DNA from: an uncultured bacterium | GTDB taxonomy: Bacteria > Zixibacteria > MSB-5A5 > UBA10806 | DNA length: 64,000 bases | Assembly: GCA_965602185.1 (NCBI GenBank) | Contig: CBFCYP010000001.1 | Span: 1,413-65,412 of the forward strand | Reading direction: 5' to 3' | Shown here: piece after piece, positions 1-64,000 of the stretch | Numbering within the stretch: the first letter of the stretch is position 1 | Layout: the number at the start of each line of letters is the position of its first letter | Translations under genes and position numbers: made by a program | The notes under the pieces: generated by a model | What the model was told of the DNA's origin: nothing | Database searches by the model: none | What the model saw: the letters and a program-made list of their open reading frames with translations, nothing else

Positions 1-2222
1 AGCAATGCCCAGGTTGATCCGCCGTTTGTGCTTATGGAAACATTTCCGCCGTCCCAGCCGCTTTCGATGGCATACCAGTGGTAAAATTCGAGCCTTGCTA
101 CGGGGTTTGATATCAGATAATCAATACTATAAAGAGGATAGTCGGCGTAATCATCATAATTATCATCCAGGTCGGTACCCCAGAGCTTCACGCCCGACCA
201 TGCCGAGGATGGACCGTGAGTGGCGGTGCCCCATTCCCATTCGCCTGAACCCGCGAAACCGCCGTTTGAGGTCTCGAACGATTCTGCCGGTTGAAGCGAG
301 AAATCCAGCACGTTCGTTTGCCCGTACTGGATAAATATGCTGTCCGAACCATGACTGTAGCCTATTGCCTTAGCCTCCACGAGGTATGATGTACCCGATG
401 GAACCGAAGGGAACTGATAAAAACCCTGCGAGTTGGTGCTCTCAGGCTGAAGAGGAGTATCCGCGATAGTTATTTCGGCATTCCCTATCGAATCTCCCGT
501 TAAACTGGTAACGGTTCCCTGCAAAACAGCGATGGGGGCAGGGGAGAGCTGGAAATTTACTGATGAGGTATCGTTCTGCGATATCAGGACTGACTGATCC
601 TGCGGCAGGTAACCGAAATAGGACGCTCTTATAGTATATGAAGCCGAATCGGCGGGGGCGGCCATGAAATAGTATCCGGAGGAATTCGCCTGGACGGATC
701 GATTTTCGCCTACCAGCTCGACGATTGCCGGAATTGGATTAGAATTCGTCGCGTCCGTAACATATCCCTCAACGTATCCGAAACCGGAGCTTGCCAGGGC
801 AACCGCGTCAATCAGATTTATCACCCCGTGTCCGTAATCGTTATCCTCTCCGGGAGTTCCGAGATCCACTGCGCTCTGAATCAGGATATTCTTAATGGCA
901 TCCACATCGAGATTGGGATTGACCTGCCTTAGAATTGCTACCGCCCCGGTTACATGGGGTGAGGACATCGATGTTCCGCTTTTGGTTGAGTAGCTTCCTC
1001 CCGGGACAGATGATCTTACGCTGACCCCGGGCGCTACCACCTCCGGTTTGATGGCCAGATCTCCCGTTGCGCACTCCGAAGGTCCACGGGCGCTGAAACT
1101 GGCTATCGGTAGGCTTGGGTCGTTTCCATCGACCGCCCCTACCGAAAAGCAATTATAATATGTCGCGGCCCTGTCGGCCGGGGAGCGCAGGCCACTGGAG
1201 CCTTCGTTCCCTGCGGAGAAGATAACCACCGAGCCGGCGATCTCGACATTGTCAATTACGGTCCAGAAGGTGGCATCGCAATCGGGATATCCGATGCCGT
1301 CGGGTATACCCCAGGAATTTCCGATAGCGTCAGGATTATCCTGCGTCCCGGGATTGCCGTCGGGATCAACCGCCCACTGGAAAGCCAGGAGCGCGTCAGC
1401 GATGGTCTGGTCTATACCGGCCCTGTCTATGGCGGCTGATGCGATCCAGATAGCATCTATGGCCACACCCACGGTATCACCGGACGGGGAGCGACCGCAA
1501 ATAGTACCCATGGTATGGGTACCGTGAGTCCCGCTGTCATCAGGATAAAACCAATTAGTATAGGGATCATGCCAGCTCTCGTCGTAATCCCCGTCCCCGT
1601 CAACGTCACCTCGGAAACGATCGACAAGAGCTTCGTGATACCCGTCCACTCCTGTATCTATATTCATTACGCAACGTCCGGCCCCGGTCCAGCCCTGAGC
1701 CCAGACCGCGGGAGCATTAATCTTGTCCAGCCCGATCTCGTGACTGGTAAGGAGGTTTTCCGGATTTTTCGTTTTGGCCGGTTCGATATTCTCGATTTCG
1801 TAATTGTAATATAGATCAGCTATGTCGCTCCGCTCCGCCAGAGAGTAAATCCCGGACTCCGAAGCGTTAACCCAGAACATGTTGGCTATCCAGTACATCC
1901 TGTAGCTTTTGACATGCCCCAGCCTCTTCAGTTCCTCCAGATATGTTACAATCTGGGGCTGGGATAAAGTAGCTGTCTGTTGAAGAGCTGTCACGACGCG
2001 CATATTTCTCTCGGTGAGAGTGGCCTTGTTGGCCTTGAGTTGGAAGTCGAGAGATTTTAAATCGGCCTGCTGGCTCAAATAGGCGAGAGCCTGTATGGTC
2101 TCATCCGACTCCAGGGCGCCCAGCCGCGACAGAAGATCCTGGTCGATATTCGCGGCAAACGGCCCCGTGCTAAAAGCCATAAGCATTATGACCGTCATGA
2201 AGATAAGTTTAAATCCTTTCAT
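1..2222 (-). CDS. Secreted S8 subtilisin-family serine peptidase, 5' part; the gene continues beyond the window start
   Basis: Minus-strand ORF starting at ATG 2222-2220 with a GGAGA RBS and signal peptide MKGFKLIFMTVIMLMAFSTG. Catalytic motifs HGTHTMGTI (His) and GTSMSSPHVTGAVAIL (Ser) are present, with a long C-terminal beta-rich extension. The 5..334 + ORF is its antisense shadow. Confidence 0.85.
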   Translation of the reverse strand, partial: MKGFKLIFMTVIMLMAFSTGPFAANIDQDLLSRLGALESDETIQALAYLSQQADLKSLDFQLKANKATLTERNMRVVTALQQTATLSQPQIVTYLEELKRLGHVKSYRMYWIANMFWVNASESGIYSLAERSDIADLYYNYEIENIEPAKTKNPENLLTSHEIGLDKINAPAVWAQGWTGAGRCVMNIDTGVDGYHEALVDRFRGDVDGDGDYDESWHDPYTNWFYPDDSGTHGTHTMGTICGRSPSGDTVGVAIDAIWIASAAIDRAGIDQTIADALLAFQWAVDPDGNPGTQDNPDAIGNSWGIPDGIGYPDCDATFWTVIDNVEIAGSVVIFSAGNEGSSGLRSPADRAATYYNCFSVGAVDGNDPSLPIASFSARGPSECATGDLAIKPEVVAPGVSVRSSVPGGSYSTKSGTSMSSPHVTGAVAILRQVNPNLDVDAIKNILIQSAVDLGTPGEDNDYGHGVINLIDAVALASSGFGYVEGYVTDATNSNPIPAIVELVGENRSVQANSSGYYFMAAPADSASYTIRASYFGYLPQDQSVLISQNDTSSVNFQLSPAPIAVLQGTVTSLTGDSIGNAEITIADTPLQPESTNSQGFYQFPSVPSGTSYLVEAKAIGYSHGSDSIFIQYGQTNVLDFSLQPAESFETSNGGFAGSGEWEWGTATHGPSSAWSGVKLWGTDLDDNYDDYADYPLYSIDYLISNPVARLEFYHWYAIESGWDGGNVSISTNGGSTWAL

Positions 2223-2579
2223 CGGTTCTCCTTTTTTATTCGAATATTTACGAAATCCTAAAGAAAAGACAGCTTTACATTATCGTCTGTCCAAAATCAG
2301 CTATCTCGATTTTAGTTTTCTTAATAGCCGATTGTAAGGTAAACCCTCTGCTCCCTTCGAGGAATGTCCAAAACGACAAAACTCAAACCAATTCGAAGTT
2401 AACCATTAGTATTATATCCTGATTTTGCCAAAAATCAAGTATCAACGGAAAAAAATACCCTGCAAATTGAAAATATTGCCCGGGCAAGCCAAACCGGAAT
2501 ATTAATACTGAGTCCTTCGGTAATGTATAACTGCAATGTTAATAAAGTGTTATGAGTTCAAATCAGCCGTGAAAGGTTT

Positions 2580-2594
2580 GGGCATGCGTGTTGC
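2580..2594 (+). promoter_or_regulatory. Candidate sigma54 (RpoN) -24/-12 promoter for the ylxF-fliK-flgD-flgE... operon
   Basis: GGGCAT-gcgtg-TTGCTTAA matches the TGGCAC-N5-TTGCW consensus with GG and GC 10 nt apart. The same extended motif recurs at 27321-27335. A GGGAG RBS and an ATG at 2624 lie downstream. Confidence 0.45.
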
Positions 2595-2623
2595 TTAAAG
2601 GGAGTCGGGAGATTGCAGAAAGT

Positions 2624-3145
2624 ATGTTTAAGATTGTGGGAATGGGTTTGATGACAATAGCAGGATTTATAATATACTCCATTTTGTTCAGCTTCGCCTA
2701 CGGTTTGAGCCCGGCGGACGCGGCCAAAATCGTCATAACCGGCGGTTTAAATAAAGACCCCATCTCGATTTATCAGAAGACTTTGGCGGAAATCGATTCC
2801 ATAAGAACCGAGAAGTTCAAAATATTCAGAGTTATTGAGGACTCCCTGGCGGAGGAGAAAAGAAAAGTCGACTCCGAGAAAGCCGAGGTACAGTCCATGC
2901 GTGACGAAATCTCAAGGCTTATGGATTTGAAAAAGAAATTGGAAGACAGCAGCTTATATAACCTGGCAAAGATCTATAACGACATGGACCCCATTCAGCT
3001 GGCCAATGTTATGATAGACCTCGATGATACATTGATAATTATGGTGCTGCCGAAAATGAAAAACGATAAGGCCAGCAGGATTCTGGAGATGCTTCCGCCG
3101 GCAAGATCGGCTCAAATTTCATCCATGCTGTTGGGAAAAGAATGA
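2624..3145 (+). CDS. MgtE-N-domain flagellar protein (YlxF/MotE-like), N-terminal membrane anchor
   Basis: N-terminal TM helix and a C-terminal MgtE_N-like segment (DLDDTLIIMVLPKMKNDKASRILEMLPPARSAQISSML). It sits immediately upstream of fliK, as ylxF does in B. subtilis. The ORF-track GTG start at 2588 would lie inside the predicted promoter, so ATG 2624 with a GGGAG RBS is preferred. Confidence 0.6.
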   Translation: MFKIVGMGLMTIAGFIIYSILFSFAYGLSPADAAKIVITGGLNKDPISIYQKTLAEIDSIRTEKFKIFRVIEDSLAEEKRKVDSEKAEVQSMRDEISRLMDLKKKLEDSSLYNLAKIYNDMDPIQLANVMIDLDDTLIIMVLPKMKNDKASRILEMLPPARSAQISSMLLGKE

Positions 3146-4782
3146 TGGGATACCTCTTTCAAAATATCGGGCAACTGGCTGGATTTTTCGTAAATCAGGG
3201 CGAAAGCGCTTGTCCTGAAAAGCCCGCCGCGCCGGTGTCAGAAATATCTTTTGAATCAATCTTCGATTCCTTAACCGGGTCTTTTAAAAGTAAAATGAGC
3301 GATATGCCCGAAAATGGCTATTTAAATGAGAATATAGAGTTTGTAGAAAGGACATTTTTAAATGAAGACGCGTTAAAAGCGTTAATCGAAAATCAGGGAA
3401 AGATTGTAACATTAGAGATATCATCCGATGAAATCTCCCGTTATCTGGATGATTTATCTCTACCGGCTATTAATAAAAAATATGGCTCTGGCATAATACC
3501 GGCCGATTCCGCAGGGGATACCACAAAATTCGCAATAAACGAGTCTTCGAGATCGACCTACCGGATATCATTTAATACCGCGGATCTATTTGATAAAGCC
3601 TATCTGCCGGTTGATCTTACTAACGTTGACGGTCAAAAAACAACGCAACTGATTGATGTAACAAAACTTGTCCGTCTGATTAATGAATATCCCGAGCCCC
3701 TGCAGACTGAAATCGAGATAATGCCTGAAATAGATAACGCCAAGAGTCTCAATGAATTTAAATCAACGTTTAAATTCGATCTGAGAAATTTATTCGGGAC
3801 TGCCGGCATAAAACCTTCGAAATCCATAGAAGGATTGATTTCATTGACCGCCGGTCAATTATCTAAAAATACGGCCGTTAATTCCTATAATATTTCATAT
3901 AATAATAAAGAAAGCCTGCCGAAAGTGACCCTATTCGATACAGAAAATCCGCAACAAGCGGAAATGTCTTATAAAACCAGTAATCTGGACGGGCTTTTCC
4001 TTTTAAATCAAAAGATATCAATCTCTCTGTTGGGTTTAAGAAACCAGACTCCTCACAGGGGTAATATCAATTGTCATAGTGAAGATTTTGTTGCCCCTGA
4101 ATCACTTAACGAAATCGAAAGCGCCGGGGCCGGCGGTGATAAATCCGATAATAACGATAATCCCTCTGCGTTATCTAAAATTTCCGTCGGTTCCAGCGGC
4201 GCTTCGCCCCCGGCCCAATTTAATAACGCTTCAGCGGACGGATTTACGGGTCAATACGAACTGTTGAGGGGTGCAACGACAGAATACAGTCTGGAAGATA
4301 TTAGAGAAATGCCCATGAAGAATTTCGAGAATATAGAGAATATTAAAGCAAGCATTATCAACGCCATAGAACACGGCCGTTCGACTGTCAGGATGAGGCT
4401 TCATCCTGAAAATCTCGGATCGCTTCATATAAAGCTTCAGTGGAGAGCGGGTATGTTACTTACCGAATTCAGGGTCGAAACCGTCAAAGCCGGCGAGATT
4501 GTTTCCGCGATCCTGCCGGAATTGAGAGCCAGCCTTGAAGAGGCAAATCTGAGATTGACCGATATCAATGTGGTCGTCAATGATCGCGGGAGAGAGTTTT
4601 CATCGGCTCATAATCCGCAGTATCATTCCGGCTCCGCCTGGAACGGACAGGATAGAAGAGGCAGATCGTCGTTCGAGGGTTACGACAACCCCGATACCGA
4701 AACCATTAATGAGAAAACCGCCAGGATCGGTAATCCCGGATCCGGGTCGAGCCATAAAGGTTGGATAGACCTTAAAGCTTAG
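3142..4782 (+). CDS. fliK: Flagellar hook-length control protein FliK
   Basis: C-terminal Flg_hook domain (RSTVRMRLHPENLGSLHIKLQWRAGMLLTEFRVETVKAGEIV) on a long low-complexity N-terminal region. ATGA overlap with the upstream gene; positioned between ylxF-like and flgD. Confidence 0.8.
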   Translation: MMGYLFQNIGQLAGFFVNQGESACPEKPAAPVSEISFESIFDSLTGSFKSKMSDMPENGYLNENIEFVERTFLNEDALKALIENQGKIVTLEISSDEISRYLDDLSLPAINKKYGSGIIPADSAGDTTKFAINESSRSTYRISFNTADLFDKAYLPVDLTNVDGQKTTQLIDVTKLVRLINEYPEPLQTEIEIMPEIDNAKSLNEFKSTFKFDLRNLFGTAGIKPSKSIEGLISLTAGQLSKNTAVNSYNISYNNKESLPKVTLFDTENPQQAEMSYKTSNLDGLFLLNQKISISLLGLRNQTPHRGNINCHSEDFVAPESLNEIESAGAGGDKSDNNDNPSALSKISVGSSGASPPAQFNNASADGFTGQYELLRGATTEYSLEDIREMPMKNFENIENIKASIINAIEHGRSTVRMRLHPENLGSLHIKLQWRAGMLLTEFRVETVKAGEIVSAILPELRASLEEANLRLTDINVVVNDRGREFSSAHNPQYHSGSAWNGQDRRGRSSFEGYDNPDTETINEKTARIGNPGSGSSHKGWIDLKA

Positions 4783-4793
4783 GGGGCAATAAA

Positions 4794-5525
4794 ATGACAG
4801 ATATTTCGCCGATCAGCAATATCCCCGGGGTGGCCACTAATATAGCCAGTACCGGAAGTTCAAACCTGGGTAAAAATGATTTTTTGAACCTGCTCGTAAC
4901 TCAGCTGCGGTATCAGGATCCGCTGGAACCGATGCAGGACTCGGATTTTGTGGCGCAGCTGGCGCAGTTCTCATCGCTCGAACAGCTATCCAATATCAGC
5001 ACGTCGCTGGGCTATTCCACGGAACTCGATTATATCCTGAGCCAGACCATCGCCAATACCATGGCTACCACCATTATCGGCAAGGAAGTGGTGGCCGAGG
5101 GGAGCACTATATACCACGAGTATGATACAGATTCCCGAATCTGTTTTGAGCTGGATGCGGACGCAAAGAATGTCGAGGTGAAAATATATAATGAAACCGG
5201 TTCTCTGGTGAGAGTCCTTTCTGATCAGGATCTTGAAAAAGGAATGAACTATATCGATTGGGATGGAAAGGATAACTCCGGATCCAAAATCGCCGGGGGA
5301 GAATACACGTTTGAGATTACAGCCAAAGACTCGTCGGATGAAAGCGTGGGAGTTCAAACCAGGATTGTGGGGATAGTCGAATCGGTTCGTTATGAAAACG
5401 GCAAAGGATATTTAATCGTCAACGGGCAGAAAATAGAGATGTCGGATATTATCGAAATCAATCTGCCGAGCGGTTCTGAAAACGGTTCCGGCAAATCCGA
5501 AGAAGAAGATCCATTTTGGAATTAG
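4794..5525 (+). CDS. flgD: Flagellar hook assembly/capping protein FlgD
   Basis: N-terminal FlgD signature FLNLLVTQLRYQDPLEPMQDSDFVAQLAQFSSLEQL. Confidence 0.9.
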   Translation: MTDISPISNIPGVATNIASTGSSNLGKNDFLNLLVTQLRYQDPLEPMQDSDFVAQLAQFSSLEQLSNISTSLGYSTELDYILSQTIANTMATTIIGKEVVAEGSTIYHEYDTDSRICFELDADAKNVEVKIYNETGSLVRVLSDQDLEKGMNYIDWDGKDNSGSKIAGGEYTFEITAKDSSDESVGVQTRIVGIVESVRYENGKGYLIVNGQKIEMSDIIEINLPSGSENGSGKSEEEDPFWN

Positions 5526-5555
5526 AAATAAATCTTAAGGGAATCCACGAAGGAG

Positions 5556-5951
5556 GTGGTAATGGAAAATTATAGGATCGGCGCCGAAAACGTCGGTCGT
5601 ATCAAGCCGCAGGCGGGAAAAGAGAGAATCCCGCTCACTTCGAAAACCCCGAACGCCGAGTTTGCGAAGGAGCTTGATAATTCCCTAAAACAACTGACCA
5701 AACTGAAGTTTTCCGGGCATGCCATAGGAAGGCTGGCCGATCGCGGTGTTCAGCTTACCGGCGACAAAGCCTTGAGACTCGAAAACGCCGTCGATGTCGC
5801 CGAGAAGAAAGGCGCCCGGGATTCGTTGGTTCTGCTTGATGAACTGGCCTTTGTGGTGTCGGTGAAAAACAGGACCGTGGTTACCGCCTGTGATATGCAG
5901 GGGATGAAAGAAGGAGTGTTTACTAAAATTGACAGCACTATTCTCGGATAA
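5556..5951 (+). CDS. Small conserved flagellar-operon protein sitting between flgD and flgE (TIGR02530-like by position and size)
   Basis: 131-aa ORF behind a strong AAGGAGG RBS; position-conserved between flgD and flgE as in Firmicute and Thermotoga flagellar operons. The family assignment is from memory, not a search. Confidence 0.5.
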   Translation: MVMENYRIGAENVGRIKPQAGKERIPLTSKTPNAEFAKELDNSLKQLTKLKFSGHAIGRLADRGVQLTGDKALRLENAVDVAEKKGARDSLVLLDELAFVVSVKNRTVVTACDMQGMKEGVFTKIDSTILG

Positions 5952-6050
5952 AACAACAGGCTGGACCCCCAACGGGGAAGCCATTACCCGCGCCCGAATG
6001 GCGCGGCGGGTTGCCGGTATTTTTTGCCGGCGATCGGGAGGGTATAAATT

Positions 6051-8354
6051 ATGATGGCATCACTTTTCGCCGGCGTTTCGGGCTTGAGAAACCACCAGGT
6101 CAGGATGAACGTCGTCGGCGATAATATCGCGAACGTTAATACCATTGGATATAAGGCGGGGAGAACTACGTTTCAGGAAGCCCTGGTACAGACCATGAGA
6201 GGCGCCAGCAGGCCCTCCAGCACCACCGGCGGCACCAACCCGCTTCAGCTCGGCTTGGGGATGAGCGTCGCCACAATCGACAATCTGTTCCTGCAGGGCG
6301 GCCTCGAGACCACCGGGCAGGTAACCGACCTCGGCATCCAGGGAACCGGCTTCTTTGTCGTTTCCGACGGACAACAGGATTTTTATACCAGGGCCGGCGC
6401 ATTCGGATTCGATGCGGATTCCAACATGATAAGTCTATCGACCGGATATATCCTCCAGGGCAAGATGGCCGATGTTGACGGTACGATCCCTGCCAATGCT
6501 CCCATCGGGAATATCGTTATGCCTTTCGGGCAGCAGGATCCTGCCAGAGAGACATCTGAAATTGAACTGGGTATGAATCTGAATTCCGCCGCGACCGACT
6601 CGGTGGCCACGCTGGTTTCCGCCGGCAACTCGAACGTTATCGCAGTCTCAGGTTATGCGGCCGACGGTTCCGGAGGACAGCACATTATTACCTTAACGGG
6701 CTCTAATGCTCAGTATTCGGAGCTCGCGGGGGTTCATGCAAATACTCTTGATGATGTTGTCGCCGGCGATGTGGCGACGGTTGTCGGGGGAGGCGGTACC
6801 GGGACTTTACCCGCCGATGATTACGTATATACGGTCATCGCACAAAATTCACTGGGGAATTCTAGCGGCGCCGAAATAACCGTTAACGGCGTGCCTGCAA
6901 ACGGTTCGGTCGATCTTACCATTACCTATGCCGATCCCGATGTTACATCAATTCAGATTTATAGAAGGCCTGCCGGAGGCACCTACGGAGGTACCCTGGG
7001 AGGAAAAATCTATGACGGCGCTTACGTTGCGCCGGGACCGCTCAACTTCACCGATGACGGTTCCCAGGCGGGCGATGGGGCCTCTCCGCCATCGATAAAC
7101 ACAACCCTTACCCTGGACTCGGCCACGCAACTATCCGATATCGGCGTAACTGACATATCCGGTTTCAGGTTGGCTGTGGACGGCGGTACCTGGGTAACAT
7201 TACCGGCATTGTCGTTGGATTCATCGGTTGGCGATCTTATTTCCGCGATTAACGCCAGCGCTCCCGGAGTTACCGCATCTCTTGAAAACGGGGAAATCAA
7301 TATAAAACGCAATTACGCCGGCGCTCCCTCAACCTACAATGTTGTGCTGGAGGATACTGGAACATCGGACGTAGGTGCTCAGGTGTTTGGCGGCGCGATA
7401 TTTAATGTAAACAATGGCGCGGCATCGACATTGCAGGCGACCGACGTATTTACGCCTACGGACCGTACCGCCCTGGCCGCTGAAGATCTTGAACTGATTT
7501 TTGACCCCAATACCGGAATTGTAACCGGCATCTCCGGACTTGGCGGTGGCGGGTTGACTGTTCAAACAGCAACCGGTGGATTAGTTGGTGATCCTGACGG
7601 TGTCGGCCCTGAAACATCCTCGACACTTATCGTGGATACCGACGAAACCCAGCATGCCACCTCGATAGGCGTGTTCGATTCACAGGGCGGCAAACACAAT
7701 CTGTCCATTACATTCACGAAATCCTGGATAGACAATCAATGGTTCTGGGAGGCCTCTTTCGCGGGAACCGAGACCATACGGTCCGGTGGAAGCGGAGTTA
7801 CGAATTTCAACCCGGATGGCTCGCTGGCATCCTTCACCTACGACGGTGGAGCATCGAGTTTGAATGTCAGCCCGAACAACGGCGCCTATGATATGGACAT
7901 AGATTTACTGGCCGGAACTGCAGGTGCTTTTGACGGTTTAACCGGATTCGCTTCGAATTCAACCGCCGCGGCAAGAGCCCAGGATGGTTACGGAGTGGGT
8001 ATCCTTTCCAATATCAGTATCGATTCCTCGGGCCTCATTACCGGTATTTTTACAAACGGTGTTTCGAGAGTCCTGGCCAGAGTATATCTGGCGGAGTTCA
8101 ACAATCCGGGCGGTCTTTTAAAAACCGGCCAGAGCATTTATCAGGAATCGGCCAACACTGGATCCGCTATTATGAGCATTCCCGCCGAAACGACATCCTC
8201 GACAATAACCTCCGGCGCGCTGGAAATTTCAAATGTCGATCTGGCGCAGGAGTTTACAAGCATGATTGTTTCTCAGCGCGGATTCCAGGCCAATGCCCGG
8301 GTTATTACAACATCGGACCAGATGCTAAATGAGCTTGTTAATTTGAAGAGTTAG
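6051..8354 (+). CDS. flgE: Flagellar hook protein FlgE, enlarged (767 aa)
   Basis: N-terminus SLFAGVSGLRNHQVRMNVVGDNIANVNTIGYK and C-terminus DLAQEFTSMIVSQRGFQANARVITTSDQMLNELVNL are canonical FlgE. A large Gly/Thr/Ser-rich central insertion accounts for the extra length. Confidence 0.92.
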   Translation: MMASLFAGVSGLRNHQVRMNVVGDNIANVNTIGYKAGRTTFQEALVQTMRGASRPSSTTGGTNPLQLGLGMSVATIDNLFLQGGLETTGQVTDLGIQGTGFFVVSDGQQDFYTRAGAFGFDADSNMISLSTGYILQGKMADVDGTIPANAPIGNIVMPFGQQDPARETSEIELGMNLNSAATDSVATLVSAGNSNVIAVSGYAADGSGGQHIITLTGSNAQYSELAGVHANTLDDVVAGDVATVVGGGGTGTLPADDYVYTVIAQNSLGNSSGAEITVNGVPANGSVDLTITYADPDVTSIQIYRRPAGGTYGGTLGGKIYDGAYVAPGPLNFTDDGSQAGDGASPPSINTTLTLDSATQLSDIGVTDISGFRLAVDGGTWVTLPALSLDSSVGDLISAINASAPGVTASLENGEINIKRNYAGAPSTYNVVLEDTGTSDVGAQVFGGAIFNVNNGAASTLQATDVFTPTDRTALAAEDLELIFDPNTGIVTGISGLGGGGLTVQTATGGLVGDPDGVGPETSSTLIVDTDETQHATSIGVFDSQGGKHNLSITFTKSWIDNQWFWEASFAGTETIRSGGSGVTNFNPDGSLASFTYDGGASSLNVSPNNGAYDMDIDLLAGTAGAFDGLTGFASNSTAAARAQDGYGVGILSNISIDSSGLITGIFTNGVSRVLARVYLAEFNNPGGLLKTGQSIYQESANTGSAIMSIPAETTSSTITSGALEISNVDLAQEFTSMIVSQRGFQANARVITTSDQMLNELVNLKS

Positions 8355-8512
8355 GAGATAAGGGAACTGGGGGAGCTCGACTCCCCCGATCCCGGATTAG
8401 CAGGTAGATAATGATAAACTTAATCCCGATCAGCGAAAACGGTCTTGGCGGTATAATTGAATCATCACTTCATCAGTTATCGTTGAATGGATCGGAGAAG
8501 GGCAGGTGAAAT

Positions 8513-9103
8513 ATGCCTGAAGCAGCTACGACCGAAGCGGTTGAGGAGGTTAAAAAAGCTCCGGAAGAGGAATCTTCAGAGGAATCCAAACCTGATAAAC
8601 CAAAGTCCGGCGGGTTGCTGCAAACCGTGATTATTATCGCCATTATGCAGATAATCACGCTTGCAGGGGCATTCTTTTTCGTAAAAATGTATCTGGTACC
8701 GAAAGTGACTGTTGAGGGGAAAGCGGTTGAGGAAATTGCCCCGCAGGAAAGAGAGCCGGCACAGATCCATATGATAGAGGATCTGGTGGTGAATCCCGCG
8801 GGTACCAACGGCACCAGGTATTTATCCGCCTCAATCGGCTTGGAATACGCTAAGGCTATTGATTCGGAGAAATCTGTGAAAGCATCAGGCGGTCATAGCG
8901 CAAGTTTGGCCGGGGGTATGGGCAATAAAGAGCCGATATTAAGAGATATCCTCATAGCGATTTTAACCTCAAAAAATATAGAGCAGTTGAGTTCGGCTGA
9001 GGGCAAAGAGGCGCTGCGCGCGGAGATCATGGAAAAAATCAATCATGAGGTCGCGCCGGATACGGTATATAAGGTGTATCTGGTGGACTACGTTTTACAG
9101 TAA
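8513..9103 (+). CDS. fliL: Flagellar basal-body-associated protein FliL
   Basis: Single TM helix (LLQTVIIIAIMQIITLAGAFFFVKMYLV) followed by the FliL domain (VVNPAGTNGTRYLSASIGLEY...LRAEIMEKINHEV). Confidence 0.85.
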   Translation: MPEAATTEAVEEVKKAPEEESSEESKPDKPKSGGLLQTVIIIAIMQIITLAGAFFFVKMYLVPKVTVEGKAVEEIAPQEREPAQIHMIEDLVVNPAGTNGTRYLSASIGLEYAKAIDSEKSVKASGGHSASLAGGMGNKEPILRDILIAILTSKNIEQLSSAEGKEALRAEIMEKINHEVAPDTVYKVYLVDYVLQ

Positions 9104-9105
9104 TT

Positions 9106-10095
9106 ATGGCGCAGGTATTATCACAGGAAGAGATCGACGCTCTATTGACAAATGTCGATTCCGAGGACGCGTTAACCGCTCCGCCGGAGATGTCGGCGAC
9201 GTCCGGTCGCAGCGAGGGCGAACGGAAAGCGGTATTGTATGATTTCAAACACCCGAACAGGGTATCCAAAGATCAACTCAGATCGCTGGAGTCTCTTCAT
9301 GACAACTTCGCCAATCAGTTCGGCTCGCAGCTTTCCGGTTTTACGCGGTCGGTAGTCGATGTCGATCTGATATCGGTGGATCAGATAACCTACTCTGAAT
9401 TTATTATGTCCCTCGCCACTCCGTCATGTACTTACATGTTCGTCCTGGATCCTATCGATGGCGCCGGAATAGTGGATTTCAATCCTTCCATTGCTTTTTC
9501 ATTCGTGGACAGGATGTTCGGCGGAAAGGGAAAAGCCCTGAATACCGAGCGCGAACTGACCGGTATCGAGAAATCGATAATGTCAAAAATTATAGCCAGA
9601 TCTTTTCAGGCTCTGGGCAAGGCCTGGGAACATGTGGAGAAGCTGGAGTTCAGACAATCGGGCTTCGAGAGCAATCCGCAGTTCATTCAAATCGTCCCTC
9701 CCGGCGAAACGGTAGTCGTTGTATCTATGCAAATAAAAATGCTGTCGTCATCGGGATTGGTGACGCTTTGCTATCCGTATCTGACGCTGGAGCCGATAAT
9801 GGAAAAACTATCCACACAACATTGGATCGAAGCCAGAAAAAAGGGCGACGACAGCGGACGGTATGAATCCAACGCCAGGAGTCTCTCGGCGGTAAGTACC
9901 GATCTAAGAGCTTTACTCGGAGGCACGAGGGTTACGGTAAAAGATTTAATGAATCTCAAGCCCGGTGACGTTATCAGACTTGATGAAAGCGATAATGATT
10001 ATGCGGTTGTTTATATCAGCGACAGGAGGAAATTTTTCGCAATACCGGGCCGCGTGGGGAAAATGAAAGCTATAAAAATAAAGGATAAAATTTAA
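9106..10095 (+). CDS. fliM: Flagellar motor switch protein FliM
   Basis: N-terminal CheY-binding motif LSQEEIDALL, FliM middle domain and a C-terminal SpoA-like region. Confidence 0.9.
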   Translation: MAQVLSQEEIDALLTNVDSEDALTAPPEMSATSGRSEGERKAVLYDFKHPNRVSKDQLRSLESLHDNFANQFGSQLSGFTRSVVDVDLISVDQITYSEFIMSLATPSCTYMFVLDPIDGAGIVDFNPSIAFSFVDRMFGGKGKALNTERELTGIEKSIMSKIIARSFQALGKAWEHVEKLEFRQSGFESNPQFIQIVPPGETVVVVSMQIKMLSSSGLVTLCYPYLTLEPIMEKLSTQHWIEARKKGDDSGRYESNARSLSAVSTDLRALLGGTRVTVKDLMNLKPGDVIRLDESDNDYAVVYISDRRKFFAIPGRVGKMKAIKIKDKI

Positions 10096-10106
10096 AGGGG
10101 ATCAAT

Positions 10107-19811: not shown

Positions 19812-20198
19812 ATGAATTACAACATCCTGATTTTGGTGGCAGCATCTTTAAATTTTATGGTGGGATTGGCGCTCCTGTATTTCCTCGTAAGGAATTTCGG
19901 AGTTGTCAGAAAACTGTCAAATGAAAAGCATAAACATCTCGATCGTTACTTTGACGATTTGCTGGAGAGGATTCAACGAATCGAAAGAAATCATCCCGTT
20001 CAGGCCGTCGCGAATTTAGAATCATACATTCCGGAAATGAGCGGTTCCGGAGCCAATCGAATAAAATCCGTCGTGGAAAAACTTCGCAACGGGGGCAATC
20101 CGGATGAAGTACGGAGAGAACACGGTTATTCCGGATCGGAAATGGGTTTGATACTGGCCGCCGCGGGGTTGACCGGGAACGGGCCGAACGCCATATAA
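19812..20198 (+). CDS. Single-pass membrane protein with a C-terminal HTH-like segment, hypothetical
   Basis: N-terminal TM helix (ILILVAASLNFMVGLALLYFLV), a coiled-coil middle and C-terminal LRNGGNPDEVRREHGYSGSEMGLILAAAGL. It may resemble DUF2802-type flagellar-cluster proteins; this is unverified. Confidence 0.45.
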   Translation: MNYNILILVAASLNFMVGLALLYFLVRNFGVVRKLSNEKHKHLDRYFDDLLERIQRIERNHPVQAVANLESYIPEMSGSGANRIKSVVEKLRNGGNPDEVRREHGYSGSEMGLILAAAGLTGNGPNAI

Positions 20199-20202
20199 TC
20201 CC

Positions 20203-20229
20203 TTTAGGAAATCAAGGCGATGCCGATAG
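20203..20229 (+). promoter_or_regulatory. Possible sigma28-type promoter (strong -10, weak -35) for the zinc-ribbon/ycgR-like operon
   Basis: GCCGATAG at 20222-20229 matches the GCCGATAA -10 in 7 of 8 positions. The -35 (TTTA) is poor. Confidence 0.3.
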
Positions 20230-20262
20230 TTTTAAAGGGAACAATTACCGGAGAGGTTTAAT

Positions 20263-21447
20263 ATGGCCAATGATCAAACACCCTACTTCGCTACCAAAAT
20301 TGAATGTCCCGTTTGCGGCTACCTAAATTCGTTTGAAATTCTAAAGCAGGGCTCCTACACGGAATCCGGTAAGGATACCGATTTCGCTCCCACGGGCAGA
20401 GTCTGGAATAATCCCGCCTTTCAGAGATATAATCCCCTTCTGTATTTCACGGGCACCTGCGGGAATTGTTACTATACCCGTGAGATAAACTCCTCGTTCA
20501 GAAAATGGCAGAAGGATAACGGTTTTCGCACTTATCGGCTTCCGAATCAAAAAAAGGGACATTTGAAGGAAATTGCCGGAGAAGGTAGCGTAATAAAAGC
20601 TCTCGCAACAAATATCGATTATAAGAATTTTCCGAATGAATCAGCCATCATCAAACTGCTTATAGCCATTTACGACGAATTGCTTCTGGAGCGGCCAACA
20701 TCTCTTGACGTGGCCAGATATTACCTCCGTATCGCCTGGATATACCGCGAGATGTCAAGCGGGAAATGCGAAAATATTTCTCCGGCTCAAATAACCGTGA
20801 GCAATATTCAGCGTGAAATTAACCGGCTGAAAAAATATATCGATGGTTTGGGTGATCACATCGAACCTCTCTTGAATATGGTAAATGATGATCTGAAGCC
20901 GATGCTTTCTCAGGATCAATTTCCGGGCGGATTAACGTTCCGAATGGGAGAGGGGATCGATAGTATCTTTGGGTCATGGAGAGAGATCCAGGAGAATATC
21001 AACCGGATCGAATCAGAATTTAATATGGGGAAAGAAGAAATCTGCGATCATGAGAACGAGGATAAAGTCCAGACCGACTTCGGGGGATATCCCGCTTTTA
21101 ACGATTATCTGAGTAAAATTCGGGAAAGCTGGCTGGGCGTTCCGTTAACCGAATTCGGGTCTTTAGACTTCGCGCTGCAATACTATCTCAAGGCATACCA
21201 GAACAGCAAAGAAATCAAGCCGGGGCTCCAGCAGCTCCAGGCCTCATATGTGATCGCGGAGCTTTCAAGACGCGTGGGAAACAATAACCAGGCCATGGAA
21301 TATTTTAGGAATACCTCCAAACAAGCTCATGAGATGATGAATCGGAATAGAAACGATAAGACCGTTTTTGCAAACGCGCAAAAAATCTTCGAAATGTCGC
21401 TGGAACAGGCCCGACTTCTAAAAAAACCAGAGAAGGTGAAAAAATGA
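20263..21447 (+). CDS. Zinc-ribbon (CPVCG...CGNC) plus helical-repeat protein, DUF2225-like, hypothetical
   Basis: N-terminal four-Cys motif (ECPVCGY...TGTCGNCYY) and a C-terminal TPR-like helical region. Its stop overlaps the downstream PilZ gene start (ATGA). Confidence 0.55.
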   Translation: MANDQTPYFATKIECPVCGYLNSFEILKQGSYTESGKDTDFAPTGRVWNNPAFQRYNPLLYFTGTCGNCYYTREINSSFRKWQKDNGFRTYRLPNQKKGHLKEIAGEGSVIKALATNIDYKNFPNESAIIKLLIAIYDELLLERPTSLDVARYYLRIAWIYREMSSGKCENISPAQITVSNIQREINRLKKYIDGLGDHIEPLLNMVNDDLKPMLSQDQFPGGLTFRMGEGIDSIFGSWREIQENINRIESEFNMGKEEICDHENEDKVQTDFGGYPAFNDYLSKIRESWLGVPLTEFGSLDFALQYYLKAYQNSKEIKPGLQQLQASYVIAELSRRVGNNNQAMEYFRNTSKQAHEMMNRNRNDKTVFANAQKIFEMSLEQARLLKKPEKVKK

Positions 21448-22187
21448 AAAACCGCATCGGCGCAAAAAGCGACAATCTCGCCCTCTGGGACAGGTTGATC
21501 CTGACTCTAAAAAAAGACGACGGAAGATCTGAATTTATCAGCAGGGTGGAGAATAAAAAACGGAATTCATACGTTTTTGAAATGCCCGTCAGGCAAAGCG
21601 GTAAATGCAATTTACAAAAAGGAGATGTTGTGGAAGTCCGTTATAACAGGCGCGACGCCGCCTATACGTTCAAAGCGAGCATAAAGGACCTCTTTGTCGA
21701 CGACGTCGGATCGATCGAGGTGAAACGGGAAGGCGAAACCAGAAGGGAGCAGCGCCGAAAATATGTGAGGCTGAATATATCGGAGAGTATAAATTTCAGG
21801 ATATTGGAATCTCCCGAAAATGACGACGTCGGCTTGAGTCCTGAGTTCCAGGGATTGCTTTTAAACATTTCCGCCGGCGGTTTTCTTTTCGAGACGGAAA
21901 AAAAAGTACCGTCGGATTCCCTGCTCATAATTAAATTCAAGCTTAAGTATCATTATTCATTAGAAAACATACTCGCCATAGTCAAACGGTCGGAACAAAC
22001 CGGCGACGGTTTATTTCTGGTGGGATCGGAGTTTATTACCAAAGCCAATAAGGGCGATTTCGGCCTGGAGAGACTGGACGAATATCTTCCGCCCGGAACC
22101 GGAACATTTGATGAAAATCTCCAGAGGCTTATAGTCCAGTTCATTTACAATCAACAGGTGGAAATGCGTAAAGAGGGCAAGCTTTAG
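21444..22187 (+). CDS. ycgR: YcgR-like c-di-GMP-binding PilZ-domain protein (candidate flagellar brake)
   Basis: 247 aa. An N-terminal PilZN-like domain is followed by PilZ motifs RRKYVR (RxxxR) and NISAGG (D/NxSxGG). Located in the flagellar regulon. Confidence 0.75.
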   Translation: MKNRIGAKSDNLALWDRLILTLKKDDGRSEFISRVENKKRNSYVFEMPVRQSGKCNLQKGDVVEVRYNRRDAAYTFKASIKDLFVDDVGSIEVKREGETRREQRRKYVRLNISESINFRILESPENDDVGLSPEFQGLLLNISAGGFLFETEKKVPSDSLLIIKFKLKYHYSLENILAIVKRSEQTGDGLFLVGSEFITKANKGDFGLERLDEYLPPGTGTFDENLQRLIVQFIYNQQVEMRKEGKL

Positions 22188-22188
22188 C

Positions 22189-22746
22189 ATGAAATCAATT
22201 TACAGGTTGTTTTCATCTGGAATATTCTCAGTTTATATTTTTTGTTCAACTGTTTCAGGAACATTGATTCCATCCACGAATATAGCGGTGATTCTGGAAA
22301 CAGAGAAATTCGCATATCCCGATAAGGGCCAGTTGATATTTTCTTCTCTGGAAAAGGAAATGCGTCTTAAGGGATTCATGGGAAGACTCAGAGTTATAGA
22401 AAGAGAGGATCGGCCGGCCGTATCCGGCGAGACCGTGGTTAAAATCACTATCACGAAAAACCGATGGCTGACAAGAAAACTCCTATCCATACCGTATATG
22501 CTGAATCGATACAGAAGAGAATACATAATAGAATCGTTTGTCGAGATCCCGGAAGGAAAAAACGGGATGTCCATAATAAGAATCACGGCGGCGAGTTCCG
22601 CTCGCGCAATCACTCAATATGTTAACAATGATAAATACGATCCCGCTCTTTTTCCAAATCAAATGGAACAACTGGAAATGAAAGAAAACGCCAGAAAGAT
22701 GCTGGCCAAAAAACTCGCGAATCATCTTTTCAATCAACTGAGGTAG
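22189..22746 (+). CDS. Hypothetical exported protein or lipoprotein
   Basis: 185-aa ORF with a signal-peptide-like N-terminus (MKSIYRLFSSGIFSVYIFCSTVSG). No recognisable domain. Confidence 0.45.
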   Translation: MKSIYRLFSSGIFSVYIFCSTVSGTLIPSTNIAVILETEKFAYPDKGQLIFSSLEKEMRLKGFMGRLRVIEREDRPAVSGETVVKITITKNRWLTRKLLSIPYMLNRYRREYIIESFVEIPEGKNGMSIIRITAASSARAITQYVNNDKYDPALFPNQMEQLEMKENARKMLAKKLANHLFNQLR

Positions 22747-22871
22747 CGCTGTTTAACGACGGAAAAGTAACGGAGTTCTTAAGCCGTAATGAAAATAATA
22801 CTCAAGATAACATATCATCTGTGGAGATCCGCTTTTTCGGGCGGACATTTTAAACCTGAATAGGAGTAAAT

Positions 22872-23720
22872 ATGGAGGAAGCAGTACCTCGAGATTCCGA
22901 CAAAATAGACTATTTCGGTATGGCCGGCGAATTGAAGGCTTTATGCGAAATATCCAAGGCCGTTCAGGAGGCAGATATTTCAGAGGAATCTTTTGAAGAG
23001 ATCTTAAAAGCTGTTGGGAGAATCATCGACTTCAGATCGGGATCGCTTTTTCTGTTTTCCAAGGAAACCGGAAAGCTCGATGAAATATGCACTATCGGAC
23101 ACCGTGTAGATTTAATTAATTTTGTTGAGTTTGATATGGGTATGGGAATATCCGCCTGGGTAGCCCAAAAAAGAAGACCTATATTATTGAATAATCTGAG
23201 AAAGTCAAAAGGCGGAGTTCACATCAGGTCTTTCCTATCGGTAGCTATCGTCTATGGTAACGAAATTATAGGAGTTATTAATCTCGCGCACGACGAACCC
23301 AATGCGTTCACCCGACGGGATTCCAATATTCTCGGAATAGTATCAACCCTCTTCGCGTTGTTATCGGAACGAATCTATCATAAAAAATTCGAGACCTGCG
23401 CCCGCGTGGAGATCGATTCCCTGAACGAACAGTTGAATAAAACCAGGATTGAAATGTCAAAGATGGAAAGTATTCGCGGAACCGGCGATCTTTCGGAATC
23501 CCTGAGCAAGCAGATAGCAAATCCCCTGGCAATAATCGCGGGCAACGCCCAGTTTCTGTTGATGACTGTGAAAAATTCATCCAGTTCGGTTATCAGAAGG
23601 CTTAAGGCTATCGATAAAGAGGCATCGAATATCGCCGCGCTGGCAAGCCGGTGCCTGTCCGGGTCTTATACTGAAAAAGAGGTCTCCGTCGAATCAAAAG
23701 AAGAATATCGGAGAATCTGA
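22872..23720 (+). CDS. GAF-domain protein with a His-less DHp (HisKA-like) domain and no ATPase domain (pseudo-histidine-kinase)
   Basis: A GAF-like region is followed by SKQIANPLAIIAGNAQFLL. This aligns with the HEIRNPLTVIGGHSN H-box of the adjacent kinase, with the phospho-His replaced by Lys/Gln. The protein ends right after the DHp region. Confidence 0.6.
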   Translation: MEEAVPRDSDKIDYFGMAGELKALCEISKAVQEADISEESFEEILKAVGRIIDFRSGSLFLFSKETGKLDEICTIGHRVDLINFVEFDMGMGISAWVAQKRRPILLNNLRKSKGGVHIRSFLSVAIVYGNEIIGVINLAHDEPNAFTRRDSNILGIVSTLFALLSERIYHKKFETCARVEIDSLNEQLNKTRIEMSKMESIRGTGDLSESLSKQIANPLAIIAGNAQFLLMTVKNSSSSVIRRLKAIDKEASNIAALASRCLSGSYTEKEVSVESKEEYRRI

Positions 23721-23736
23721 TACTTTTAAAATAGCT

Positions 23737-25476
23737 TTGAGATATAAGATGAACTTGACGGGTGAGTTAATACGGGATTCTTCGGAAACGGTCAGGCCGG
23801 CCGCTTTCTTTACGCTGGATAAGAATTATTTTATCGGAAATATGGCCCAATACGGTTCCCTGTTTTGTGAATTCAATTGTATAAACGACCTTTTAAAAAA
23901 CAAAAGTTTCCTGCCTCTCGATAATCCCCATGTGAGGAACGCAATTAATAATGCGTTTAACGAAATGCCCTCGCAGGTGCGTTTCGAACATACAATTGGC
24001 GATAGGACATTTCATTTTGATTTATACTGCTTCCCGGAACTGGGGCAGGACAACTCGTCCATCGGCTGTTTTCTCGCCGATAGATGCCGCGACGAGGAAA
24101 CGGCAATATCGTTGCAGACGAAAGTCGACAGGCTCGATATTATCAATCAGGCCGTGAGAGCGTTTGCCGAGACAACCAATCTTAATGAAATTTTACGAAT
24201 AATTCTACTTGCGGTAACCTCCGGTCCCGGGCTCGGTTTTAACCGGGGATTCATTTTTTTATCCGATGAGTCCCGTACGTATCTTCACGGGTGTCTTGCT
24301 ACCGGCCCTTCCTCGCCTGCTGAAGCGGGCGAAATCTGGAAAAGTTTGTCTGAAAAATCCCTTTCCTTGGCCGAAATATTGCGTTTTTACAGAAGCGGGG
24401 AAAGCCCTTTTGACACCTATGTTAACCAGCTGGTAACGTCCTTGAAAATACCTCTTACCAAAAGCTCCAGTTTTTTGAAACGGTCTTATGAGGAAAGACG
24501 AGCTCTGGTTATCGATTCTGTTTCAAATCTAAATGAAGACGAAATATCCTTGAAGAAAAAATTGGAGGCCGAAAGTCTGGCCGTTGCCCCCTTGGTTTCA
24601 CGTGATTCGTGGCTGGGAGTTATCATAGCGGATAACCTTATCACTAATAAGCCGATCTCATCCTCGGATTTGCAGCTTCTGGAAATCTTCGCGCGCTATG
24701 CCTCGGACGCCATCGATAATACCCATCTATACGGCAGGCTCCAGAGAAAGATCGCGAAGCTTAAAGAGGCCAATGAAGAAATTATCAGGACCAGGGAGAA
24801 TCTAATCCGTTCGGAGAAATTAACGGGTATATCGAAAATGGCTCTGGAAGTGGCTCATGAGATTCGCAATCCTTTGACGGTGATCGGCGGTCATTCCAAC
24901 GCGAGGCTCAGAAAAATGAAGGATGATCCTGAAAACGAGAGAATTTATGGCATAATTTCCAAACAAACTGCCCGAATAGAAAACACTCTAAACCGTTTCT
25001 CCAGCATTATTTCCCTGAGCGAGAAAGAAGACGGCGAATTTAATATCGGCGACCTGGTTATAGAAACCCTCAGGACAATGACATCGATTAAATCGGAAAA
25101 GATGCCTATCGTTGACGTCGATGATAAGGCTAAGGACGGAAAGATATTTATCGATCAGGGTCTCTTTCACAAAGCCCTGATGATAATTATTAGAGAAGCG
25201 TCATTAATCGCGGGAGGATTGTCGAATCTCAGGTTGGAAATTAAAAAACGGCATAATTCCGCCATTATATTGATCGGCAGCGACGGACTATACCAAAAAT
25301 TCGCCCATAGTTTTTTTTATGCCATGCGTATCGGGCAGGATGAGTTGAAATCGCAGGAGATGTCGGTCGCCCTCGAGATAATAAAACATTACGGCGGGGA
25401 CCTGGGTATAGGCTCCCCGGAAATATCGAAGGGATGGCTGATCGTGGAATTCCCATTAATCAAGGAGGAAAAGTGA
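23737..25476 (+). CDS. Cytoplasmic GAF-domain sensor histidine kinase (HisKA H-box present; catalytic-domain motifs divergent)
   Basis: No TM segment. GAF region, then HisKA box EVAHEIRNPLTVIGGHS. The C-terminal ATPase-like region has a G2-like GGDLGIG, but the N-box Asn is not evident (ALMIIIREASL). Confidence 0.7.
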   Translation: MRYKMNLTGELIRDSSETVRPAAFFTLDKNYFIGNMAQYGSLFCEFNCINDLLKNKSFLPLDNPHVRNAINNAFNEMPSQVRFEHTIGDRTFHFDLYCFPELGQDNSSIGCFLADRCRDEETAISLQTKVDRLDIINQAVRAFAETTNLNEILRIILLAVTSGPGLGFNRGFIFLSDESRTYLHGCLATGPSSPAEAGEIWKSLSEKSLSLAEILRFYRSGESPFDTYVNQLVTSLKIPLTKSSSFLKRSYEERRALVIDSVSNLNEDEISLKKKLEAESLAVAPLVSRDSWLGVIIADNLITNKPISSSDLQLLEIFARYASDAIDNTHLYGRLQRKIAKLKEANEEIIRTRENLIRSEKLTGISKMALEVAHEIRNPLTVIGGHSNARLRKMKDDPENERIYGIISKQTARIENTLNRFSSIISLSEKEDGEFNIGDLVIETLRTMTSIKSEKMPIVDVDDKAKDGKIFIDQGLFHKALMIIIREASLIAGGLSNLRLEIKKRHNSAIILIGSDGLYQKFAHSFFYAMRIGQDELKSQEMSVALEIIKHYGGDLGIGSPEISKGWLIVEFPLIKEEK

Positions 25477-25829
25477 AAAACATCTTAATTGTGGACGACG
25501 AGGAAGATATTCGTAGCCTGTATGAAAGCGAATTCGAGATTGAAGGGTATAAGATATATTCGGTTTCATCCGGATCGGAAGCCCTTGACTTTGTCGAAAA
25601 TAATTTCAGTCTCGATCTGGTGATTCTCGATATTAAAATGGATGATATGGACGGACTTGAGGTGCTGGAAAATATCAGGACCAGAACTAACAAGGTACCG
25701 GTAATTTTGAACTCGGCTTACTCCACTTATAAAAACAACTTCACGTCCTGGCTGGCCGACGCCTATCTTGTTAAGTCATCAAATCTATCCGAATTAAAAG
25801 ATAAGGTTCGGGAGCTTCTGGCAGTTTGA
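25473..25829 (+). CDS. Single-domain response regulator receiver (CheY-like)
   Basis: DD pair (IVDDEED), phospho-acceptor Asp (LVILDIKMDDMDG), and Ser/Thr and Lys positions. GTG start at 25473 with an AAGGAGGA RBS. The ORF-track 25434 start overlaps the kinase by 43 nt. Confidence 0.8.
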   Translation: MKNILIVDDEEDIRSLYESEFEIEGYKIYSVSSGSEALDFVENNFSLDLVILDIKMDDMDGLEVLENIRTRTNKVPVILNSAYSTYKNNFTSWLADAYLVKSSNLSELKDKVRELLAV

Positions 25830-26194
25830 ATACGGATAAAAAGACAGATCAAAAAGGGATCCTGGATTATTTAGAGGCGGTATCAGGCGAGATTCAGCTT
25901 CTCGCTCTAAATATAGCGGTTGCGGCGGCCAAGTTGGCGCACAACAACAAGATCGGAGTCGAGGTAAATCAAAATCTCTCCAATCTGGTAAATCGGGCCA
26001 CCCAGGCGGTCAAACAGATGAATCAGGTAATAGACGCCGCCAAGACAGAAAAAAGCCCCCGGGACGCATTTAACGATGCCAAAGATGAACCGGTCGATGG
26101 CGGACTCACCGAAAATATCGAATCCGCTATGAGCGATATAATCAGGGATTCGGAAAGAATAGTCCGGCTTCTCGCCAATGTTAAAAAGAGGTAA
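25826..26194 (+). CDS. Small all-helical protein with a single His in an AHxxKxG context: candidate Hpt phosphotransfer protein (MCP-tip-like alternative)
   Basis: 122 aa. The only His lies in LLALNIAVAAAKLAHNNKIG. The gene is wedged between receiver genes with a 4-nt overlap upstream and a direct abutment downstream. Confidence 0.45.
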   Translation: MNTDKKTDQKGILDYLEAVSGEIQLLALNIAVAAAKLAHNNKIGVEVNQNLSNLVNRATQAVKQMNQVIDAAKTEKSPRDAFNDAKDEPVDGGLTENIESAMSDIIRDSERIVRLLANVKKR

Positions 26195-26565
26195 TGCCGA
26201 TGCAGCCAGGAACTGTATTGCTGGTTGAAGACTCCGTTGAGGTAAGAGACGTTGTCGCTGAGATATTAACCCGGGATGGATATTCGGTTTCGATAACCAG
26301 TGACGGCCTCAGTGCATGGAAAATGATAAGTTCACAATACTTCGATCTCGTAATTTCCGATATGGGACTTCCGGGCATGGATGGGAAAGAACTTTTAAGA
26401 AATATGAGGAAAAACTCCATTAAAACACCGGTTTTGCTTACATCAGGAGTTAGAATAAAAGAGAAAATCGGTTGCGGCACCGTGTCGGATTGTCGTCTGA
26501 TTTATAAGCCATTCGAAATAAACGAAATAAAAAATGCCATTTTTGACCTTTTAAAGAAAAAATAG
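26194..26565 (+). CDS. Single-domain response regulator receiver
   Basis: LLVEDSVEVRD, phospho-acceptor LVISDMGLPGMDG, T in LLTSGV and K in YKPF. Confidence 0.85.
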   Translation: MPMQPGTVLLVEDSVEVRDVVAEILTRDGYSVSITSDGLSAWKMISSQYFDLVISDMGLPGMDGKELLRNMRKNSIKTPVLLTSGVRIKEKIGCGTVSDCRLIYKPFEINEIKNAIFDLLKKK

Positions 26566-26663
26566 TTTGACGAAAAAGTAATTTCTATTTGATTTAGAAC
26601 GATAATAATAAAGAAGATATAAGTCCCTGCTAATATAATTTTTCAAATAAGGAGCGCGGCGCA

Positions 26664-27086
26664 ATGAAAGAATACGTGAATATTCTTATCGTGGAAGACG
26701 AAGCCATGATGCGGAATCTTTTATTGAAAATATTGGAATCGGAAGGTTATAAGATTACTCTTGCGTCTTCGGCGGCTGAGGCTCTCGATAAACTGGAATG
26801 TGAAAAATACGACCTGCTGTTATCCGACGTTAAAATGCCGGGAATGAACGGATTTGAATTGCTTGAGAAAGTGAAAAGCCAGTGGAATGATATGGCGGTT
26901 ATCGTAATGACGGGATATGGAGACGCCTACACTATCAAAGAGGCTCTGATGAAGGGAGCCGATGAATATCTGTCAAAGCCCTTTAAAAGCCATGAGGTTT
27001 CACTTATAGTCGAAAGGGCTTACTGGCGATTACTTTCGGCGAGAAATTCGGCTGAAAAATCAAAGCAACCGATAACGACACCGTAA
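26664..27086 (+). CDS. Single-domain response regulator receiver
   Basis: ILIVEDEAMMRN, phospho-acceptor LLLSDVKMPGMNG, T in VMTGYGD and K in SKPF. Confidence 0.85.
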   Translation: MKEYVNILIVEDEAMMRNLLLKILESEGYKITLASSAAEALDKLECEKYDLLLSDVKMPGMNGFELLEKVKSQWNDMAVIVMTGYGDAYTIKEALMKGADEYLSKPFKSHEVSLIVERAYWRLLSARNSAEKSKQPITTP

Positions 27087-27118
27087 AATAGCCCCTTTAT
27101 TTATTTCAATAATCTTAC

Positions 27119-27145
27119 ACGGCCTTCAAGGGCCGTTTTATTTAA
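27119..27145 (+). terminator. Rho-independent terminator after the receiver gene cluster
   Basis: ACGGCC-ttcaag-GGCCGT hairpin followed by TTTTATTT. Confidence 0.6.
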
Positions 27146-27320
27146 AAGAAATTTATTCACCTGTAAGCAGAAAGATTTTCCCATATTAATTTTGAGTTGT
27201 CGGGGCATAAAATATCCCCGATGATTTTCATGAATTCCGGGATAAAATAATCCCATATCGCACAAAGACTTGGGCTGGCCCGAGGGGCGCCGCCGGGAAT
27301 ACTTACGGATATTCCGTTTA

Positions 27321-27335
27321 GGGCATATCAATTGC
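27321..27335 (+). promoter_or_regulatory. Candidate sigma54 -24/-12 promoter for the flgFGAHIJ-flgNK-csrA-flgL-fliW operon
   Basis: GGGCAT-atcaa-TTGCTTAA, with GG and GC 10 nt apart. The extended motif matches the element at 2580-2594. The flgF ATG is 40 nt downstream, behind a GTGAGGA RBS. Confidence 0.45.
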
Positions 27336-27374
27336 TTAATAAAATGAGGGTTTTGGTATTGATGTGAGGATTTT

Positions 27375-28106
27375 ATGATAAAAGGAATTTACAGTTCGGC
27401 CTCGGGCATGCTCCCGAGGATTCTCAAGCAGGAAACCTTTGCCAACAACATGGCCAACGTTAATACTCCGGGCTTTAAAAAGGATGGAGTGTTTTTGCAG
27501 GTTCTGGATAAAGTCGCCCAAAAAGAGATCATAACCGATCATCCCTGGGAAGTACCCATGGTTGACGATATCTATATCGATTTTTCCCAGGGCGATCTCG
27601 AAAAAACGAATGTCGATACGAATTTCGCTATTGACGGCGACGGTTTTTTCGCGGTTCAGACGGAATCGGGAATAATGTATACAAGGTCAGGCGATTTCTC
27701 CCTTTCGCCGCAGGGAATTTTGGTTGATAAAAATGGAAATCAAGTATTAACCGACTCCGGGCCGTTGACCATACAGGCCGATTCTTTCATGGTCAGCGAT
27801 GACGGCACCGTAACGATTAATGAATTCGCGGCGGGGCGGATGAGGGTTGTCGATTTCGAAAAACCTTATCAGTTGAAAAAGGCAGGAGATTCTTATCTGG
27901 TACCCCCGGATCCCTCCGTCGTGGAAAGACCGGCAGCCGACTACAGAATCCGGCAGGGATATCTTGAAAAATCAAATGTAAACGTGGTCGAGGTAATGGT
28001 CGATATGCTCTCGTCTTTCAGGGCTTACGAGGCGGGGCAAAAAGCCATACAGTCACAGGACGAAACCCTGGATAAGGCCGTGAACGATCTGGGAAGATCA
28101 GCATAG
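27375..28106 (+). CDS. flgF: Flagellar basal-body rod protein FlgF
   Basis: N-terminal rod motif (SASGMLPRILKQETFANNMANVNTPGFKKD) and a C-terminal rod domain. Confidence 0.88.
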   Translation: MIKGIYSSASGMLPRILKQETFANNMANVNTPGFKKDGVFLQVLDKVAQKEIITDHPWEVPMVDDIYIDFSQGDLEKTNVDTNFAIDGDGFFAVQTESGIMYTRSGDFSLSPQGILVDKNGNQVLTDSGPLTIQADSFMVSDDGTVTINEFAAGRMRVVDFEKPYQLKKAGDSYLVPPDPSVVERPAADYRIRQGYLEKSNVNVVEVMVDMLSSFRAYEAGQKAIQSQDETLDKAVNDLGRSA

Positions 28107-28119
28107 ACTGGAGGATTAG

Positions 28120-28908
28120 ATGATAAAGGCAATGAGAACCGCGGCTTCCGGAATGGCGGCCCAGCAGCTCAACGTCGACACCATTTCGAATAATCTGGCT
28201 AACGTGAACAGCACCGGCTATAAAAAATCGAAAGTCGAGTTCCAGGATGTTTTATACCAGACGCTCAGGGGATCGGGCGCCGAATCGGCCGCCGGAACCA
28301 GTACTCCCGTGGGGCTGGATGTGGGTTACGGCGTAAAACCGTCCGCGACACAAAGATCATTCACGCAGGGGACCCTGCAGGCGTCGGGCAATCCCCTGGA
28401 TCTCTCGATAGACGGCGAAGGATTTTTCCAGGTGTTGCTTCCCGACGGCGAGGCGGCCTATACCCGTGACGGCGCATTCAAATTATCGGCCGACGGTCAG
28501 ATTGTGACATCGGACGGGATGTTTGTCCAGCCCGGCATTACTATTCCGGCGGACGCCGAGCTTATTATGGTCAGCAATGACGGGCTTATAGCAGTCAGAG
28601 TTCCGGGTGACGCGGAAGCGCAGGAGATAGGGCAGATCGAACTGGCGAAATTCGTTAACGCCGCCGGCCTCGAAGCCATCGGACATAATCTTTTTAGCGA
28701 AACCGCCGCTTCCGGTGTACCAATGCTGGGCAATCCCACTCTTGAAGGTTTCGGAAGAATCAACCAGGGATACCTGGAGATGTCCAACGTCGAAATCGTG
28801 GAAGAAATGGTCAATATGATAATCGCGCAGCGGGCTTATGAGATTAACTCCAAGGCGATCCAGACCTCCGAACAGATGATCGAAATCGCCAACAATCTGA
28901 AGAGGTAA
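28120..28908 (+). CDS. flgG: Flagellar distal rod protein FlgG
   Basis: MIKAMRTAASGMAAQQLNVDTISNNLANVNSTGYKK; C-terminus GYLEMSNVEIVEEMVNMIIAQRAYEINSKAIQTS. Confidence 0.93.
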   Translation: MIKAMRTAASGMAAQQLNVDTISNNLANVNSTGYKKSKVEFQDVLYQTLRGSGAESAAGTSTPVGLDVGYGVKPSATQRSFTQGTLQASGNPLDLSIDGEGFFQVLLPDGEAAYTRDGAFKLSADGQIVTSDGMFVQPGITIPADAELIMVSNDGLIAVRVPGDAEAQEIGQIELAKFVNAAGLEAIGHNLFSETAASGVPMLGNPTLEGFGRINQGYLEMSNVEIVEEMVNMIIAQRAYEINSKAIQTSEQMIEIANNLKR

Positions 28909-28909
28909 A

Positions 28910-29584
28910 ATGAGGATATTTCTTCTTCCGATTATTCTTATTTCCATAACCTCAGCGGACGTTGAAAAGGCAGTTCTTGACCATTTAAACGGGCATTTTC
29001 CGCTTTCTGACGCCGAGTATGTTTGTGATTTCTCAAGAATGGATCTTTCCAGGGTGCCGGAGGCCGATAGTGTCGATATAACCGGGTATGGTAAGGAGAG
29101 GCCCCGGGGCCAGGTCGTGGTATTTTTCTCATTTTTTAATAAAGGCGAACGGGTCTATAAGACCAATGGCACCGTAAGAGTCGGAATATTGAAAAGGGTT
29201 TTAACCTCCGCGATTCCGATAAAACCGGGCGAACCTTTTTCGGAAGAAAATGTCAGATATGAAATTCGTGATATCGCCTCCGTTATTAACGAACCGGTTG
29301 TATCGACAGAAGAAACCTCGGATAAGATCGCGTCAAAATACATACCCTCGGGAAAGATCATAACAAGATCGTCCCTTAAAACGCCTCCCGTCGTTTCTCC
29401 CGGCGATATGGTGGAAATTTTATATGATAGGGGAGCGCTTACCCTTACCGTCGGCGGGATCGTTAAGCAGGAGGGCGCCGGGGGAGACAGGGTCAGGGTA
29501 ATGAATATCGATACCAGAAAAGTAATTTACGCTACGGTCGTCGATTCGGCAACCGTGGCCATAGCGCATAAGGAGGGGATATGA
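28910..29584 (+). CDS. flgA: Flagellar P-ring assembly chaperone FlgA
   Basis: Signal peptide and a C-terminal SAF/FlgA domain (SPGDMVEILYDRGALTLTVGGIVKQEGAGGDRVRVMNIDTRKVIYATV). Confidence 0.8.
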   Translation: MRIFLLPIILISITSADVEKAVLDHLNGHFPLSDAEYVCDFSRMDLSRVPEADSVDITGYGKERPRGQVVVFFSFFNKGERVYKTNGTVRVGILKRVLTSAIPIKPGEPFSEENVRYEIRDIASVINEPVVSTEETSDKIASKYIPSGKIITRSSLKTPPVVSPGDMVEILYDRGALTLTVGGIVKQEGAGGDRVRVMNIDTRKVIYATVVDSATVAIAHKEGI

Positions 29585-30165
29585 AAAGGTGTATCCCGTT
29601 GTTAATTTCGATTTTGCTTTTAGTCGCAGGTTACGCAAAAGCCGGGCCTTTCGATGAGGCCAACGGCAAATCGCTCTACACCGATATCAAAGCCCATAAA
29701 ATCGGGGATATATTAACCGTAATCATATCCGAAAACGCCCGGGCTTCAAACAAAGCCAAATCGACTACGAAGAAATCCACCGCCGCCTCCATTGACGGCG
29801 GCCCCGGATTAGGAGGGCTCGATTTCTTCGCGCCATTCAGCATGGGAGTTGAAAACGAAAGCGAGTTCGACGGTGAAGGCAGGACCGAGAAAAATGGGAG
29901 CCTGACCGCTCAAATGACCGTCAAGGTCATAGGGATGAATCCCAACGGCGATCTCCTGGTCGAGGGGCACCGGATACTGGATATCAATAACGATCAGGAA
30001 ACGCTGTTCCTTTCCGGGATCGTCCGTGAAAAAGACGTAACGCCCGCCAACACTATCTATTCCTACCAGATTGGCGACGCTGAGATTTCGTACAAAGGCA
30101 AAGGGCAATCGCATGACGGTTCGCGCCCGGGATTTTTCACGAGAATTATAAACTGGTTGTTTTAA
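29581..30165 (+). CDS. flgH: Flagellar L-ring protein FlgH
   Basis: Lipoprotein-like signal; FlgH motifs KAHKIGDILTVIISENARAS and LLVEGHRILDINNDQETLFLSGIVR. Confidence 0.9.
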   Translation: MKRCIPLLISILLLVAGYAKAGPFDEANGKSLYTDIKAHKIGDILTVIISENARASNKAKSTTKKSTAASIDGGPGLGGLDFFAPFSMGVENESEFDGEGRTEKNGSLTAQMTVKVIGMNPNGDLLVEGHRILDINNDQETLFLSGIVREKDVTPANTIYSYQIGDAEISYKGKGQSHDGSRPGFFTRIINWLF

Positions 30166-30167
30166 TT

Positions 30168-31283
30168 ATGAAAAATAAAATCAAAAAGAGATCGCTCATT
30201 GCCTTTACGCTGCTATTTGTCGTCTGGCAGTCGGCCATATCCGGCGTAAGGCTCAAGGATATCGCCGGCTTTCAACTCGACAACGATATACAGCTGATAG
30301 GCTATGGCCTGGTGGTCGGACTTGACGGTACCGGCGATTCCAAAAGCACGGTTTTCACTCTTCAAACGCTCACCAACATGATGGAGAGAATGGGAATAAC
30401 TCTATCCCCCGATAAGGTGAAAGTTAAAAACGTCGCGGCGGTTATGGTTACGGCGCAGCTGCCGTCCTTCGCGCGGTTCGGTTCGAAAATCGATTGTACC
30501 GTATCGTCCCTGGGCGACGCCAGTTCACTGCAGGGCGGAATGCTTTTAATCACGCAACTTTCCGGTACCGATGGTGTTGTATACGCGACGGCGCAGGGCC
30601 CGATCTCCATCGGCGGCTTTAACGCGCAAACAACCGGCGGAGACAAAATTACCGAGAATTATGCTCTCGTGGGAAGAATACCGGGCGGGGCCATAATAGA
30701 AAAAGAACGGCCTGTCAAAGCGAACCCCGAATTTTTATCCATTAACCTGTTTAATCCCGATTTTACGACCTGCAGACGGGCGGCGGACAAGATAAATGCC
30801 GTCATCGAGCCGGGCGCGGCGGTGGCCAGAAATGAAGGCAGCCTGACAGTGAGAATCCCCTCCGCTTTCAGAACCCCGGGAGGGCTGGTTAATCTCATTT
30901 CAAGGATGGAATCGCTTGAGGTGATTCCCGACGCGGTGGCGAGAGTCGTGATTAACGAAAAGACCGGGACCATTGTGGCCGGTGAGTATGTCACATTGTC
31001 CGCGGTGGCCCTGGCTCATGGCAATCTCAAAATAGAAATAAAGGCCGAACCGCAGGTGTCTCAACCGGAACCGTTTTCCAGGGGAAGGACAGTGCTGACC
31101 CGCGACTCGGAGATCATCGCCGAAGCCGAGGAAGCGCGTATTATAAAATTCGAGGAAAAAGCCAATATAGGCGACCTGGCTGAAGCGTTAAATGAAATCG
31201 GCGCCACGCCGAGAGATATAATCGCAATATTCCAGGCCTTGAAACTCGCCGGGGCTTTACGGGCGGAACTGGTTATCATGTAA
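30168..31283 (+). CDS. flgI: Flagellar P-ring protein FlgI
   Basis: Signal peptide and RLKDIAGFQLDNDIQLIGYGLVVGLDGTGDS. Confidence 0.93.
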   Translation: MKNKIKKRSLIAFTLLFVVWQSAISGVRLKDIAGFQLDNDIQLIGYGLVVGLDGTGDSKSTVFTLQTLTNMMERMGITLSPDKVKVKNVAAVMVTAQLPSFARFGSKIDCTVSSLGDASSLQGGMLLITQLSGTDGVVYATAQGPISIGGFNAQTTGGDKITENYALVGRIPGGAIIEKERPVKANPEFLSINLFNPDFTTCRRAADKINAVIEPGAAVARNEGSLTVRIPSAFRTPGGLVNLISRMESLEVIPDAVARVVINEKTGTIVAGEYVTLSAVALAHGNLKIEIKAEPQVSQPEPFSRGRTVLTRDSEIIAEAEEARIIKFEEKANIGDLAEALNEIGATPRDIIAIFQALKLAGALRAELVIM

Positions 31284-32176
31284 TGAAAATTTATAACCCG
31301 AATATAGCCAGGTTTCTGGCGCAATCGAAACTCGACGAGCTCACAAAGCCACCGTCGGATGTTCAGCGGGATATCAAGCTCCAGAAACTGAAAAAGGCCT
31401 GCCGTGATTTTGAGGCGATTTTCATTTCCTACATGCTCAAGGCCATGAACAAAACCACGGAAAACTCCGAGCTGTTCGGCAATGGTCTTGGCGGGGATAT
31501 TTACCGGGAAATCTTTAATGAAAAACTTGCCGAACATCTCTCTCAAACCGGGGAGTTTAAAATAGGCGATATCATTTACCAGAAATATGCCGAAATGCTC
31601 AATCGCGGAGAGGAAAACACCGATTCCAAAATCGCGGATAAATTAAAAGATATCCCTCCGCTAAATACAACAGCACTCCGCGGTTTTGTGCCTTTAAATC
31701 CTGAACCGGATCAAACCAGAGCCGAAATTATACCGCCGAAGAGCGGAAGCGGTTCCGCGAGACGAGCAAACGAACCACCCGGAGGACGTGAGTTTTTATC
31801 GGAATACAAGGATACCATAGATAAGGCGGCCAGGGAGTTTGGCGTGGACACATCATTGATAAAAGCGGTCATCAGGCAGGAATCGGCGGGAGATCCCGGA
31901 GCCGTTTCCCACAAAGGCGCCAAAGGCTTAATGCAGCTTATAGATTCGACGGCGGCCATAATGGGGGTAAGAGATCCTTTTAATCCGGCTCAGAATATTA
32001 TGGGAGGGGTGAAGTACCTTTCTATGTTGATTAAGAGGTTTGGCGGAGATTTAAAAAAGGCGCTGGCGTCGTATAACGCCGGACCCGCCGCGGTGGAGAA
32101 GTATAAGGGTGTTCCGCCGTTTCCCGAGACGATTAAGTATGTTGAAAATGTGCTGTCGAGCATGAGCTCGGAATAA
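31283..32176 (+). CDS. flgJ: FlgJ rod-binding domain fused to a family-1 lytic transglycosylase (SLT/GH23) domain
   Basis: N-terminal rod-binding motif (CRDFEAIFISYMLKAMNKT...GGDIYREIF). C-terminal SLT motifs AVIRQESAGDPGAVSHKGAKGLMQLIDSTAA and YNAGPAAVEKYKGVPPFPETIKYVENV. No GH73 glucosaminidase domain is present. Confidence 0.8.
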   Translation: MKIYNPNIARFLAQSKLDELTKPPSDVQRDIKLQKLKKACRDFEAIFISYMLKAMNKTTENSELFGNGLGGDIYREIFNEKLAEHLSQTGEFKIGDIIYQKYAEMLNRGEENTDSKIADKLKDIPPLNTTALRGFVPLNPEPDQTRAEIIPPKSGSGSARRANEPPGGREFLSEYKDTIDKAAREFGVDTSLIKAVIRQESAGDPGAVSHKGAKGLMQLIDSTAAIMGVRDPFNPAQNIMGGVKYLSMLIKRFGGDLKKALASYNAGPAAVEKYKGVPPFPETIKYVENVLSSMSSE

Positions 32177-32198
32177 ATATGTAATAAATCACGATATT

Positions 32199-32720
32199 AT
32201 GCCGATGGAAATTATGATGGAAAGAGAATTGCGCGAGCTCGAAGGTATCCTCAAAGCGGAGCAAAAGCTGTTCGCGGTATATCTCGAAAAATTGACCGAG
32301 CAACAGCAGCGTCTTATCGAGAACGATTTAAAGGGTTTGAGAGACAGTGTTGAGAAAATAAGTCTTCTGGCGCAAGAGGCTCTGACGCTGGAAAACGGCC
32401 GCAAAAACGTGATAGCGAGAATATCGGAAAAATTAAAAGTCGATAAGAACAATATCACTCTGACCAAACTTCTCGAGCGGTTCCAGGGGCGGAATTTCGA
32501 GGATCTGGAACATTTAAGAAACGCCATCCTGGATACGCACGTAAAGGTCGCCGCCCAGAGAGAACGCAATGAGCTTTTGATAAACCAATCGATGAATGTA
32601 ATCAAGCAGACCGTTGATTATCTCAACGAGAGAAATAATCCCAGAGTCACTTACGATAATCCAACCAGAAAGAACAGTGTCGGTTCCGCCAAAAGAGGTT
32701 TGCTGACAAGGACGGCGTAA
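32199..32720 (+). CDS. flgN: FlgN-like flagellar export chaperone (for FlgK/FlgL)
   Basis: 173-aa helical protein immediately upstream of flgK, with typical FlgN size and context. Confidence 0.55.
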   Translation: MPMEIMMERELRELEGILKAEQKLFAVYLEKLTEQQQRLIENDLKGLRDSVEKISLLAQEALTLENGRKNVIARISEKLKVDKNNITLTKLLERFQGRNFEDLEHLRNAILDTHVKVAAQRERNELLINQSMNVIKQTVDYLNERNNPRVTYDNPTRKNSVGSAKRGLLTRTA

Positions 32721-32721
32721 T

Positions 32722-34116
32722 ATGTATGGACCCAATGTAGGATTGGAAATTGGCAGGAGGGCTCTACTGGCGCAGCAGTTATCCCTTAACCTGACCGGAC
32801 ATAATATTGCCAACGTGAACACGCCCGGTTTCAGCCGTCAGGACGCGATATATTCGACAACAGCGCCCATGAAGTCGCTTTTCGGCCACGCCGGTACCGG
32901 CGTTAATATAGATGAGATCCGGCGGATAAGATCTGTTTTCCTCGATCAGCAATACAGAAGCGAATCGCATCGTCTGGGCAAATGGCAGTTCCTGGCTCGT
33001 ACCTGGCAGCAAATCGAGGGGATATACCAGGAGCCGGATGATACCGGTATGTCGGCGCAACTGGATAAATTCTGGAACTCCTGGCAGGATCTGGCCAATA
33101 ATCCCGAAAGCGAATCAGCGCGAGTGGCTTTAAGGGAACAGTCATCATTGCTCATAAATTCCTTTCATCAGCTTTCAACCCAGCTGAGCGATTTAAGAGA
33201 TTCGCTCGATGCCGATATTACGACTCTGGCGTCGCAGATCAATACGACCGCGGAACAGATTGCCGAACTCAACGGCAATATAAAGGCCGCCGAACTTACC
33301 GGACATTCGGCCAACGATTTGCGCGACAGACGAGATCACCTTGTCGATCAGCTTTCCATGTGGATCAACGTCAGCGTCCTCGAACAGCCGTCCGGGTCAT
33401 ATACCGTTCTGATGGGTGGAATGGCTCTGGTCGACGGTAACTCAAACCTCGAGCTCGGTATGGAGGTTGAATCCACCGGCTCAAACGTAACGCACAGGTT
33501 GTTTTTCAAAGGCACCGGCATCGATGTTTTAAATCCCGGAGGCGAGCTCGAAGGTATTCTTGAAGCTCGAGACCATCTCGTCATCGATCAGCAGGCCGAA
33601 CTGGATTTATTGGCGGTCGCGCTGGTGGAAGCGGTTAACAATATGCACCGTCAGGGTTACGGTCTGAACGGCGAGACCGGTATCGATTTCTTCGACCCCG
33701 ATACCACCGGCGCCGATGATATAAACCTGAATTATCCGATATTGACCGATGTGAATAACATCGCCGCCGGTCTTAACGGCGAAACCGGCGACAATGCGAA
33801 TGCCCTGGGTATCGCCGCGTTGAGAGATCGGCTCTTGATGAGAAACGGCGAGGCGACATTTAACGAATACTATAGTTCTCTGATCGGAAAGGTTGGCGTT
33901 AAGGCTAAAGAGGCCCAGAATCACGAGGCCAACCAGCTGGCGCTGTTATCACAAATAGACAATTCCAGGGAATCTTTAAGCGGCGTGTCCCTCGACGAGG
34001 AAATGACAAATATGATTATGTTTCAACACGCCTATGAAGCTGCCGCCCGGGTAATTAGCGTGATGGATTCGGCGTTAAACACTGTAATCAACGAGATGGG
34101 GCTGAGGAATTATTAA
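32722..34116 (+). CDS. flgK: Flagellar hook-associated protein 1 FlgK
   Basis: N-terminus LEIGRRALLAQQLSLNLTGHNIANVNTPGFSRQ; C-terminus MIMFQHAYEAAARVISVMDSALNTVINEMG. Confidence 0.92.
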   Translation: MYGPNVGLEIGRRALLAQQLSLNLTGHNIANVNTPGFSRQDAIYSTTAPMKSLFGHAGTGVNIDEIRRIRSVFLDQQYRSESHRLGKWQFLARTWQQIEGIYQEPDDTGMSAQLDKFWNSWQDLANNPESESARVALREQSSLLINSFHQLSTQLSDLRDSLDADITTLASQINTTAEQIAELNGNIKAAELTGHSANDLRDRRDHLVDQLSMWINVSVLEQPSGSYTVLMGGMALVDGNSNLELGMEVESTGSNVTHRLFFKGTGIDVLNPGGELEGILEARDHLVIDQQAELDLLAVALVEAVNNMHRQGYGLNGETGIDFFDPDTTGADDINLNYPILTDVNNIAAGLNGETGDNANALGIAALRDRLLMRNGEATFNEYYSSLIGKVGVKAKEAQNHEANQLALLSQIDNSRESLSGVSLDEEMTNMIMFQHAYEAAARVISVMDSALNTVINEMGLRNY

Positions 34117-34146
34117 TGTAAGTAATTCGGGGTCATGGAGGTCCCT

Positions 34147-34401
34147 ATGCTGGTATTGACAAGGAAGTCCGGAGAATCGATAGCGATTGGTAACGACATA
34201 AGGGTGACGATTCTGGGGATAAGCGGGAAACAGGCGAAAATCGGAATCTCCGCCCCGGAGAGAGTCCTCGTTTACAGGGAGGAAATTTTCAAGAAAATCC
34301 AGAGCGAAAATATTAAGGCCTCTATGTCGATTAAGGATGATTTGCAGGAATTAGCCACAATTATTAAAGCGAGAAAACGAAAAAACGATGGTGAAAAATA
34401 A
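34147..34401 (+). CDS. csrA: Carbon storage regulator CsrA (FliW-partnered type)
   Basis: [50 protein letters not shown] at 34147 with a GGAGG RBS; fliW lies downstream. Confidence 0.92.
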
Positions 34402-34598
34402 TGAATGCGGAAATTGAAAAATTTTATATATCTGAAAATTCGTATCCGAATAAAAAAGGGGATTACTGGCAGCATAAGTGCGGGTTATTTCATTGGCACA
34501 TTTCCGGGAGTAACGTGAGCCTGAGTTGCCAGGATCCGGATTTGGAGAAAATAACCTGGCCGAATATTGACAGGAAAGAGATACCCGGAGGACCGTAA
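34401..34598 (+). CDS. Hypothetical 65-aa Cys/His/Trp-rich protein translationally coupled between csrA and flgL
   Basis: TAATG overlaps at both ends (csrA stop/start, then stop/flgL start). Without it the csrA-flgL spacer would be 196 nt. No homologue recognised. Confidence 0.35.
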   Translation: MNAEIEKFYISENSYPNKKGDYWQHKCGLFHWHISGSNVSLSCQDPDLEKITWPNIDRKEIPGGP

Positions 34599-36514
34599 TG
34601 AGAATAACCTCAAATATGATAATGAACACGGTGACTCGAAATCTGGCGCTATCGCAATCGCGGTTCTTAAGGATTCAGACCATGGCCAGTTCGGGCAGGA
34701 GAATAAACAGGCCGTCCGACGATCCTATAGGAATAACCAAGGATCTCGGATTCAGATCCGATTTATCGGAGATATCCCAGTTCAGGAAAAATATCAATCA
34801 GGCTCTTTCCTGGTTTAATTTTTCCGACCAGGCCATGGGCAATATGAATGAGCTGATTTCCAGGGCCAAGGAACTGGCGGTTCAGTTTGCCAATGACACT
34901 TATGACCAGAACGCCCGGGCGGCCGGCGCCACCAATATCAGGGACGTTTTCGAACAGATAATCGAAGCCGCAAACACTCAATTCGAGGGTAATTATATAT
35001 TCTCCGGCACGAGAACCGACGTTTCTCCCTTTATGGTGCTTGCGATGGGAGTCGTATACCGGGGAGATTTTGAGCAGATTTCCCTTGAAACGGAATCATC
35101 CTCATATCTCGGAATAAATTCCATAGGTGCAGAATTTCTCACCGTGGCAAGTCGTACTTTGGGCGATGGGTATGATTTAAATCCCGGTATTCAACCGAAT
35201 CTCTGGCTTGATTATCTTCATGGGGGAAACGGTGTCGATCTGGGTGCGGGTCTTTTCAATGTCCGAACATTAAACGGTGAATATGCCATAGACGTATCGG
35301 CGGCAAGGAATATTCAGGATGTTCTCGACGCGTTAAACGGCGCCGGCATCCCGAATTTTAACGCCAGCATAAGCCTGACCGGAAACAGCATCGCTCTTGA
35401 GGATACATCAAACCATTTAATAAACGTCAACACCCCTCTTTCCATGCTCAACGGTGGATTGGGAGTCGATCAAACACCGGGCCTTATAAGGTTCGGCACC
35501 GGCGGCGGAGTGAGCGTGAACGTCGATATTTCCGGATCCGTCACTATCGGTGATGTTATAAACGCTATAAATACGCAACTGCCGGCGGGCGGGATAAACA
35601 ATGTTACAGCTTCGCTTCATCCGGATAAAAACGTGCTGGTTTTAAACGACAACAACGCTGCGCCACTCAATATCATGATCTCGGAGGGTTCGCCCGGAGG
35701 CCAGACAGCATCCGACCTTGGAATATTGGGCGAAATCGGAACCGTGATGGAGGGGGAAGACCTCGAACCGACTCATATACAGGTGGCTGAAAACGCGCCG
35801 GACGAGAATACTGCCAAATATCTGGGGCTTCTTGGCGAATCACAATACGAACAATATGTTGGAGAAGATCTTAATCCCGAACTGGCGTATTTCACCCTGC
35901 TTTCCTCTCTGAGATCCGGAATGGGATTTCCTCTGGGGAAAATCAGGATAGTCAACGGCGATCTGGTGAAGGACGTCGACTTAACGGCTCTGGGAAATGA
36001 TCCCAACGCCACCATAATGGACGTCATAAATCTGATCAACTCATCGGGAATAGAAGTTGAGGCCAGAATAAATGATCAGCATACCGGAATTCAGATTATT
36101 TCCAAAGTTGAAGATAGGTCGCTGATGGTAATCGAGGCGGACGGTGGCCAGACCGCGAAGGATCTCGGAATATTCGGATCGCCCGATATTCTGGGCAATC
36201 TGATGGTGTTAGAGAAGGCATTAGAAAACAACGATGTCGACGAGATAGGATTATGTCTGGAAACCTTCGATACCGCGCTGAATAAGGTGTCGATTGCACG
36301 AGCGGAGGTCGGTGCCCGGACAAACCGGGCCGACATGGCTTCATATCGTCAGTTAACTTTCGAATTACAGATTACCGAGCAACTGTCCAATATAGAAGAT
36401 GCCGATATTGCCAAGGTCATAACGGATCTGGCGTCAGCGGAAGCGGCATATCAGGCCGCTCTCGCGTCCGCAGCCAGATTGATTCAACCGTCTTTAATCA
36501 ATTTTCTTAGATAG
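34598..36514 (+). CDS. flgL: Flagellar hook-associated protein 3 FlgL, enlarged (638 aa)
   Basis: Flagellin-like N-terminus MRITSNMIMNTVTRNLALSQSRFLRIQTMASSGRRINRPSDDPIG and conserved C-terminal helices, with a large central insertion. Confidence 0.9.
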   Translation: MRITSNMIMNTVTRNLALSQSRFLRIQTMASSGRRINRPSDDPIGITKDLGFRSDLSEISQFRKNINQALSWFNFSDQAMGNMNELISRAKELAVQFANDTYDQNARAAGATNIRDVFEQIIEAANTQFEGNYIFSGTRTDVSPFMVLAMGVVYRGDFEQISLETESSSYLGINSIGAEFLTVASRTLGDGYDLNPGIQPNLWLDYLHGGNGVDLGAGLFNVRTLNGEYAIDVSAARNIQDVLDALNGAGIPNFNASISLTGNSIALEDTSNHLINVNTPLSMLNGGLGVDQTPGLIRFGTGGGVSVNVDISGSVTIGDVINAINTQLPAGGINNVTASLHPDKNVLVLNDNNAAPLNIMISEGSPGGQTASDLGILGEIGTVMEGEDLEPTHIQVAENAPDENTAKYLGLLGESQYEQYVGEDLNPELAYFTLLSSLRSGMGFPLGKIRIVNGDLVKDVDLTALGNDPNATIMDVINLINSSGIEVEARINDQHTGIQIISKVEDRSLMVIEADGGQTAKDLGIFGSPDILGNLMVLEKALENNDVDEIGLCLETFDTALNKVSIARAEVGARTNRADMASYRQLTFELQITEQLSNIEDADIAKVITDLASAEAAYQAALASAARLIQPSLINFLR

Positions 36515-36523
36515 GAGGGTGCT

Positions 36524-36994
36524 TTGATCGCGGAGACATCGAGATTCGGTAAGATCGAACACGGAAAATCCGGGATTATCACCATGGTCAGAGGAATATT
36601 GGGCTTTGACTCATATATCAGGTTTATAACAGTAAGCTTGAAAGGACAGGAGCCTTTTAAATGGCTGCAATCCCTTGAAGACCCGGATCTGGCGTTTCTG
36701 ATGATTGATCCTCTTTTCTTTAAGCCCGATTATATTGTCGAAATAAATCCCAATGAACTGGTTATGCTGAAAACCAAAAGTATCGACGATATCGCTATTT
36801 TCGTTCTGGTGTCCATACCAAAAGGACAACCGGCATTGATGTCGGCCAACCTGCAGGCGCCTCTGGCTATTAATAAATCCAACATGAAGGCGGCGCAACT
36901 GGTTCTGGGGGAAAGCCATTACACCACGGATCACTCGATTTTTAAGGATCTGGAGCGGAGACTGGTCGAGACTTCAATGTCGGATCACGATTAA
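36524..36994 (+). CDS. fliW: Flagellar assembly factor FliW (CsrA antagonist)
   Basis: 156 aa; FliW-family sequence (GILGFDSYIRFITVSLKGQEPFKWLQSLEDPDLAFLMIDP). Confidence 0.85.
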   Translation: MIAETSRFGKIEHGKSGIITMVRGILGFDSYIRFITVSLKGQEPFKWLQSLEDPDLAFLMIDPLFFKPDYIVEINPNELVMLKTKSIDDIAIFVLVSIPKGQPALMSANLQAPLAINKSNMKAAQLVLGESHYTTDHSIFKDLERRLVETSMSDHD

Positions 36995-37115
36995 CGCCCG
37001 GCGGGAAAGGTTTTCACGGACCGCTTAATACGGTTCAGCTTAAGAGGTCGCCCGCCTGACGGAAATTTTATAAAATCAAAGCAAATACTAACGACAAAAT
37101 AAAAGAGGCGAAATC

Positions 37116-38828
37116 ATGCCGGAAGCAGTCGAAACAAAAGAAAAAAAACTCATTTCAAGGGACGAGCTGGCGAGACTCTTAGAAAATGAAGATTATTCGG
37201 AGGCCGAGGACGCGATCCATGCGCTTCTGGAACAATCCCCGGAAGATATTGAATTGTTGAACTCGCTGGGATCGATATACGCCCGGCGGGCGGATTATTT
37301 TAACGCCGAAAGTACGTTTCGGAACGTAATCGGCATTGATCCTGAATGCGGGGATGCTTACTACAACCTGGGCCTTGTTCACAGCAAACAGTCCCGCAGG
37401 ACCGAAGCCGTGGAAGATTTCCTTAAAGCGGTGGAGATTAATCCTCAAGACGCCGCGGCCCACAACGATCTCGGCGTGCTTTATCATTACCAGGGGAAAA
37501 CGCATCTGGCCAAAGGTCATTTCATAAAAGCCCTGGAAGGCAATATCCTTTATAAAAGGGCCTTGATGAACCTCTTCGAGGTCTGCTTCGATGCTGATTC
37601 TTATTCTGAAGGATTGGCTTGGGTCGAGAAGTTTCTAAACGCCTCCACCGGGAGCAACAATTCAGACGATACGAATCATGATATAAATCTCGTTTCGAAA
37701 GAAAACTCTATAATAGAAAAAGCGAATTCGGTTCAAATCGAAGTAAAAACGAAATCCGAACAAAAGCTGTCCCCGGGCGCGCTTAAACTCACCAAAAGAT
37801 CAAACTCGAAAGCGGATGATATTTTCTTAAAACATGTCCCCGAAGAACTGCGCGAGAAGAAAACGGGGAAGAATATAGCCATAATCGCCGATTTCAATAT
37901 CGCCGGGCAGCTGTCTTTGCTGTTCAGGATGATTAACAGGTATACGATTCACAAGGCCCGCATGGTAATAATCCAGGACGATTATCTTACTTATGACAGG
38001 GATCTGATCCTCTCCCGGGACGGCGAAAAAGGCCATAAAGAAGCATTGGATATTGTCGAACATGCGGACTTCTATCATATGGGAAGATTTCCCAAGCCTG
38101 TTGAAAGCGTAAACTGGGAAGAACACCTGAAACCGGATAATTCTCTTATACAATATTACGGCTCCGAGATAAGAACCAACTCGGTTCAATTGTACAGGTG
38201 GCACACTCAGAACAGAATTCTCGGGCTTTCGTGCTGGGATTATACCATGCTGGAAAACGCGCCGTTTTTCTACCATACCAATATCATGTGTGATTTATCG
38301 AGAATAAAACAATGCTCCGAGCCTACCGATACAATCAGGATCTGCCACCCGCCCACCAATCGCCAGTTTAAAAAAACCGATCTCTTTCTCTCCGTCGTCG
38401 AGAAGCTCAAAAAGAAAAATTATCCCTTTGAGGTGGAGTTGATAGAACGTAAATCAAACGAGGAATGCCTGGATATAAAAAGCCGCTGTCACATGACCTA
38501 TGATCAGATCTCCGTCGGTATTTACGGTTTATCCGCCATCGAGTCCATGGCCGCGGGCCACGCCGTCCTGTGCGGGATTTCGAACTTCGCCTCCAGCTAT
38601 CATCCGGATAATCCCGTCGTTTACGTCACCGAAGAGAATCTATATGACAGGCTGGAATACCTCCTCAGAAACAAAGAGGAGATTACCCGTATCGGAAACG
38701 CGGGCAAGATCTGGGCCAGAACTCATCATGATCCCATGAAACTCATAAGGCAATATGTCTGGATATACGACCTGGTGATGAACGGACACAGGATTGTGGA
38801 TGACCGCGATATGTTTCTTCTAACATAG
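37116..38828 (+). CDS. TPR-repeat protein with a C-terminal GT-B-like glycosyltransferase domain
   Basis: N-terminal TPR repeats (AYYNLGLVHSKQSRRTEAVEDFLKAVEINPQDAAAHNDLGVLY). The C-terminal region carries a GT1/GT4-like motif (GLSAIESMAAGHAVLCG). Confidence 0.5.
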   Translation: MPEAVETKEKKLISRDELARLLENEDYSEAEDAIHALLEQSPEDIELLNSLGSIYARRADYFNAESTFRNVIGIDPECGDAYYNLGLVHSKQSRRTEAVEDFLKAVEINPQDAAAHNDLGVLYHYQGKTHLAKGHFIKALEGNILYKRALMNLFEVCFDADSYSEGLAWVEKFLNASTGSNNSDDTNHDINLVSKENSIIEKANSVQIEVKTKSEQKLSPGALKLTKRSNSKADDIFLKHVPEELREKKTGKNIAIIADFNIAGQLSLLFRMINRYTIHKARMVIIQDDYLTYDRDLILSRDGEKGHKEALDIVEHADFYHMGRFPKPVESVNWEEHLKPDNSLIQYYGSEIRTNSVQLYRWHTQNRILGLSCWDYTMLENAPFFYHTNIMCDLSRIKQCSEPTDTIRICHPPTNRQFKKTDLFLSVVEKLKKKNYPFEVELIERKSNEECLDIKSRCHMTYDQISVGIYGLSAIESMAAGHAVLCGISNFASSYHPDNPVVYVTEENLYDRLEYLLRNKEEITRIGNAGKIWARTHHDPMKLIRQYVWIYDLVMNGHRIVDDRDMFLLT

Positions 38829-38838
38829 GGAGAATGAC

Positions 38839-39831
38839 GTGATAAAAGGTAAAAAGATATTTCTATCCGGGGGCGCCGGCTTTATAGGTTCCGCTCTCAT
38901 CGCCCGGCTGATCGATCATAATGAGATTGTAATATACGACACCTACGCGCGCCACAGCCTGAACGGCAGAAGATTCGAAAAACATCCCAATCTCACCTCC
39001 TGCCGCGGCGACATTCTCGATTTCAAAAACATTAAGAAACATATTGACGGCACTAATATTGTCATACATCTCGCGGCCATCGCCGGTATAGATACCGTAA
39101 TAAAATCCCCCGTAAATACCATGCGGGTAAACATGATCGGCACCTCCAATATGCTGGAGGCGGCTTCGGGACTTACATCGCTTGAGCGATTCGTCGATTT
39201 TTCCACGTCGGAGGTTTTCGGATCGTATGCTTATAGATCCGAAGAGGGAGACTCGACGTCGCTGGGCGCGGTGGGAAACGCCCGCTGGACCTACGCCGTC
39301 TCGAAACTCGCCGGGGAGCACCTTTCCTACAGTTATTACAAAGAAAAGAATATCCCCACGACGACCATACGGCCATTTAATATTTATGGCCCCGGACAGG
39401 TCGGCGAAGGCGCCGTACATCATTTTATTACCAGGGCGTTGAAGGGCGAAGATCTTATAATCAGGGGCAACGGCGATCAAATCAGGTCATGGTGTTATAT
39501 TGACGATATCGTGGACGCCATCCTGGCGGTTCTTGAGAATGACGGAGCCGTCGGAGAGTGCTTCAATATAGGAAATCCCCGCGGCACGGTTACCATTTAT
39601 GGTTTGGCGCTGGCCGCTATCAGGGTGACCTATTCCAAATCTAAAATCGTCTTTGTTGACAAGGATGTAGTCGACGTCGAGCTGAGGATTCCCAATATAG
39701 ATAAGGCCAGGTCCATCCTCGGTTTTCAGCCCGGGGTGGATCTCGAGGAGGGTTTAAAATTAACAGCCGATTGGTATTATGACAGAATTCATTCGAATAC
39801 CGCTTTCGAAGCCAGCCTTGCTGGATGCTGA
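38839..39831 (+). CDS. NAD-dependent sugar epimerase/dehydratase (extended SDR)
   Basis: Rossmann motif GGAGFIGSALIARL and catalytic YAVSK (YxxxK). Confidence 0.85.
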   Translation: MIKGKKIFLSGGAGFIGSALIARLIDHNEIVIYDTYARHSLNGRRFEKHPNLTSCRGDILDFKNIKKHIDGTNIVIHLAAIAGIDTVIKSPVNTMRVNMIGTSNMLEAASGLTSLERFVDFSTSEVFGSYAYRSEEGDSTSLGAVGNARWTYAVSKLAGEHLSYSYYKEKNIPTTTIRPFNIYGPGQVGEGAVHHFITRALKGEDLIIRGNGDQIRSWCYIDDIVDAILAVLENDGAVGECFNIGNPRGTVTIYGLALAAIRVTYSKSKIVFVDKDVVDVELRIPNIDKARSILGFQPGVDLEEGLKLTADWYYDRIHSNTAFEASLAGC

Positions 39832-40930
39832 TATTGAGTCAGCGGCAAAGAGTATGAAATCGGGCCGGCTGGTCTGCGGCCGGATGGTTGAAACATTCGA
39901 ACGGCAACTGGCCACATATCTAAAGGTTCGCTATGCGGTTTGCGTTTCATCCGGTACCGCCGCCCTGCATCTCGGTTTGCTCGCCCTGGGTATCGGGCCG
40001 GGCGATGACGTTATCGTGCCGGCTTTCAGTTACCCCGCCAGCGCCAATGCCGTGGAGATCTTAGGCGCCAGACCGGTTTTTATCGATTCCGAGCCGAACG
40101 GCTTTAATATCGACATAAGCAGAATTGAAAACAGCATCACCTCCCGCACAATGGCCTTGATGATTGTTCATAATTTTGGATGGCCGGTTGAGATAAATAG
40201 AATTCGCGCCCTGTCCGCCAAATATGATATCCCCGTAATCGAGGACGCCGCCTGCGCGCTGGGTTCTTCTATAGCGGGCGTCAGGTGCGGAAACCTCGGA
40301 AGATTGGCCGTTTTCAGCTTTCACCCCAGAAAGATTCTGACCACCGGCGAGGGGGGAGCGGTGGTTACCGACGATTTCGAACTTGCCGAAAAGATAAAAA
40401 GGCTGCGTAATCATGGTCAGGATTTCTCCCATGGCGTCGATTTTGTTATGCCGGGATTTAATTATAGAATGACGGAATTTCAGGCCGCTATGGGAGTTTC
40501 GCAGATGAAGCGTTATAATACAACCCTGCGGGAGCGGATAACGGCCGCCGATTTTTACAATAAAAATCTAGCGGATATGGATTGTATACGTCCCTGTTTG
40601 CCTCAAGCGAACCGCAAACTGAATTATCAGACATATATTGCCTTTATTCCGGGCGGTAATAGAGATGAAATTATTGATCATTTGAGAGAATATGATATCG
40701 AGGCCGGCATCGGAACCTATTCCATACCCCATACAGCCTATTATTCGAATAAATACGGCATTGAAGAATCCCGTTACCCGGAATCGTTGAGCGCGTTCGA
40801 AAACATCATGAGCTTGCCATTGTATAACGGCATCACCATGGATGAACAAAACCGTGTAATTGAAATACTTAAAAAGTATAAAGCCGAAAAAAAAGGATCT
40901 CGGATTAAACAAACCGTGGAATCATCATGA
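39779..40930 (+). CDS. DegT/DnrJ/EryC1-family PLP-dependent sugar aminotransferase
   Basis: IPLSKPALLDADIESAAKSMKSGRLVCGRMVETFERQLATYL...SSGTAALHLGL and a typical fold length. Overlaps the upstream SDR gene by 52 nt. Confidence 0.8.
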   Translation: MTEFIRIPLSKPALLDADIESAAKSMKSGRLVCGRMVETFERQLATYLKVRYAVCVSSGTAALHLGLLALGIGPGDDVIVPAFSYPASANAVEILGARPVFIDSEPNGFNIDISRIENSITSRTMALMIVHNFGWPVEINRIRALSAKYDIPVIEDAACALGSSIAGVRCGNLGRLAVFSFHPRKILTTGEGGAVVTDDFELAEKIKRLRNHGQDFSHGVDFVMPGFNYRMTEFQAAMGVSQMKRYNTTLRERITAADFYNKNLADMDCIRPCLPQANRKLNYQTYIAFIPGGNRDEIIDHLREYDIEAGIGTYSIPHTAYYSNKYGIEESRYPESLSAFENIMSLPLYNGITMDEQNRVIEILKKYKAEKKGSRIKQTVESS

Positions 40931-40940
40931 AAGGGACATT

Positions 40941-41531
40941 ATGAATAACACCACCCGGTTTAATGAAATCGGTAAGAACACGCAACCGGCATCTACGGGA
41001 AAATTGTCGGATTTGCAAAAAATATTAAAACTGGCCGCTAACAGTTTCGGCAAAGAAAAATATTCATTGACTATTGATTATTGTAGAAAAGCGGTAAACG
41101 CTGTTGACGGAACCGATCAACATAAACTGGCTGCAGAAGCATATTATATCTGGTGTCTGTCATGCTTTAAAATGAATAAATATGAGGACGCCAGAAAGGT
41201 ATGTTATGAAGCGCGGCTGAAACTGGGCAATTACCTCGATCTGGTTTATTTTGAGATTTTAATAGCGGCCGTTAACGGAGAAATTGACAGGATTCCGAAA
41301 TTCGCAAAAAGCTATATAGAGATTTACGAAGCCGCCGGAGACAAATTCAATCCTTTAAAAGAGAAGACCCACGATAGAATCGGCGAAGTCATGTTGATGA
41401 GTGGTCAGGCTCTCGAACAGGTGCAGAAGAAATCAGAAGCTCTGGATATTTATAAAAAATATTTATCTAAATTCCCCGATGATGTCCCCATAAAAGGACG
41501 GGTCGAAGTTCTGGCAAATCAAATAAACTGA
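40941..41531 (+). CDS. Helical-repeat hypothetical protein, paralogous to the N-terminal module of the downstream TPR-GT2 protein
   Basis: ARLKLGNYLDLVYFEILIA aligns with ARHIFGNYLDACFLEFNIY in the next gene. The ATG at 40941 is preferred over 40860, which would overlap the aminotransferase by 70 nt. Confidence 0.45.
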   Translation: MNNTTRFNEIGKNTQPASTGKLSDLQKILKLAANSFGKEKYSLTIDYCRKAVNAVDGTDQHKLAAEAYYIWCLSCFKMNKYEDARKVCYEARLKLGNYLDLVYFEILIAAVNGEIDRIPKFAKSYIEIYEAAGDKFNPLKEKTHDRIGEVMLMSGQALEQVQKKSEALDIYKKYLSKFPDDVPIKGRVEVLANQIN

Positions 41532-41552
41532 TCATAAGGATAATTTAAGCAG

Positions 41553-44360
41553 ATGGGTAAAAAGAAAAAAACGGATAGGAATAAAACATCTTTTAAAATA
41601 AAAGAACTCTCGCATCTTGAAATAAACGCGGCGGCGACGGGCATGACCGTCAACCCGCATAAAAATTATAATGATATAATTAAAAAAGCGGAAAAATCCG
41701 GCCCTAAACAGGATCTGGCGGCCGGATATTTTGGCCTGGTATTATCCCTGGTCGAAAAGGGAGAGTTTGAAGAGGCTCTGAATAATCTGAATAAAGCCCG
41801 CCATATTTTTGGCAATTATCTGGATGCCTGTTTTCTTGAATTCAACATATATTATAAACGATCCGAATATGAAAAATCCCTGAAAGCGGGGGAGGAGTAT
41901 CTGAAAATAAGGGAGAGTTGCGACCCTCTGAAAGACGCCCATTTGAGTCGGTCCTATAACAGCTACGCCGACGTCCTGTGGGTACTTTCGGATTCGGCGC
42001 GCCGAACGCTCGATTTCAAGAAATCGTTGCGGTATCAGCGGGAGGCCGTATCGCTTCATCCTGAAAATCATTTCTGGCGCATAATATATGCCAGCAACCT
42101 CCAGAAAGATGATTACCTCGATGACGCCATATCTGTAATTGATGAAGGGATTGAGCTGTTTCCCTATGAGGTCGGTTTAAAAAACGCCAAAGCGCTGGTT
42201 TATGGAGATGCGGAGAAATTTGATGAGGCGCTCACGATCCTGGATGAAATCATCGCGGTAAATCCGAAAGACGTAGACGCATTTGTAAATCGGGGCGTGG
42301 TTCTGGAGAAAATGGGTGATTATACAGCCGCGGAAGCCTGTTTCAAAAAAGCCCTGAAAATCGATCCTCGGCATGAAATTGCCAATAGTAATTTAATAAA
42401 GCTGAAAGAGACTATTGATGATAAACCTCAGAAAATTTCTCTTTGTATGATTGTTAAAAACGAGGAGAAATTTCTGCCCGGTTGCCTGGAATCCGCGAAA
42501 GGACTTGCGGACGAATTAATCGTTGTCGACACCGGATCTACGGATCCTACTATGGATATCGCCAGGAAATATGGCGCGATAGTATATGAGCATCCCTGGC
42601 AGAACGATTTTTCCTACCATAGAAATCAATCCATAGACTACGCCACCGGAGACTGGATATTGATCCTGGACGCCGATGAAGAACTGGATCCGTCGGAGCA
42701 CAATATGATCCGTGGCGCCGTTCGTCGTAAAGATATCGACGCGGTATCTTTTGTCGTATACAACAAAATTCAAGGCGGCCGTACCGGATTTTTGAACTCC
42801 CACAGGCTATTCAGAAATAAAAAGGAATATCGCTATTCGGGAATTGTCCATAATCAACTGGTAATGGACGGCATAACTCTATCGACACAACTGAAAGTTT
42901 ATCATCACGGTTACGGTCTTTCGGACGAGCAGATGAAGGCCAAAGGGAAGAGAACCGAAAAACTCCTTAAAGAGCAATTGAAGGAAAATCCCGATAACGC
43001 TTTCGCGCATTTTAACCTGGCGCAAATATATCGCGGGCTCGCCGAGCCGGAGAAAAGCCTTGAGCACGCCCGAAGGGTAATTGAAATATTAAGCCCGGAT
43101 AATGTCGACCGCAGGCATGTTTACGTAATGGCGCTGGATCAGATCGGCTGCGCATACGTCGGACTCGACAATCACGAAAAAGCCAAAGAATATTTTTATA
43201 AGGCTCTTGAGATCAAAGAAGATTATCTCGATCCACTGTTCAATCTGGGCTACGTCTTTTCAAAACAGTGTAATTATGATAAAGCCGATGAGCTTTTCTT
43301 GCGGTATTTGAAAGTACGGGGAAACTTCTCGGAGCATCGTGAATGGATGGGATTGATATTAAATAATCTTAACAGTCATTTCGCGGTTTATTACGGGCTG
43401 GGGCTCTCTCAATATTTCAGGAATAACATCGCTAAAGCCCTGGAGTATTTCCATAAAGTTATTGAGGAAGTAGGAGATTTCGAATATACGCAACATCTTA
43501 TCGCGCGATGTTACAGGCAGAAAAAACAGTTTGATAGGGTCGTCTTTCATTGCGGCAAAGCCATAGAAAACGGACATGAGGATTCCGAAATTTATGTTCT
43601 TCTTGGCGAGGCACATCTTAATCTCGGCAACCATAAGGAGGCGACCGAAAGCTTTGAAAAAGCTCTGCGATATGATGATTCCGGCAACTCCTCGCTTCTG
43701 GGACTGGCGGGAGCGGCATCGCTCGAAGGGGATTTAAAAAAAGCTTCCGAAGCGGTTGACAGGGCTTTGAAAAATACTCCCAACTCACCCCAGGCTTTGG
43801 CGGCCAAGGGAGAATTACTGTACCATTCCAAAAGTTTCATATCGGCCGCGGAAAAATACCGGGAGCAATCCAGGGTATCTCCGGGCGATCCCGCAGCGCT
43901 GAACAACCTGGGAAACTGCTTTTTTAAACAACAGAATTACTCCTCTGCCGAACAATTTTACCGTAGAACCCTGAAATTGTCTTCGGATTTTGCGCTGGCT
44001 TATCGAAATCTCGCCGTCTGCCTCATGAAGCAGAATAAATTTGACGAGTCCACCGCTTATCTGGAAAAATACCTGGAATGTTTCCCGAATGATCCCGAAG
44101 CATACGCCACGCTAGGCGATATTTATTATAACGCCAAAAATTACTGGAAGGCCATCGGGCGTTACGAAAAATATGTCGCGGCGTATCCCGAACAACATGA
44201 TGCCATCTTACGGCTTGCGGACTGCTACTTTAATCTGGGCAAACTCGATTCGGCGAAAATGGGGTATAGAGCGGTTTTGCGATCAAATCCCGATAACAAA
44301 ATCGCAAAGAATCGGCTGGAAGAAATAGCTCGATTTACGGAATCTGTTGAATCGCAATAA
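41553..44360 (+). CDS. Large TPR - GT2 glycosyltransferase - TPR fusion protein (935 aa)
   Basis: Central GT-A/GT2 domain (ISLCMIVKNEEKFLPGCLESAKGLADELIVVDTGSTDPT...DWILILDADEEL, with a DxD motif) flanked by many TPR repeats. Confidence 0.75.
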   Translation: MGKKKKTDRNKTSFKIKELSHLEINAAATGMTVNPHKNYNDIIKKAEKSGPKQDLAAGYFGLVLSLVEKGEFEEALNNLNKARHIFGNYLDACFLEFNIYYKRSEYEKSLKAGEEYLKIRESCDPLKDAHLSRSYNSYADVLWVLSDSARRTLDFKKSLRYQREAVSLHPENHFWRIIYASNLQKDDYLDDAISVIDEGIELFPYEVGLKNAKALVYGDAEKFDEALTILDEIIAVNPKDVDAFVNRGVVLEKMGDYTAAEACFKKALKIDPRHEIANSNLIKLKETIDDKPQKISLCMIVKNEEKFLPGCLESAKGLADELIVVDTGSTDPTMDIARKYGAIVYEHPWQNDFSYHRNQSIDYATGDWILILDADEELDPSEHNMIRGAVRRKDIDAVSFVVYNKIQGGRTGFLNSHRLFRNKKEYRYSGIVHNQLVMDGITLSTQLKVYHHGYGLSDEQMKAKGKRTEKLLKEQLKENPDNAFAHFNLAQIYRGLAEPEKSLEHARRVIEILSPDNVDRRHVYVMALDQIGCAYVGLDNHEKAKEYFYKALEIKEDYLDPLFNLGYVFSKQCNYDKADELFLRYLKVRGNFSEHREWMGLILNNLNSHFAVYYGLGLSQYFRNNIAKALEYFHKVIEEVGDFEYTQHLIARCYRQKKQFDRVVFHCGKAIENGHEDSEIYVLLGEAHLNLGNHKEATESFEKALRYDDSGNSSLLGLAGAASLEGDLKKASEAVDRALKNTPNSPQALAAKGELLYHSKSFISAAEKYREQSRVSPGDPAALNNLGNCFFKQQNYSSAEQFYRRTLKLSSDFALAYRNLAVCLMKQNKFDESTAYLEKYLECFPNDPEAYATLGDIYYNAKNYWKAIGRYEKYVAAYPEQHDAILRLADCYFNLGKLDSAKMGYRAVLRSNPDNKIAKNRLEEIARFTESVESQ

Positions 44361-44391
44361 GTTAATTGTTTCAAAAAAAATCTGTTTGGAT

Positions 44392-44419
44392 TAAAGCGTC
44401 CATATCTTCCTGTCGATTA
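44392..44419 (+). promoter_or_regulatory. Possible sigma28-type promoter for the flagellin gene
   Basis: TAAAGCGT-N12-GTCGATTA against the TAAAGTTT-N11-GCCGATAA consensus (6 of 8 in the -10). A 160-nt leader follows. Confidence 0.35.
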
Positions 44420-44582
44420 TAGATTTCAGAAGATCTAAATATCTATCAGACATAGGTCATCTTCTCCAAGGGGGTGAGCGGATTACAGTTAGGCGAAATG
44501 ATCAGAAAATGCAATAAGCATGATAATTAACAATAAAATGTTAACAGAAGGGACGTTAGCATAATTTCAAGGAGGAAGTTAA

Positions 44583-46838
44583 ATGGCACTAAGAATTAAC
44601 CACAACATCACGGCGTTGGATGCCTGGCGTAATTTGACGATTACGACCAACAAGATGTCCAGGACGATGGAGAAACTGTCGTCAGGTTTCCGTATCAATA
44701 AGGCAGCCGATGATCCGGCCGGGTTGGTTATATCCGAGCAGTTCCGCGCTCAGATCGCCGGGCTGAATCGCGCCGTACAGAACTCAGAGGTTTCGATCAA
44801 TATGATCCAGACCGCTGAGGGAGCCCTCAACGAGATTAACAACCTGCTTATCGGTATGAGGGAATTGGCCATTCACGCCGCTAACGAGGGTGTCAATGAC
44901 GACAACCAGTTAGCTGCTGACCAGGCTGAAATCACCAACGCGATTCGTACTATCGACAGAATCTCTACCAACACTCAATACGGCACGAAGAAATTGCTCG
45001 ACGGCTCAGCGGCCAACGTAGCGGCCATCACCACCGCCAATGTTTCCGGACTGACAGTTACGGAATCGAATTTAAGCGATGGCGTTCACAGCACTACATC
45101 TGTTATGCTGACCGATTCGTCCGCCACTCTCGACGTTTCCAGTCTTGGGTTGAGCACCCCCACGGGTTCCTGGAATCTGGCCGGCGGCGTACACAATCTC
45201 GACGTTATCCAGGCTTCATCAGGCGCGGTTAAGACGGGTGAGGCTATAACCGCTCTCGACGCCTGGGGTAATGGCATCTCATTAACAGGTACAGCCGCTT
45301 CGATTCGCGAAGCATATGTCCGGGGCGCCACGAACTTCACGGCCCTGGCCAACAACAACCAGTACACCATTACATTCCAGCTCAACTTCCAGGAGGCCGG
45401 AAACAACGCCGTTGGTATGCAGACTCTTACCATCAGAACCGATGCCGTCGCGTCCGGTGATCTGGCCAACAATATCGCTTCGAGGCTGAATACAGCCATC
45501 AACTCAAACACCTATCTGGCCGGTAAGCTTCAGGCCACCACTACCCTCGGCGCACCCGACGCCATTCGCGTCAGGACAACCCAGGAAGGCACCAACTACT
45601 CGCTGGCCGTTGGCACCATCACCTCGACAAACGCGACAGTGACCGCCGGTCTTTCCACTTTGCAGAGCCAGAATGATCGCGGACGTTCTCACAATCAGAT
45701 TTCGGTTACGGCTCAATTTGCCTCCAGCTCAACTCTGGTTGACGCTTTCACCAAAACCGCCACCTTCGCTATTGGTAGCGGAACGTTTTCAACGCTTTCA
45801 GCGTTGGCCGCCACAATTAATGGCAAGATGGCTTTGGCCGCCAACTTCGGTACTTTTAGCGATACGGCTGTCGGTCAGGCGAACAAGGTCTACGCGACGG
45901 TTGTTACCGAAGGCGGACAGAGCAAACTGAGATTTTACACCATGGACGAAGGCTCGAAGTTCTCATTGAGGCTGAATATGACCGGAACCGGCACTTCAAC
46001 GGCTCTTTTCAACTCCATAGGAATGACGGTCGACCAGATCGCGAACAAGGGCCTTGACGCCATCGTAAGATTCGACGGTTACAACAACTCGATAAACGAT
46101 GTTCGTTACTTCTACACCGCCGCCTCTTATTCCAATGAGGATCAGACGCTCTATACCAGCGCGGACGCCAATACCCGCGGCTCTGTAACCATGACAGCGG
46201 CTCCGGCCCAGACTAATGGTGGAATCAACATTGGTAATATGTTGCTTACTGTCAAAGCCCGCACCTTCTCGGTCAGGCTTGACGGCGGCACCGAAGAGAT
46301 CGTTACGGCCGGTAAAGAAACAACCGTCTTCAACTCACAGAGAGATGAATGGGTTAAGATGCGCCTCTCGCTGAAATCCGATGGCGGCACCGAGCAGCTA
46401 TACGTTACCGACAGAAGCCTCGTCTTCCAGATCGGCGCCAATGTCGGGCAAACCGCCAAGATTGCGATCAGTAATCTCTCAGCATCATATCTCGGCCAGA
46501 ACCTCGATAGCAATATATTCTCGAGCCTTGCCGAAATCGATGTTACCACGGCCCAGGGCGCTCAGGATTCCCAGAACATTATTGACGCGGCCATTAACCA
46601 GGTTACCAATATCAGAGGAACCCTGGGATCCTTCCAGAAGAATACCCTGGAATCCAACCTGACCAACCTCAGAATCGCCGCTCAGAACCTGACAGCCTCC
46701 GAATCCAATATCCGCGACACCGATATGGCCAGAGAGATGTCCGAATTCGTCAAACACCAGATACTGATGCAGGCCGGTACTGCCATGCTCGCGCAGGGCA
46801 ACCAGCTCCCGCAGGTTGTGCTTTCACTGTTCGGCTAA
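44583..46838 (+). CDS. fliC: Flagellin, giant (751 aa) with a Thr/Ser/Ala/Asn-rich central region
   Basis: N-terminal D0/D1 (MALRINHNITALDAWRNL...AADDPAGLVISEQFRAQIAGLNRAVQN); C-terminus LRIAAQNLTASESNIRDTDMAREMSEFVKHQILMQAGTAMLAQGNQLPQVVLSLFG. AAGGAGGAA RBS. Confidence 0.93.
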   Translation: MALRINHNITALDAWRNLTITTNKMSRTMEKLSSGFRINKAADDPAGLVISEQFRAQIAGLNRAVQNSEVSINMIQTAEGALNEINNLLIGMRELAIHAANEGVNDDNQLAADQAEITNAIRTIDRISTNTQYGTKKLLDGSAANVAAITTANVSGLTVTESNLSDGVHSTTSVMLTDSSATLDVSSLGLSTPTGSWNLAGGVHNLDVIQASSGAVKTGEAITALDAWGNGISLTGTAASIREAYVRGATNFTALANNNQYTITFQLNFQEAGNNAVGMQTLTIRTDAVASGDLANNIASRLNTAINSNTYLAGKLQATTTLGAPDAIRVRTTQEGTNYSLAVGTITSTNATVTAGLSTLQSQNDRGRSHNQISVTAQFASSSTLVDAFTKTATFAIGSGTFSTLSALAATINGKMALAANFGTFSDTAVGQANKVYATVVTEGGQSKLRFYTMDEGSKFSLRLNMTGTGTSTALFNSIGMTVDQIANKGLDAIVRFDGYNNSINDVRYFYTAASYSNEDQTLYTSADANTRGSVTMTAAPAQTNGGINIGNMLLTVKARTFSVRLDGGTEEIVTAGKETTVFNSQRDEWVKMRLSLKSDGGTEQLYVTDRSLVFQIGANVGQTAKIAISNLSASYLGQNLDSNIFSSLAEIDVTTAQGAQDSQNIIDAAINQVTNIRGTLGSFQKNTLESNLTNLRIAAQNLTASESNIRDTDMAREMSEFVKHQILMQAGTAMLAQGNQLPQVVLSLFG

Positions 46839-46856
46839 TATTCATAATCTGAAGGA

Positions 46857-46892
46857 TAGAGGGGATGGGATTCAACCATCCCCCTTTTTTTT
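46857..46892 (+). terminator. Rho-independent terminator downstream of the flagellin gene
   Basis: GAGGGGATGG-gattcaa-CCATCCCC hairpin followed by TTTTTTTT. Confidence 0.85.
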
Positions 46893-46950
46893 GCCCGTAT
46901 TATCGTGAATAAAAAAGTGGTTCTTTGCCGGTAAATATGTCTCAATATGT

Positions 46951-46977
46951 TAAAAAAGAGCAGTTGTTTCCGATAAT
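46951..46977 (+). promoter_or_regulatory. Candidate sigma28 promoter for fliD-fliS-fliT-like
   Basis: TAAAAAAG-N10/11-(T)CCGATAAT against TAAAGTTT-N11-GCCGATAA. Confidence 0.45.
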
Positions 46978-47063
46978 AATAATGGAATAACGCAGTATCC
47001 CTTTTGTTTTTCTGAAAGCGGGTGCCGTCTGCGGTAACGGCCCGTTTAACAGGAGGCATTGAA

Positions 47064-49418
47064 ATGGCATCAGGAACCATTGACGGCATATATTCAGGTC
47101 TAAATACTACTGAAATTATAAACAGTATCATTGAAGCCGAGAGGGCAAAACAGAATGTTTATCTGGCCAGGCAGGCCGAATACACGCAGAAACTTACCAG
47201 CTGGCAGACTATAAACTCGTATCTTCTGGCATTCAAGACTCAGGCCGATGTTTTATCAAAAGCGTCTCTTTGGGATAAAATCTCGGTTACGTCCTCGGAT
47301 TCGGATATAATATCCGCAACCGGAAGCGGAAGTTCGGCCAGCGGAACGTATTTCGTCTCTGTGGATCAACTGGCTCAAAATCAGCAGATAGCGAGCCAGG
47401 GCTATTCCTCCGATCAAACTATAGTGGGTACCGGTACAATCGAGATCTCCGTTGGAGGCAGCTCCCCTATTACCATTAATATGGAAGCCGGCAGCAATAG
47501 TCTGAACGCGCTGAAACAGGCTATAAATGACGCCGGCGCGGGAGTGACCGCGGCAATTATAAACGACGGATCGGGAAATAATCCCTTCAGGCTGATCCTG
47601 TCAGCCAACGAAACCGGGGCGGATAGCGAGATTACGGTGACGACTGATCTTATAGGCGGAACCCAGCCCGATTTCGGTACCAGTTATTTTGATATTCCCG
47701 AAAAAATCGAATGGTCGCCGAATGCGACTTCAAATCCGTCGCTGGGAGCCGGCGCCGGTTACACGGGTACTGTCAATAAGATCTATGACTTCACCATAGA
47801 CGGTTCAACGCCCAAGACCATCGGCGTTGATGAAATCGCCATAAACTGGACCGACGGCACGAATTCCGGTTCAATAACAATTCCTTCTACTTTTAATCCC
47901 GCCACGGATGAAGTGGTTTTAACGGGCGATGGCTCGGACGGGTTGACATTGTCGTTTTCCTCGGGCGTTCTCGTGGGAGGGGATACGTTTCAGGTGCAGG
48001 TTCTGGCGCCTACGATTCAAGCCGGTCAGGATGCGATCCTGAGGCTCGGTTCCCAGGGTTCCGGCGGTTCTCCCATTGTTGTCACATCCTCCTCCAATAC
48101 CGTGACAACGCTCATCGATGGAGTTACCCTGGAATTGCATGATGTTTCCTCGGGTTCGATTAGAATAACGGTTGATACGGACCATTCCAGCATTTTATCC
48201 ACGGTTCAGGATCTGGTCAGCAAATACAACGAGTTCGCGGAGTTTGTGGATCAACAGATGAGTTTTAACGCCGAAGCCAATACCGCCGGTGTGCTGCTGG
48301 GCGAAATCTCCCTGGTGAATCTGCTTTCATATATTAGATCCGATATTACCCGGAGAGTCAGGGGATTGGATGGAGATCTCAGAACACTTTCAGACGTCGG
48401 AGTGAAATTTGATATTCATGGAAAGCTGAGCGTCAATACCTCGGTTTTGACGGAGTTATTAAATGATGATCCTGAAGCGGTGAAAAAGCTGTTTCTGGCG
48501 TCAGGCAATTCCGACAACGGATATGTTAAGTTTCTGTCTGCGGGCCCGGATGCAGTCCCCTCCGAAAGCGGATATGACGTCGATATCACTCAGGCTGCCA
48601 CCCGGGGAACCTATGCCGGAGTGTCCATTGATAGCCCGGCGCTATCTAATATCGATCTGACCAATAATAATAACAGAATAAAAATATCGGTAAACGGGAC
48701 AACTTCGGGAGAAATTTCGCTTGAAGCGAGGATTTATACCAGTGGTGATGATCTTGCCGCGGAGATCGAGGAAAAAATCAATGCCGATGAATCTCTGGGT
48801 TCCAATGAGGTGGAGGTTGTATGGGTGAATAACGGAGATACCGGTCATTTCGAAATAACGTCCTCCATCTGGGGTTCAAATTCCAAAGTTAATCTTGATG
48901 TCGAACCCGCCTGGAGCGCGCATTCCATACTGGGGCTTTCAGAGGGGACGTCTACCGACGGCACCGACATCGAAGGCACCATAAACGGTGAACCGGCAAC
49001 GGGGGTGGGCCAGGTTCTTACAGGAGACGACGACAACGAAAATACCGCCGGTCTGAAACTCAAGGTTAGCCTGACGCCGGATCTGCTGGTCGACGGCGCA
49101 GAGGGCAAGATTACCCTAACCAAAGGCATCGCCGCTATGTTGAGCGAGAAAATTGACGCTTACACCGATGCAAACGATGGAATTTTGAATTCGAGAACCA
49201 AAACCATTGAAAAGCAAATTAACAATATTAAGGAGCAAATAGAGAGAATGGAAGAACAGCTTGAAGTCAAAAGGCAAAGTCTTTACAAACAATTTATCGC
49301 TATGGAAGAGGCGATCGGAAAGTTACAGAGTCAGCAGATGTTTCTTTCCTCCGCCCTCGCGAGTTTAAATTCCTCTTCGGCTTACAATAATAGGTCCAGC
49401 GGTATGATATCGTACTAA
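47064..49418 (+). CDS. fliD: Flagellar filament cap protein FliD, enlarged (784 aa)
   Basis: N-terminus SGLNTTEIINSIIEAERAKQNVYLARQAEYTQKLTSWQTINSYLLAF and a C-terminal coiled coil (IEKQINNIKEQIERMEEQLEVKRQSLYKQFIAMEEAIGKLQSQQ). An AGGAGG RBS precedes the ATG at 47064. Confidence 0.88.
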   Translation: MASGTIDGIYSGLNTTEIINSIIEAERAKQNVYLARQAEYTQKLTSWQTINSYLLAFKTQADVLSKASLWDKISVTSSDSDIISATGSGSSASGTYFVSVDQLAQNQQIASQGYSSDQTIVGTGTIEISVGGSSPITINMEAGSNSLNALKQAINDAGAGVTAAIINDGSGNNPFRLILSANETGADSEITVTTDLIGGTQPDFGTSYFDIPEKIEWSPNATSNPSLGAGAGYTGTVNKIYDFTIDGSTPKTIGVDEIAINWTDGTNSGSITIPSTFNPATDEVVLTGDGSDGLTLSFSSGVLVGGDTFQVQVLAPTIQAGQDAILRLGSQGSGGSPIVVTSSSNTVTTLIDGVTLELHDVSSGSIRITVDTDHSSILSTVQDLVSKYNEFAEFVDQQMSFNAEANTAGVLLGEISLVNLLSYIRSDITRRVRGLDGDLRTLSDVGVKFDIHGKLSVNTSVLTELLNDDPEAVKKLFLASGNSDNGYVKFLSAGPDAVPSESGYDVDITQAATRGTYAGVSIDSPALSNIDLTNNNNRIKISVNGTTSGEISLEARIYTSGDDLAAEIEEKINADESLGSNEVEVVWVNNGDTGHFEITSSIWGSNSKVNLDVEPAWSAHSILGLSEGTSTDGTDIEGTINGEPATGVGQVLTGDDDNENTAGLKLKVSLTPDLLVDGAEGKITLTKGIAAMLSEKIDAYTDANDGILNSRTKTIEKQINNIKEQIERMEEQLEVKRQSLYKQFIAMEEAIGKLQSQQMFLSSALASLNSSSAYNNRSSGMISY

Positions 49419-49442
49419 TTAATTTTATAAGCGGGGCAATTA

Positions 49443-49877
49443 GTGGCAAATAAAGAGCTGAAAACGTACAGAGATGTTAAAATCAGGAATATGAGTCAAC
49501 GGGAGCTCATAGTTTTCCTTTATGAATCCTCGTTAAGATTAATGGAGGAAGGAAAAGAAAAGATCGCCGCGGGAGACATACCCGGCACCCATGAAAAACT
49601 TGACCGCGCCAGAAACATTTTCCTGCATCTGCTGGCAACGTTGAATCTCGAATCGGGCGGAGAATTCGCCAGAAGGCTATCAGCCCTTTATTCTTATTTT
49701 GTGGAAAAGATCACCATGGCGAACGTGTCCCAAAATGTAGACGAACTGGATGAAATCATTCCATTCGTCAGCGAGATAAAAGAAGCCTGGGAGAAAATGG
49801 AATTTGAAGATCCCGGAAAATCTTCCCCGGGAATCAACAATAACCCGGAGAATCAATTAATCTCGATGGAGGTGTAG
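49443..49877 (+). CDS. fliS: Flagellin export chaperone FliS
   Basis: 144 aa with FliS-family sequence (RELIVFLYESSLRLMEEGKEKIAAGDIPGTHEKLDRARNIFLHLLATL). GTG start. Confidence 0.85.
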   Translation: MANKELKTYRDVKIRNMSQRELIVFLYESSLRLMEEGKEKIAAGDIPGTHEKLDRARNIFLHLLATLNLESGGEFARRLSALYSYFVEKITMANVSQNVDELDEIIPFVSEIKEAWEKMEFEDPGKSSPGINNNPENQLISMEV

Positions 49878-50317
49878 TGAATAATTCCAAGGCCAAGCTG
49901 GTCGCACTCCTGGAATCCAAAAAACGCCTTTTTCAAGATATGGAGAAGATCCTGATCGAACAGGAAAATCTCCTTAAAAATAGGGAGCTTGATGGATTTC
50001 GTGATAAAAGCGAGAATATCGACAGTATTATTGAAAAAATAAAAAACACCGATTATGACATCGCCCGCCTCGAGTCCGATTATACGAGTCTTTCCGGGAT
50101 GCTAAATTCCGGCGATGATGAAATCAAAAGAATACTGGATGGCATAATTAAAATCTCGAAAAGAAATTACGGGCTTATGGATAAGCTGGCTGAAAACCTG
50201 AAAAAATCCTATCAGGATCTTAAGGAAGAGCTGGGTGACACGGTCGAGATGGGCAAAATCAGCGGGTATAAAACTGCAACGCAACCCTCGCCCGTGTATT
50301 TCGATAAAACCAGCTAA
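49877..50317 (+). CDS. FliT-like flagellar chaperone, hypothetical
   Basis: 146-aa helical protein translationally coupled to fliS (GTGA overlap); assigned by position and size. Confidence 0.4.
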   Translation: MNNSKAKLVALLESKKRLFQDMEKILIEQENLLKNRELDGFRDKSENIDSIIEKIKNTDYDIARLESDYTSLSGMLNSGDDEIKRILDGIIKISKRNYGLMDKLAENLKKSYQDLKEELGDTVEMGKISGYKTATQPSPVYFDKTS

Positions 50318-50341
50318 GATATTCGCGCGACTCGCCGATAC
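50315..50341 (+). promoter_or_regulatory. Candidate sigma28 promoter for flgM and the HDOD gene
   Basis: TAAGATAT-N11-GCCGATAC, ending 22 nt before the flgM ATG. Confidence 0.45.
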
Positions 50342-50362
50342 AGACAATGAGATAATGCGATT

Positions 50363-50833
50363 ATGAAGATTAACGATTTTAATAATAATATCCCACCGAC
50401 CAACGTCAATCCAAAAACTCATAAATCCGTCGATCATTACGCCTCCGGCGATGGCGACGGAAAAACAATCTCAAAAAACGCTGATTCAAGAGTGAAAGTT
50501 TCGGCTGGTCCCGGCAAGTCTGAGCGCATAGTTTCCGGAAAAGACAGAATAGAGCTGAACATAAATCGCGCTGCTGTTACCGGAGCTGAAATCTCCCGGC
50601 ATGCGCCCGATCTCAAAGATTCTATCAAACCGGGGGAGATGGCAAAGGAAGCAATTTACAGCCCTGAAAGCGTTTCCGGGACCGCGAAAATTTCGCATGA
50701 TGCTTCCCACGAAATTAAACTTTCGAAAGTTCGACAAAAAATTGCCGATGGTTATTATGATACTCCCGAATTTATAGAAAGGCTGGCGGAAAAGCTGATT
50801 GAAAAATTTTATCTATCCGGGGAGAAAAATTAA
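50363..50833 (+). CDS. flgM: Anti-sigma28 factor FlgM
   Basis: C-terminal FlgM domain (KLSKVRQKIADGYYDTPEFIERLAEKLIEKF) on a disordered N-terminal region. Confidence 0.75.
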   Translation: MKINDFNNNIPPTNVNPKTHKSVDHYASGDGDGKTISKNADSRVKVSAGPGKSERIVSGKDRIELNINRAAVTGAEISRHAPDLKDSIKPGEMAKEAIYSPESVSGTAKISHDASHEIKLSKVRQKIADGYYDTPEFIERLAEKLIEKFYLSGEKN

Positions 50834-50835
50834 TA

Positions 50836-51732
50836 ATGCAGGCTACAACTGAGACTACGGAAAAAAAGCTTAAAATTATCGTAGATAAGATTCATAACCT
50901 TCCCACCCCTCCGATCGTTTTTTCGCAGATTACGAAAGTTATAAATAATCCGGATACTTCAGCCTATGAAATCGGCGGTATCATAGCCGAAGACCCCGCG
51001 CTCACCGCCAAAGTGCTGAAACTCACAAACTCGTCCTTTTATGGCATTCCCAGAACGATAACCAACGTGAAACAGGCGATCGTTATTCTGGGCCTGGATG
51101 CCATCAAATCGCTGGTCATCTCGGCGTCGGTTTTTGATGCATTTTCGAAAAACAAGGTCCTTGACACCGAATATCTGGAAAACTTCTGGCGTCACTCTCT
51201 CCTGGTGGCGTTTATGGCTAAAATTATCAGCAGGTTCAGAAAAACATCGAACCTCCAGGAGGCGGAAATAGCCTTTTCGGGAGGTCTTTTACACGATATC
51301 GGAAAATTAATATTAATCTCTCATCTCCCCGATGAATATCTGAAAATAAAAGCCATACAGGAGAAAGAATCAGCGATGTCGGAGATTGATATTGAATCCG
51401 ATGTTCTGCAATTTAATCATGCCCATCTGGGAAGCTATATGGCAGGGAAATGGAATCTTCCGGAAGAGATCTGCGACGCTATTATGAACCACCATTCGGA
51501 AGAAGCCTTGCCGACCAATATCCTGTCCGCCGTAATTCATCTGGCTGATTATCTTGGCCATAAAAATGGACTTTCTGATGATAATATAATCGAAAGAAAG
51601 AATCCTTTCTATCAAAGCGTTTGGACGATTCTCGGTGTGGAGTCATCATCGACGGATCGGATGCTGGAAATGCTGAGAAGCGAATACGCCAAAGCCGAAA
51701 CGTTTCTGAAAATGGCCCAGGGAATGGGTTGA
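50836..51732 (+). CDS. HDOD-domain signalling protein
   Basis: HDOD features: [52 protein letters not shown]. Confidence 0.8.
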   Translation: MQATTETTEKKLKIIVDKIHNLPTPPIVFSQITKVINNPDTSAYEIGGIIAEDPALTAKVLKLTNSSFYGIPRTITNVKQAIVILGLDAIKSLVISASVFDAFSKNKVLDTEYLENFWRHSLLVAFMAKIISRFRKTSNLQEAEIAFSGGLLHDIGKLILISHLPDEYLKIKAIQEKESAMSEIDIESDVLQFNHAHLGSYMAGKWNLPEEICDAIMNHHSEEALPTNILSAVIHLADYLGHKNGLSDDNIIERKNPFYQSVWTILGVESSSTDRMLEMLRSEYAKAETFLKMAQGMG

Positions 51733-51933
51733 AATCCGGTATAAATCCGAAAAATAGTCCATATAACGATTTTAGATGCGACAACTGCATTTTGAGATTT
51801 TTTCCTTGCCCGATTTTTTATGGAAAAGTATATTAACCCTTGATGACCGGTTTCGAATTCGGTTGTCATATGATGTGTGTGTTTTTGGAGACCGGCGAAA
51901 TATCGATCGGCCTCGAGTGGATTTAAGTAATAT

Positions 51934-51959
51934 TAAATTTGGACTTTTGTTGCCGATAA
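51934..51959 (+). promoter_or_regulatory. Near-consensus sigma28-type promoter immediately upstream of tRNA-Val
   Basis: TAAATTTG-N10-GCCGATAA, an 8 of 8 match to the -10 consensus. The -10 ends 8 nt before tRNA nucleotide 1. Confidence 0.4.
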
Positions 51960-51967
51960 TTTTACCG

Positions 51968-52044
51968 GGGCGATTAGCTCAGATGGTTAGAGTACTTGCT
52001 TGACATGCAAGGGGTCACTGGTTCAATTCCAGTATCGCCCACCA
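51968..52044 (+). tRNA. tRNA-Val (anticodon GAC), CCA encoded
   Basis: Manual cloverleaf: acceptor GGGCGAT/ATCGCCC, D-arm GCTC-AGATGGTTA-GAGT, anticodon stem CTTGC/GCAAG with loop TTGACAT, T-arm ACTGG-TTCAATT-CCAGT, discriminator A plus CCA. Confidence 0.9.
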
Positions 52045-52124
52045 TTGTGTATGAGAGGCGGCAACAGTCTGGAGGTTTTGAAGTCTAAGCTGCCCTCTTT
52101 GGGTAGCTGATTTTTATTTAGGTA

Positions 52125-54047
52125 ATGATTACAGTAAGGTTTCCCGACAATTCGAAAAAAGAGTTCGAAGAGAGTATCACTCCGGCCGAAATAGTGAAAT
52201 TGATTTCCAATTCGCTGGCCAGAAAAGCCTTGGGCGCGGTTGTTAATGAAACCGTTGTAGACCTATCTTGCTCCATAAAAACCGATTGCTCTCTGAGAAT
52301 TCTTACTTTTGATGACCCCGAAGGTAGGGAGATCTTCTGGCATTCCTCGGCGCATCTGATGGCTTCTGCGGTTCTAAAGCTGTTTCCGGATACGAAACTG
52401 GCCATCGGACCGGCTGTTCCCGACGATTTTTCATCGAGGTTTTATTACGATCTCGATATGAATCACAAACTTGCGGAGGAAGACCTTGTCGCTATCGAAA
52501 TGAAAATGCAGGAATTGGCCGCAAAGAATCTTCCTTTTGAAAGAACCGAGGAAAATCGTCAGGCAGCGATATCAAGGTTTAAGGACGAGGAAGATATATA
52601 TAAAGCTGAGATGGCGTCCGAAATGGAGGATGAAAATGTCAGCTTTTATAGTCATAACGACTTTATGGATATGTGCCGGGGACCGCATATACCCTCTACA
52701 GGTCACATAAAAGCCGTTAAGCTCCTTTCAATCGCCGGAGCCTACTGGCGAGGCGATGAGAAAAATAAGATGCTCCAGAGAATATATGGGGTGAGTTTTC
52801 CCGATAAAAAGATGCTGGATGAGCATTTGAGCAAAATCGAGGAGGCCAAAAAACGCGACCACCGTTATCTGGGCCGCGATCTCGATCTTTTCTCAATTTC
52901 GGAATCCGTCGGTTCAGGTTTGGTTCTCTGGCACCCTCGCGGAGCGATTGTAAGAACCATCATCGAAAATTTCTGGCGGGAGGAACACCTCAAAAACGGG
53001 TATGATATCGTATATTCGCCCCATATAGCCAAACTGGATCTCTGGGACAAATCGGGGCATACAGATTTTTATTCGGAAAACATGTATTCCCCCATGGCGA
53101 TTGACGAGGTTAACTACGAGATAAAACCTATGAACTGCCCTTTTCATATTCATATTTATAAGTCTAAAACCAGGAGCTACCGGGATCTTCCGTTCAGATG
53201 GGCCGAATTGGGCACAGTATATCGTTATGAACGTTCAGGAGTCTTGCATGGCCTCATGCGCGTCAGGGGATTTACCCAGGACGATGCTCATATTTTCTGC
53301 CGTCCCGATCAGTTGCAGGTAGAGCTCGAGAGAACCATAAAATTCAACCTCTTTTTCCTGAGAACCTTTAAATTCGATAATTTCGACGTTTACCTTTCCA
53401 CTCGCCCCGAGAAGTTCGTTGGAACCACCGCAGGATGGGACAGGGCAACCGACGCGTTAAAAAACGCCCTGGAGGCGACGGAGACAAAATACGAAATCGA
53501 TCCCGGCGAGGGGGTTTTTTACGGCCCCAAAATCGATATCAAAATTAAGGATAATCTCGGCCGCTCGTGGCAATGCACCACGATTCAGGTCGATTTCAAT
53601 CTTCCCGATAGATTCGAGATCGAATATATCGCCGACGACGGTTCCAGGAAACAGCCCATCATGATTCATCGCGCCTTGCTGGGATCCATGGAACGCTTCT
53701 TTGGCGTGCTTATCGAACATTACGCCGGTAATTTTCCCTTGTGGTTGGCCCCCGAACAGATTAGAATCCTTCCGGTGACCGATTTTGCGAACCGATACGG
53801 CGATAAATTAGTTGACACTTTTAAAAAAGGGGGTTTCAGAACCGGGATCGATCTCTCCCGCGAGAAAATCGGGAAGAAGATAAGAGACGCGGAGAGTATG
53901 AAAATCCCGTACATGGCGGTTATCGGCAAAAAAGAGATTGAAGAAGGCACGATTTCGCTCCGAAAACATACAATAGGTAACATTGGAGAGATATCGATAG
54001 ATGATGCTATCGGGAATCTGAAAGAAGAAGTTGAGAATAAAAACTGA
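52125..54047 (+). CDS. thrS: Threonyl-tRNA synthetase
   Basis: N-terminal TGS domain, class II core (HRALLGSMERFFGVLIEHYAGNFPLWLAP) and a C-terminal anticodon-binding domain. Confidence 0.95.
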   Translation: MITVRFPDNSKKEFEESITPAEIVKLISNSLARKALGAVVNETVVDLSCSIKTDCSLRILTFDDPEGREIFWHSSAHLMASAVLKLFPDTKLAIGPAVPDDFSSRFYYDLDMNHKLAEEDLVAIEMKMQELAAKNLPFERTEENRQAAISRFKDEEDIYKAEMASEMEDENVSFYSHNDFMDMCRGPHIPSTGHIKAVKLLSIAGAYWRGDEKNKMLQRIYGVSFPDKKMLDEHLSKIEEAKKRDHRYLGRDLDLFSISESVGSGLVLWHPRGAIVRTIIENFWREEHLKNGYDIVYSPHIAKLDLWDKSGHTDFYSENMYSPMAIDEVNYEIKPMNCPFHIHIYKSKTRSYRDLPFRWAELGTVYRYERSGVLHGLMRVRGFTQDDAHIFCRPDQLQVELERTIKFNLFFLRTFKFDNFDVYLSTRPEKFVGTTAGWDRATDALKNALEATETKYEIDPGEGVFYGPKIDIKIKDNLGRSWQCTTIQVDFNLPDRFEIEYIADDGSRKQPIMIHRALLGSMERFFGVLIEHYAGNFPLWLAPEQIRILPVTDFANRYGDKLVDTFKKGGFRTGIDLSREKIGKKIRDAESMKIPYMAVIGKKEIEEGTISLRKHTIGNIGEISIDDAIGNLKEEVENKN

Positions 54048-54072
54048 CCTATAACATCCTGGAGGTAACGTA

Positions 54073-54594
54073 ATAGCAAGAGAAACAGGTACCAGAATAA
54101 ATCGAAGAATAAGAGCTGCTGAGGTGCGTTTGATCGACGAAGATGGTTCTCAACTGGGGATCGTCCCTATCCGCCAGGCCATAGAGACAGCGGATGACAG
54201 GGGGCTTGACCTGGTGGAGGTGGCCGCGAACGCCAAGCCGCCAGTATGCAGGATAATGGATTATGGGAAATTTCTTTACGAAAGCTCCAAAAAGGCCAAG
54301 CTGGCGAAGAAGAAACAGCATACCATCAGCCTGAAGGAAATGAGATTCAGGCCCAAAACGGAGGAACACGATTACCAATTTAAGCTAAAACACATCAGAG
54401 ACTTTCTTGAACACGGGTCTAAAGTCAAGGTTTTCGTAATATTCCGAGGACGTGAGATGGTACACAAGGATCGGGGCTACAAGATTATCGAACGGGTGAA
54501 AAACGATCTCGCTGATCTGGCGGAACCTGAGGGTCAATCGAAGATGGAAGGCCGGCATCTCTCGCAAATATTTTACATGAAAAAGGCCAGATAA
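54073..54594 (+). CDS. infC: Translation initiation factor IF-3, apparent non-AUG (ATA) start
   Basis: IF-3 sequence (RINRRIRAAEVRLIDEDGSQLGIVPIRQAIETADDRGLDLVEV). The in-frame N-terminus extends upstream of the first GTG, and a GGAGG RBS sits 7 nt before the in-frame ATA at 54073. Confidence 0.8.
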   Translation: MARETGTRINRRIRAAEVRLIDEDGSQLGIVPIRQAIETADDRGLDLVEVAANAKPPVCRIMDYGKFLYESSKKAKLAKKKQHTISLKEMRFRPKTEEHDYQFKLKHIRDFLEHGSKVKVFVIFRGREMVHKDRGYKIIERVKNDLADLAEPEGQSKMEGRHLSQIFYMKKAR

Positions 54595-54688
54595 ACGGCT
54601 TTTAACGAAACCGATTAAGAGATTGCCGTAATTTTTTATTGCTATTGAGCTTGCTTTTAGATATATTCAGCGTTTTAAAGGAGTTTCA

Positions 54689-54883
54689 ATGCCGAAAATT
54701 AAGACGAACAAGGGGGCGGCCAAGAGATTTAAAAAAACCGCCACCGGAAAGATAAAAAGGCGTAAACCGCTTAAAAATCATATACTTACAAAGAAAACCA
54801 GAAAACGCAAGAGAAACCTGCGTCAGGCCACTCTTGTTCACAAATCCGATATGAATCGCGTGGAAGCGATGCTGCCTTATTAA
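54689..54883 (+). CDS. rpmI: 50S ribosomal protein L35
   Basis: [26 protein letters not shown]. Confidence 0.95.
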
Positions 54884-54909
54884 ACGGACAAAATTGACGG
54901 AGAAAGAAA

Positions 54910-55260
54910 ATGCCCAGGGCAAGAAATAATGTTGCGGCTCATAGAAGGCATAAAAAATTCCTTAGCCAGGCCAAGGGGAATTATGGCGGACGAAGCAGGC
55001 TGTACAGGACTGCCAGAGAGACCGTTCAGAAAGGATTGGCCTACGCGTACCGTGATCGCCGTAACAGAAAACGTGATTTTCGAAGATTATGGATAATTAG
55101 AATCAATGCCGCTGCCAGGCTGAATGGTATGTCATATTCCGCTTTTATTGACGGACTTAACAAAGCCGGAGTCTCTTTAAACAGGAAAATGCTGGCCGAT
55201 ATAGCCGTCAGGGATTCCATGGCTTTTGCGGAATTGGCAGAAACTGCCAGGAGCGCTTGA
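54910..55260 (+). CDS. rplT: 50S ribosomal protein L20
   Basis: [35 protein letters not shown]. Confidence 0.95.
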
Positions 55261-55330
55261 TTCTATAGATTTTTAAGAATCTATAAAACTCTCCTGGCGG
55301 GCTTTTCCCGTAAAAGCCCGTCTCGGCATT

Positions 55331-56347
55331 ATGAGCGAAATATTAACTTTTCTCAAGACTATCGAAGACGAGGCCAAAACGGCCATCGAAAAAGCTGATG
55401 ATAAATCGGCTCTCGATAGCGTCGCTTATTTATACCTTGGCAGAAAGGGCAAATTGGCCGAGGTATCACGTGGTTTCGGAAAGCTCGATCCCCAAATCAG
55501 GCCTCAGGTCGGTTCCCGGCTAAATGAATTGAAAAAAATGCTCGGTGATTTAATAGCACAGAAAGAAGGGACCTTAACCTCTGTTCCGGAATCAAAAGAT
55601 GCTTTCGATTATACCCTGCCCGGAAAACGATCATTTGTGGGACGCAGGCATCCATTGATGCAGACGGTTGATCGGATTGTGTATATTTTCCGCGGAATGG
55701 GCTTTTCGGTAGCCACCGGCCCCGATATCGATACTGACTTCAATAATTTTGACGCCCTGAATACCCCGGAAGATCATCCGGCAAGAGACCTTTCGGATAC
55801 GTTTTATATTAAAAAGGGCATACTATTGAGGACTCATACTTCCACTGTCCAGATTCGCACCATGCAGGCTCAAAAACCGCCGGTGAGGATAATTTCTCCC
55901 GGCCGATGCTACCGCTCGGATACCCCCGACGCTTCGCACTCGCCGGTTTTTTATCAGTGTGAAGGGCTTTTTGTGGATGAGCATGTAACCTTTGGCGATA
56001 TGAAAGGCGTGATCATTCAATTCGCCAGGGAGATGTTCGGTCCCGATATTAAGGTCCGTTTCAGGCCACACTTCTTTCCTTTTACCGAACCGTCAGCGGA
56101 ATACGATTTTTCCTGCATGATTTGCGGTGGTAAAGGTTGCCGGGTGTGTAAAAATAACGGCTGGTTGGAGATTTCCGGCGCTGGTATGGTCGACCCCGAG
56201 GTTTTTAAAGCCGTCGGTTATGATCCTGATAAGGTTACCGGATACGCTTTCGGTATGGGCGTGGATAGAATAACCATGCTAAGATACCGCATAGGCGATA
56301 TCAGGTTGCTCTATGATAATGACGTTAGATTTTTAAGGCAGTTCTGA
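55331..56347 (+). CDS. pheS: Phenylalanyl-tRNA synthetase alpha subunit
   Basis: Class II motifs (FRPHFFPFTEPSAEYD; GAGMVDPEVF). Confidence 0.95.
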   Translation: MSEILTFLKTIEDEAKTAIEKADDKSALDSVAYLYLGRKGKLAEVSRGFGKLDPQIRPQVGSRLNELKKMLGDLIAQKEGTLTSVPESKDAFDYTLPGKRSFVGRRHPLMQTVDRIVYIFRGMGFSVATGPDIDTDFNNFDALNTPEDHPARDLSDTFYIKKGILLRTHTSTVQIRTMQAQKPPVRIISPGRCYRSDTPDASHSPVFYQCEGLFVDEHVTFGDMKGVIIQFAREMFGPDIKVRFRPHFFPFTEPSAEYDFSCMICGGKGCRVCKNNGWLEISGAGMVDPEVFKAVGYDPDKVTGYAFGMGVDRITMLRYRIGDIRLLYDNDVRFLRQF

Positions 56348-58728
56348 TGAAGATATCCGTAAACCTTCTCCAGAAATTAATCTATTTCGACTGGTCGGTT
56401 GAGCGGCTCGTTGAAAAGCTGACCATGTCAGGCAGTGAAGTTGAGGCCCTCGAATATAAGGGAAATGATATCCAGGGTATACTTGCCGCGAAGGTTGTCG
56501 AGGTCAATAAGATAGAGGGATCCGACAAGCTGACCTGTTGTAGTGTTTTCGATGGCGAAGAGAAAATCGATATTGTTTGCGGCGCTCCCAATGTCGCGAA
56601 AGATCAGATCGTTCTTTTCGCTCCCGTAGGTTCGAAAATCCCCGGAAGGGCCCTGAAAAAAGCGAAGATCGCCGGGAAAGAATCTTTCGGAATGATTCTC
56701 TCCGAAGCGGAACTGTTATTGTCGGACAATGCCGATGAAATCGCCGTTCTGCAAGCGGATATTAATCCGGGGACGTCCCTCGATAAGATAGTCGATTATA
56801 AAGATACAATTCTGGAATTGGAAATAACGCCCAACCGTCCCGACTGCCTGTCTCATCTCGGCATCGCCAGGGAGGTTCAGGCGCTGGGCGGTGGAAAGTT
56901 GAAAATGCCGGATATTAATCTCGAGGAAATCGATAAACCGGCTTCCGACGCGGTAAAGATCATAATTGATGATCCCGATGGATGCCCTCGCTATACCGGT
57001 AGGGTTATAAGAAACGTGAAGGTAGCGCCTTCGCCGTTATGGCTTAAAATTATGGTGTATTACCTTGGCATGAGGCCCATAAACAATGTGGTCGACATTA
57101 CGAACTTTGTTATGCTGGAGCTAGGGCACCCCCTTCACGCCTTTGATTTTGACCTTTTCAAAAAACCTGAGGTGGTGGTGCGCTGTGCTTCCGATGGCGA
57201 AAAGTTCATCACCCTGGATGAGGTGGAACGCACGTTAAACTCAGACCATCTGCTTATTACCGATTCGGTTTCAGGCGTCGCGATAGCGGGGATTATGGGG
57301 GGAGAGCTTTCGGAGGTTTCCGAAAAGACATCAAATATCCTCCTGGAATCGGCCTATTTTAATCCGGTTACTATAAGGAGGGGTTCCAAGGCGTTGAGCC
57401 TCACTACCGAATCATCCCGGCGTTTCGAGCGCGGAGCCGATCCCGAAATGGCTCCAATTGCCAATGATCGCGCCTGCAAACTCCTATCGAAGATCGCGGG
57501 CGGCGAAACTTTAAAGGGGATTGTGGATGCTTACCCCAAGCCATTCGTGCCGGTGGAGATTGATTTTAAGCCTGAGAATATTAATTTGTTGCTGGGCACG
57601 GAATTAAACGCTGAGACCATGTGCGGTATTCTCAACGGCCTTGACGTAAGTACTAAAAAAGGCAATGTTTTAAAGGCGGTTCAACCTTCTTTCAGACCGG
57701 ATTTGGTAAAGGAAGTAGATCTATCTGAGGAAATTGCCAGGATCTTTGGATTTGAAAACATACCGCCGGTTTTCCGTCCGGGCGGCACGCTCGGCGGCGA
57801 AGAAACCGAACTGCAGAGGATTACCGGGCAGGTGAAATCGTATCTTACAGGAGCCGGTGCAACCGAAATATTCTCTTTGACTCTGGTGGATTCTTTTCTG
57901 ACGAAACGTCTGGGACTGCTGGAATCCTCGGTAACCGTGATGAATCCGCTTTCGGAGGAAATGGCTGTCGTCCGGCCCAGCATGCTTTTATCCATGCTGC
58001 CGGTCATCAGAAGGAATATCAATTTCAAGGAAAAGGATCTATTCCTTTATGAAGTCGGCGATATCTATTTACCCTCGGGCAATGAGGAACTTCCTGTTCA
58101 GAAAAATCGACTTGCCATCGCCCTGACCGGATATGAAGCCCCGGTTTTCTGGGGCGAAAAACAGAGGAAAAGCGATTTTTATACAATTAAGGGTTTGCTA
58201 GAGAATTTAGCGGACTATTTAAAGCTGGGGAGCATAAAACTTCGGCCTGAACCTCATTTTGCGTTTGAAAAATCACATTCGTTTGAGGTATATATTGGCG
58301 ATATTAGTATTGGATATTTGGGATTGTTAGCGGATGAATGTCTTTCAATAGCTGATATTAAGGACAACGTATTCTTTGCCGAGCTTGACATGTATAAAAT
58401 AGTTGATCTTATACCGGAATCGCTTGCAGCAAAAGAACTTGACAGGTTCCCCTCGGCTGATAGAGATATAGCAATAGTGATCGCTGAAAATATTAAGGCT
58501 GAAGAGATTCGAACTGAAATTATAAATAGCTCAAAAGGGCTTGCGGACGATGTCCGGATTTTCGATCTTTATCGGGGGAAAAACATCCCCGAAAATAAAA
58601 AAAGTCTGGCTTTCGGCATAAAGTATCGATTGCCCGACAGGACATTAACCGACGACGAGGTCGATGATGTTCATGGAAGGATCGCCGAAGCATTAAAAAA
58701 GAAATTCGACGCCGAATTGCGAAGTTGA
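56347..58728 (+). CDS. pheT: Phenylalanyl-tRNA synthetase beta subunit
   Basis: 793 aa, ATGA-coupled to pheS, with B3/B4, B5 and FDX-ACB domains. Confidence 0.95.
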   Translation: MKISVNLLQKLIYFDWSVERLVEKLTMSGSEVEALEYKGNDIQGILAAKVVEVNKIEGSDKLTCCSVFDGEEKIDIVCGAPNVAKDQIVLFAPVGSKIPGRALKKAKIAGKESFGMILSEAELLLSDNADEIAVLQADINPGTSLDKIVDYKDTILELEITPNRPDCLSHLGIAREVQALGGGKLKMPDINLEEIDKPASDAVKIIIDDPDGCPRYTGRVIRNVKVAPSPLWLKIMVYYLGMRPINNVVDITNFVMLELGHPLHAFDFDLFKKPEVVVRCASDGEKFITLDEVERTLNSDHLLITDSVSGVAIAGIMGGELSEVSEKTSNILLESAYFNPVTIRRGSKALSLTTESSRRFERGADPEMAPIANDRACKLLSKIAGGETLKGIVDAYPKPFVPVEIDFKPENINLLLGTELNAETMCGILNGLDVSTKKGNVLKAVQPSFRPDLVKEVDLSEEIARIFGFENIPPVFRPGGTLGGEETELQRITGQVKSYLTGAGATEIFSLTLVDSFLTKRLGLLESSVTVMNPLSEEMAVVRPSMLLSMLPVIRRNINFKEKDLFLYEVGDIYLPSGNEELPVQKNRLAIALTGYEAPVFWGEKQRKSDFYTIKGLLENLADYLKLGSIKLRPEPHFAFEKSHSFEVYIGDISIGYLGLLADECLSIADIKDNVFFAELDMYKIVDLIPESLAAKELDRFPSADRDIAIVIAENIKAEEIRTEIINSSKGLADDVRIFDLYRGKNIPENKKSLAFGIKYRLPDRTLTDDEVDDVHGRIAEALKKKFDAELRS

Positions 58729-59015
58729 TAATTATGAATTTAGATATTATTAATGATCTGGAGGAAAAAGTTGGCCGCGCAATCGAATTGATTGCCGGTT
58801 TGAAGGATAATAATAAAAAAATAGAAGAGGAGAACATGTCTCTGAAGCGCCGGTTGGAGGATCTGCGGACCGAATATGACAGCTACAAAAGGGACGCTGA
58901 AAAGAGGATCGCGGATACTTCCGGTTCCCGAACCTATTTTGATTGCAAAGAGGTGAAAAAAAGGCTTTCAAAACTGGCGGGAAAACTGGCGGCTTTGGAG
59001 GACAGTTGGATTTAA
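58725..59015 (+). CDS. zapB: ZapB-like coiled-coil cell-division protein
   Basis: LEEKVGRAIELIAGLKDNNKKIEEENMSLKRRLEDL parallels E. coli ZapB [29 protein letters not shown]. Sits upstream of zapA. Confidence 0.5.
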   Translation: MIIMNLDIINDLEEKVGRAIELIAGLKDNNKKIEEENMSLKRRLEDLRTEYDSYKRDAEKRIADTSGSRTYFDCKEVKKRLSKLAGKLAALEDSWI

Positions 59016-59034
59016 TTATAAAGCGGACGCTAAA

Positions 59035-59313
59035 GTGGAGAAGATTCGAGTAAATGTTTCGATTCTAGGGAAACAATACAGCATAGTTTCCCAGGTCGAT
59101 CCGGAATATATAAAGAAGGCCGCGGAATATCTTGATATGCAGATGAGGGAGGTTTCGCAAACTTATCCCAATATCACGGAGGCGAAAATCGCCGTTCTTG
59201 CCGCCTTGAACATTACCGACGAACTTTTTCGGGCCCGGGATTCTGAAGAATCGGGCGGTGAAACTGAAAATAGGATCGTCGAACTGACTCGAAAACTCTC
59301 CGAAATTCTGTGA
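59035..59313 (+). CDS. zapA: Cell division protein ZapA
   Basis: [35 protein letters not shown], a ZapA-family sequence. GTG start. Confidence 0.8.
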
Positions 59314-59347
59314 TTATATAAAAGCGTCCGCCCCACACGGAGGAACA

Positions 59348-60907
59348 ATGGATCCAATTTATTTAGTAATCGGGGCCGGGGCTATTATTCTGGCGTTTAT
59401 TGTCGGTCTTTTAATTTCCCGTAAAACGGGCGAATCCAGGATCGCTAACGCCGAAAACCTCGCGCAAAAAATCGTCTCCGAGGCTGAAAAAGCGGCCGAG
59501 ATAAAGAAAAAAGAGGCCATGCTCGAGGCCAAGGATGAATGGTTTAAATCCAAACAAAAGTTCGAAAGAGACACTCATTCCAGGAAAAATGAGATTCAGA
59601 AACTGGAACAGGCATTATCTGCGAAGGAGAGCAATTTAAACCGCAAAGTCGATATTTTGGACAAGAAAGATAAGGATATCGGTCAACGGGAAAAATTGAT
59701 TACCGTTAAAGAAAAAACAAATGAGGCCAAAGAGAAAAAGCTCGGAGAACTTATTGCGGAACAGAATGTCAAACTTGAAAAGATAGCCGGAATGACGGCC
59801 GAGGAGGCCAAAAAGCTCCTGATTTCAAACCTCGAGGAAGAGGCTAGAAGAGAAGCCACCTCGTTGATTAAAGAGATAAAAGACGAAGCGGAACGTACTG
59901 CGGAAAAGGAAGCCAAGGACATTATCATTCAGGCGATCCAGAGATGCGCCGCCGATCACGCGGCCGAATCATGCGTTTCGGTGGTGAGTCTGCCCACAGA
60001 TGAGATGAAAGGCCGAATTATAGGCAGGGAGGGACGGAATATTCGCGCCTTTGAAACGGCTACCGGTATTGACGTTATTGTCGATGACACCCCCGAGGCC
60101 GTTATCCTTTCCGGCTACGATCCCATCAGGCGCGAGATCGCCCGGATGGCCCTGGAGAAGTTAATTATCGATGGTCGAATCCACCCGGCACGGATTGAAG
60201 AGATCGCGATTAAGGCTGAAAAAGAGATGGAGGTAATTATCAGGGAGACCGGCGAACAGGCCTGTTTTGACGTCGGCGTTCATGGCGTCCACCCCGAAAT
60301 TATAAGGCTTCTTGGAAAACTTAACTTCCGTACAAGTTACGGCCAGAATGTGCTTCAGCACTCGAAAGAGGTTGCCACCATCTGCGGAATTATGGCGGCC
60401 GAACTCGATCTGGACGGGAACATAGCCAAAAGGACCGGATTGCTCCATGATATCGGAAAGGCCATCGACCGCGAGACGGAAGGTACTCATACGGAGATCG
60501 GAGTCGAATTTGTATCAAAGTTCAATGAAGGCAATATTGTGTTAAACGCCATTGCCAGCCACCATGAGGACGTTCCCATGGAATCTCCATATGCCGTCCT
60601 GGTACAGGCGGCCGATGCCATATCGGGAGCAAGGCCGGGAGCAAGGCGGGAAACCCTGGAAGGCTACATCAAGCGTCTCGAAAAACTCGAGGAGATGGCC
60701 GACGGCTTCAAGGGTGTGGGGAAAGCATACGCGATTCAGGCTGGACGGGAAATCAGAGTTATGGTAGAATCCGATCAGCTTGACGATATCGGAAGCAGCA
60801 CTCTCGCCAACGAAATCGCAAGAAAGATCGAATCCGAACTGGAGTACCCCGGTCAGATTAAAGTGACAGTAATCAGAGAGGTTCGTTCGGTGGATTATGC
60901 CAGATAA
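59348..60907 (+). CDS. rny: Ribonuclease Y
   Basis: N-terminal TM helix, coiled coil, KH domain ([26 protein letters not shown]) and HD domain ([12 protein letters not shown]). Confidence 0.93.
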
Positions 60908-61343
60908 GCGAATCGAGGAGTTCTATAATTCCGGTTGCTTTTCGCTTATCGGGATGTCGAAGAAAAGGAATAACTTTGCCTGGGGGATCTATAAAAGTCT
61001 CACCGGCGCCGATAGAAGAGTATACGCGCTGCACCCGCAGGGCGGCGAAAAGAACGGAGTGAAATTCTATACGAATTTTGGAGGGCTTCCCGATAGACCG
61101 GACGCCTGCATAGTCTGCACCGATTTGAAGAAAAATAAAAGCCTGATCTCCGAGCTGGCCGATTCGGGAATTAAGCGGTTCTGGTTTCAATGGGGTTCAT
61201 ACGACAAGGAAGTATTGGAAGAAGCCGAAAAATATAATATCGTTCCTCTCACCGGATGTGTGTTAATGTATATGCCGGAATCGTCGTTCTTGCATAAGGC
61301 CCACAGGTTTTTTTATGAAATATTTAAGAAAGGAAAAGATTGA
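60897..61343 (+). CDS. CoA-binding-domain protein (YccU/YneT-like)
   Basis: 148 aa, fold-typical sequence ([18 protein letters not shown]...[31 protein letters not shown]). Confidence 0.6.
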
Positions 61344-62137
61344 GGATTCTATTCGTCGGGGATATCAACGGAAAACCGGGGCGAACCTGCCTTGAACAAT
61401 TCTTAAAAAGATGTAAGAATAACGGCGTAGAATATGATTTTGTCGTCGCCAACGTAGAAAACGCCGCCGGGGGATTCGGTTTAACAAGAGACATTTCCAA
61501 TTCCTTATTTAAACTTGGTGTCGGCTGCCAGACCAGCGGCAATCATATCTGGGATAAAAAGGAGATTTATTCCTTTTTTGAGGATGAACCGAGACTTCTA
61601 CGTCCAGCGAATTATCCCTCGGAAGCGCCCGGATACGGTTATAATATTTACGAACTTGAAAATGATCTCAATATCGGAGTAATTAATCTCCAGGGCCGTA
61701 TTTTCATGTGGAATATCGATTGCCCGTTTAAAACGGCGGATAGAATAATTCCCGAAATTGCCGAGAAAGCTAAAATTATCCTCGTCGATTTCCACGCCGA
61801 AGCGACCTCTGAAAAACAGGCCCTGGGAAGGTATCTGGACGGCAGGGTCTCCGCCGTTGTCGGCACACATACTCACGTTCAGACCGTGGATGAAAGGATT
61901 TTGCCGGGCGGAACAGCTTTTATCACCGACGCGGGGATGACTGGTCCCTACGATTCGGTTATAGGTGTTGAGGTTGAAGATGCCCTTTATCGCATTGTTA
62001 CCGGAGTTCCCAACCGCTTTACGGTTGCCAGGGGAGATGTTCGTTTTGCTGGGGTGGAATTCGAGATCGATACCGAAAGCGGAAAAGCCCAATCCATAAA
62101 GAGAATTTTTGAATCGTTACCCGAAAGTGATGACTAA
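61340..62137 (+). CDS. ymdB: YmdB-family metallophosphoesterase (2',3'-cyclic-nucleotide phosphodiesterase)
   Basis: [14 protein letters not shown]...GNHIWDKKEI...VVGTHTHVQTVDERILPGGTAFITDAGMTGP. The rny-ymdB pairing is conserved. TTG start. Confidence 0.88.
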   Translation: MRILFVGDINGKPGRTCLEQFLKRCKNNGVEYDFVVANVENAAGGFGLTRDISNSLFKLGVGCQTSGNHIWDKKEIYSFFEDEPRLLRPANYPSEAPGYGYNIYELENDLNIGVINLQGRIFMWNIDCPFKTADRIIPEIAEKAKIILVDFHAEATSEKQALGRYLDGRVSAVVGTHTHVQTVDERILPGGTAFITDAGMTGPYDSVIGVEVEDALYRIVTGVPNRFTVARGDVRFAGVEFEIDTESGKAQSIKRIFESLPESDD

Positions 62138-62158
62138 GACAATTCGAGGTTAGATTTT

Positions 62159-63046
62159 ATGCCGGCTGAGATTATAAACGGTAAAAAGATTTCCAACGAG
62201 ATTAAGTCCGAGCTTAAAACCGAAATTAAGAAACTCAAGAAACGGGATGTAGTGCCCGGTCTCGCCGCGGTCCTGGTCGGGGATAATCCGGCCTCGGTTC
62301 TCTATGTAAAAATGAAGGCCAGAGCATGCGAGAAAATCGGGATCTATTCCGAGGTTATCAAACTTGATGATTCCACCACCAATCAACAAATGGTCGATCT
62401 GGTTAATGAACTGAACCAAAGAAGCGATATTGATGGCATACTTGTGCAATCGCCTCTTCCTGATCATATTGACGAGCCCGAGATAACCTTTTTAATCGAT
62501 CCTAAAAAAGATGTTGACGGTTTTCATCCCGTAAACCAGGGCCTGCTTCTAGCTGGAAGACCCCAGTTCGAACCGGCCACGCCCATGGGGATTGTCGAGA
62601 TCCTGGAAAGATCCGGGCATAATCCATCAGGCAAGAATGTCGTAATTATGGGACGCGGATTTCTGGTTGGGAGGCCGCTGTCGGTCATGCTTTCCACCAA
62701 AACCAAGAAAACAAACGCCACCGTAACTATCTGTCATACTGGCACTCCCGATATCTCGGATTTCACCAGAAAGGCCGATATTATTATCGCGGCGATGGGA
62801 AAAGCGCTGTTTCTTAAGGGTGATATGATCAAGCCGGGAGCTGTTATTATCGATGTTGGAACCAATCAGGTTGATGATCCCGACCATCCCAGAGGCAAAA
62901 AACTTGTCGGCGATGTTGATTTCGATTCGGTCAAAGATATCGCCGGAGCGATAACCCCTGTCCCGGGCGGGGTAGGTCCCATGACCATAGCGTCGATTTT
63001 GAAAAACACCGTTAAAGCGTGTAAAACAAGACATGGTTTGATATAG
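62159..63046 (+). CDS. folD: Bifunctional methylenetetrahydrofolate dehydrogenase/cyclohydrolase
   Basis: PGLAAVLVGDNPASVLYVKMKARACEKIGI...VVIMGRGFLVGRPL...GGVGPMTIASIL. Confidence 0.95.
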   Translation: MPAEIINGKKISNEIKSELKTEIKKLKKRDVVPGLAAVLVGDNPASVLYVKMKARACEKIGIYSEVIKLDDSTTNQQMVDLVNELNQRSDIDGILVQSPLPDHIDEPEITFLIDPKKDVDGFHPVNQGLLLAGRPQFEPATPMGIVEILERSGHNPSGKNVVIMGRGFLVGRPLSVMLSTKTKKTNATVTICHTGTPDISDFTRKADIIIAAMGKALFLKGDMIKPGAVIIDVGTNQVDDPDHPRGKKLVGDVDFDSVKDIAGAITPVPGGVGPMTIASILKNTVKACKTRHGLI

Positions 63047-63050
63047 TAAT

Positions 63051-64000
63051 ATGCCAGATAAGATATATTCAATAAGTGAATTAACCAGAGAAATTAAAGT
63101 TATACTTGAGGATTCTTTTCTTAAAGTATGGGTTGAAGGCGAAATTTCCAATTACACTCATCATTCGTCAGGTCATAGGTATTTCACTTTAAAAGACCAG
63201 AATGCTCAGATACGCTGTGTCATGTGGAAGTGGATGGGGAAACATCTCTTTTTCGAGCCCCAGGACGGAATCAAGGTCAAAGCCTCCGGGCAGATTACGG
63301 TATATGAGAAATCCGGCCAGTATCAGCTGGTTGTTTCCTCAATGCAACCGGCCGGGATCGGTGAACTGGAACTGTCATTTCAGCAGTTGAAGAAAAAATT
63401 ATCCGAGGAGGGATTGTTCGATCCCGAACACAAAAAACCGTTACCTGAATTCCCCGAGACCATAGGTGTTGTTACCTCGCCGACCGGCGCGGCGATCCGG
63501 GATATCCTTAATATCACCCGTCGTAGGGCCCCATGGGTGAAAATTTTACTCTGGCCGGTTCTGGTTCAGGGCGAGGGTGCCGCGGCCCAGATCAGTCACG
63601 CCATTAGACGATTCAACGAACTTGATAATGTGGACCTCTTAATCGTCGGGCGCGGCGGTGGATCACTGGAGGATCTCTGGGCGTTTAACGAGGAAGAGGT
63701 CGGCAGGGCAATTTTTAAATCGAAAATCCCGGTAATATCGGCCGTGGGGCACGAAATAGATTTTTCCATCTCCGATTTCGTCGCGGATCTTCGAGCCCCG
63801 ACTCCGTCCGCCGCCGCGGAGATTGCCGTCCCCGATGGCGAAGGATTAGTGTCGCGGATCGCCGGATACGCGAGCGATCTTTTTACAATATCCCGGTCTG
63901 TAATCGATGATTCGAACAGACAGCTTGCGGAGATTTCCGCGAGGTATGGTTTCCGTAAGCCGATGGAGATGATTGTCCAGAGGGCGCAAAGGTGCGATGA
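63051..64000 (+). CDS. xseA: Exodeoxyribonuclease VII large subunit, 5' part; continues beyond the window end
   Basis: Not in the ORF track because no stop falls inside the window. ATG at 63051. OB-fold N-terminus (GEISNYTHHSSGHRYFTLKDQNAQIRCVMW) and catalytic-domain motifs (VVTSPTGAAIRDIL...GRGGGSLEDLWAFNEE...RAPTPSAAAE). Confidence 0.9.
   Translation, partial: MPDKIYSISELTREIKVILEDSFLKVWVEGEISNYTHHSSGHRYFTLKDQNAQIRCVMWKWMGKHLFFEPQDGIKVKASGQITVYEKSGQYQLVVSSMQPAGIGELELSFQQLKKKLSEEGLFDPEHKKPLPEFPETIGVVTSPTGAAIRDILNITRRRAPWVKILLWPVLVQGEGAAAQISHAIRRFNELDNVDLLIVGRGGGSLEDLWAFNEEEVGRAIFKSKIPVISAVGHEIDFSISDFVADLRAPTPSAAAEIAVPDGEGLVSRIAGYASDLFTISRSVIDDSNRQLAEISARYGFRKPMEMIVQRAQRCD

Follow-up and report, generated by a model that had tools for sequence, protein, structure and literature searches.

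Predicted sigma-54-dependent promoters with conserved tandem upstream boxes precede three flagellar operons in an uncultured Zixibacteria lineage

Sigma-54 (RpoN) is almost universal in diderm bacteria bearing lipopolysaccharide, and its presence correlates with that of flagella (PMC3162934). Flagellar hierarchies driven by RpoN have been described in detail. In Vibrio cholerae and Pseudomonas aeruginosa, FlrA or FleQ with RpoN forms the first step, FlrBC or FleSR with RpoN the next, and FliA follows, while in the FlgS-FlgR-RpoN regulon of Campylobacter jejuni and Helicobacter pylori sigma-54 serves the rod and hook genes and sigma-28 the flagellin (PMC3930126). In Geobacter, chemotaxis and flagellar operons carry predicted -24/-12 elements 16-50 nt before the operon starts, with sigma-28 sites before fliC (PMC2577667). 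In a 2025 survey, the genes behind predicted sigma-54 promoters were enriched, for several classes, in flagellar COGs such as FliR, FlhB and FliQ; Zixibacteria are mentioned nowhere in it (PMC12316311), and our literature search returned no work that brings Zixibacteria and rpoN together. The promoters described below come from the same computational kind of inference as those of Geobacter and the phylum-wide surveys.

We analysed a 64,000-nucleotide stretch (the window) of an 82-kb source contig whose nearest relatives are metagenome-assembled genomes of Candidatus Zixiibacteriota, and identified three sigma-54-type elements ahead of flagellar genes, all on the + strand. P1 (GGGCATGCGTGTTGCTTAA, 2580-2598, with GG at 2581-82 and GC at 2593-94) and P3 (GGGCATATCAATTGCTTAA, 27321-27339, with GG at 27322-23 and GC at 27334-35) are exact occurrences of the motif GGGCAT-N5-TTGCTTAA, which the first-pass annotation had recognized upstream of two flagellar operons. 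The coordinates of both sites agree with its observation that 10 nt separate GG from GC, the canonical spacing of RpoN promoters. Both of its promoters therefore stand, but its total of two overlooked a third, P2 (CGGCATACGGCTTGCT, 12496-12511, with GG at 12497-98 and GC at 12509-10), which lies inside the 174-nt gap between fliQ and fliR and has the core CGGCAT-N5-TTGCT. All three elements read GGCAT-N5-TTGCT with exact spacing, compared with a tested consensus of TGGCAC-N5-TTGCW; the base preceding GGCAT is G at P1, C at P2 and G at P3, versus T in the consensus. Each is intergenic and on the gene strand, with its GC 30, 31 and 40 nt, respectively, from the ATG of the first gene (2624), fliR (12541) and flgF (27375). 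Transcription is predicted to start near 2606, 12522 and 27347.

The gene layout is as originally described. Judging by gene spacing only, P1 would serve a first unit (2624..12366, + strand) made up of a ylxF-like ORF with a weak MgtE_N match (orf2624), fliK, flgD, a TIGR02530 gene and flgE, followed by fliL, fliM, fliN/Y, fliO, fliP and fliQ. A second putative unit (12541..20198, + strand) comprises fliR, flhB, flhA, flhF, a gene for a divergent FlhG-like P-loop protein, fliA (sigma-28, 18705-19463) and two small ORFs, and may continue past 20198. The third (27375..36994, + strand), likewise delimited by spacing, holds flgF, flgG, flgA, flgH, flgI, flgJ, flgN, flgK and csrA, and may extend over a 196-nt gap into a flgL-like gene and fliW. 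As a separate observation, the csrA-flgL gap contains a weak sigma-54-like match at 34467 (TGGCAG-N5-GTGCG, score 9.6).

With a third promoter at P2, fliQ is most likely the last gene of the first unit, leaving fliR-flhBA-flhF-fliA under a promoter of its own. A weak terminator-like hairpin followed by a T-run overlaps the fliQ stop codon (12353..12378, + strand; 5 pairs, 3 of them G-C). Given this weakness, transcripts from P1 may run through it, and P2 may supplement them instead of defining a separate unit. The last gene of the receiver cluster (25434-27086), which the first-pass annotation proposed might feed a distant activator, is followed, a short way ahead of P3, by an intrinsic-terminator-like hairpin with a T-run (ACGGCCTTCAAGGGCCGT, 27119..27143, + strand; 7 pairs, 5 of them G-C), which has a counterpart in two related loci, L087 and L088. 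The earlier proposal that the first gene starts at ATG 2624 and not at GTG 2588 is supported by homologues that align from residue 1-2 and by the annotation of four source assemblies, whose gene callers give a 173-aa product; the source assemblies also call the gene starts of the first unit identically. Small ORFs at 5-334, 1249-1527, 1515-1814 and 2095-2337 were rejected as upstream genes since a long S8 peptidase gene on the minus strand, with its start at ATG 2222 and its end outside the window, overlaps them.

We then asked how readily such elements arise by chance. The extended 14-base pattern, allowing at most 2 mismatches, goes only weakly beyond chance in the window, with 2 matches versus 0.42 expected and at least 2 matches in 6 of 100 shuffles. 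The core GGCAY-N5-TTGCW, by comparison, has 4 exact matches in the window versus 0.36 expected, a number that none of 100 shuffles reached. Three of the four core matches are intergenic, on the gene strand and 30-40 nt ahead of start codons, while the fourth lies within flgE (7421-7435) and is not conserved in relatives. A shared RNA or DNA hairpin does not account for the similarity of the sites either, as the folding of the three 41-nt stretches does not surpass that of their shuffles (z of 0.0, +1.9 and +0.7), and the only Rfam family in the window is tRNA-Val. Given the core enrichment and the conservation in relatives, a chance or hairpin origin of the similarity is effectively refuted, the marginal extended motif notwithstanding.

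Comparison with relatives supplied the decisive evidence. Although their proteins are no more than 35-80% identical and their adjacent DNA is not conserved, the promoter element recurs in them at all three positions. P1 is kept ahead of the orf2624 homologue in all ten relatives that have the region (L009, L010, L014, L016, L017, L025, L032, L050, L051 and L065). The promoter module persists next to different upstream neighbours, which include a divergent S8 peptidase gene, fliI-fliJ and a MiaB-like gene. For P2, the gap between fliQ and fliR measures 175-266 nt in Zixibacteria-like loci versus at most 20 nt in most other lineages, and GGCA[CT]-N5-TTGC is found 44-75 nt 5' of fliR in 17 of 18 such loci with a score of at least 11.4 on our position weight matrix. 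P3 is kept 42-55 nt ahead of flgF in seven relatives (L087, L088, L090, L091, L092, L095 and L097) with FlgG 60-96% identical, and a P3-type element also precedes flgF in many metagenome loci of unassigned lineage. All 21 exact core matches in 15 related loci occupy orthologous P1 or P2 positions, and nearly all matches are on the gene strand; these 15 belong to a set of 18 loci totalling ~291 kb, in which ~1.6 chance matches would be expected on both strands. This conservation at orthologous positions strongly supports the first-pass reading of RpoN-type promoters before the hook and rod/ring operons.

The logo of these sites has invariant GGCA and TTGC blocks and surrounding bases without information, an invariance that is partly circular because the matrix, built from the published sigma-54 consensus, was also what picked the sites. 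T as well as C is nevertheless conserved after GGCA, although the matrix scored such positions weakly or penalised them, and W-W-A is conserved after TTGCW at positions that it left unscored. The lineage's extended -12 consensus is TTGCW-W-W-A, and the shared TTGCTTAA is an instance of it and no special feature.

Could the conserved GGCA/TTGC element be the site of another DNA-binding protein or another sigma factor? We searched for rpoN (RpoN box scan) and for a GAFTGA-bearing AAA+ enhancer-binding protein in the window, the 82-kb source contig and the fetched Zixibacteria-like loci (stretches of +/-10 kb) and found neither; the single GAFTGA-type protein among the fetched loci is encoded by an unrelated one, L074. 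This agrees with the earlier statement that the window encodes no enhancer-binding protein, extends it to rpoN, and gives a non-sigma-54 reading some room. The element is, however, asymmetric and always oriented with the downstream gene, 30-75 nt ahead of start codons, and its invariant blocks stand at exact sigma-54 spacing within flanks that match the extended sigma-54 consensus. To our knowledge no other sigma or regulator family has a GGCA/TTGC signature, and we regard this explanation as very improbable. Since neither rpoN nor an enhancer-binding protein gene is on the 82-kb contig, sigma-54 dependence is inferred.

Upstream of all three promoters are 13-bp palindromic boxes, GGAA-N5-TTCC, paired in tandem 20-23 nt apart and set ~125-135 or 175-185 nt from the -24 element (122-187 nt over all loci). 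The P1 boxes (GGAAAAAAATACC, 2447-2459, and TGAAAATATTGCC, 2468-2480) are 21 nt apart and the first starts 133 nt before the -24; the P2 boxes (GGCACTTTTTTCC, 12367-12379, and GGAATTATTTTCC, 12387-12399) are 20 nt apart, starting 129 nt before it; and the P3 boxes (AGAAATTTATTCA, 27147-27159, and AGAAAGATTTTCC, 27169-27181) are 22 nt apart, starting 174 nt before it. The architecture recurs at 122-145 nt in 10 of 10 relatives with the P1 region, at 127-131 nt in those relatives that have the P2 pair, and at 174-187 nt for P3 in L087, L088, L090 and L091. A tandem pair is present at fixed distances in 24 of 34 orthologous regions versus 0.024 expected per region, and 27 of ~36 tandem-box matches in 23 loci sit at the three promoters. 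In the window alone, tandem boxes are not significant (4 matches versus 3.8 expected), so their evidential weight comes from position and from conservation in relatives only. Similar boxes precede sigma-54-type flgF promoters in the unassigned lineages L121, L136, L138, L140, L146 and L153. Exact boxes within orf2624 (2788) and fliR (12717), ~210-220 nt 3' of P1 and P2, were rejected as activator sites; they occur in 0 of 27 relatives and were taken as chance.

Sigma-54 might bind the sites nonproductively, in a poised or roadblock state, while lineage-specific housekeeping promoters transcribe the operons; one report (PMC4591121) describes many non-productive and intragenic sigma-54 sites in E. 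coli. We found no sigma-70-like match on the + strand of the three intergenic regions, but the housekeeping consensus of Zixibacteria may differ from the one scanned, and promoters of that type could have been missed. The sites here are intergenic, correctly oriented, conserved and at promoter-like distances, each with conserved upstream boxes, which makes nonproductive binding improbable in our judgement.

The enhancers of sigma-54 activators, such as that of NtrC at glnAp2, usually have two or more dyad-symmetric sites ~80-200 nt ahead of the -24 element, commonly a pair separated by about two turns of the helix. The boxes, as paired dyads 122-187 nt upstream, fit this layout and are conserved together with the promoter. 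They are the best candidate enhancer for an activator encoded elsewhere. Alternatively, they could be operators at which another regulator binds, be it a second-messenger-responsive factor or a repressor, with the sigma-54 activator acting without DNA binding, as is on record for H. pylori FlgR (PMC3930126). The motif has low information content and was defined post hoc, its testing having come after it was drawn up from the window and some of the relatives, and it cannot be matched to the DNA specificity of a known activator. Two dyads at a fixed 125-185 nt upstream of three promoters and across species are, however, the usual enhancer layout, and we consider the operator explanation rather unlikely.

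Taken together, P1, P2 and P3 are very probably sigma-54-dependent flagellar promoters, with the upstream boxes as the candidate enhancer of an activator encoded elsewhere. RNA polymerase carrying sigma-54 would bind GG (-24) and GC (-12) as a closed complex, to be opened by an AAA+ enhancer-binding protein whose gene would lie elsewhere and which would bind the tandem GGAA-N5-TTCC palindromes set at their fixed distance ahead of each promoter. The single box type at all three promoters suggests that export-gate, hook and rod/ring genes are switched on jointly by one activator. It is quite possible, though in our estimate somewhat short of an even chance, that the boxes are the enhancer of an AAA+ flagellar master activator common to Zixibacteria and possibly other lineages, which switches on these operons in a single tier through identical modules, the fliQ/fliR split wiring fliR-flhBA-fliA to it. 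As fliA lies within the P2 unit, sigma-28 would follow and drive late genes. Partial matches to the sigma-28 consensus (TAAA-N15-GCCGATAA) precede flagellin (44392), fliD (46950), the ORF at 50363 (50315) and tRNA-Val (51933); matches overall are not enriched (13 versus ~10 expected).

This arrangement resembles that of V. cholerae and P. aeruginosa in having sigma-54-type promoters before export-apparatus, hook and basal-body operons, in the adjacency of flhF and a flhG-like gene to fliA, and in the availability of sigma-28 for late genes. Unlike those species, the window has no visible master activator or two-component activator pair, the one box type suggests one tier and not two, the promoter positions differ through the split between fliQ and fliR, and a csrA-fliW pair is present. 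The FleQ site, GTCaNTAAATTGAC, has no resemblance to GGAA-N5-TTCC. Post-transcriptional control of the Bacillus and Campylobacter type typically involves a csrA-fliW pair, and the CsrA-FliW module belongs to the C. jejuni and H. pylori system. With the latter two species our locus thus shares a CsrA/FliW-type module, as well as flgE, flgD, fliK and flgFG-type genes behind sigma-54-type promoters. It differs from them in placing fliR-flhB-flhA behind such a promoter and in its conserved upstream boxes, whereas H. pylori FlgR acts without an enhancer.

Sigma-54 control of flagella is already well known, and our results add a phylum that has received little study without altering the general view of how RpoN governs flagella. 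The fliQ/fliR split is lineage-specific and the enhancer motif possibly new; in the literature searched we met no account of the conserved, promoter-bearing fliQ-fliR gap or of the GGAA-N5-TTCC boxes. In some other phyla the sigma-54 promoter is before fliL, and here it is before fliR, so that lineages differ in where the promoter is placed within a flagellar cluster whose gene order is otherwise shared. Scans of Zixibacteria genomes with the box motif could reveal more regulon members, and the motif offers a lead to the activator through an enhancer-binding protein gene that bears or co-occurs with the boxes. For a candidate phylum represented by metagenomes alone, our analysis provides a testable flagellar regulatory map of three predicted promoters, their likely start points, a candidate enhancer and a putative cascade from sigma-54 to sigma-28.

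Two flagellar operons had been reported in the first-pass annotation to share an extended sigma-54-type motif. Both elements, GGGCATGCGTGTTGCTTAA (2580-2598) and GGGCATATCAATTGCTTAA (27321-27339), lie on the plus strand at exactly the reported positions, and their GG-to-GC distance is the canonical sigma-54 spacing. The count of two was incomplete: a third intergenic site, CGGCATACGGCTTGCT (12496-12511), matches the core GGCAY-N5-TTGCW in the 174-nt gap between fliQ and fliR and had been overlooked. We refer to these predicted promoters as P1 (2580-2598, before the ylxF-like orf2624), P2 (12496-12511, before fliR) and P3 (27321-27339, before flgF). The TTGCTTAA common to the two reported sites, previously taken as special evidence, is merely the extended -12 consensus of the lineage. 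The 14-base extended pattern, allowing up to 2 mismatches, occurs in the window beyond chance only marginally (2 matches versus 0.42 expected, with at least 2 in 6 of 100 shuffles). The core has four exact matches in the window versus 0.36 expected, a count reached in 0 of 100 shuffles; the fourth, GGCATCGACATTGCA (7421-7435, plus strand), lies within flgE, is shared by contigs of the same species and is absent from relatives. Scored with a crude sigma-54 weight matrix modeled on the published consensus, the three intergenic sites rank within the top seven matches on both strands of the window. A simple sigma-70 scan returned no plus-strand candidate in the three intergenic regions. A hairpin or RNA motif at the three elements was excluded because these stretches fold no better than shuffles.

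The window derives from a metagenome assembly (ENA ERZ250734xx), and its annotation agreed with the gene layout described previously. The first flagellar block (2624-12366) contains the ylxF-like ORF (weak MgtE_N match), fliK, flgD, a TIGR02530 gene, flgE, fliL, fliM, fliN/Y, fliO, fliP and fliQ; the second (12541-19463) fliR, flhB, flhA, flhF, a gene for a divergent P-loop protein at the flhG position and fliA; the third (27375-36994) flgF, flgG, flgA, flgH, flgI, flgJ, flgN, flgK, csrA, a flgL-like gene and fliW. Small ORFs and genes for DUF2225/TPR, PilZ, GAF, GAF-HisKA and three receiver-only proteins separate fliA from flgF, and beyond fliW are found glycosylation/TPR genes, a 751-aa flagellin gene, fliD, fliS and housekeeping genes. 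The flhG-position gene (17868-18686, 272 aa) keeps a P-loop-like GSPLPGKS, has homologues in relatives that are only 22-36% identical, and gave no Pfam or NCBIfam match at E <= 1e-3; it possibly encodes a MinD/FlhG-type ATPase that has diverged very strongly.

Upstream of the first block, a secreted S8 (subtilisin-like) peptidase gene occupies the minus strand from its ATG at 2222 and runs off the window start (1-2222), its full product on the source contig being at least 1397 aa. Small plus-strand ORFs in the 2.2 kb upstream of P1 were dismissed as spurious, this region being the peptidase gene. Since that gene starts divergently at 2222, the AT-rich region 2223-2623 is intergenic and must hold a separate promoter for the flagellar unit. 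The start of orf2624 at ATG 2624, preferred from the outset over GTG 2588, is upheld by homologues aligning from residue 1-2 and by a 173-aa protein called in four source assemblies; GTG 2588 falls within the P1 spacer. Shortly before P3, the last receiver gene ends in a good terminator-like hairpin (27119-27136), which recurs in two related loci (L087, L088). The terminator-like hairpin over the fliQ stop codon is weak, so that P2 may supplement transcription reading through from P1 instead of defining a fully separate unit.

We fetched 80 FliP loci from genomes, mapped orthologues by tblastn, and fetched 80 FlgG loci from metagenomes for comparison of P3. Among species-representative genomes, the closest FliP loci belong to two MAGs (78-79% identical), and several Candidatus Zixiibacteriota loci are up to 75% identical. 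The fliQ-fliR gap spans 175-266 nt in 18 Zixi-like loci versus at most 20 nt in most other lineages. An equivalent of P2 (GGCA[CT]-N5-TTGC, at least 11.4 bits) was found in 17 of these 18 loci, 44-75 nt before the estimated fliR start, where the background for such matches is ~1e-4 per nt per strand, or ~0.02 per gap. The P1 element is present in all 10 relatives having the region upstream of the orf2624 homologue. All 21 exact core matches, from 15 loci, fall on the gene strand at positions orthologous to P1 or P2, with a chance expectation of ~1.6 for the 18 Zixi-like loci together (291 kb). Likewise, the P3 element lies 42-55 nt before flgF in all seven of the nearest relatives whose loci include the upstream region (FlgG 60-96% identical), and an element of this type precedes flgF in many more distant metagenome loci.

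In a logo of 37 sites the flanks carry no information; because the matrix picked the sites, the finding that GGCA and TTGC never vary is in part circular. The position of the sites is non-circular evidence, as are bases that the matrix penalises or leaves unscored (T or C after GGCA; W-W-A after TTGCW). The promoter module is kept in relatives despite differing upstream neighbours: a divergent peptidase, a MiaB-like gene or fliI-fliJ. We consider this phylogenetic footprint to be the decisive evidence for the predicted promoters. Conservation at orthologous positions thus supports the original sigma-54-type reading, for three promoters rather than two, and the dependence of P1, P2 and P3 on sigma-54 is very probable.

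Several further arrangements were observed among the relatives. Loci L090 (1894-3561) and L091 (3578-5264) carry an extra gene of ~1.4-1.5 kb between the last receiver gene and the flgF module. A recurrent TGGCAGGG-N4-TGCA ~750 nt upstream of fliA in L016 (16443-16458) and L024 (10930-10945) could represent an additional sigma-54-type site ahead of the flhG-position gene; the window holds no equivalent. In FliP loci labelled Nitrospinota, and some labelled Desulfobacterales, an exact gene-strand core match lies just upstream of fliL and not of fliR (L015 6463, L022 2182, L055 2216, L045 7536); where the internal sigma-54-type promoter sits thus appears to depend on the lineage.

Alignment of the flgF upstream regions revealed a pair of 13-bp GGAA-N5-TTCC palindromes with A/T-rich centres, and the same pair precedes P1 and P2. 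The boxes lie at 2447-2459 and 2468-2480 for P1 (starts 21 nt apart, first box 133 nt from the -24 element), at 12367-12379 and 12387-12399 for P2 (20 and 129 nt) and at 27147-27159 and 27169-27181 for P3 (22 and 174 nt). Tandem pairs are not enriched in the window alone (4 versus 3.8 expected); three of the four are those at P1, P2 and P3. Among relatives, 24 of 34 orthologous upstream regions contain the pair versus 0.024 expected per region, and 27 of the ~36 tandem matches in 23 related loci fall at these promoter regions. Box distances are strikingly constant (orf2624, 122-145 nt; fliR, 127-131 nt; flgF, 174-187 nt), and most fliR regions without the full pair keep the promoter-proximal box. 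In L090 and L091, boxes and promoter remain directly upstream of flgF despite the inserted gene, and boxes of a similar kind stand before sigma-54-type flgF promoters in some metagenome loci.

The usual enhancer of a sigma-54 activator is a pair of dyad sites separated by about two helical turns and located 100-190 nt upstream of the -24/-12 element. Because the tandem boxes match this layout, we propose them, with moderate confidence, as a candidate enhancer of the activator. Alternatively, they may serve a repressor or another regulator; sigma-54 activators that work independently of an enhancer are known, such as H. pylori FlgR (PMC3930126). If the boxes are an enhancer, sigma-54 holoenzyme would wait at P1, P2 and P3 as a closed complex until an activator encoded elsewhere bound them and remodeled the complex through ATP hydrolysis. 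Transcription is predicted to start near 2606, 12522 and 27347, giving leaders of ~18-28 nt; these contain Shine-Dalgarno-like GGAG motifs, conserved at P1. Since the same type of box stands at all three promoters, the export-gate (fliR, flhB, flhA), hook and rod/ring genes would be turned on together, and fliA would follow as part of the P2 unit.

As noted previously, the window encodes no enhancer-binding protein: neither rpoN nor an AAA+ activator was found in it or on the 82-kb source contig, which extends 2 kb to its left and ~16 kb to its right. Downstream of a GAF-HisKA protein (23737-25476, 579 aa), in which a Pfam scan detected no HATPase_c domain, come three receiver-only proteins and one small protein that matches MCP-signal weakly, an arrangement kept upstream of flgF in four close relatives (L087, L088, L090, L091). 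As suggested in the first-pass annotation, the receiver cluster might feed a distant activator; a domain search of the cluster identified no DNA-binding or AAA+ domain.

Sigma-28-like elements precede the flagellin gene (44392-44419), fliD (46950-46976) and ORF 50363 (50315-50341); such matches are not enriched overall in the window. Another, the near-perfect TAAA-N14-GCCGATAA (51933-51959), stops 8 nt short of the 5' end of tRNA-Val(GAC) (51968), immediately past the flagellar region and ahead of thrS-infC-rpmI-rplT-pheST; to find a tRNA behind a sigma-28-type promoter would be unexpected and unusual. Both csrA and fliW are present (34135-36994), and the leader of the 751-aa flagellin gene (44361-46838) is ~160 nt long after the sigma-28-like element, features that would fit control of flagellin translation by a CsrA-FliW partner switch. 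A block of TPR, glycosyltransferase and sugar-modification genes lies between those for two flagellin-family proteins of unusually large size (638 and 751 aa).

That flagellar genes depend on RpoN is textbook knowledge for Vibrio, Pseudomonas, Campylobacter, Helicobacter and Caulobacter (PMC3930126); for Geobacter (PMC2577667) and many classes (PMC12316311) it has been predicted. Nearly all LPS-bearing diderms have sigma-54, whose presence correlates with that of flagella (PMC3162934), and the window encodes L- and P-ring proteins; our finding is therefore expected in kind. In Campylobacter and Helicobacter the RpoN regulon requires that the export apparatus has already been assembled, whereas in this window a sigma-54-type promoter precedes the export-gate genes themselves, an arrangement for which the FlrA/FleQ tier of Vibrio and Pseudomonas is the closer match. 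The 2025 sigma-54 survey makes no mention of Zixibacteria (PMC12316311), and a search of the available paper library found none that treats Zixibacteria together with rpoN. Taken together, RpoN control of flagellar genes as such is already known; what is new is the lineage, the conserved fliQ-fliR gap with its predicted internal promoter, and the candidate enhancer motif.

Follow-up and report, generated by a model that had tools for sequence, protein, structure and literature searches.

A compact signalling cassette of six open reading frames (ORFs), all on the forward strand, occupies positions 22872-27086 of the 64-kb stretch of Zixibacteria DNA that was analysed (hereafter the window; Table 1). 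The genes are tightly joined: those for the kinase-derived protein and the first receiver (REC1) overlap in GTGA, those for REC1 and the 122-aa protein share four nucleotides in TTGA, and those for the 122-aa protein and REC2 overlap in TAATG. The GTGA overlap is preceded by AAGGAGGA, a strong Shine-Dalgarno sequence, and REC1 therefore probably starts at GTG 25473, giving a product of 118 aa as in its orthologs, rather than at ATG 25434, which opens a 131-aa ORF. For the 579-aa ORF, the start of the kinase-derived protein is probably ATG 23749, yielding 575 aa, because an identical database protein has that length. Downstream of REC3, a hairpin scan located a terminator-like structure with a 7-bp stem (five GC pairs) and a 4-nt loop, followed by TTTTATTTAAA.

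Table 1. Features of the cassette and their positions in the window.
Feature	Position	Strand	Length and basis
GAF + His-less DHp protein	22872..23720	+	282 aa; Pfam, hhalign
HK-derived PAS-like/GAF/DHp/CA-like protein	23737..25476	+	579-aa ORF; Pfam, solved match, AF2
REC1, stand-alone receiver	25473..25829	+	118 aa from probable start GTG 25473; Pfam Response_reg
Predicted mini-MCP, three-helix protein	25826..26194	+	122 aa; sub-threshold MCPsignal, family profile
REC2, stand-alone receiver	26194..26565	+	123 aa; Pfam Response_reg
REC3, stand-alone receiver	26664..27086	+	140 aa; Pfam Response_reg
Intrinsic-terminator-like hairpin + T-run	27119..27146	+	closes cassette; hairpin scan (hairpin at 27119-27136)

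More than 30 Zixibacteria loci share the gene order of the cassette, and the signalling module, which is embedded in a flagellar operon, is so far confined to this phylum. An earlier note on this DNA had described six tightly packed genes ending in a terminator, and had regarded them as a cytoplasmic signalling unit of a flagellar locus whose order might be conserved in relatives; the ORFs, junctions, hairpin and synteny all bear this out. Its remark that no CheA, CheW, MCP, DNA-binding or EBP output is encoded likewise holds for the entire window, where ORFs of at least 110 aa include no gene for CheA, CheW, CheB, CheR, a full-length MCP, a DNA-binding protein or an EBP. Neither the window nor the DNA up to 10 kb from related cassettes encodes an ATP-binding kinase or CheA. 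The conserved core of the module has three parts: a histidine kinase (HK)-derived sensor with PAS-like and GAF domains, a REC1 of ThkA/TrrA type and a translationally coupled chemoreceptor hairpin tip. No published description was found of a kinase lacking its ATP site combined with a stand-alone chemoreceptor tip.

The kinase-derived protein and its GAF-DHp neighbour

Pfam detects GAF and HisKA domains in the 579-aa protein and no HATPase_c domain (PF02518), which is also found in none of its approximately 90 orthologs. The AF2 model (pLDDT 76) comprises a PAS-like domain (residues 22-115), a GAF domain (149-299), DHp helices (309-426) and an alpha/beta domain (432-573), and its Foldseek neighbours are sensor histidine kinases, together with NifL and RetS. 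The best solved match is ThkA (3A0R_A; 5e-11), with an alignment that stops at the N-box (NLVQNA versus IIIREA). In a motif alignment, class II relatives keep NIFRNAIWAM, DTGFGI, FDAFFTTK and CGLGLT, whereas the 579-aa protein has no N-box Asn, a 2-residue deletion at G1 and SQEMSVAL at G2; the N, G1 and G2 ATP-binding boxes of these relatives are all missing from it. Among the features of histidine kinases, the phospho-His of the H-box (VAHEIRNPLT) is nevertheless retained: H374 and the surrounding HE..N do not vary in any of the 41 kinase orthologs aligned, whose identity falls as low as 31%, or in sister subfamilies. The pairing of a DHp His with a retained but ATP-blind CA-like domain, seen in the 579-aa protein, is the hallmark of HK-derived phosphotransferases of the Spo0B/ChpT/PhyT type (as defined from PMC5898713).

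The ATP-lid and N-box had previously been termed divergent. The departure from the canon stands, but the motifs are absent, not merely divergent. With every ATP-binding motif missing, the 579-aa protein should therefore, judging by its sequence, be unable to start a relay by autophosphorylation, an inability that the earlier note had itself counted against its proposed relay. The protein appears to have kept the fold of the catalytic domain while losing its ATP motifs, and canonical autophosphorylation is predicted to be impossible. Loss of these motifs coincides with the presence of additional receivers: the eight loci with an intact CA domain carry zero receivers after the gene for the 122-aa protein, and the degenerate-CA loci that extend beyond this gene all carry one to two. 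This link may stem from a single evolutionary event or from very few.

The 282-aa protein contains a GAF_2 domain (Pfam, 9e-14) and a weak HisKA match (E 4.6e-3), and is without a CA domain. Comparison with the kinase family by hhalign (probability 94.8%, E 5e-8) spans the C-terminal half of the GAF domain and both DHp helices, and reproduces the pairing of SKQIANPLAII with AHEIRNPLTVI from which a His-less paralog of the neighbouring kinase had been proposed. The alignment argues that the 282-aa protein is indeed a true GAF-DHp paralog of its neighbour, with the His missing. Its H-box position is occupied by K here and by Q, R, E or D in orthologs, with His at loci L023-L026, L008 and L009; NPLAIIAGNAQFL is invariant in the orthologs.

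Stand-alone receivers and FliM

All three receivers carry the hallmark residues of the family (D/E12, D13, D57, S/T87 and K109; PF00072), and their earlier identification as stand-alone receivers is confirmed, with acceptor sites intact throughout. REC1 (Pfam Response_reg, 3e-24) has D12, D13, D57, S87, Y106 and K109 invariant in 30 of 30 orthologs, and its best solved match is TrrA (3A0R_B; 2.9e-27, 98 bits), followed by Spo0F (73 bits). As the C-terminal half of the kinase-derived protein and REC1 each match a member of one solved complex, ThkA and TrrA respectively, and their genes overlap, REC1 is predicted to serve the kinase-derived protein as its cognate, TrrA-like partner. REC2 (1.4e-20) is without a specific solved relative; its E12, D13, D57, S87 and K109 are intact, but 10 of 22 orthologs carry Ala at position 87, and the receiver is absent from lineages whose kinase keeps an intact CA domain. 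REC3 (3e-31) has E12, D13, D57, T87, Y106, K109 and P110, keeps I95 and A103, and retains the most CheY-like switch residues of the three. Among natural solved proteins it matches Spo0F and FixJ best, CheY chains scoring 53-59 bits, and none of the three receivers is closest to CheY among solved structures. FliM begins with MAQVLSQEEIDALL, which we take to be the motif that binds CheY~P.

A predicted stand-alone chemoreceptor tip

The sole Pfam match of the 122-aa protein is to MCPsignal (PF00015) and is sub-threshold (22.5 bits, E 1e-4; cut-off 34.6 bits), with its relative P0233 scoring 35.0 bits. The family comprises approximately 290 proteins 105-131 aa long, and every member with a named source comes from Zixibacteria. 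Among natural proteins in the PDB, the family profile matches only MCP cytoplasmic domains, with 2CH7 as the best of eleven chains at E ≤ 1 (3.9e-5). The invariant core of the protein is IQLLALNIAVAAA, with LLALN(I/L)A conserved across all subfamilies, and the core of the N-terminal arm, LLALNIAVAAAK, aligns gap-free to LLALNAAIEAAR of MCPs. In the AF2 model, the protein folds into three helices (4-39, 45-74 and 92-121). Of the features of the MCP domain, homology to the hairpin tip is evident and the long four-helix coiled coil with methylation helices is lacking, the arms being confined to helices 1 and 2. The canonical GRGFAVVA-type motif has been lost from the C-terminal arm, and binding of CheW or CheA may therefore not be retained.

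In sister lineages, the gene for this protein has chemosensory neighbours, a CheW-domain gene lying directly after it in six of six loci of subfamily b and a CheB-type methylesterase gene in subfamily c. The cassette of the lineage studied here encodes no CheW or other known tip partner. The earlier note had offered a mimic of the MCP signalling tip as its second option for the 122-aa protein, and this is the one favoured by the profile and Pfam matches, the conserved core and the CheW and CheB neighbours. The protein is most readily interpreted as a stand-alone MCP hairpin tip, here called a mini-MCP, and not as a phosphotransfer protein.

Proposed function and alternatives

The reading preferred here combines an HK-derived phosphotransferase or phosphatase hub, a receptor-tip adaptor and a CheY-like output, and as a whole is given a probability of about 0.5. 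The 579-aa protein would act as a sensor-gated histidine phosphotransferase and/or phosphatase, as do PhyT, ChpT and Spo0B, moving phosphoryl groups among the three intact receivers or removing them, and its His-less paralog would modulate it via DHp-level contacts. The mini-MCP would be an adaptor through which the module docks to REC1, a chemosensory array or a partner of the CheW type. As output, a CheY-like receiver would bind the N-terminal peptide of FliM, REC3 being the best candidate. At the level of sequence, phosphotransferase, phosphatase and phosphorylation-independent roles look alike. More tentatively, the Zixibacteria cassettes could represent a CheA-less pathway in which a chemoreceptor reduced to its signalling tip works with stand-alone receivers and a HisKA-type sensor kinase, or the ATP-blind descendant of one, and to which sister lineages add CheW or a CheB-like methylesterase. 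If so, this would be a previously unrecognised type of chemosensory pathway working without CheA, in which a two-component sensor replaces the ligand-binding part of the receptor and the flagellar motor is controlled directly.

In the relay first proposed for this locus, the 579-aa protein would autophosphorylate and hand the phosphate to REC1; the 122-aa protein, as an Hpt, would accept it on His39 and pass it on to REC2 or REC3. This scheme fits the REC, 122-aa, REC order of overlapping genes, and the 122-aa protein of the window does have, as was claimed, exactly one His (H39), with K at +3. Neither residue is conserved, however. Of 87 close relatives, only 64 have His at position 39, while 20 have Q, and R, N and Y occur once each; subfamilies a-d lack His there, and no column in the alignment of the 87 exceeds 74% His. 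At the +3 position, 45 of the 87 have D and only 24 have K. In the model, H39 closes helix 1 at the hairpin turn, and the family profile, compared with solved chains, matched only MCPs among natural proteins, with no Hpt, Spo0B or CheA-P1 chain even at E ≤ 1. On the lack of a conserved phospho-His and H-x-x-K motif and of any such match, the 122-aa protein was rejected as an Hpt, and with a kinase devoid of ATP-binding motifs at its head the relay is highly improbable. Should a relay exist, the 579-aa HK-derived protein would itself be the likelier phosphotransfer protein. That this protein is instead a still active kinase with non-canonical ATP binding would account for the CA-like fold and F-box-like FAxxFY segment retained under selection, but is improbable in view of the loss of the Mg-binding Asn, the DxGxG adenine contact and the G2 lid glycines, alongside the G1 deletion, in a pattern stable across approximately 90 orthologs.

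A degenerate CA domain would also be expected of a phosphorylation-independent scaffold, in which the 579-aa and 282-aa proteins, like DivL, RetS or NifL, report GAF and PAS signals through DHp contacts while unrelated kinases or acetyl phosphate phosphorylate the receivers. The dispensability of the partner's His in most lineages and the presence of RetS and NifL among the structural neighbours are consistent with such a role, which is a serious though unlikely contender; the invariance of H374 and HE..N in the 41 orthologs and sister subfamilies would be difficult to account for unless phospho-His or phosphatase chemistry were involved. Unlikely, too, is the view of the 122-aa protein as a receiver-directed regulator, either a CheZ/CheX-like phosphatase or a target that binds REC1~P, rather than a CheW or array adaptor; its MCP-tip ancestry would then be only historical. 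In favour of this view, the gene directly follows that of REC1 in every case, the two usually overlapping by 1-4 nt, the minimal class II cassette offers REC1 no other obvious target and the window contains no CheW. Against this, the superfamily as a whole conserves no Gln or Asn that could be catalytic beyond N29, a structural residue of the MCP core (Q24 is replaced by K or R in subfamilies a-c), and the neighbouring CheW and CheB-methylesterase genes of sister lineages point to interactions of the receptor type.

Comparison with known systems

The mini-MCP shares with the tips of E. coli Tsr and Thermotoga maritima TM1143 (PDB 2CH7, 1QU7) a gap-free N-arm core, a hairpin turn and a C-terminal arm, and MCPs are its only matches among natural solved proteins; the placing of CheW or CheB-type methylesterase genes beside it in sister lineages is a further likeness. 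At approximately 120 aa, however, it has arms of only some 30-35 residues, without sensor, HAMP or methylation helices; its C-terminal arm does not keep GRGFAVVA, and beyond the arm come a variable linker and a third helix. Its partner, moreover, is not CheA but a HisKA-type kinase/receiver couple.

That couple resembles ThkA and TrrA of T. maritima (PDB 3A0R), likewise a cytoplasmic sensor kinase and a receiver of approximately 116-118 aa without an output domain. The CA domain of ThkA is functional, as in class II relatives, whereas that of the 579-aa protein is degenerate. To our knowledge, ThkA and TrrA have no mini-MCP partner. RetS-GacS and DivL-type systems provide parallels for a kinase-like protein without catalytic capacity that acts via DHp-level contacts, although the partner here is a short GAF-DHp protein without a CA domain and the protein it would regulate is itself predicted to be catalytically dead.

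The Che3 cascade of Rhodospirillum centenum (CheA3/CheS3/CheY3) combines a second histidine kinase besides CheA with single-domain receivers and non-canonical phosphate flow in a chemotaxis-like pathway (PMC3868531). Che3 has CheA, whereas the present cassette has no linked CheA and keeps only the tip of the receptor. Full-length MCPs are also part of the Che3 system.

PhyT resembles an HK but has a degenerated ATPase domain, and it transfers phosphate to PhyR from a single-domain receiver (PMC5898713); ChpT and Spo0B are cited beside it as precedent (PMC5898713; PMC3433190). The 579-aa protein has in common with these a DHp domain with a conserved His, a CA-like domain without ATP binding and co-encoded single-domain receivers (PMC5898713; PMC3433190). 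It differs in that its predicted architecture includes PAS-like and GAF sensors and is accompanied by a His-less GAF-DHp paralog, and in that its setting is flagellar rather than one of stress response, cell cycle or sporulation.

Genomic setting of the cassette

The window holds a single long plus-strand flagellar super-operon of a Zixibacteria genome, in which FliK, FlgD, FlgE, FliL, FliM, FliN, FliO, FliP, FliR, FlhB, FlhA, FlhF and FliA are followed by a conserved four-gene block (in the same order in about 25 Zixibacteria loci) and then by the six-gene cassette. The cassette encodes a 282-aa GAF-DHp protein, a 579-aa kinase-derived protein, the receiver REC1, a 122-aa protein and the receivers REC2 and REC3; FlgF, FlgG, FlgA, FlgH, FlgI, FlgJ, FlgN, FlgK and, further on, flagellin, FliD and FliS lie 3' of it, before housekeeping genes. 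All six ORFs were confirmed where the earlier note had placed them, with the domains it named. The kinase/REC1 junction is GTGA, preceded by a AAGGAGGA Shine-Dalgarno sequence, the junction of REC1 with the 122-aa gene is TTGA, and that of the 122-aa gene with REC2 is TAATG. The terminator proposed at the cassette end corresponds to a terminator-like hairpin, the only convincing element in a sigma-70 promoter and terminator scan with counts no higher than in shuffled sequences. Among the scanned ORFs of at least 110 aa across the 64 kb, there are no che genes, full-length MCPs or DNA-binding outputs, bearing out the absence of CheA, CheW, MCP and DNA-binding output noted previously. NCBIfam assigned none of the cassette proteins to a specific family.

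A sigma-28 promoter scan allowing three mismatches was too noisy (132 matches versus 87 expected); its weak intergenic matches of the form TAAA-N15-GCCGATAA, with one to three mismatches, are included in the table. Elsewhere in the window, the sugar-modification and glycosyltransferase genes flanked by two unusually large flagellin-family genes suggest that the flagellin is glycosylated.

Coordinates of features in the window and in related Zixibacteria loci (L002, L003, L007, L009, L011, L042, L045)
Feature	Location	Strand	Remarks
5' end of window	1-2500		GC 0.54, above rest of window; few ORFs of at least 70 aa
ORF at expected FlhG/MinD position	17868-18686		no Pfam match at E < 0.01; orthologs give weak CbiA or AAA_31
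Four-gene block between fliA and cassette	19812-22746		128-aa protein (hydrophobic N-terminus), DUF2225 Zn-ribbon/TPR, YcgR-like PilZN+PilZ, 185-aa protein (hydrophobic N-terminus)
Sigma-28-like match	20203-20229		precedes DUF2225
Spacer, window clade	22747-22871		125 nt, in place of REC0; small hairpin about 22828-22846
282-aa GAF-DHp protein	22872..23720	+	
579-aa kinase-derived protein	23737..25476	+	phospho-His H374
122-aa protein	25826..26194	+	sole His H39
Sigma-28-like match	26579-26605		precedes REC3
Terminator-like hairpin	27119-27136		cassette end
Terminator-flgF spacer	27150-27374		~230 nt; short inverted repeats GGGGcataaaatatCCCC (near 27203-27220) and GGAATActtacggaTATTCC (near 27295-27314)
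Large flagellin-family gene	34598-36514		638 aa
Sugar-modification block and TPR-glycosyltransferase gene	37116-44360		glycosyltransferase 935 aa
Large flagellin-family gene	44583-46838		751 aa
Sigma-28-like match	46950-46976		precedes fliD
HDOD/HD-domain protein	50836-51732		after fliS and two unknown small genes; HDOD/HD gene just upstream of thrS in related locus L001 too
Sigma-28-like match	51933-51959		precedes thrS
REC0	L002 4622-5062; L003 4563-5033		140-156 aa; acceptor site partly degenerate
FapA (DUF342) gene	L002 9398-10831; L009 8434-9876; L011 3669-4502; L045 11431-12885		directly 3' of last receiver; not in window
Class II ortholog of 579-aa protein	L007 5252-7099		
CheW gene	L042 9354-9872		

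The 122-aa protein as a receptor tip

The 122-aa protein has 90 close relatives in its family, and a broader profile matches about 290 proteins; the members listed are 105-131 aa, so length is kept, and all named ones are from Zixibacteria. Its invariant block, IQLLALNIAVAAA, can be aligned gap-free with the MCP tip LLALNAAIEAAR, placing H39 at the hairpin turn. Against all PDB sequences, the family profile matched eleven MCP cytoplasmic domains (best 2CH7, 3.9e-5; also 6S18, 3G6B and 1QU7); among matches with E <= 1 there was no chain of Hpt, Spo0B or CheA-P1. MCPsignal is the sole Pfam match; it scores below threshold in the window protein (22.5 bits) and reaches 33-35 bits in relatives. The tip is divergent, having lost the canonical C-arm motif GRGFAVVA in the PDB-profile alignment, and lacks methylation helices.

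The earlier note favoured an Hpt-like protein with an H-x-x-K motif, which is contradicted by this search and by the variability of both residues. Among close relatives, position 39 is His in 64/87 and Gln in 20/87, the Lys of the proposed motif is Asp in 45/87, and the four more distant subfamilies (a-d) have no conserved His there. Position 39 covaries with 48-49 across the turn (H with NQ, 59/87; Q with HH, 20/87), which looks like a packing contact. Judged from sequence comparison, the protein is thereby shown to be a chemoreceptor tip by ancestry, without Hpt features, as the note's second option, an MCP signalling-tip mimic, had anticipated. A CheZ/CheX-like catalytic motif was considered as a defining feature and rejected: S20-x3-Q24 is invariant in the close family only, and Q24 becomes K/R in other subfamilies.

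Gene context supports a receptor-type role. The cassette is syntenic across relatives, the conservation that the earlier note had proposed to check, and the mini-protein gene lies directly 3' of REC1 in all region-spanning loci, usually with an overlap of 1-4 nt. The complete Zixibacteria chromosome CP070742.1 (locus L012) carries a cassette protein of 91% identity. This free tip protein of ~120 aa is always inherited together with a HisKA kinase/receiver pair in the flagellar operon. In subfamily b, for which the metagenome scan was made with a four-sequence alignment, the mini-protein is followed by a gene for a CheW-domain protein of 172 or about 280 aa in 6/6 loci; in subfamily c, the next gene encodes a CheB-type methylesterase that lacks a receiver domain. 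These sister cassettes share the flagellar context (FlhG, FliA, DUF2225 and PilZ among others) and are therefore variants of one system.

The kinase-derived protein, its paralog and the receivers

In the 579-aa protein, Pfam detects GAF and HisKA and no HATPase_c, and PF02518 is found in 0 of about 90 orthologs. ATP motifs were aligned to the nearest relatives possessing PF02518 (class II, with an intact CA domain), which carry the N-box NIFRNAIWAM, G1 DTGFGI, F-box FDAFFTTK and G2 CGLGLT; in the window clade and subfamilies a, b and c, the N-box Asn is gone, G1 has a two-residue deletion and G2 reads SQEMSVAL or equivalent. The protein is thus predicted to be one that cannot bind ATP, and the earlier proposal of a GAF-HisKA kinase starting a relay fails at this step. 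Its best solved match, ThkA (3A0R_A), stops at the N-box (NLVQNA opposite IIIREA). REC1 is best matched by TrrA (3A0R_B), ThkA's cognate receiver, with a lead of 25 bits, and the two matches together thus indicate a ThkA/TrrA-type couple.

Over a stretch that takes in the C-terminal half of GAF and the two DHp helices, the 282-aa protein runs collinear with the kinase as its paralog (hhalign probability 94.8%). It has K at the H-box position in the window clade, upholding the view of it as a His-less GAF-DHp paralog. This position is E or Q in class II, and Q, R, E or D occur among orthologs; phosphotransfer therefore cannot be the conserved role. Some lineages (loci L023-L026, L008 and L009) keep a canonical His in the H-box (NHEINNPL or VHQINNPL), and the His-less state is therefore lineage-specific. 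NPLAIIAGNAQFL is invariant in the orthologs, and DHp-level interaction is the likely role of the protein.

Alignments show all three predicted receivers to have intact acceptor residues. REC1 is extremely conserved (D12, D13, D57, S87, Y106 and K109 invariant, 30/30); REC2 is intact in the window, but roughly half of its orthologs carry Ala at position 87; and REC3, in which I95 and A103 are kept, possesses the complete set of CheY-like switch residues. CheY is not the closest solved chain for any of them. FliM begins with MAQVLSQEEIDALL, which we take to be the CheY~P docking peptide; the motor therefore expects a CheY-like receiver.

Evolution of the cassette

Two architectures occur. In class II (8 loci), the CA domain is intact and the cassette ends with the mini-protein, whereas degenerate-CA cassettes reaching beyond it have one or two extra stand-alone receivers 3' of it in all cases, an association between losing the ATP site and gaining receivers that may rest on few evolutionary events. 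About half of the degenerate-CA cassettes have a further receiver 5' of the GAF-DHp gene; FapA, CheW or the methylesterase is present in some. REC0, upstream of the GAF-DHp gene in many relatives, is missing in the window clade. Both architectures share the kinase, REC1, the mini-protein and usually the GAF-DHp partner (missing in L042), which therefore form a conserved core in Zixibacteria. The intact-CA and dead-CA relatives are a natural before-and-after pair, and could show how a kinase becomes a phosphotransferase or pseudo-kinase while receivers are recruited.

Proposed mechanism and alternatives

Under PAS/GAF control, the 579-aa protein would work on the receivers as a histidine phosphotransferase and/or phosphatase, tuned by its 282-aa paralog. 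The tip protein may serve as an adaptor or target that connects the module with REC1 or a partner of the CheW type, and a CheY-like receiver, with REC3 as best candidate, would act on FliM. A phosphotransferase role has been demonstrated experimentally for the HK-derived PhyT and proposed likewise for ChpT and Spo0B (PMC5898713; PMC3433190).

The H-box of the 579-aa protein, VAHEIRNPLT, is invariant, including H374. Its HE..N form matches the HisKA phosphatase/transferase motif. The structural neighbours comprise sensor kinases and the signalling-only relatives NifL and RetS, and a pseudo-kinase scaffold working independently of phosphorylation is an unlikely but serious alternative. Somewhat less probable still is a role of the tip protein directed at the receivers, which the constant REC1 neighbour favours and the CheW gene of subfamily b speaks against. 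In the AlphaFold model (pLDDT 76), a PAS-like domain and GAF precede a long signalling helix that continues into the two helices of the DHp; the C-terminal domain is compact and of alpha/beta type, so that the CA fold is retained without its ligand site. Residual non-canonical kinase activity seems very improbable. The Hpt relay of the earlier note is essentially excluded by the tip ancestry of the 122-aa protein and the lost ATP motifs of the kinase.

Comparison with known systems

In literature searches on chemotaxis in Zixibacteria, on chemoreceptors that are very short or consist of the tip alone, and on the function of ThkA/TrrA, neither the module nor a free MCP-tip protein was found described, and neither was the obligatory pairing of such a protein with a HisKA kinase and its receiver. 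The module is so far specific to Zixibacteria. The founding genome of the phylum, RBG-1, is non-flagellated. The cassette is a testable candidate for control of flagellar rotation in an uncultured phylum; should the tip really connect a two-component sensor with motor control or receptor arrays, the MCP tip would be a portable module beyond the MCP-CheW-CheA paradigm. Known families supply all parts (MCP signalling domain, HisKA DHp, GAF and REC), so that the domains are familiar and the wiring unfamiliar. The closest systems are the MCP tip, ThkA/TrrA (TM1359/TM1360 region of T. maritima), the PhyT/ChpT/Spo0B phosphotransferases, RetS/DivL-type pseudo-kinases and Che3 of R. centenum, a che-like cascade with another histidine kinase besides CheA (PMC3868531).

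What the first reader, a model, noticed from the sequence alone, without database searches (positions are those of the whole stretch)
22872..25476. Paralogous pair: histidine kinase plus a truncated partner whose phospho-acceptor His is replaced
The two GAF proteins share a clearly homologous DHp helix (xxIxNPLxxIxG), but the upstream copy has K/Q where H should be and terminates right after the DHp. In the downstream kinase the N-box Asn of the HATPase domain is not evident (ALMIIIREASLIAGG), although a G2-like GGDLGIG remains. This suggests a kinase/pseudo-kinase regulatory pair, or a phosphatase-biased sensor, rather than a conventional HK.
Basis: seen in the sequence. Interest (0 to 1): 0.6.

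Follow-up and report, generated by a model that had tools for sequence, protein, structure and literature searches.

The report
Two kinase-less histidine-kinase relatives, flagellar cluster
Two adjacent sensor proteins in the flagellar gene cluster of a Zixibacterium both look like histidine kinases, but one has lost its ATP-binding motifs while keeping its phosphorylatable histidine and the other has lost both the histidine and the whole ATPase domain, so the pair probably passes or removes phosphate on the neighbouring response regulators rather than making it from ATP.

Summary
ORF A (22872-23720, 282 aa) is a GAF domain plus a DHp helical hairpin. It has Lys where the phospho-acceptor His should be and no catalytic domain. 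ORF B (23737/23749-25476, 575-579 aa) is PAS-like + GAF + HisKA, with an intact H-E-x-x-N motif. Its C-terminal domain keeps the kinase fold but lacks all four ATP-binding motifs (N, G1, F and G2 boxes). So the pair is not kinase plus pseudokinase: neither protein is predicted to bind ATP.

Both proteins are conserved throughout Zixibacteria in a fixed operon between fliA and flgF: A, B, a response regulator (RR), a small protein resembling a chemoreceptor (MCP) tip, then one or two more RRs. Four related loci keep a canonical ATPase domain in B and have one downstream RR. Loci with a degenerate B have two or three.

B's His, Glu and Asn are invariant. A keeps only the phosphatase-specific Asn. 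My best reading is that B is a signal-gated histidine phosphotransferase/phosphatase, like Spo0B, ChpT or PhyT, and that A is a DHp-only regulator-phosphatase or modulator. This is inferred, not shown. I rate it a new variant of a known kind, of moderate interest.

The parts
22872..23720 (+). ORF A, 282 aa: a GAF domain plus a DHp hairpin. It has no catalytic domain, and Lys (K213) sits at the phospho-acceptor position.
   Evidence: ORF list. Pfam GAF 9e-14 and HisKA 17.4 bits, below the cut-off. AF2 model at pLDDT 81.9. 117 homologues of about 280 aa.
22920..23312 (+). GAF domain of A, residues 17-147.
   Evidence: AF2 secondary structure. Foldseek hits to solved GAF domains 4g3k, 5w10 and 3ci6.
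23487..23657 (+). DHp-like helical hairpin of A, residues 206-262. K213 (23508-23510) replaces the His. The invariant N217 (23520-23522) is at the H+4 position. The stretch NPLAIIAGNAQFLLM is nearly invariant.
   Evidence: Column counts over 118 sequences: the His column is K40/Q30/H15/R11/E11/D4, and N217 is present in 117/118. hhalign register. Coordinates.
23737..25476 (+). ORF B, 579 aa from TTG 23737, or more probably 575 aa from ATG 23749. Domain order is PAS-like, GAF, HisKA DHp with His, then a degenerate CA-like domain.
   Evidence: AF2 model at pLDDT 78.5. Foldseek hits to PAS-GAF-HK proteins and HK cores.
23800..24081 (+). PAS-like N-terminal domain of B, residues 18-111 in the 575-aa numbering. 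It is the least conserved part.
   Evidence: AF2 strands and helices. Distant homologues carry Pfam PAS hits here. Mean pairwise identity is 0.23.
24181..24723 (+). GAF domain of B, residues 145-325.
   Evidence: Pfam GAF 6.9e-7. PDB 3oov GAF match. AF2 model.
24766..25014 (+). DHp (HisKA) of B, residues 340-422. H370 is at 24856-24858, E371 follows, and N374 is at 24868-24870.
   Evidence: HisKA 31.4 bits. H370 84/84, E371 83/84, and R373, N374, P375, L376 and T377 each 84/84. ThkA alignment.
25030..25455 (+). CA-like alpha/beta domain of B, residues 428-569, without the N, G1, F or G2 boxes. The N-box Asn position is E483 (25195-25197).
   Evidence: No Pfam family at E<=10. Alignment with canonical relatives. 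The N-box column is K31/E27/Q7/N5/R4/C3/D2. dN/dS is about 0.13.
25473..25829 (+). RR1, a single-domain response regulator of 118 aa. Its GTG start overlaps the stop codon of B (GTGA). It is homologous to TrrA.
   Evidence: Pfam Response_reg 3e-24. Best PDB hit is TrrA 3a0r_B at 2.9e-27. Start codon. Orthologues of 117-129 aa are called in L001, L002, L003, L122, L123 and L124.
25826..26194 (+). Small 122-aa helical protein resembling the signalling tip of a chemoreceptor. It is conserved in this position in the loci examined.
   Evidence: Pfam MCPsignal 1.1e-4, below the cut-off. Weak Tsr 1qu7 match. A small ORF sits in the same position in L001, L002, L003, L007, L118, L122, L123 and L124, and it has a recorded MCPsignal hit in L001, L003, L122 and L124.
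26194..26565 (+). RR2, a single-domain response regulator of 123 aa. It is the least conserved of the three.
   Evidence: Pfam Response_reg 1.4e-20. Mean pairwise identity 0.39 over 13 loci.
26664..27086 (+). RR3, a single-domain response regulator of 140 aa with a conserved C-terminal extension.
   Evidence: Pfam Response_reg 3.3e-31. Mean pairwise identity 0.68.
27119..27136 (+). Terminator-like hairpin followed by a T run, just after RR3. It is the probable end of the operon.
   Evidence: Consensus scan. This is a pattern match only, and the number of sites found equals the number expected from shuffled sequence.

Best explanation
The window holds a six-gene signalling operon inside the flagellar gene cluster of a Zixibacterium. 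The gene order is A, B, RR1, an MCP-tip-like protein, RR2 and RR3, and the operon lies between fliA and flgF.

B descends from a ThkA-type cytoplasmic sensor histidine kinase. It keeps its sensor domains (PAS-like and GAF) and a fully intact HisKA phospho-acceptor site (H-E-x-x-N). Its catalytic domain has lost every ATP-binding motif but is still under purifying selection.

Shown:
- the domain anatomy;
- the motif loss;
- the conservation of the proteins;
- the conserved gene order.

Inferred:
- B cannot autophosphorylate.
- Its invariant His is still used for phosphoryl chemistry.
- B therefore works as a signal-gated histidine phosphotransferase and/or phosphatase, exchanging phosphoryl groups with the co-encoded single-domain regulators, as Spo0B, ChpT and PhyT do.
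- The phosphate enters from a kinase encoded elsewhere, through one of the regulators.

A is a paralogue reduced to GAF plus the DHp hairpin. It has lost the His and the adjacent acidic residue. It keeps the Asn at H+4, which in HisKA kinases is required only for phosphatase activity, and it keeps a nearly invariant helix-1 face. I infer that A is a GAF-regulated phosphatase or sequestering partner for one of the regulators, or a DHp-level modulator of B.
For: Anatomy and motif loss:
- Pfam finds HisKA but no HATPase_c in B, even at E<=10 on the isolated C-terminal domain. The relative P0093 scores 77 bits for HATPase_c.
- The N, G1, F and G2 boxes are all absent in alignments with canonical relatives and with ThkA.
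- The N-box column varies among 84 homologues: K31/E27/Q7/N5.
- The fold is kept (AF2 pLDDT 78.5; Foldseek matches HK cores including RetS, GacS, ZraS and CpxA).
- dN/dS of the CA-like domain is about 0.13.

The phospho-acceptor site is still used:
- H370 is present in 84/84 sequences, E371 in 83/84 and N374 in 84/84, down to 31% overall identity.
- In CrdS, H371A and E372A keep phosphatase activity and only N375A loses it (PMC3510030). Invariant H and E therefore argue for His phosphorylation, not phosphatase activity alone.

Partners:
- Three regulators with intact acid pocket, Asp, Thr/Ser and Lys follow B. RR1 is translationally coupled to B.
- The best solved relatives of B and RR1 are the cognate pair ThkA and TrrA.
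- Spo0F ranks high for all three regulators.

Co-variation:
- All four loci with a canonical B (L003, L115, L122, L123) have one downstream regulator.
- Loci with a degenerate B and enough flanking sequence have two or three.

No kinase nearby: no other kinase or CheA was found among the 38 ORFs of the 64-kb window that I scanned with Pfam, which include every long plus-strand ORF.

Precedent: PhyT, Spo0B and ChpT are kinase-derived phosphotransferases with degenerate catalytic domains (PMC5898713; PMC3433190).

ORF A:
- The His column is K/Q/H/R/E/D, while N217 is present in 117/118 sequences and NPLAIIAGNAQFL is nearly invariant.
- The His is present in some members of all three major clades and absent in others. 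It is therefore dispensable and was lost repeatedly.
Against: - No biochemistry exists for any member, and all are from uncultured Zixibacteria.
- No phosphodonor has been identified.
- Loss of consensus motifs predicts loss of ATP binding but does not prove it.
- B shows no sequence similarity to Spo0B or ChpT. They do not appear in the PDB sequence search or among the 50 Foldseek matches listed. The resemblance is one of logic, not descent.
- The correlation with regulator number rests on only four canonical loci, and the clades are not independent samples.
- A could act purely by binding. Its Asn, Pro and helix face might be conserved for dimerisation or for contact with B rather than for catalysis.
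- Locus L123 has a canonical B and no A, so A is not essential to the core module.
Confidence: 0.5

Rival explanations
1. A and B act as a heteromeric DHp-DHp pair, in the manner of RetS and GacS. A, which has no His and no CA domain, inserts into or caps the B dimer and so gates whatever B does. The two different GAF domains would integrate two signals. This reading can coexist with the best explanation.
For: A lies immediately upstream of B in every locus where the flank is available, in all three clades. The two proteins are homologous over GAF+DHp. A's helix 1 is almost invariant, as expected for a protein-protein interface. RetS-GacS DHp complexes are among the fold matches for B (7n0e), and their mechanism is documented (PMC8498467, PMC5992135; listed).
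Against: No complex prediction could be run. The helix-1 residues of A and B differ markedly (NPLAIIAGNAQFLLM against NPLTVIGGHSNARLR). L123 lacks A. A's invariance could equally reflect binding to a conserved regulator: RR1 and RR3 show 68-70% mean pairwise identity.
Confidence: 0.25
2. B is phosphorylated in trans on H370 by the catalytic domain of another, unlinked histidine kinase. That would make a split or heterodimeric kinase in the manner of CheA3/CheA4, after which B acts as an ordinary phosphodonor to RR1-3.
For: The invariant H and E fit a site that accepts phosphate from ATP through a CA domain. No CA domain is available in cis, nor in any ORF of the window that was scanned. This reading draws on established knowledge of the Rhodobacter sphaeroides CheA3/CheA4 system, from memory, not tested here.
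Against: No candidate partner kinase is linked to the operon in any degenerate-B locus examined. It does not explain why extra regulators accompany the degeneration. It would also require a second DHp-compatible kinase to be conserved across the phylum.
Confidence: 0.12
3. Both proteins are pure pseudokinase scaffolds of the DivL type. They read the phosphorylation state of the regulators by binding them, and pass that information to the flagellar machinery or to the MCP-tip-like protein by protein contacts alone, with no phosphoryl transfer through B.
For: DivL is a precedent for a kinase repurposed as a sensor of RR~P (PMC4211667, listed). The degenerate CA domain is kept under purifying selection. 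The flagellar setting and the conserved MCP-tip-like partner point to protein-protein outputs.
Against: B's H370 and E371 are invariant across 84 sequences, whereas A, which plausibly is such a binder, has lost both freely. In DivL the His is replaced.
Confidence: 0.13
4. B is still a working autokinase that binds ATP in a non-canonical way.
For: The fold of the domain is retained, and several residues are invariant (D469, E543, Y548) or nearly so (G550, G553).
Against: The invariant residues are the same structural positions that canonical relatives conserve (D before the N-box helix; EII..HGG after G2). The Mg-binding Asn column is variable. The adenine-contacting Asp of G1 is deleted or absent. 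The glycine-rich lid motif is gone. No Pfam HATPase_c signal appears at E<=10.
Confidence: 0.04

Closest known systems
ThkA/TrrA two-component pair of Thermotoga maritima (PDB 3a0r)
   Same: It is the best solved relative of both partners. B matches ThkA over the DHp and the start of the CA domain (E 1.7e-10), with a near-identical HEIRNP(L/I)T(V/I)IGG motif. RR1 matches TrrA (E 2.9e-27). Both systems are a cytoplasmic sensor followed by a single-domain regulator.
   Different: In the ThkA alignment the N-box reads LINLVQNAIEAT, whereas B has Glu at the Asn position and lacks G1, F and G2. B also has a GAF domain, the extra partner A and two further regulators.
Dimeric histidine phosphotransferases derived from kinases: Spo0B (Bacillus), ChpT (Caulobacter), PhyT (Sphingomonas)
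   Same: Each has a DHp hairpin with a phosphorylatable His and a C-terminal domain that resembles a CA domain but is degenerate. They shuttle phosphate between receiver domains, including single-domain regulators (Spo0F, SdrG) (PMC5898713; PMC3433190).
   Different: No sequence relationship to B was detected. B retains the full HisKA H-E-x-x-N signature. B carries PAS-like and GAF sensor domains, which from my own knowledge Spo0B and ChpT lack; this was not tested here. B's phosphotransfer activity is untested.
DivL-type pseudo-histidine kinases (also PsmA of Streptomyces)
   Same: These are kinase-like proteins that have lost catalytic competence and act through protein contacts with regulators or other kinases (PMC4211667, PMC12963549; listed).
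   Different: DivL replaces the His but, from my own knowledge, keeps a CA domain. A replaces the His and has no CA domain at all. B keeps the His and has a degenerate CA domain.
RetS-GacS multikinase network of Pseudomonas aeruginosa
   Same: One kinase-like protein modulates another through DHp-DHp contact (PMC8498467, PMC5992135; listed). RetS and GacS kinase regions are among the structural matches to B.
   Different: From my own knowledge, RetS and GacS are large membrane hybrid kinases that are not encoded side by side. An A-B contact has not been tested.
Phosphatase-only bacteriophytochrome DrBphP
   Same: It has a sensor-PAS/GAF-plus-HK architecture whose output is dephosphorylation of the regulator rather than kinase activity (PMC8292422, listed). 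A full-length bacteriophytochrome is the top Foldseek match for B (9eut).
   Different: The structural match reflects architecture only (TM about 0.25). I looked for no PHY domain or bilin-binding evidence in B.

Membership tests
Functional sensor histidine kinase (HisKA + HATPase_c): ORF B | HisKA/DHp domain with a conserved phospho-acceptor His | tested here: met
   Pfam HisKA 31.4 bits, above the 26.9 cut-off. H370 is present in 84/84 homologues.
Functional sensor histidine kinase (HisKA + HATPase_c): ORF B | HATPase_c (Bergerat-fold ATPase) domain recognisable by profile | tested here: not met
   No Pfam family at E<=10 for the C-terminal 159 aa. The positive control P0093 scores 77.1 bits.
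Functional sensor histidine kinase (HisKA + HATPase_c): ORF B | N-box Asn, G1 DxGxG, F box and G2 GxGxG ATP-binding motifs | tested here: not met
   Alignments with canonical relatives and ThkA give N to E483, G1 to GSDGL with a deletion, and G2 to SQEMSV. The N-box column is variable.
Functional sensor histidine kinase (HisKA + HATPase_c): ORF B | ATP-dependent autophosphorylation | not testable with these tools
   This needs purified protein and [gamma-32P]ATP.
HisKA-domain protein: ORF A | Profile match to HisKA above the gathering score | tested here: not met
   17.4 bits against a cut-off of 26.9. Homology to B's DHp is nevertheless supported by hhalign (96%, E 4e-9) and by the helical hairpin in the AF2 model.
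HisKA-domain protein: ORF A | Phospho-acceptor His in helix 1 | tested here: not met
   K213 aligns with B's H370. The family column is K40/Q30/H15/R11/E11/D4.
HisKA-domain protein: ORF A | Thr/Asn at H+4, required for phosphatase activity in HisKA kinases | tested here: met
   N217 is present in 117/118 sequences. The role of this position is taken from CrdS and HK853 mutagenesis (PMC3510030). Actual phosphatase activity was not tested.
Kinase-derived dimeric histidine phosphotransferase (Spo0B/ChpT/PhyT kind): ORF B | DHp hairpin with a His, plus a CA-like domain that lacks ATP-binding motifs | tested here: met
Kinase-derived dimeric histidine phosphotransferase (Spo0B/ChpT/PhyT kind): ORF B | Sequence homology to Spo0B, ChpT or PhyT | tested here: not met
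   Neither Spo0B nor ChpT appears among the PDB sequence hits at E<=1 or among the 50 Foldseek matches listed. The relationship is one of analogy, or of independent origin from a kinase.
Kinase-derived dimeric histidine phosphotransferase (Spo0B/ChpT/PhyT kind): ORF B | Reversible phosphotransfer RR~P to His to a second RR | not testable with these tools
   This needs in vitro phosphotransfer with RR1-3. The only support is indirect: invariant H/E, and two or three co-encoded single-domain regulators.
DivL-type pseudokinase: ORF A | His replaced while the CA domain is retained | tested here: not met
   The His is replaced (K213), but no CA domain exists. The protein ends 20 residues after DHp helix 2.
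RetS/GacS-type kinase-kinase heteromer: A with B | Direct DHp-DHp contact between the two proteins | not testable with these tools
   Only monomer prediction was available. Conserved adjacency is suggestive only.

The most novel reading that the evidence does not exclude
Zixibacteria run a kinase-less phosphorelay hub inside their flagellar gene cluster. It comprises a histidine phosphotransferase that, unlike Spo0B or ChpT, is itself gated by PAS and GAF sensor domains, and a His-less, DHp-only, GAF-gated phosphatase. The arrangement would have arisen from an ordinary ThkA/TrrA-type two-component system, possibly twice independently. Each time, the ATP site was lost together with the appearance of extra single-domain regulators. 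Signal integration would then happen at the phosphotransfer step rather than at the kinase.
Probability: 0.3. Interest if true: 0.7.

Novelty: new variant of a known kind. Interest (0 to 1): 0.5.

Why it matters
Kinase-derived proteins that no longer make phosphate but move, remove or read it are known from only a handful of studied cases: Spo0B, ChpT, PhyT, DivL and RetS. This locus offers a natural series within one phylum.

- Some loci keep the canonical kinase with one regulator.
- Others have the ATP-site-dead version with two or three regulators.
- A DHp-only partner has lost its His repeatedly.

The series could show how a two-component system turns into a phosphorelay or sink network. 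It could also show whether sensor domains can gate a phosphotransfer step. Because the module sits between fliA and the rod genes, next to PilZ/YcgR-like, DUF2225 and (in relatives) CsrA/FliW genes, it is also a candidate regulator of flagellar assembly or motor behaviour in an uncultured phylum. The proteins are soluble and small enough for direct biochemistry.

Tried and rejected
The back-translated motifs (AHEIRNPLT, GLGFNRGF) are shared by many kinases, so only three Zixibacterial loci came back. The hits from other phyla (L006-L021) showed no separate A-like ORF and I did not pursue them.
- The whole-library profile search with the A family was swamped by giant multi-GAF proteins. It said nothing useful about A-like proteins outside the phylum.
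- NCBIfam had no model near its cut-off for A, B, the MCP-tip-like protein, or the 185-aa and 128-aa neighbours.
- Foldseek on the A model returned only GAF domains, with no informative match for the DHp hairpin.
- I looked by eye for a sigma-28-type promoter in the 125-nt gap upstream of A. The spacing did not fit the consensus, so I make no claim.
- The sigma-70 and terminator scans were not enriched enough over shuffled sequence to carry weight.
- I considered whether B is a decaying pseudogene-like remnant. I rejected this because full-length orthologues exist in more than 80 clusters and the CA-like domain has dN/dS of about 0.13.
- I considered B as a bacteriophytochrome, its top Foldseek hit. 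The match reflects domain order only (TM about 0.25), so I rejected it.
- The neighbour-joining tree suggests two independent degenerations. The key node has only 70% bootstrap support and the deeper nodes below it only 22-49%, so I give this as tentative.
Full report
**What is at the coordinates**

Two same-strand ORFs fill 22872-25476.

ORF A (22872-23720, 282 aa) has a good ribosome-binding site (GGAG) before its ATG. ORF B is listed from TTG 23737 (579 aa). Every database homologue starts at MNLTGE, which is ATG 23749 and gives 575 aa. I use the 575-aa numbering for B throughout.

Pfam gives GAF plus a sub-threshold HisKA match for A. For B it gives GAF plus HisKA above threshold, and nothing in the last 150 residues.

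**Checking the observation**

The two protein families are homologous over GAF+DHp. A profile-profile comparison gives 96% probability, E 4e-9 and 254 aligned columns. In that alignment A's K213 lies opposite B's H370.

The AlphaFold2 model of A (pLDDT 81.9) shows a GAF domain, a long connecting helix, a helical hairpin (206-232 and 238-262) and a disordered tail. A really does stop after the DHp.

The model of B (pLDDT 78.5) shows a PAS-like domain, a GAF domain, a DHp hairpin and an alpha/beta domain at 428-569. Foldseek matches it to PAS-GAF-kinase proteins and to kinase cores such as ZraS, CpxA, GacS and RetS.

The best solved sequence relative of B is ThkA of Thermotoga maritima (3a0r_A, E 1.7e-10). 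In that alignment ThkA's LINLVQNAIEAT lies over B's ALMIIIREASLI, so the Mg-ATP-binding Asn is Glu in B.

Aligning B with relatives that do carry HATPase_c shows the whole picture.

| Motif | Canonical relatives | Window's B |
|---|---|---|
| N box | NIFRNA | IIIREA |
| G1 | KDTGFGI | GSDGL, with a two-residue gap |
| F box | FDAFFTTK | FAHSFFYAMR |
| G2 | GLGLT | SQEMSV |

It is not evidence of a remaining ATP lid.

The isolated C-terminal 159 residues hit no Pfam family even at E<=10. P0093 scores 77 bits for HATPase_c.

**Organism and conservation**

The closest homologues are from Candidatus Zixiibacteriota metagenome-assembled genomes (89-91% identity).

B has about 90 homologue clusters of about 575 aa, down to about 34% identity. 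All have HisKA and none has HATPase_c. More distant Zixibacterial relatives (P0092-P0103, P0110) have HATPase_c. A further clade (P0104-P0113, locus L007) is degenerate in a different way.

Among 84 members of the window's clade:
- H370 is present in 84/84 sequences, E371 in 83/84, and R373, N374, P375, L376 and T377 each in 84/84.
- The N-box Asn column is K31/E27/Q7/N5/R4/C3/D2.
- Mean pairwise identity is 0.63 for the DHp, 0.55 for GAF, 0.38 for the CA-like domain and 0.23 for the PAS-like domain.

Against the 80%-identical orthologue in L101, dN/dS of the CA-like domain is about 0.13 (dS is close to saturation). The domain is maintained, not decaying.

A has 117 full-length homologues of 255-310 aa. 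All are GAF plus DHp only.
- The His column is K40/Q30/H15/R11/E11/D4.
- N217 (the H+4 position) is present in 117/118 sequences.
- I215 and P218 are strongly conserved.
- The stretch NPLAIIAGNAQFLLM is almost invariant.

Members with LNHEINNPL occur in all three major clades: L007 and L124; L102, L104, L119 and L120; and L115. Members without His also occur in several clades. The His therefore looks ancestral and repeatedly lost, which means it is dispensable for A.

**Context**

The window is one large flagellar cluster. In order it holds fliK, flgE, fliM, fliN, fliP, fliR, flhB, flhA, flhF, a probable flhG, fliA, a 128-aa ORF, a DUF2225 protein, a PilZ/YcgR-like protein and a 185-aa ORF. 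Then come A, B, RR1, a 122-aa protein resembling a chemoreceptor (MCP) tip, RR2 and RR3. After those come flgF, flgG, flgA, flgH, flgI, flgJ, flgK, a flagellin-family gene that is probably flgL, a probable glycosylation island, flagellin and fliD.

No CheA or other kinase was found among the ORFs I scanned, which include every long plus-strand ORF of the 64 kb.

RR1 most likely starts at GTG 25473, overlapping B's stop codon as GTGA. A terminator-like hairpin follows RR3. All three regulators have the usual acid pocket, Asp, Thr/Ser and Lys.

RR1's best solved relative is TrrA (3a0r_B, 2.9e-27), the partner of ThkA. Spo0F ranks next for RR1 and near the top for RR3.

**Synteny survey**

The order FlhF, FlhG, FliA, two small ORFs, DUF2225, PilZ, one ORF, A, B, RR, MCP-like, RR, RR, FlgF recurs at 45% and 34% identity of B (L001, L002). 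It also recurs in the deep clade (L007, L124).

In 38 metagenome loci recovered with the A family, A lies directly upstream of B wherever the contig allows.

| State of B | Loci | Regulators downstream |
|---|---|---|
| Canonical ATPase domain | L003, L115, L122, L123 | One RR and the MCP-like ORF, then FlgN (L122, L123), CsrA and FliW; L115 was checked only for its RR count |
| Degenerate | 13 loci in the survey, plus L007 and L124 | Three |
| Degenerate | L118 | Two |

L123 has a canonical B and no A.

A neighbour-joining tree on GAF+DHp alone groups the window's clade with the P0073 clade (99% bootstrap). It groups the canonical clade with the other degenerate clade (70%). That would mean two independent losses of the ATP site. 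The support is only moderate.

**Mechanism**

*Shown:* the domain anatomy, the motif loss, purifying selection, and the conserved operon.

*Inferred:*

1. B cannot bind ATP and therefore cannot autophosphorylate.
2. B's His is still used for phosphoryl chemistry. In the HisKA kinase CrdS, H371A keeps most phosphatase activity, E372A keeps all of it, and only N375A abolishes it (PMC3510030). A protein selected only as a phosphatase would not need an invariant H and E. A shows what relaxed selection on those two positions looks like.
3. The phosphate on B must therefore come from a regulator (reverse transfer) or from a foreign catalytic domain. Kinase-derived phosphotransferases with degenerate catalytic domains are an established kind: Spo0B, ChpT and PhyT. 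PhyT takes phosphate from the single-domain regulator SdrG and passes it to PhyR (PMC5898713; PMC3433190). The extra regulators that accompany a degenerate B fit a relay or sink layout.
4. A keeps exactly the residues that CrdS needs for phosphatase activity (I at H+2, N at H+4, P at H+5) and has lost those needed only for kinase activity. My best guess is a GAF-gated, DHp-only phosphatase or sequestering partner for one regulator. A DHp-level modulator of B, in the manner of RetS and GacS, is a live alternative (PMC8498467, listed).

**Comparison and novelty**

B and RR1 are homologous to ThkA and TrrA, but B fails the defining ATPase features of a kinase. It works like the Spo0B/ChpT/PhyT kind without being related to them by sequence. 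Unlike Spo0B and ChpT, as far as I know, it carries sensor domains.

A resembles DivL in having lost the His but differs in having no catalytic domain. I found no paper on these Zixibacterial proteins.

I rate the finding a new variant of a known kind. The individual ideas are known: pseudokinase, kinase-derived phosphotransferase, kinase-kinase modulation. Three things appear not to have been described:
- the combination of the two proteins;
- the fixed placement in a flagellar cluster;
- the natural series running from a canonical to a degenerate B.

**Limits**

Everything about activity is inference from sequence. The phosphodonor is unknown. Only monomer models could be made. The regulator-number correlation rests on four canonical loci. 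The tree is a simple distance tree.

Noticed in passing
window 25826-26194 (+): A 122-aa all-helical protein whose segment EIQLLALNIAVAAAKLA resembles the highly conserved signalling tip of methyl-accepting chemotaxis proteins. Pfam MCPsignal gives E 1.1e-4, below the cut-off, and Tsr 1qu7 gives E 0.054. A small ORF lies between RR1 and the next gene in the loci examined, including those with a canonical B. It may be a mini-receptor mimic or the output partner of RR1.
   Followed up: partly
window 20263-22746 (+): Three genes always precede the A-B pair: a DUF2225 protein (394 aa), a PilZ/YcgR-like protein with a PilZN-related domain (247 aa), and a 185-aa protein with a hydrophobic N-terminus and no family match. 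They suggest c-di-GMP input to the same flagellar control region. In locus L003 a 509-aa protein with a weak HisKA hit takes the place of DUF2225. In L123 an extra 392-aa kinase lies between fliA and DUF2225.
   Followed up: partly
L003 9886-11048; L122 8351-11795; L123 7923-9396: In loci with a canonical B, the module is followed by csrA and fliW, preceded by flgN in L122 and L123. These encode a post-transcriptional flagellin control pair. In the window, rod genes follow instead. The signalling module therefore sits at different junctions of the flagellar regulon in different Zixibacteria.
   Followed up: no
window 34598-46838 (+): A probable flagellin-glycosylation island lies between a 638-aa flagellin-family gene (probably flgL) and an unusually long 751-aa flagellin. 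It holds TPR proteins, an NAD-dependent epimerase/dehydratase, a DegT-type aminotransferase and a 935-aa TPR-glycosyltransferase fusion.
   Followed up: no
window 50836-51732 (+): An HDOD-domain protein (298 aa) is encoded after fliD and three small ORFs. HDOD proteins are poorly understood signalling components, often linked to motility.
   Followed up: no
window 25473-25476: The GTG start of RR1 overlaps the TGA stop of B (GTGA). This suggests translational coupling and a fixed B:RR1 stoichiometry. The mechanical ORF list instead offers an upstream ATG at 25434, which is probably not used.
   Followed up: partly
L002 5665-6105: One lineage (P0089, GCA_037441845.1) has a fourth single-domain response regulator immediately upstream of A. 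It also has a FapA-domain protein after RR3.
   Followed up: no
window 2001-4000: G+C drops to 0.41 here, against 0.54 in the first 2 kb and about 0.47 on average. The region overlaps the start of the fliK-like gene.
   Followed up: no

Follow-up and report, generated by a model that had tools for sequence, protein, structure and literature searches.

CsrA is among the most widespread post-transcriptional regulators of bacteria, and its flagellar role together with FliW is thought to be ancestral. In Bacillus subtilis and Campylobacter jejuni, FliW antagonizes CsrA and flagellin titrates FliW; in B. subtilis, csrA follows fliW. In enteropathogenic E. coli, CsrA is bound and antagonized by CesT, a type III secretion chaperone that is larger and dimeric. 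To our knowledge, FliW and CesT are the known protein antagonists of CsrA, and we know of no CsrA-FliW module that includes a third small protein. The partner switch among FliW, CsrA, and flagellin has been described in B. subtilis and C. jejuni (PMC4894983).

Much of this arrangement can be recognized in the window (i.e., the whole stretch of 64,000 nucleotides analyzed here), in which csrA and fliW cluster with a flagellin gene whose leader carries GGA over the Shine-Dalgarno (SD) sequence. Unlike in the described switch, the gene order is flgK-csrA-X-flgL-fliW, which puts csrA and a small gene, referred to here as gene X, between flgK and flgL. Gene X lies within the module and is translationally tied to csrA. 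What is new here is a late flagellar operon of the CsrA-FliW type that also encodes a conserved orphan mini-protein, translationally coupled to its neighbors; in the literature, we found no small protein between csrA and flgL and nothing on the flagella of Zixibacteria.

Gene order and junctions around csrA

The region of the window from ~27 kb to 37 kb is a single, densely packed plus-strand flagellar cluster with the order flgF, flgG, flgA, flgH, flgI, flgJ, flgN, flgK, csrA, X, flgL, and fliW (features close to gene X are given in Table 1). Downstream from fliW there are TPR/glycosyltransferase and sugar-modification genes, followed by the flagellin gene (44583..46838), fliD, and fliS. Pfam and NCBIfam matches in the window to CsrA, FliW, FlgL, FlgK, FlgN, flagellin, FliD, and FliS place csrA and fliW in a cluster with late flagellar genes. 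In addition to its Pfam match, the csrA product scores 82.6 bits with TIGR00202 and 88.6 bits with NF002469, and the flgL product carries both Flagellin_N and Flagellin_C domains (Pfam). No promoter- or terminator-like site was found in the csrA-flgL interval.

The position most likely to be the csrA start is 34147 (MLVLTRK). The mechanically defined ORF opens at ATG 34135 (MEVPM...), and the conserved MLVLTRK N terminus begins at 34147, with a GGAGG at 34138-34142, 5 nt before it. Gene callers use the MLVLTRK start (giving 84 aa) in two of the relatives (L002 and L003).

Table 1. Genes and translation signals close to gene X (positions are counted from the first base of the window)
Feature	Position	Strand	Description
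flgK	32722..34116	+	Directly 5' of csrA; Pfam FlgK_D1 6e-66
csrA	34147..34401	+	84 aa from the MLVLTRK start; Pfam CsrA 4.8e-24
GGTGA, weak SD-like element	34390..34394	+	6 nt before the X start; not conserved in relatives
TAATG, csrA stop / X start	34399..34403	+	Stop TAA 34399-34401 shares its last A with ATG 34401-34403
Gene X	34401..34598	+	65 aa, conserved small protein, core residues ~22-55; ORF plus homologs at the same position
GGAGG, flgL SD	34587..34591	+	Within the final X codons; encodes Gly-Gly of PGGP
TAATG, X stop / flgL start	34596..34600	+	Stop TAA 34596-34598 shares its last A with ATG 34598-34600
flgL, hook-filament junction protein	34598..36514	+	638 aa; TIGR02550 255.9 bits vs. 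cutoff 127.2
fliW	36524..36994	+	156 aa, TTG start, AGGAGG upstream; Pfam FliW 1.1e-34, NCBIfam FliW models

A preliminary description of this DNA had reported a 65-aa ORF joined by a TAATG to both csrA and flgL. The coordinates and quoted sequence of that ORF match the DNA, as do both junctions, at each of which a single shared base can be read directly from the sequence. It had also raised the question of a GGAGG within the 3' end of csrA; that motif is absent, and only the GGTGA is present there. The original observation is thus partly confirmed, being right about the ORF and both junctions and wrong about the ribosome binding site and, as detailed below, the number of Cys residues.

Comparison of loci indicates how the junctions vary. 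In 12 of the 15 loci, the X start and the csrA stop overlap by 1, 4 (ATGA/GTGA), or 17 nt; in the remaining three, the X start is located 7-8 nt beyond the stop. The sequence upstream of the X start varies between lineages, with no strong SD for X, and GGAGG-type SDs precede csrA, flgL, fliW, and fliC. Lack of an SD is also seen for other coupled genes of the operon, in the flgI/flgJ and flgN/flgK pairs, in which flgJ and flgK are joined to their upstream neighbors in a similar way. At its other end, X either shares 1 or 4 nt (ATGA) with the flgL start or is followed by a spacer of 15-17 nt, and in five loci the flgL SD sits in this spacer, just past the X stop. The GGAGG before flgL is invariant across the aligned loci (10 of 10), and the loci inspected separately have GGGGAG (L013), AGAGGAG (L014), or GGAGG (L016). 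The C-terminal Gly-Gly, Gly-Glu, or Gly-Arg of many X members is in fact the GGAGG-type flgL SD translated in the X frame. Overall, the start of X is tied to the csrA stop codon, and at its 3' end X runs over the flgL SD or stops right next to it. These features are those of coupled small ORFs (ATGA, TAATG), which X resembles in its 1- or 4-nt overlaps with both neighbors and its weak SD; the same type of junction also occurs at flgI/flgJ of the window operon.

Conservation of gene X and character of its product

An ORF of 57-68 aa is present between csrA and flgL in all related contigs found. The sequences came from two metagenome contigs (near-identical or 78% identical), five genome loci, contigs recovered with the family profile, and HMMER hits, and they amount to 13 different sequences from 17 or more contigs, of which three come from metagenome-assembled genomes (MAGs) labeled Candidatus Zixiibacteriota. 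The distant members were recovered by a full HMMER profile search of 1.84 billion representative proteins, and their contigs are likewise ordered flgK-csrA-X-flgL. A scan for FlgL with one genome per species yielded five close loci, of which three are in MAGs labeled Candidatus Zixiibacteriota; loci with this label include two complete chromosomes (CP070742 and CP070813), and the FlgL identities are 93%, 86%, and 70%. A metagenome scan using the X alignment returned a single locus, 100% identical. The ORF had been described as unannotated, which is correct only in the sense that it carries no name: the exact protein has already been gene-called on nine contigs in public collections, each time without one. 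All recovered occurrences of X are in Zixibacteria-type flgN-flgK-csrA-X-flgL-fliW operons, either in Candidatus Zixiibacteriota MAGs or on unclassified contigs.

When the region is shuffled with its dinucleotides preserved, 1.6% of the shuffles have an open frame of the length of X, so the ORF by itself is suggestive rather than decisive. Identity to the window copy in distant relatives is 23-46% for X and 63-77% for CsrA, and the X frame is never interrupted; frame-disrupting indels, the possibility of which had been raised in the preliminary description, are absent, with the frame intact in 13 diverged homologs. The dN/dS ratio, also suggested there as a check, is below 1 in close pairs (0.12-0.36 for X, compared with 0.09-0.19 for csrA and 0.08-0.10 for flgL). 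Differences in X between the window and locus L001 fall at codon positions 1, 2, and 3 in numbers of 5, 7, and 18, and in a six-frame comparison only the X frame is both stop-free and rich in synonymous changes. In the DNA alignment, synonymous codon variants are seen at conserved Ile, Gly, Val, Ser, and Lys positions. X is under purifying selection as a protein and is very probably a real, conserved protein-coding gene.

Its codon-usage score is +5.3 in frame 0, versus -24 and -26 in the other two frames. This value is above those of all off-frame windows, yet it is in the first percentile of in-frame windows of real genes, and X is a compositionally atypical gene. We also considered an antisense ORF of 92 aa (34351..34629, minus strand) that covers X and is open in L003 and L004. 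Its changes include, for example, one synonymous against 35 nonsynonymous, the pattern of a shadow of X and not of a gene.

In two of the loci, L010 (3813-6464) and L013 (5009-6443), from GCA_975958835.1 and GCA_964503405.1, csrA, X, and fliW are intact and the large flagellar genes are severely shortened or missing. Their flgL encodes 79-88 aa, in which ~30 aa of the N terminus run straight into ~50 aa of the C terminus. The flgK gene encodes 146 aa in L010 and is absent from L013, and other large flagellar genes of L010 are present as fragments only (ORFs of 124 aa for a rod protein and 81 aa for an SLT domain). The shortened genes could be an assembly artifact or genuine internal deletions.

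The family alignment shows that W32 and W53 are invariant and that W23, I34, V39, and P54 are nearly so. The motif can be written in short form as W-x8-W-x-I-[ST]-x4-V ... I-x-W-P, and approximately, in a fuller form, as W-[QK]-[HD]-x6-W-x-[IL]-[ST]-x4-V-[STD] ... [DE]-K-[IV]-x-W-P. The window copy has three Trp, the three His that had been counted previously, and two Cys (C27 and C43) rather than the three reported. The protein is hydrophilic (GRAVY -0.5 to -0.9), with no transmembrane segment, and is read as cytoplasmic on that basis. Its pI is 4.8-5.8 in the clade of the window and in L005, and about 10 (up to 10.1) in the L006/L007 clade; the change is carried mostly by the variable N- and C-terminal tails, and the conserved core is unchanged. 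The N-terminal third is variable and predicted to be disordered. An AlphaFold model of low confidence (pLDDT 65; 73-81 in the core) has a helix at about residues 18-26, a hairpin of strands 30-35 and 38-43, and, at 51-53, a short third strand. When the model was recomputed from a more diverse alignment, confidence fell (pLDDT 52), and of these elements the helix and the hairpin (30-43) alone reappeared.

Pfam and NCBIfam scans of seven X members gave no match above threshold, a sequence profile search of the PDB with X returned only chance matches to IL-12 beta (E about 0.4), and fold searches of the PDB found no match. The search of 1.84 billion proteins returned only homologs of the same size, plus tandem-repeat proteins that were judged spurious. 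The latter are long proteins (P0011-P0013, P0015, P0018, and P0020-P0023; 221-2880 aa), each matched in three to nine stretches, and were rejected as homologs of X. On reading, P0011, P0021, and P0023 proved to be tandem repeats like "RWISSRRMSLTG..." that look like translated repeats; the remaining multi-stretch matches were judged to be tandem repeats too, being taken as the same as these three. Because no known relatives emerged, X is considered an orphan family.

Twenty-one residues separate W32 from W53-P54, which fall on predicted strands 1 and 3 of a small sheet, and this W-x20-W-P spacing recalls that of a WW domain; no profile match at E up to 1 and no fold match to that domain was obtained for X. 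The segment "VSLSC...ITW" resembles the B and C strands of an Ig domain, and Pfam Ig_5 gave 14.5 bits against a cutoff of 27.3 (E 0.05), with weak matches in four of seven X members (best E 0.011). We attribute both likenesses to chance, given the sub-threshold scores, the lack of conservation of Cys, and the fold searches without a match. The tetrapeptide "DPDL" is common to X and FliW and is also ascribed to chance, as X has no Pfam FliW match and no similarity to the FliW family (hhalign probability 0.5%). It is unlikely that X is a FlgM anti-sigma-28 factor, because none of the seven members has a Pfam or NCBIfam FlgM match and the predicted core is a beta-hairpin; moreover, another ORF of the window (50363-50833) is the one whose C terminus resembles FlgM by eye.

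Possible roles of gene X

The preliminary interpretation had two parts, namely that X is a genuine coupled gene in a csrA/flgL/fliW flagellar operon, and that it encodes a small metal-binding protein. The first part is upheld, with the identity of the neighboring genes established by Pfam and NCBIfam; the second is not, so that the interpretation as a whole is partly supported. The reading that we prefer is that X is a lineage-specific cytoplasmic accessory of the CsrA-FliW control module, and it was chosen as the best explanation because X is coupled within the CsrA-FliW checkpoint locus. Translation of X would occur mainly by termination-reinitiation, by ribosomes that have just come off csrA. 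If ribosomes terminating on csrA translate X, then X output would track CsrA, and ribosomes ending X would be passed on to the flgL initiation region. X would most likely use its Trp-rich beta-hairpin core to bind CsrA or the CsrA-FliW complex, and so modulate the availability of CsrA. From adjacency and coupling, we put the probability that X acts on CsrA/FliW in this way at roughly one in three (0.35). CesT, a secretion-linked protein distinct from FliW, already offers an example of CsrA control by direct binding, the kind of activity proposed for X. It differs from X in that no similarity of sequence or fold was detected between them, X being a protein of 57-68 aa with a predicted helix and beta-hairpin. 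The C-terminal tail of CsrA reads as basic in both X clades, while the net charge of X flips, which argues against a simple electrostatic interaction of X with the CsrA tail. The structure prediction is weak and offers no functional clue.

The metal-binding reading of the preliminary description treated X as a small Cys/His protein, and the window copy does have two Cys and three His within residues 25-43. In homologs, however, C27 is replaced by T, A, G, or others and C43 by G, A, or V; H25, H31, and H33 vary (D, Q, E, R, K, or N); and the L006 copy has no Cys whatsoever. As there is no Cys or His among the invariant or nearly invariant columns, this reading is rejected as scarcely credible. 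It is also very improbable that the stretch is a non-coding flgL leader or a CsrA-binding RNA element in which the ORF is incidental. GGA motifs are approximately twofold enriched in X (nine in 198 nt vs. 24 per kb in the operon), and the single-sequence fold of X is slightly more stable than those of shuffles (z = -1.7). Much of the enrichment comes from Gly codons and the flgL SD, the RNAalifold consensus of ten orthologous regions is negligible (-2.5 kcal/mol), and Rfam (E up to 10) yielded a single lncRNA match, attributable to chance and well under its gathering score. There is no conserved RNA structure in the X region, and the retention of the frame in the 13 diverged homologs, together with codon-periodic substitutions and dN/dS below 1, largely refutes a non-coding interpretation. 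The odds are somewhat less long, but still heavily adverse, for a coupling ORF of which only the act of translation matters, the peptide itself being functionless. Ribosomes would then travel ~200 nt from csrA to reach the flgL SD, and might free this SD from CsrA or RNA structure. The weak SD of X itself, its poor codon usage, the same abundance of GGA motifs, and the position of its 3' end, on or right next to the flgL SD (GGAGG in most loci), are all as expected from such an ORF. What sets X apart from a pure coupling ORF or leader peptide is that its protein sequence is itself conserved: Its amino acids are under purifying selection, and Trp, Ile, Val, and Pro are kept invariant or nearly so at 23-46% identity, with synonymous codon variants. 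Protein-level conservation thus disfavors a pure spacer ORF, and flgL, moreover, has a strong SD of its own.

Adjacency and coupling fit a role directed at FlgL equally well. X is always directly upstream of flgL, overlapping its start or SD, so the protein might be a specific escort, an export pilot, or a factor for hook-filament junction stoichiometry that is made just before FlgL; FlgL is unusually long here (638 aa), and the variable N-terminal third of X, predicted to be disordered, would be in keeping with such a role. A FlgN chaperone is already encoded two genes upstream, and in established systems FlgN serves both FlgK and FlgL. Furthermore, X and flgL are separated by a 15-17 nt spacer in five loci, in which flgL has a strong SD of its own, and X has no strong SD at its start. 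Given these points, we regard action on FlgL as distinctly unlikely. X could also be a small protein whose flagellar role has nothing to do with CsrA or FlgL (e.g., cargo of the flagellar secretion system, or a minor component of flagellar structure or assembly), or one that works outside the flagellum altogether. We take this possibility more seriously, although still with doubt. The absence of homology to anything known, the hydrophilic character without a transmembrane segment, and the variable, disordered N terminus would all suit it; against it, X lies next to csrA and flgL without exception in the contigs found, which points to a role tied to these neighbors.

The accessory role at CsrA-FliW can also be put in a stronger form, in which X is a new third protein component of the ancient CsrA-FliW checkpoint, Trp-rich and stoichiometric with CsrA, that binds CsrA or CsrA-FliW and links CsrA activity to FlgL assembly or export, which would place a further checkpoint ahead of flagellin synthesis. 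We consider this form unlikely, at perhaps one chance in several. If true, X would represent a new class of protein regulator of CsrA, beside FliW and CesT. If X is merely a lineage-specific accessory, the finding is a modest one: another orphan family of small proteins in a flagellar operon. X is a concrete candidate for an additional part of the CsrA circuit and one that can be tested at little cost, as its 65 aa can be synthesized and its partners are easily expressed, and it is conserved in every relative found, including MAGs of a poorly studied candidate phylum. It also illustrates how comparative genomics can validate a small ORF that was called purely from sequence.

Signaling, sugar-modification, and flagellin genes in the flanking regions

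Upstream of flgF, the region of the window from 20263 to 27086 encodes a PilZ/YcgR-like protein (21444..22187), GAF-domain proteins that include a GAF-HisKA protein (23737..25476), and three stand-alone response-regulator receiver proteins. Together these genes form a signaling cluster joined to the flagellar operon. The interval from fliW to the flagellin gene (37116-44360) encodes TPR/glycosyltransferase-like proteins of 570 aa and 935 aa and also contains a sugar 4,6-dehydratase-like gene (38839..39831) and one for a PseC/LegC-like aminotransferase (39779..40930). The gene content of this interval suggests glycosylation of flagellin.

Directly after fliS, and with a one-base overlap with its stop, there is an ORF of 146 aa (49877-50317) with a weak FlgN-like Pfam match (E 0.0014), which may encode a FliT-like export chaperone. 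Beyond it, an ORF of 156 aa (50363-50833) has no Pfam match at E up to 0.01, and its C terminus (KVRQKIADGYYDTPEFIERLAEKLIEKF) appears FlgM-like by eye.

The flagellin gene encodes 751 aa. By eye, a sigma-28-like promoter can be placed ahead of it, with TAAA at 44392-44395, 16 nt, and then GTCGATTA at 44412-44419. In this region (44392-44585 of the window), the leader contains GGA motifs, one of them over the SD (caAGGAGGAag), and on these sequence features it is probably the canonical CsrA target of the organism from which the window derives.

Follow-up and report, generated by a model that had tools for sequence, protein, structure and literature searches.

The question raised by this locus is what the five genes between fliW and the flagellin gene of an uncultured Zixibacteria bacterium do and, if they glycosylate the flagellin, which sugar is transferred. 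The window, the whole stretch of 64,000 nucleotides that was analyzed, contains a flagellar cluster of about 50 kb, and the five genes, all on the + strand, lie inside it with fliW on one side and the flagellin gene on the other. This layout, described in an earlier note on the same DNA, was borne out by the gene coordinates and by Pfam and NCBIfam profiles. The features are as follows.

34135-34401: csrA, near fliW
36524-36994, + strand: fliW, the island's upstream border (Pfam FliW, E 1e-34)
37116-38828, + strand: TPR + GT-B glycosyltransferase of 570 aa with FlmG-like architecture (TPR at about aa 16-160, Pfam)
37818-38825, + strand: GT-B (GT4-like) catalytic domain of this protein, aa 235-570, a family not captured by Pfam
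38839-39831, + strand: extended SDR, 330 aa (Pfam Epimerase, E 3e-52)
39779-40930, + strand: DegT/PLP sugar aminotransferase, 383 aa, probably acting at C-4 (Pfam DegT, E 5e-104)
40941-41531, + strand: helical, TPR-like protein, 196 aa (gene-caller start)
41553-44360, + strand: TPR-GT2-TPR protein, 935 aa, candidate flagellin O-glycosyltransferase of the GmaR/SunS type (Pfam TPR families and Glycos_transf_2)
42432-43022, + strand: GT2 (GT-A) catalytic domain of this protein, aa 294-490 (PDB GmaR 22ao, SunS 7msp)
44392-44419, + strand: sigma-28-like candidate promoter 5' of the flagellin gene, TAAA-N16-GTCGATTA, a consensus match only
44583-46838, + strand: flagellin, 751 aa, the presumed acceptor (Flagellin_N, E 7e-35; Flagellin_C, E 1e-22)
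46861-46892, + strand: intrinsic-terminator-like hairpin and T-run 3' of the flagellin gene

The five genes very probably constitute a flagellin glycosylation island, as indicated by their place within the flagellar regulon beside the flagellin gene and by the nature of their products. All five proteins are soluble, with no transmembrane segments predicted in any of them, and the island has no gene for a lipid carrier, a flippase or an oligosaccharyltransferase. The same gene arrangement was found again in other Zixibacteria, where the island proteins are 55-65% identical, and several Zixibacteria lineages have kept the island directly 5' of the flagellin gene. In the window, a pattern search gave 2 matches to the sigma-28-like pattern vs 0.23 expected. 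The terminator-like hairpin has a stem of 8 bp with 6 GC pairs and the tail CTTTTTTTTG.

The possibility was considered that the flagellin itself bears a sign of modification. It had been described as a giant protein whose central region is extremely rich in Thr, Ser, Ala and Asn, a richness taken to suggest O-glycosylation. The D0/D1 ends are conserved and the central region comprises about 515 residues. However, its Ser and Thr content was 23.9%, compared with 23.7% in the central region of the unglycosylated FliC of E. coli K-12, and the sum of Ser, Thr, Ala and Asn was 43.9% compared with 44.7%. Since the composition equals that of an unglycosylated flagellin, it is no evidence for glycosylation, and the region is not extremely rich in these residues. 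At 751 aa the protein is large rather than giant; the flagellins of other Zixibacteria have 750-751 aa.

The 935-aa protein was matched by Pfam Glycos_transf_2 at residues 296-420 (E 2.6e-23), and its catalytic domain contains the motifs VDTGSTD (325-331), DAD (373-375) and YHHGY (450-454). The domain is 39% identical over 184 positions to that of the flagellin O-GlcNAc transferase GmaR (PDB 22ao, E 4e-31) and also matches SunS (7msp, E 5e-28), with 43% identity over the N-terminal part; the NCBIfam SunS model scored 101.5 bits, below its cut-off of 350. The helical protein encoded just upstream is likelier to have 196 aa (start at 40941) than the 223 aa of a TTG ORF. Its TPR matches are sub-threshold, and it is a free-standing paralogue of residues 56-172 of the 935-aa protein (BLASTP, E 5e-6). 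A protein of 144 aa in the equivalent place in locus L009 is 37% identical to it.

The second transferase had been described as a TPR protein with a GT-B-like C-terminus, and both parts were found at the residues given above. The C-terminal domain gave weak Pfam matches, and its fold is nearest to that of GT4 enzymes using NDP-sugars. There are 82 homologues of the protein, nearly all from Zixibacteria, and a His/Arg/Lys/Glu set is invariant in the GT-B family. Of the DxD and EX7E motifs, which the earlier note had singled out for inactivating substitutions, the DAD of the GT2 domain is kept; in the GT-B domain, the GT4-type EX7E motif begins with Gly (G468) in place of Glu. Among multidomain representatives of the GT-B family, a fused GT2 domain was present in 11 of 32 and TPR in 21 of 32, and in locus L016 a flagellin gene is followed by a GT2-TPR-GT-B fusion (1037 aa), SDR, aminotransferase and LbH genes. 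These fusions indicate a functional link between the two transferases. Furthermore, the GT-B gene always accompanies the SDR/aminotransferase pair, and the 570-aa protein is a candidate transferase of the amino sugar made by the island.

Relatives of the GT-B protein are also found outside flagellar loci, in polysaccharide-type clusters (L030, L031 and L067) and on contigs that are viral or phage-like, so flagellin is not the only acceptor of the family. The island transferases might then act on other proteins or on a soluble or cell-surface glycan; alternatively, the TPR proteins could be mainly regulators or chaperones of flagellar assembly, with glycosylation secondary. GmaR is bifunctional, being also an anti-repressor (PMC9638930), and the small helical paralogue hints at protein-protein regulation. 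This explanation is nevertheless improbable in view of the conserved position upstream of the flagellin gene in Zixibacteria. The linkage to flagellin appears again in a Planctomycetota MAG, where a TPR + GT-B gene directly precedes the gene for an 811-aa flagellin, in locus L008, where standalone GT-B, SDR, aminotransferase and LbH genes adjoin flagellin-flaF-flbT, and in L016. Moreover, both transferases keep their catalytic motifs, G468 aside, and polysaccharide export or lipid-carrier machinery is absent from the island.

With flagellin as the presumed acceptor, the identity of the sugar depends on the SDR and the aminotransferase, whose genes overlap by 53 nt. The SDR shares 63% identity with PDB 8VR2 (E 9e-119), and its best characterized PDB relative after that is the UDP-glucuronate decarboxylase UXS1 (E 1.6e-37). 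Its motif FSTSEVFG contains S-T-S-E, as in UXS and ArnA decarboxylases, not T-D-E, and in a small NJ tree it is sister to ArnA-C and UXS1. Members of the subfamily lie directly 3' of genes for WbpE/WlbB or UDP-sugar 6-dehydrogenases, makers of UDP-uronic acids (neighbours of SDR loci: WlbB-like in 17 of 80, 6-dehydrogenase-like in 13 of 80). In L027, the SDR is preceded by the UDP-GlcNAc3NAcA-making enzymes WbpE (E 4.5e-175) and WlbB (E 1e-93); in the Zixibacteria locus L031, the gene after the SDR-aminotransferase pair encodes a formyltransferase that shares 39% identity with the corresponding domain of ArnA. The SDR is predicted to oxidize an NDP-sugar at C4 and to release a 4-keto sugar, and it is most likely a UXS/ArnA-type UDP-hexuronate decarboxylase. 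This assignment rests on the motif, the small NJ tree and the synteny of relatives, because pairwise identities to E. coli RfbB (29.4%) and to the ArnA C-terminal domain (29.2%) are practically the same and the best NCBIfam model is that of dTDP-glucose 4,6-dehydratase (173.9 bits, below the cut-off of 365). No NCBIfam cut-off was reached.

The aminotransferase was ranked by NCBIfam as PseC (284 bits), ArnB (244) and LegC (239), all below cut-off, with VioA and WecE the lowest of the sugar aminotransferase matches. It matched PDB 9BGP, 8VR3 and 8VR5 with E 1e-72 to 1e-75 and is 42% identical to the aminotransferase encoded 3' of the SDR in L027 and 30% identical to E. coli ArnB. The S-T-S-E motif, the likeness to UXS1, the uronic-acid synteny and the higher scores of PseC and ArnB over VioA/WecE favour, and do not settle, a 4-amino-4-deoxypentose (Ara4N-like) over viosamine.

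The earlier note had read the SDR as a dehydratase and the glycan as a viosamine-like 4-amino-4,6-dideoxyhexose. The SDR would then be an NDP-hexose 4,6-dehydratase, and the two island transferases would put on flagellin either a viosamine-like sugar from UDP- or dTDP-glucose or a bacillosamine-type sugar from UDP- or GDP-GlcNAc. The top NCBIfam scores of the SDR (the dTDP-glucose 4,6-dehydratase model, then LegB with 133.6 bits) are consistent with this, the top matches of the aminotransferase, PseC and LegC, have 6-deoxy sugars as substrates, and E. coli has S-T-S-E in its GMD-type 4,6-dehydratase too. Neither ugd nor other uronic-acid genes were found in the window or in sister Zixibacteria loci. 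Pseudomonas and Burkholderia offer known cases of viosamine-type flagellin glycans with transferases that contain TPR. However, all the supporting NCBIfam scores fall far short of the curated cut-offs, and viosamine needs an RmlB-type dehydratase; the SDR, without T-D-E and below every dehydratase cut-off, is not RmlB-like. In addition, rmlA or another nucleotidyltransferase near the SDR was absent from the window and from the 25 commonest neighbour families (33 loci), and the subfamily's synteny with uronic-acid genes and an ArnA-like formyltransferase points to decarboxylation. The dideoxyhexose is possible but doubtful.

Alternatively, the SDR and the aminotransferase might catalyze the first steps to a nonulosonic acid (LegB/LegC- or PseB/PseC-like), with the other genes elsewhere and the TPR + GT-B protein acting as an FlmG-type CMP-nonulosonate transferase. 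FlmG, which transfers pseudaminic acid, has an equal TPR + GT-B architecture, the PseC, LegC and LegB models are among the best NCBIfam matches, and neuraminic-type flagellin islands of Geobacillus have arnA-like SDR and degT genes interspersed (PMC5109656). We regard this as very improbable: as had been noted for pseB/pseI/neuB-type genes, NeuB/PseI, PseF/NeuA, PseG and PseH were not found in the scanned window parts, the sister loci examined or the SDR's commonest neighbour families. Furthermore, the PseB model covers only the first 123 residues of the SDR (46.6 bits), and the GT-B domain resembles GT4 enzymes using NDP-sugars.

From the observed gene content, folds, motifs, homologies, synteny and fusions we infer the acceptor, the sugar and the enzymatic steps of what is likely to be a cytoplasmic flagellin O-glycosylation island. 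The SDR would oxidize a housekeeping UDP-sugar at C4 to a 4-keto sugar. Its substrate is most likely a UDP-hexuronic acid, which would then lose CO2 as in UXS/ArnA. Amination at C4 by the DegT enzyme would give UDP-4-amino-4-deoxypentose (Ara4N-like) or, less likely, a 4-amino-4,6-dideoxyhexose. The formyl- or acyltransferase genes of sister islands are missing in the window lineage, so the amine may stay free. The two soluble transferases would modify Ser/Thr of unexported flagellin: the inverting GT2 enzyme probably uses a common UDP-hexose or UDP-HexNAc to put on a first sugar, and the GT4-like GT-B enzyme probably adds the amino sugar. The TPR repeats of each would dock on flagellin, a suggestion made earlier that gains support by analogy, with direct precedent in FlmG (PMC7591256) and a proposal for GmaR (PMC9638930).

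In Caulobacter crescentus, flagellins are bound by the TPR part of the flagellin O-glycosyltransferase FlmG, whose GT part does not suffice by itself (PMC7591256). The 570-aa protein resembles FlmG in architecture: both are soluble, of about 570-600 aa, encoded among flagellar genes, with N-terminal TPR and a C-terminal GT-B-like domain. However, FlmG needs NeuB-type genes, whereas the window GT-B gene is coupled to an SDR/aminotransferase pair. GmaR of Listeria monocytogenes is a flagellin beta-O-GlcNAc transferase and MogR anti-repressor (PMC9638930), and SunS is a peptide S-glycosyltransferase. The window GT2 protein has in common with them the motifs IVKNEE, VDTGSTD, NDFS..RN, DAD and YHHGY and TPR repeats after the catalytic domain; it differs in having about 290 aa of extra TPR sequence at the N-terminus and in the far greater length of its C-terminal TPR array, and shows no sign of an anti-repressor domain or MogR partner.

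The ArnA/ArnB pathway to UDP-4-amino-4-deoxy-L-arabinose for lipid A likewise has an S-T-S-E extended SDR followed by a DegT aminotransferase, with a formyltransferase next in sister Zixibacteria loci. The island enzymes are only 29-30% identical to E. coli ArnA-C and ArnB and below equivalog cut-offs, there is no ArnC/ArnT/undecaprenyl step, and the presumed acceptor is a protein rather than lipid A. The SDR-aminotransferase order of the window, of Pseudoalteromonas L013 and of many other genomes is also that of a trio in the PDB (with 9BGP/9BGR as further entries) comprising an SDR (8VR2), an aminotransferase (8VR3/8VR5) and an acetyltransferase (8VR6/8VR7/8VRM). The trio lies in O-antigen-type clusters, where WbpE/WlbB genes often precede it, and includes an N-acetyltransferase, which the window lacks; its product is, at a guess, a 2,3,4-triacetamido-pentose. 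Flagellin islands of Pseudomonas syringae, P. aeruginosa and Burkholderia (vioA, fgt, FlmQ) make viosamine-type glycans from dTDP-glucose, using VioA and a dehydratase of the RmlB type. They too place an amino-sugar aminotransferase and dedicated transferases by the flagellin gene. The window island is set apart from them in its SDR motif and its weak VioA/WecE matches. The kind of system is familiar, but here its enzymes come from a family with little description and its sugar is probably unusual.

The window holds a single long flagellar supercluster on the + strand, in the order fliK, flgD, flgE, fliL, fliM, fliN, fliO, fliP ... flhF, fliA ... and then flgG, flgA, flgH, flgI, a flgJ-like gene, flgN, flgK, csrA, flgL, fliW and the island. 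The flagellin gene, fliD and fliS lie 3' of the island, followed by a gene for an HDOD protein and by the housekeeping genes thrS, infC and pheST. The gene content between fliW and the flagellin gene was found to be as the earlier note had described it:

36524-36994, + strand, fliW, upstream neighbor of the island
37116-38828, + strand, TPR protein with an additional C-terminal domain, 570 aa
38839-39831, + strand, extended SDR, 330 aa
39779-40930, + strand, DegT aminotransferase, 383 aa
40941-41531, + strand, helical protein, 196 aa, as predicted by an independent gene caller
41553-44360, + strand, TPR-GT2-TPR protein, 935 aa
44583-46838, + strand, flagellin, 751 aa

The intergenic distances across the five island genes are 10, -53 (an overlap), 10 and 21 nt, and scans for sigma-70 promoters and terminators within the island gave matches at chance level. 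Hydrophobic segments of transmembrane strength were absent from all five island proteins, in contrast to the FliO and FliP controls, and the Pfam content of the island included no lipid-carrier, flippase or oligosaccharyltransferase genes. The island lies within the flagellar gene cluster, adjoins the flagellin gene and combines soluble glycosyltransferases with nucleotide-sugar enzymes, as flagellin glycosylation islands do. It is predicted to be a flagellin glycosylation island, a kind of system already known, and the two TRANSFERASES of the island are predicted to be a GmaR-type GT2 enzyme and a TPR+GT-B enzyme.

The helical gene had also been read as a 223-aa ORF with a TTG start, which was dropped in favor of the 196-aa version. 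The 196-aa protein is a diverged paralogue of the 935-aa protein, matching its residues 56-172 (22% identity, E 5e-6), and the paralogous stretches share a GNYLD-containing segment:

40941-41531, helical protein
41718-42068, corresponding stretch of the 935-aa transferase

A counterpart with 37% identity occupies the same position in L009, a locus from another Zixibacteria genome. The helical protein could serve as an adaptor or compete for the same partner.

The same arrangement was found elsewhere in the Zixibacteria. One locus (L096), with a GT-B protein 65% identical to that of the window, has the identical minimal gene set. Two others (L009 and L097, about 55% identical) share the frame of the window island and carry a formyltransferase-like gene and a hexapeptide acyltransferase gene between the aminotransferase and helical genes, L009 having an additional 75-aa ORF there. 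Each of these loci encodes a flagellin of 750-751 aa. The identical position kept in other Zixibacteria indicates that the island is more than a chance arrangement. Three more cases come from outside the phylum. In a Planctomycetota MAG, a TPR+GT-B gene lies immediately 5' of an 811-aa flagellin gene. In a locus of the flaF/flbT type, flagellin and several GT41-TPR genes are accompanied by standalone GT-B, SDR, aminotransferase and acetyltransferase genes. The third case is L016, described below.

Among solved structures, the GT2 domain of the 935-aa protein (aa 294-490) has its closest relatives in the glycosyltransferase domain of GmaR and in SunS, which is a peptide S-glycosyltransferase. 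In the PDB search, the domain matched GmaR with an E value of 4e-31 and 39% identity over 184 aligned positions, and SunS with an E value of 5e-28; the matches, crowded by TPR proteins, included one GmaR entry, the 204-aa GT-domain chain 22ao. The protein scored 101.5 bits against the SunS equivalog model TIGR04195 (cut-off 350), indicating that it is related to SunS but is not an equivalog. All the motifs that GmaR and SunS share with it are present, including VDTGSTD at 325-331 and DAD at 373-375. The earlier note had raised inactivating substitutions in DxD or EX7E motifs; the DxD of the GT2 enzyme is intact, and in the GT-B domain of the 570-aa protein the EX7E motif is incomplete, its second Glu (E476) being invariant and its first position occupied by G468. 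In Listeria, the glycosyltransferase domain of GmaR adds O-GlcNAc to flagellin, and the protein has the architecture GT-TPR-linker-antirepressor (PMC9638930). The window protein differs in having TPR blocks on both sides of GT2, and nothing identifying an anti-repressor domain was found in it.

The 570-aa protein is soluble and consists of N-terminal TPR repeats (aa 16-160) and a C-terminal GT-B fold (aa 235-570). The GT-B-like C terminus proposed earlier was borne out, as the region has a two-Rossmann GT-B fold whose nearest structures are GT4 (retaining GT-B) enzymes. Pfam returned PF13524 alone, below threshold (E 0.0015, 18.9 bits vs. a cut-off of 25), and no Pfam model exists for the family to which the domain belongs. 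The residues invariant in the family (H411, R416, K419, E444, K455, D463 and E476) all fall in the C-terminal Rossmann half, the half that holds the nucleotide-sugar site in GT4 enzymes. The initial search yielded 82 homologues; nearly all belong to Zixibacteria, and some are standalone, with a length of about 350 aa. When a catalytic-domain profile was used in an exhaustive HMMER search, it gave 149 cluster representatives at E<=1e-30; at E<=1e-3 the same search gave 7110, which represent the GT-B periphery. Among the long family representatives, TPR repeats were present in 21 of 32 and a fused GT2 domain in 11 of 32. Locus L016 (3137-10745) has fliD, flagellin, a 1037-aa GT2-TPR-GT-B fusion, SDR, aminotransferase and LbH acetyltransferase genes in a row. 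In a non-flagellar Zixibacteria locus, L031, an 805-aa GT2-TPR-Glyco_trans_1_2 protein (12817-15234) is preceded by SDR, aminotransferase, ArnA-like formyltransferase and deacetylase-methyltransferase genes. These fusions provide Rosetta-stone evidence that the two transferases of the window act on one substrate.

Relatives of the GT-B family were also seen on three IMG/VR viral contigs and, as standalone proteins, on phage-like contigs; the loci concerned are L093 (8061-13374), L094 (4029-10299), L100 (6001-12071), L101 and L102. The viral nature of L093 and L094 rests on Pfam labels and on the three IMG/VR contigs. L093 encodes PhageMetallopep, dCTP deaminase, nucleoside deoxyribosyltransferase, RNR and HNH proteins; none of the ten L093 and L094 proteins scanned against PHROGs had a match. 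On each of these contigs the GT-B gene has an aminotransferase gene, a hexapeptide acetyltransferase gene or both beside it. An orthologous SDR is present on L093 only, the L094 candidate having been rejected as an epimerase-type enzyme (SSSASVYG). Candidate acceptors on the viral contigs are a virion protein, DNA or the host surface.

The possibility was considered that the flagellin itself carries a compositional signal of glycosylation. The earlier note had called its central region extremely rich in Thr, Ser, Ala and Asn, a description that did not survive comparison: S+T was 23.9% and S+T+A+N 43.9%, and the corresponding region of E. coli K-12 FliC, which is unglycosylated, gave 23.7% and 44.7%. 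Since the compositions are the same, composition is no evidence of glycosylation and was ruled out as such. Nor is the flagellin giant, as had been stated; at 751 aa it is large. Other exposed axial proteins are long too, FlgE having 767 aa, FlgL 638 aa and FliD 798 aa, with Ser+Thr of about 20-21% in FlgE and FliD:

6051-8354, FlgE
34598-36514, FlgL
47022-49418, FliD

By pattern match, the flagellin gene has a sigma-28-like element of its own, TAAA-N16-GTCGATTA, and a strong terminator-like hairpin lies 3' of the gene. The pattern occurs twice in the window vs. 0.23 matches expected by chance; the second match, TAAA-N14-GCCGATAA, is at 51934-51959, between the HDOD gene and thrS. The flagellin 5' leader (44440-44582) contains GGA-rich elements, CAAGGGGGTGAGCGGATTACAG, plus AAGGAGGAAG at the ribosome-binding site, which may be bound by CsrA in a partner switch of FliW, CsrA and flagellin. 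In Bacillus, csrA sits after fliW; in the window it is placed between flgK and flgL (34135-34598 region). A 65-aa ORF 3' of csrA (34401-34598), also predicted by the independent gene caller, had no family match, and two ORFs of 146 and 156 aa 3' of fliS (49877-50833) had no Pfam match; the HDOD-domain protein follows the latter at 50836-51732.

The identity of the sugar was addressed through the SDR and the aminotransferase. The closest solved relative of the SDR is PDB entry 8VR2 (63% identity, E 9e-119), and the next are UXS1 UDP-glucuronate decarboxylases (E 1.6e-37). Its catalytic motifs are FSTSEVFG and YAVSK, the former aligning with STSEVYG of UXS1 and ArnA, so that S-T-S-E and YxxxK are both present; FSTSEVFG is invariant across the whole SDR subfamily, S-T-S-E being that of UXS and ArnA and occurring also in GMD. 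Where RmlB has T-D-E, the SDR has T-S-E. A neighbor-joining tree, small and with few outgroups, suggestively placed the subfamily as sister to ArnA-C and UXS1. The SDR reached none of the NCBIfam cut-offs. Its best HMM score, 173.9 bits, was against the dTDP-glucose 4,6-dehydratase model TIGR01181 (cut-off 365); other scores were those against LegB (133.6 vs. 475), the UDP-4-keto-pentose/UDP-xylose synthase model NF008872 (122.7 vs. 294) and ArnA NF005998 (100.9 vs. 777). Pairwise BLAST identities to E. coli RfbB (29.4%), ArnA-C (29.2%) and Gmd (27%) do not discriminate, and the equal 29% to RfbB and ArnA-C counts against singling out a decarboxylase. The aminotransferase scored 179.8 bits against the VioA/WecE model TIGR02379 (cut-off 434.85), which ranked below PseC, ArnB, LegC, the PRK11706 transaminase and DesI; its scores for PseC and ArnB, which act on UDP-sugars, are higher than those for VioA/WecE, which act on dTDP-sugars. 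With the aminotransferase located 3' of the SDR in L027 it shares 42% identity. The enzyme fits the 4-aminopentose picture.

Synteny of the SDR relatives bears on the same question. When 80 species genomes were scanned with the 8VR2 sequence, the usual context proved to be SDR-aminotransferase-hexapeptide acetyltransferase; for 8VR2 itself the scan gave nothing closer than an 85% relative in Pseudoalteromonas phenolica. PDB entries also exist for the two enzymes encoded next after this SDR in Pseudoalteromonas, an aminotransferase (8VR3/8VR5; 9BGP/9BGR) and an acetyltransferase (8VR6/8VR7/8VRM); since structures of all three have been solved, the trio is a studied three-enzyme pathway. In the literature library used, searches by entry code and by topic found no publication or function for 8VR2, 8VR3, 8VR5 or 9BGP. 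In the clade nearest 8VR2 (L027 and others), WbpE-like (E 4.5e-175 to P. aeruginosa WbpE) and WlbB/WbpD-like (E 1e-93) genes lie directly 5' of the SDR gene. WbpE and WlbB/WbpD yield UDP-2,3-diacetamido-2,3-dideoxy-glucuronic acid, and a uronic acid oxidized at C4 becomes a beta-keto acid, which decarboxylates. Because of this decarboxylation, the trio acting after the WbpE/WlbB products would logically yield a 4-acetamido-pentose. WlbB-like genes were found <=6 kb from the SDR in 17 of 80 loci and UDP-sugar 6-dehydrogenase-like genes in the flanks in 13 of 80 (tblastn), the 6-dehydrogenase match in L041, L045 and L052 stopping about 150-230 bp 5' of the SDR. In the neighbor-family census, however, a UDP-sugar dehydrogenase lay <=2 genes to either side in only 2 of 33 SDR loci. 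The association with UDP-uronic acid genes is seen in the SDR relatives but is absent from the window. The 8VR2-type trio was seen directly 3' of WbpE/WlbB-like genes in Gammaproteobacteria and Betaproteobacteria (L013, L015, L019, L022, L025, L027), followed in L013 by WbuX/Y/Z amidotransferase genes, and this gene order suggests a widespread 2,3,4-triamino-pentose route in O-antigen-type clusters. The O-antigen of Psychrobacter cryohalolentis contains 2,3,4-triacetamido-2,3,4-trideoxy-L-arabinose (PMC8040287), to which the trio may be linked.

On balance, these observations favor a 4-amino-4-deoxypentose as the sugar. A 4-amino-4,6-dideoxyhexose, bacillosamine-type sugars included, is possible but less probable: the best SDR score belongs to a dehydratase model and no ugd was found in the window or sister loci, but the motif, the next-best match to UXS1, the tree placement, the uronic-acid synteny and the formyltransferase of L031, 39% identical to the ArnA formyltransferase domain, lean away from a dehydratase. 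The small remaining probability falls to other products. Of the viosamine-like glycan proposed in the earlier note, the 4-amino sugar route was retained; the 4,6-dideoxyhexose was judged less likely, given the lack of T-D-E, the low VioA/WecE score and the decarboxylase-type motif. A nonulosonate route is unlikely. NeuB/PseI-type genes, which the earlier note had also missed from the island, turned up neither in those parts of the window that were scanned nor in the sister loci inspected, nor among the commonest SDR neighbor families.

From these computations we infer the following mechanism. In the cytoplasm, ahead of FliS-dependent export, the SDR and aminotransferase would turn a housekeeping UDP-sugar into a UDP-4-amino sugar. 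The GmaR-type GT2 enzyme, docked on flagellin via its TPR arrays, would use a common UDP-hexose or UDP-HexNAc to attach the first sugar to Ser/Thr, and the TPR+GT-B enzyme would then attach the amino sugar. Transfer of the amino sugar is assigned to the GT-B enzyme because its gene always accompanies the SDR/aminotransferase pair; the reverse order of transfer, or independent sites, is possible. Since the island, unlike its sister islands, encodes no acyl- or formyltransferases, the amine may stay free in this lineage. Bacteria decorate lipid A with cationic 4-amino-4-deoxy-L-arabinose (Ara4N). A more tentative proposal is that Zixibacteria have re-deployed this chemistry on flagellin, with free amines, via a mobile GT-B cassette. 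The enzymes would be a UXS/ArnA-like decarboxylating SDR and an ArnB-like aminotransferase, with an optional ArnA-like formyltransferase; the GT-B/SDR/aminotransferase cassette would move across phyla and onto viral contigs, and flagellin specificity would be gained by fusion to TPR repeats or a GmaR-type GT2.

Flagellin glycosylation is well known, and such an island in another phylum is unsurprising. The points of interest are a GT-B family without Pfam capture, the cassette-like linkage to a donor pathway and a possible flagellin pentosamine. If true, an Ara4N-type, possibly cationic, pentosamine would be a new class of flagellin glycan and a new use of Arn-type chemistry. The GT-B family is defined and structurally predictable, and its genetic linkage to donor-sugar genes makes specificity directly testable. 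The split form of Zixibacteria and the fused GT2-TPR-GT-B form offer a natural system for TPR programming of acceptor specificity, which in cytoplasmic protein O-glycosylation is a question left by the work on FlmG. Caulobacter FlmG has the TPR + GT-B architecture of the 570-aa protein; its TPR part binds flagellins and its GT part is insufficient alone (PMC7591256). No gene of the nonulosonate pathway that accompanies FlmG was found in the scanned parts of the window or in the sister loci. The GT2 enzyme is related to GmaR, and the sugar genes are closer to a split ArnA/ArnB pair than to the Pseudomonas vio genes.
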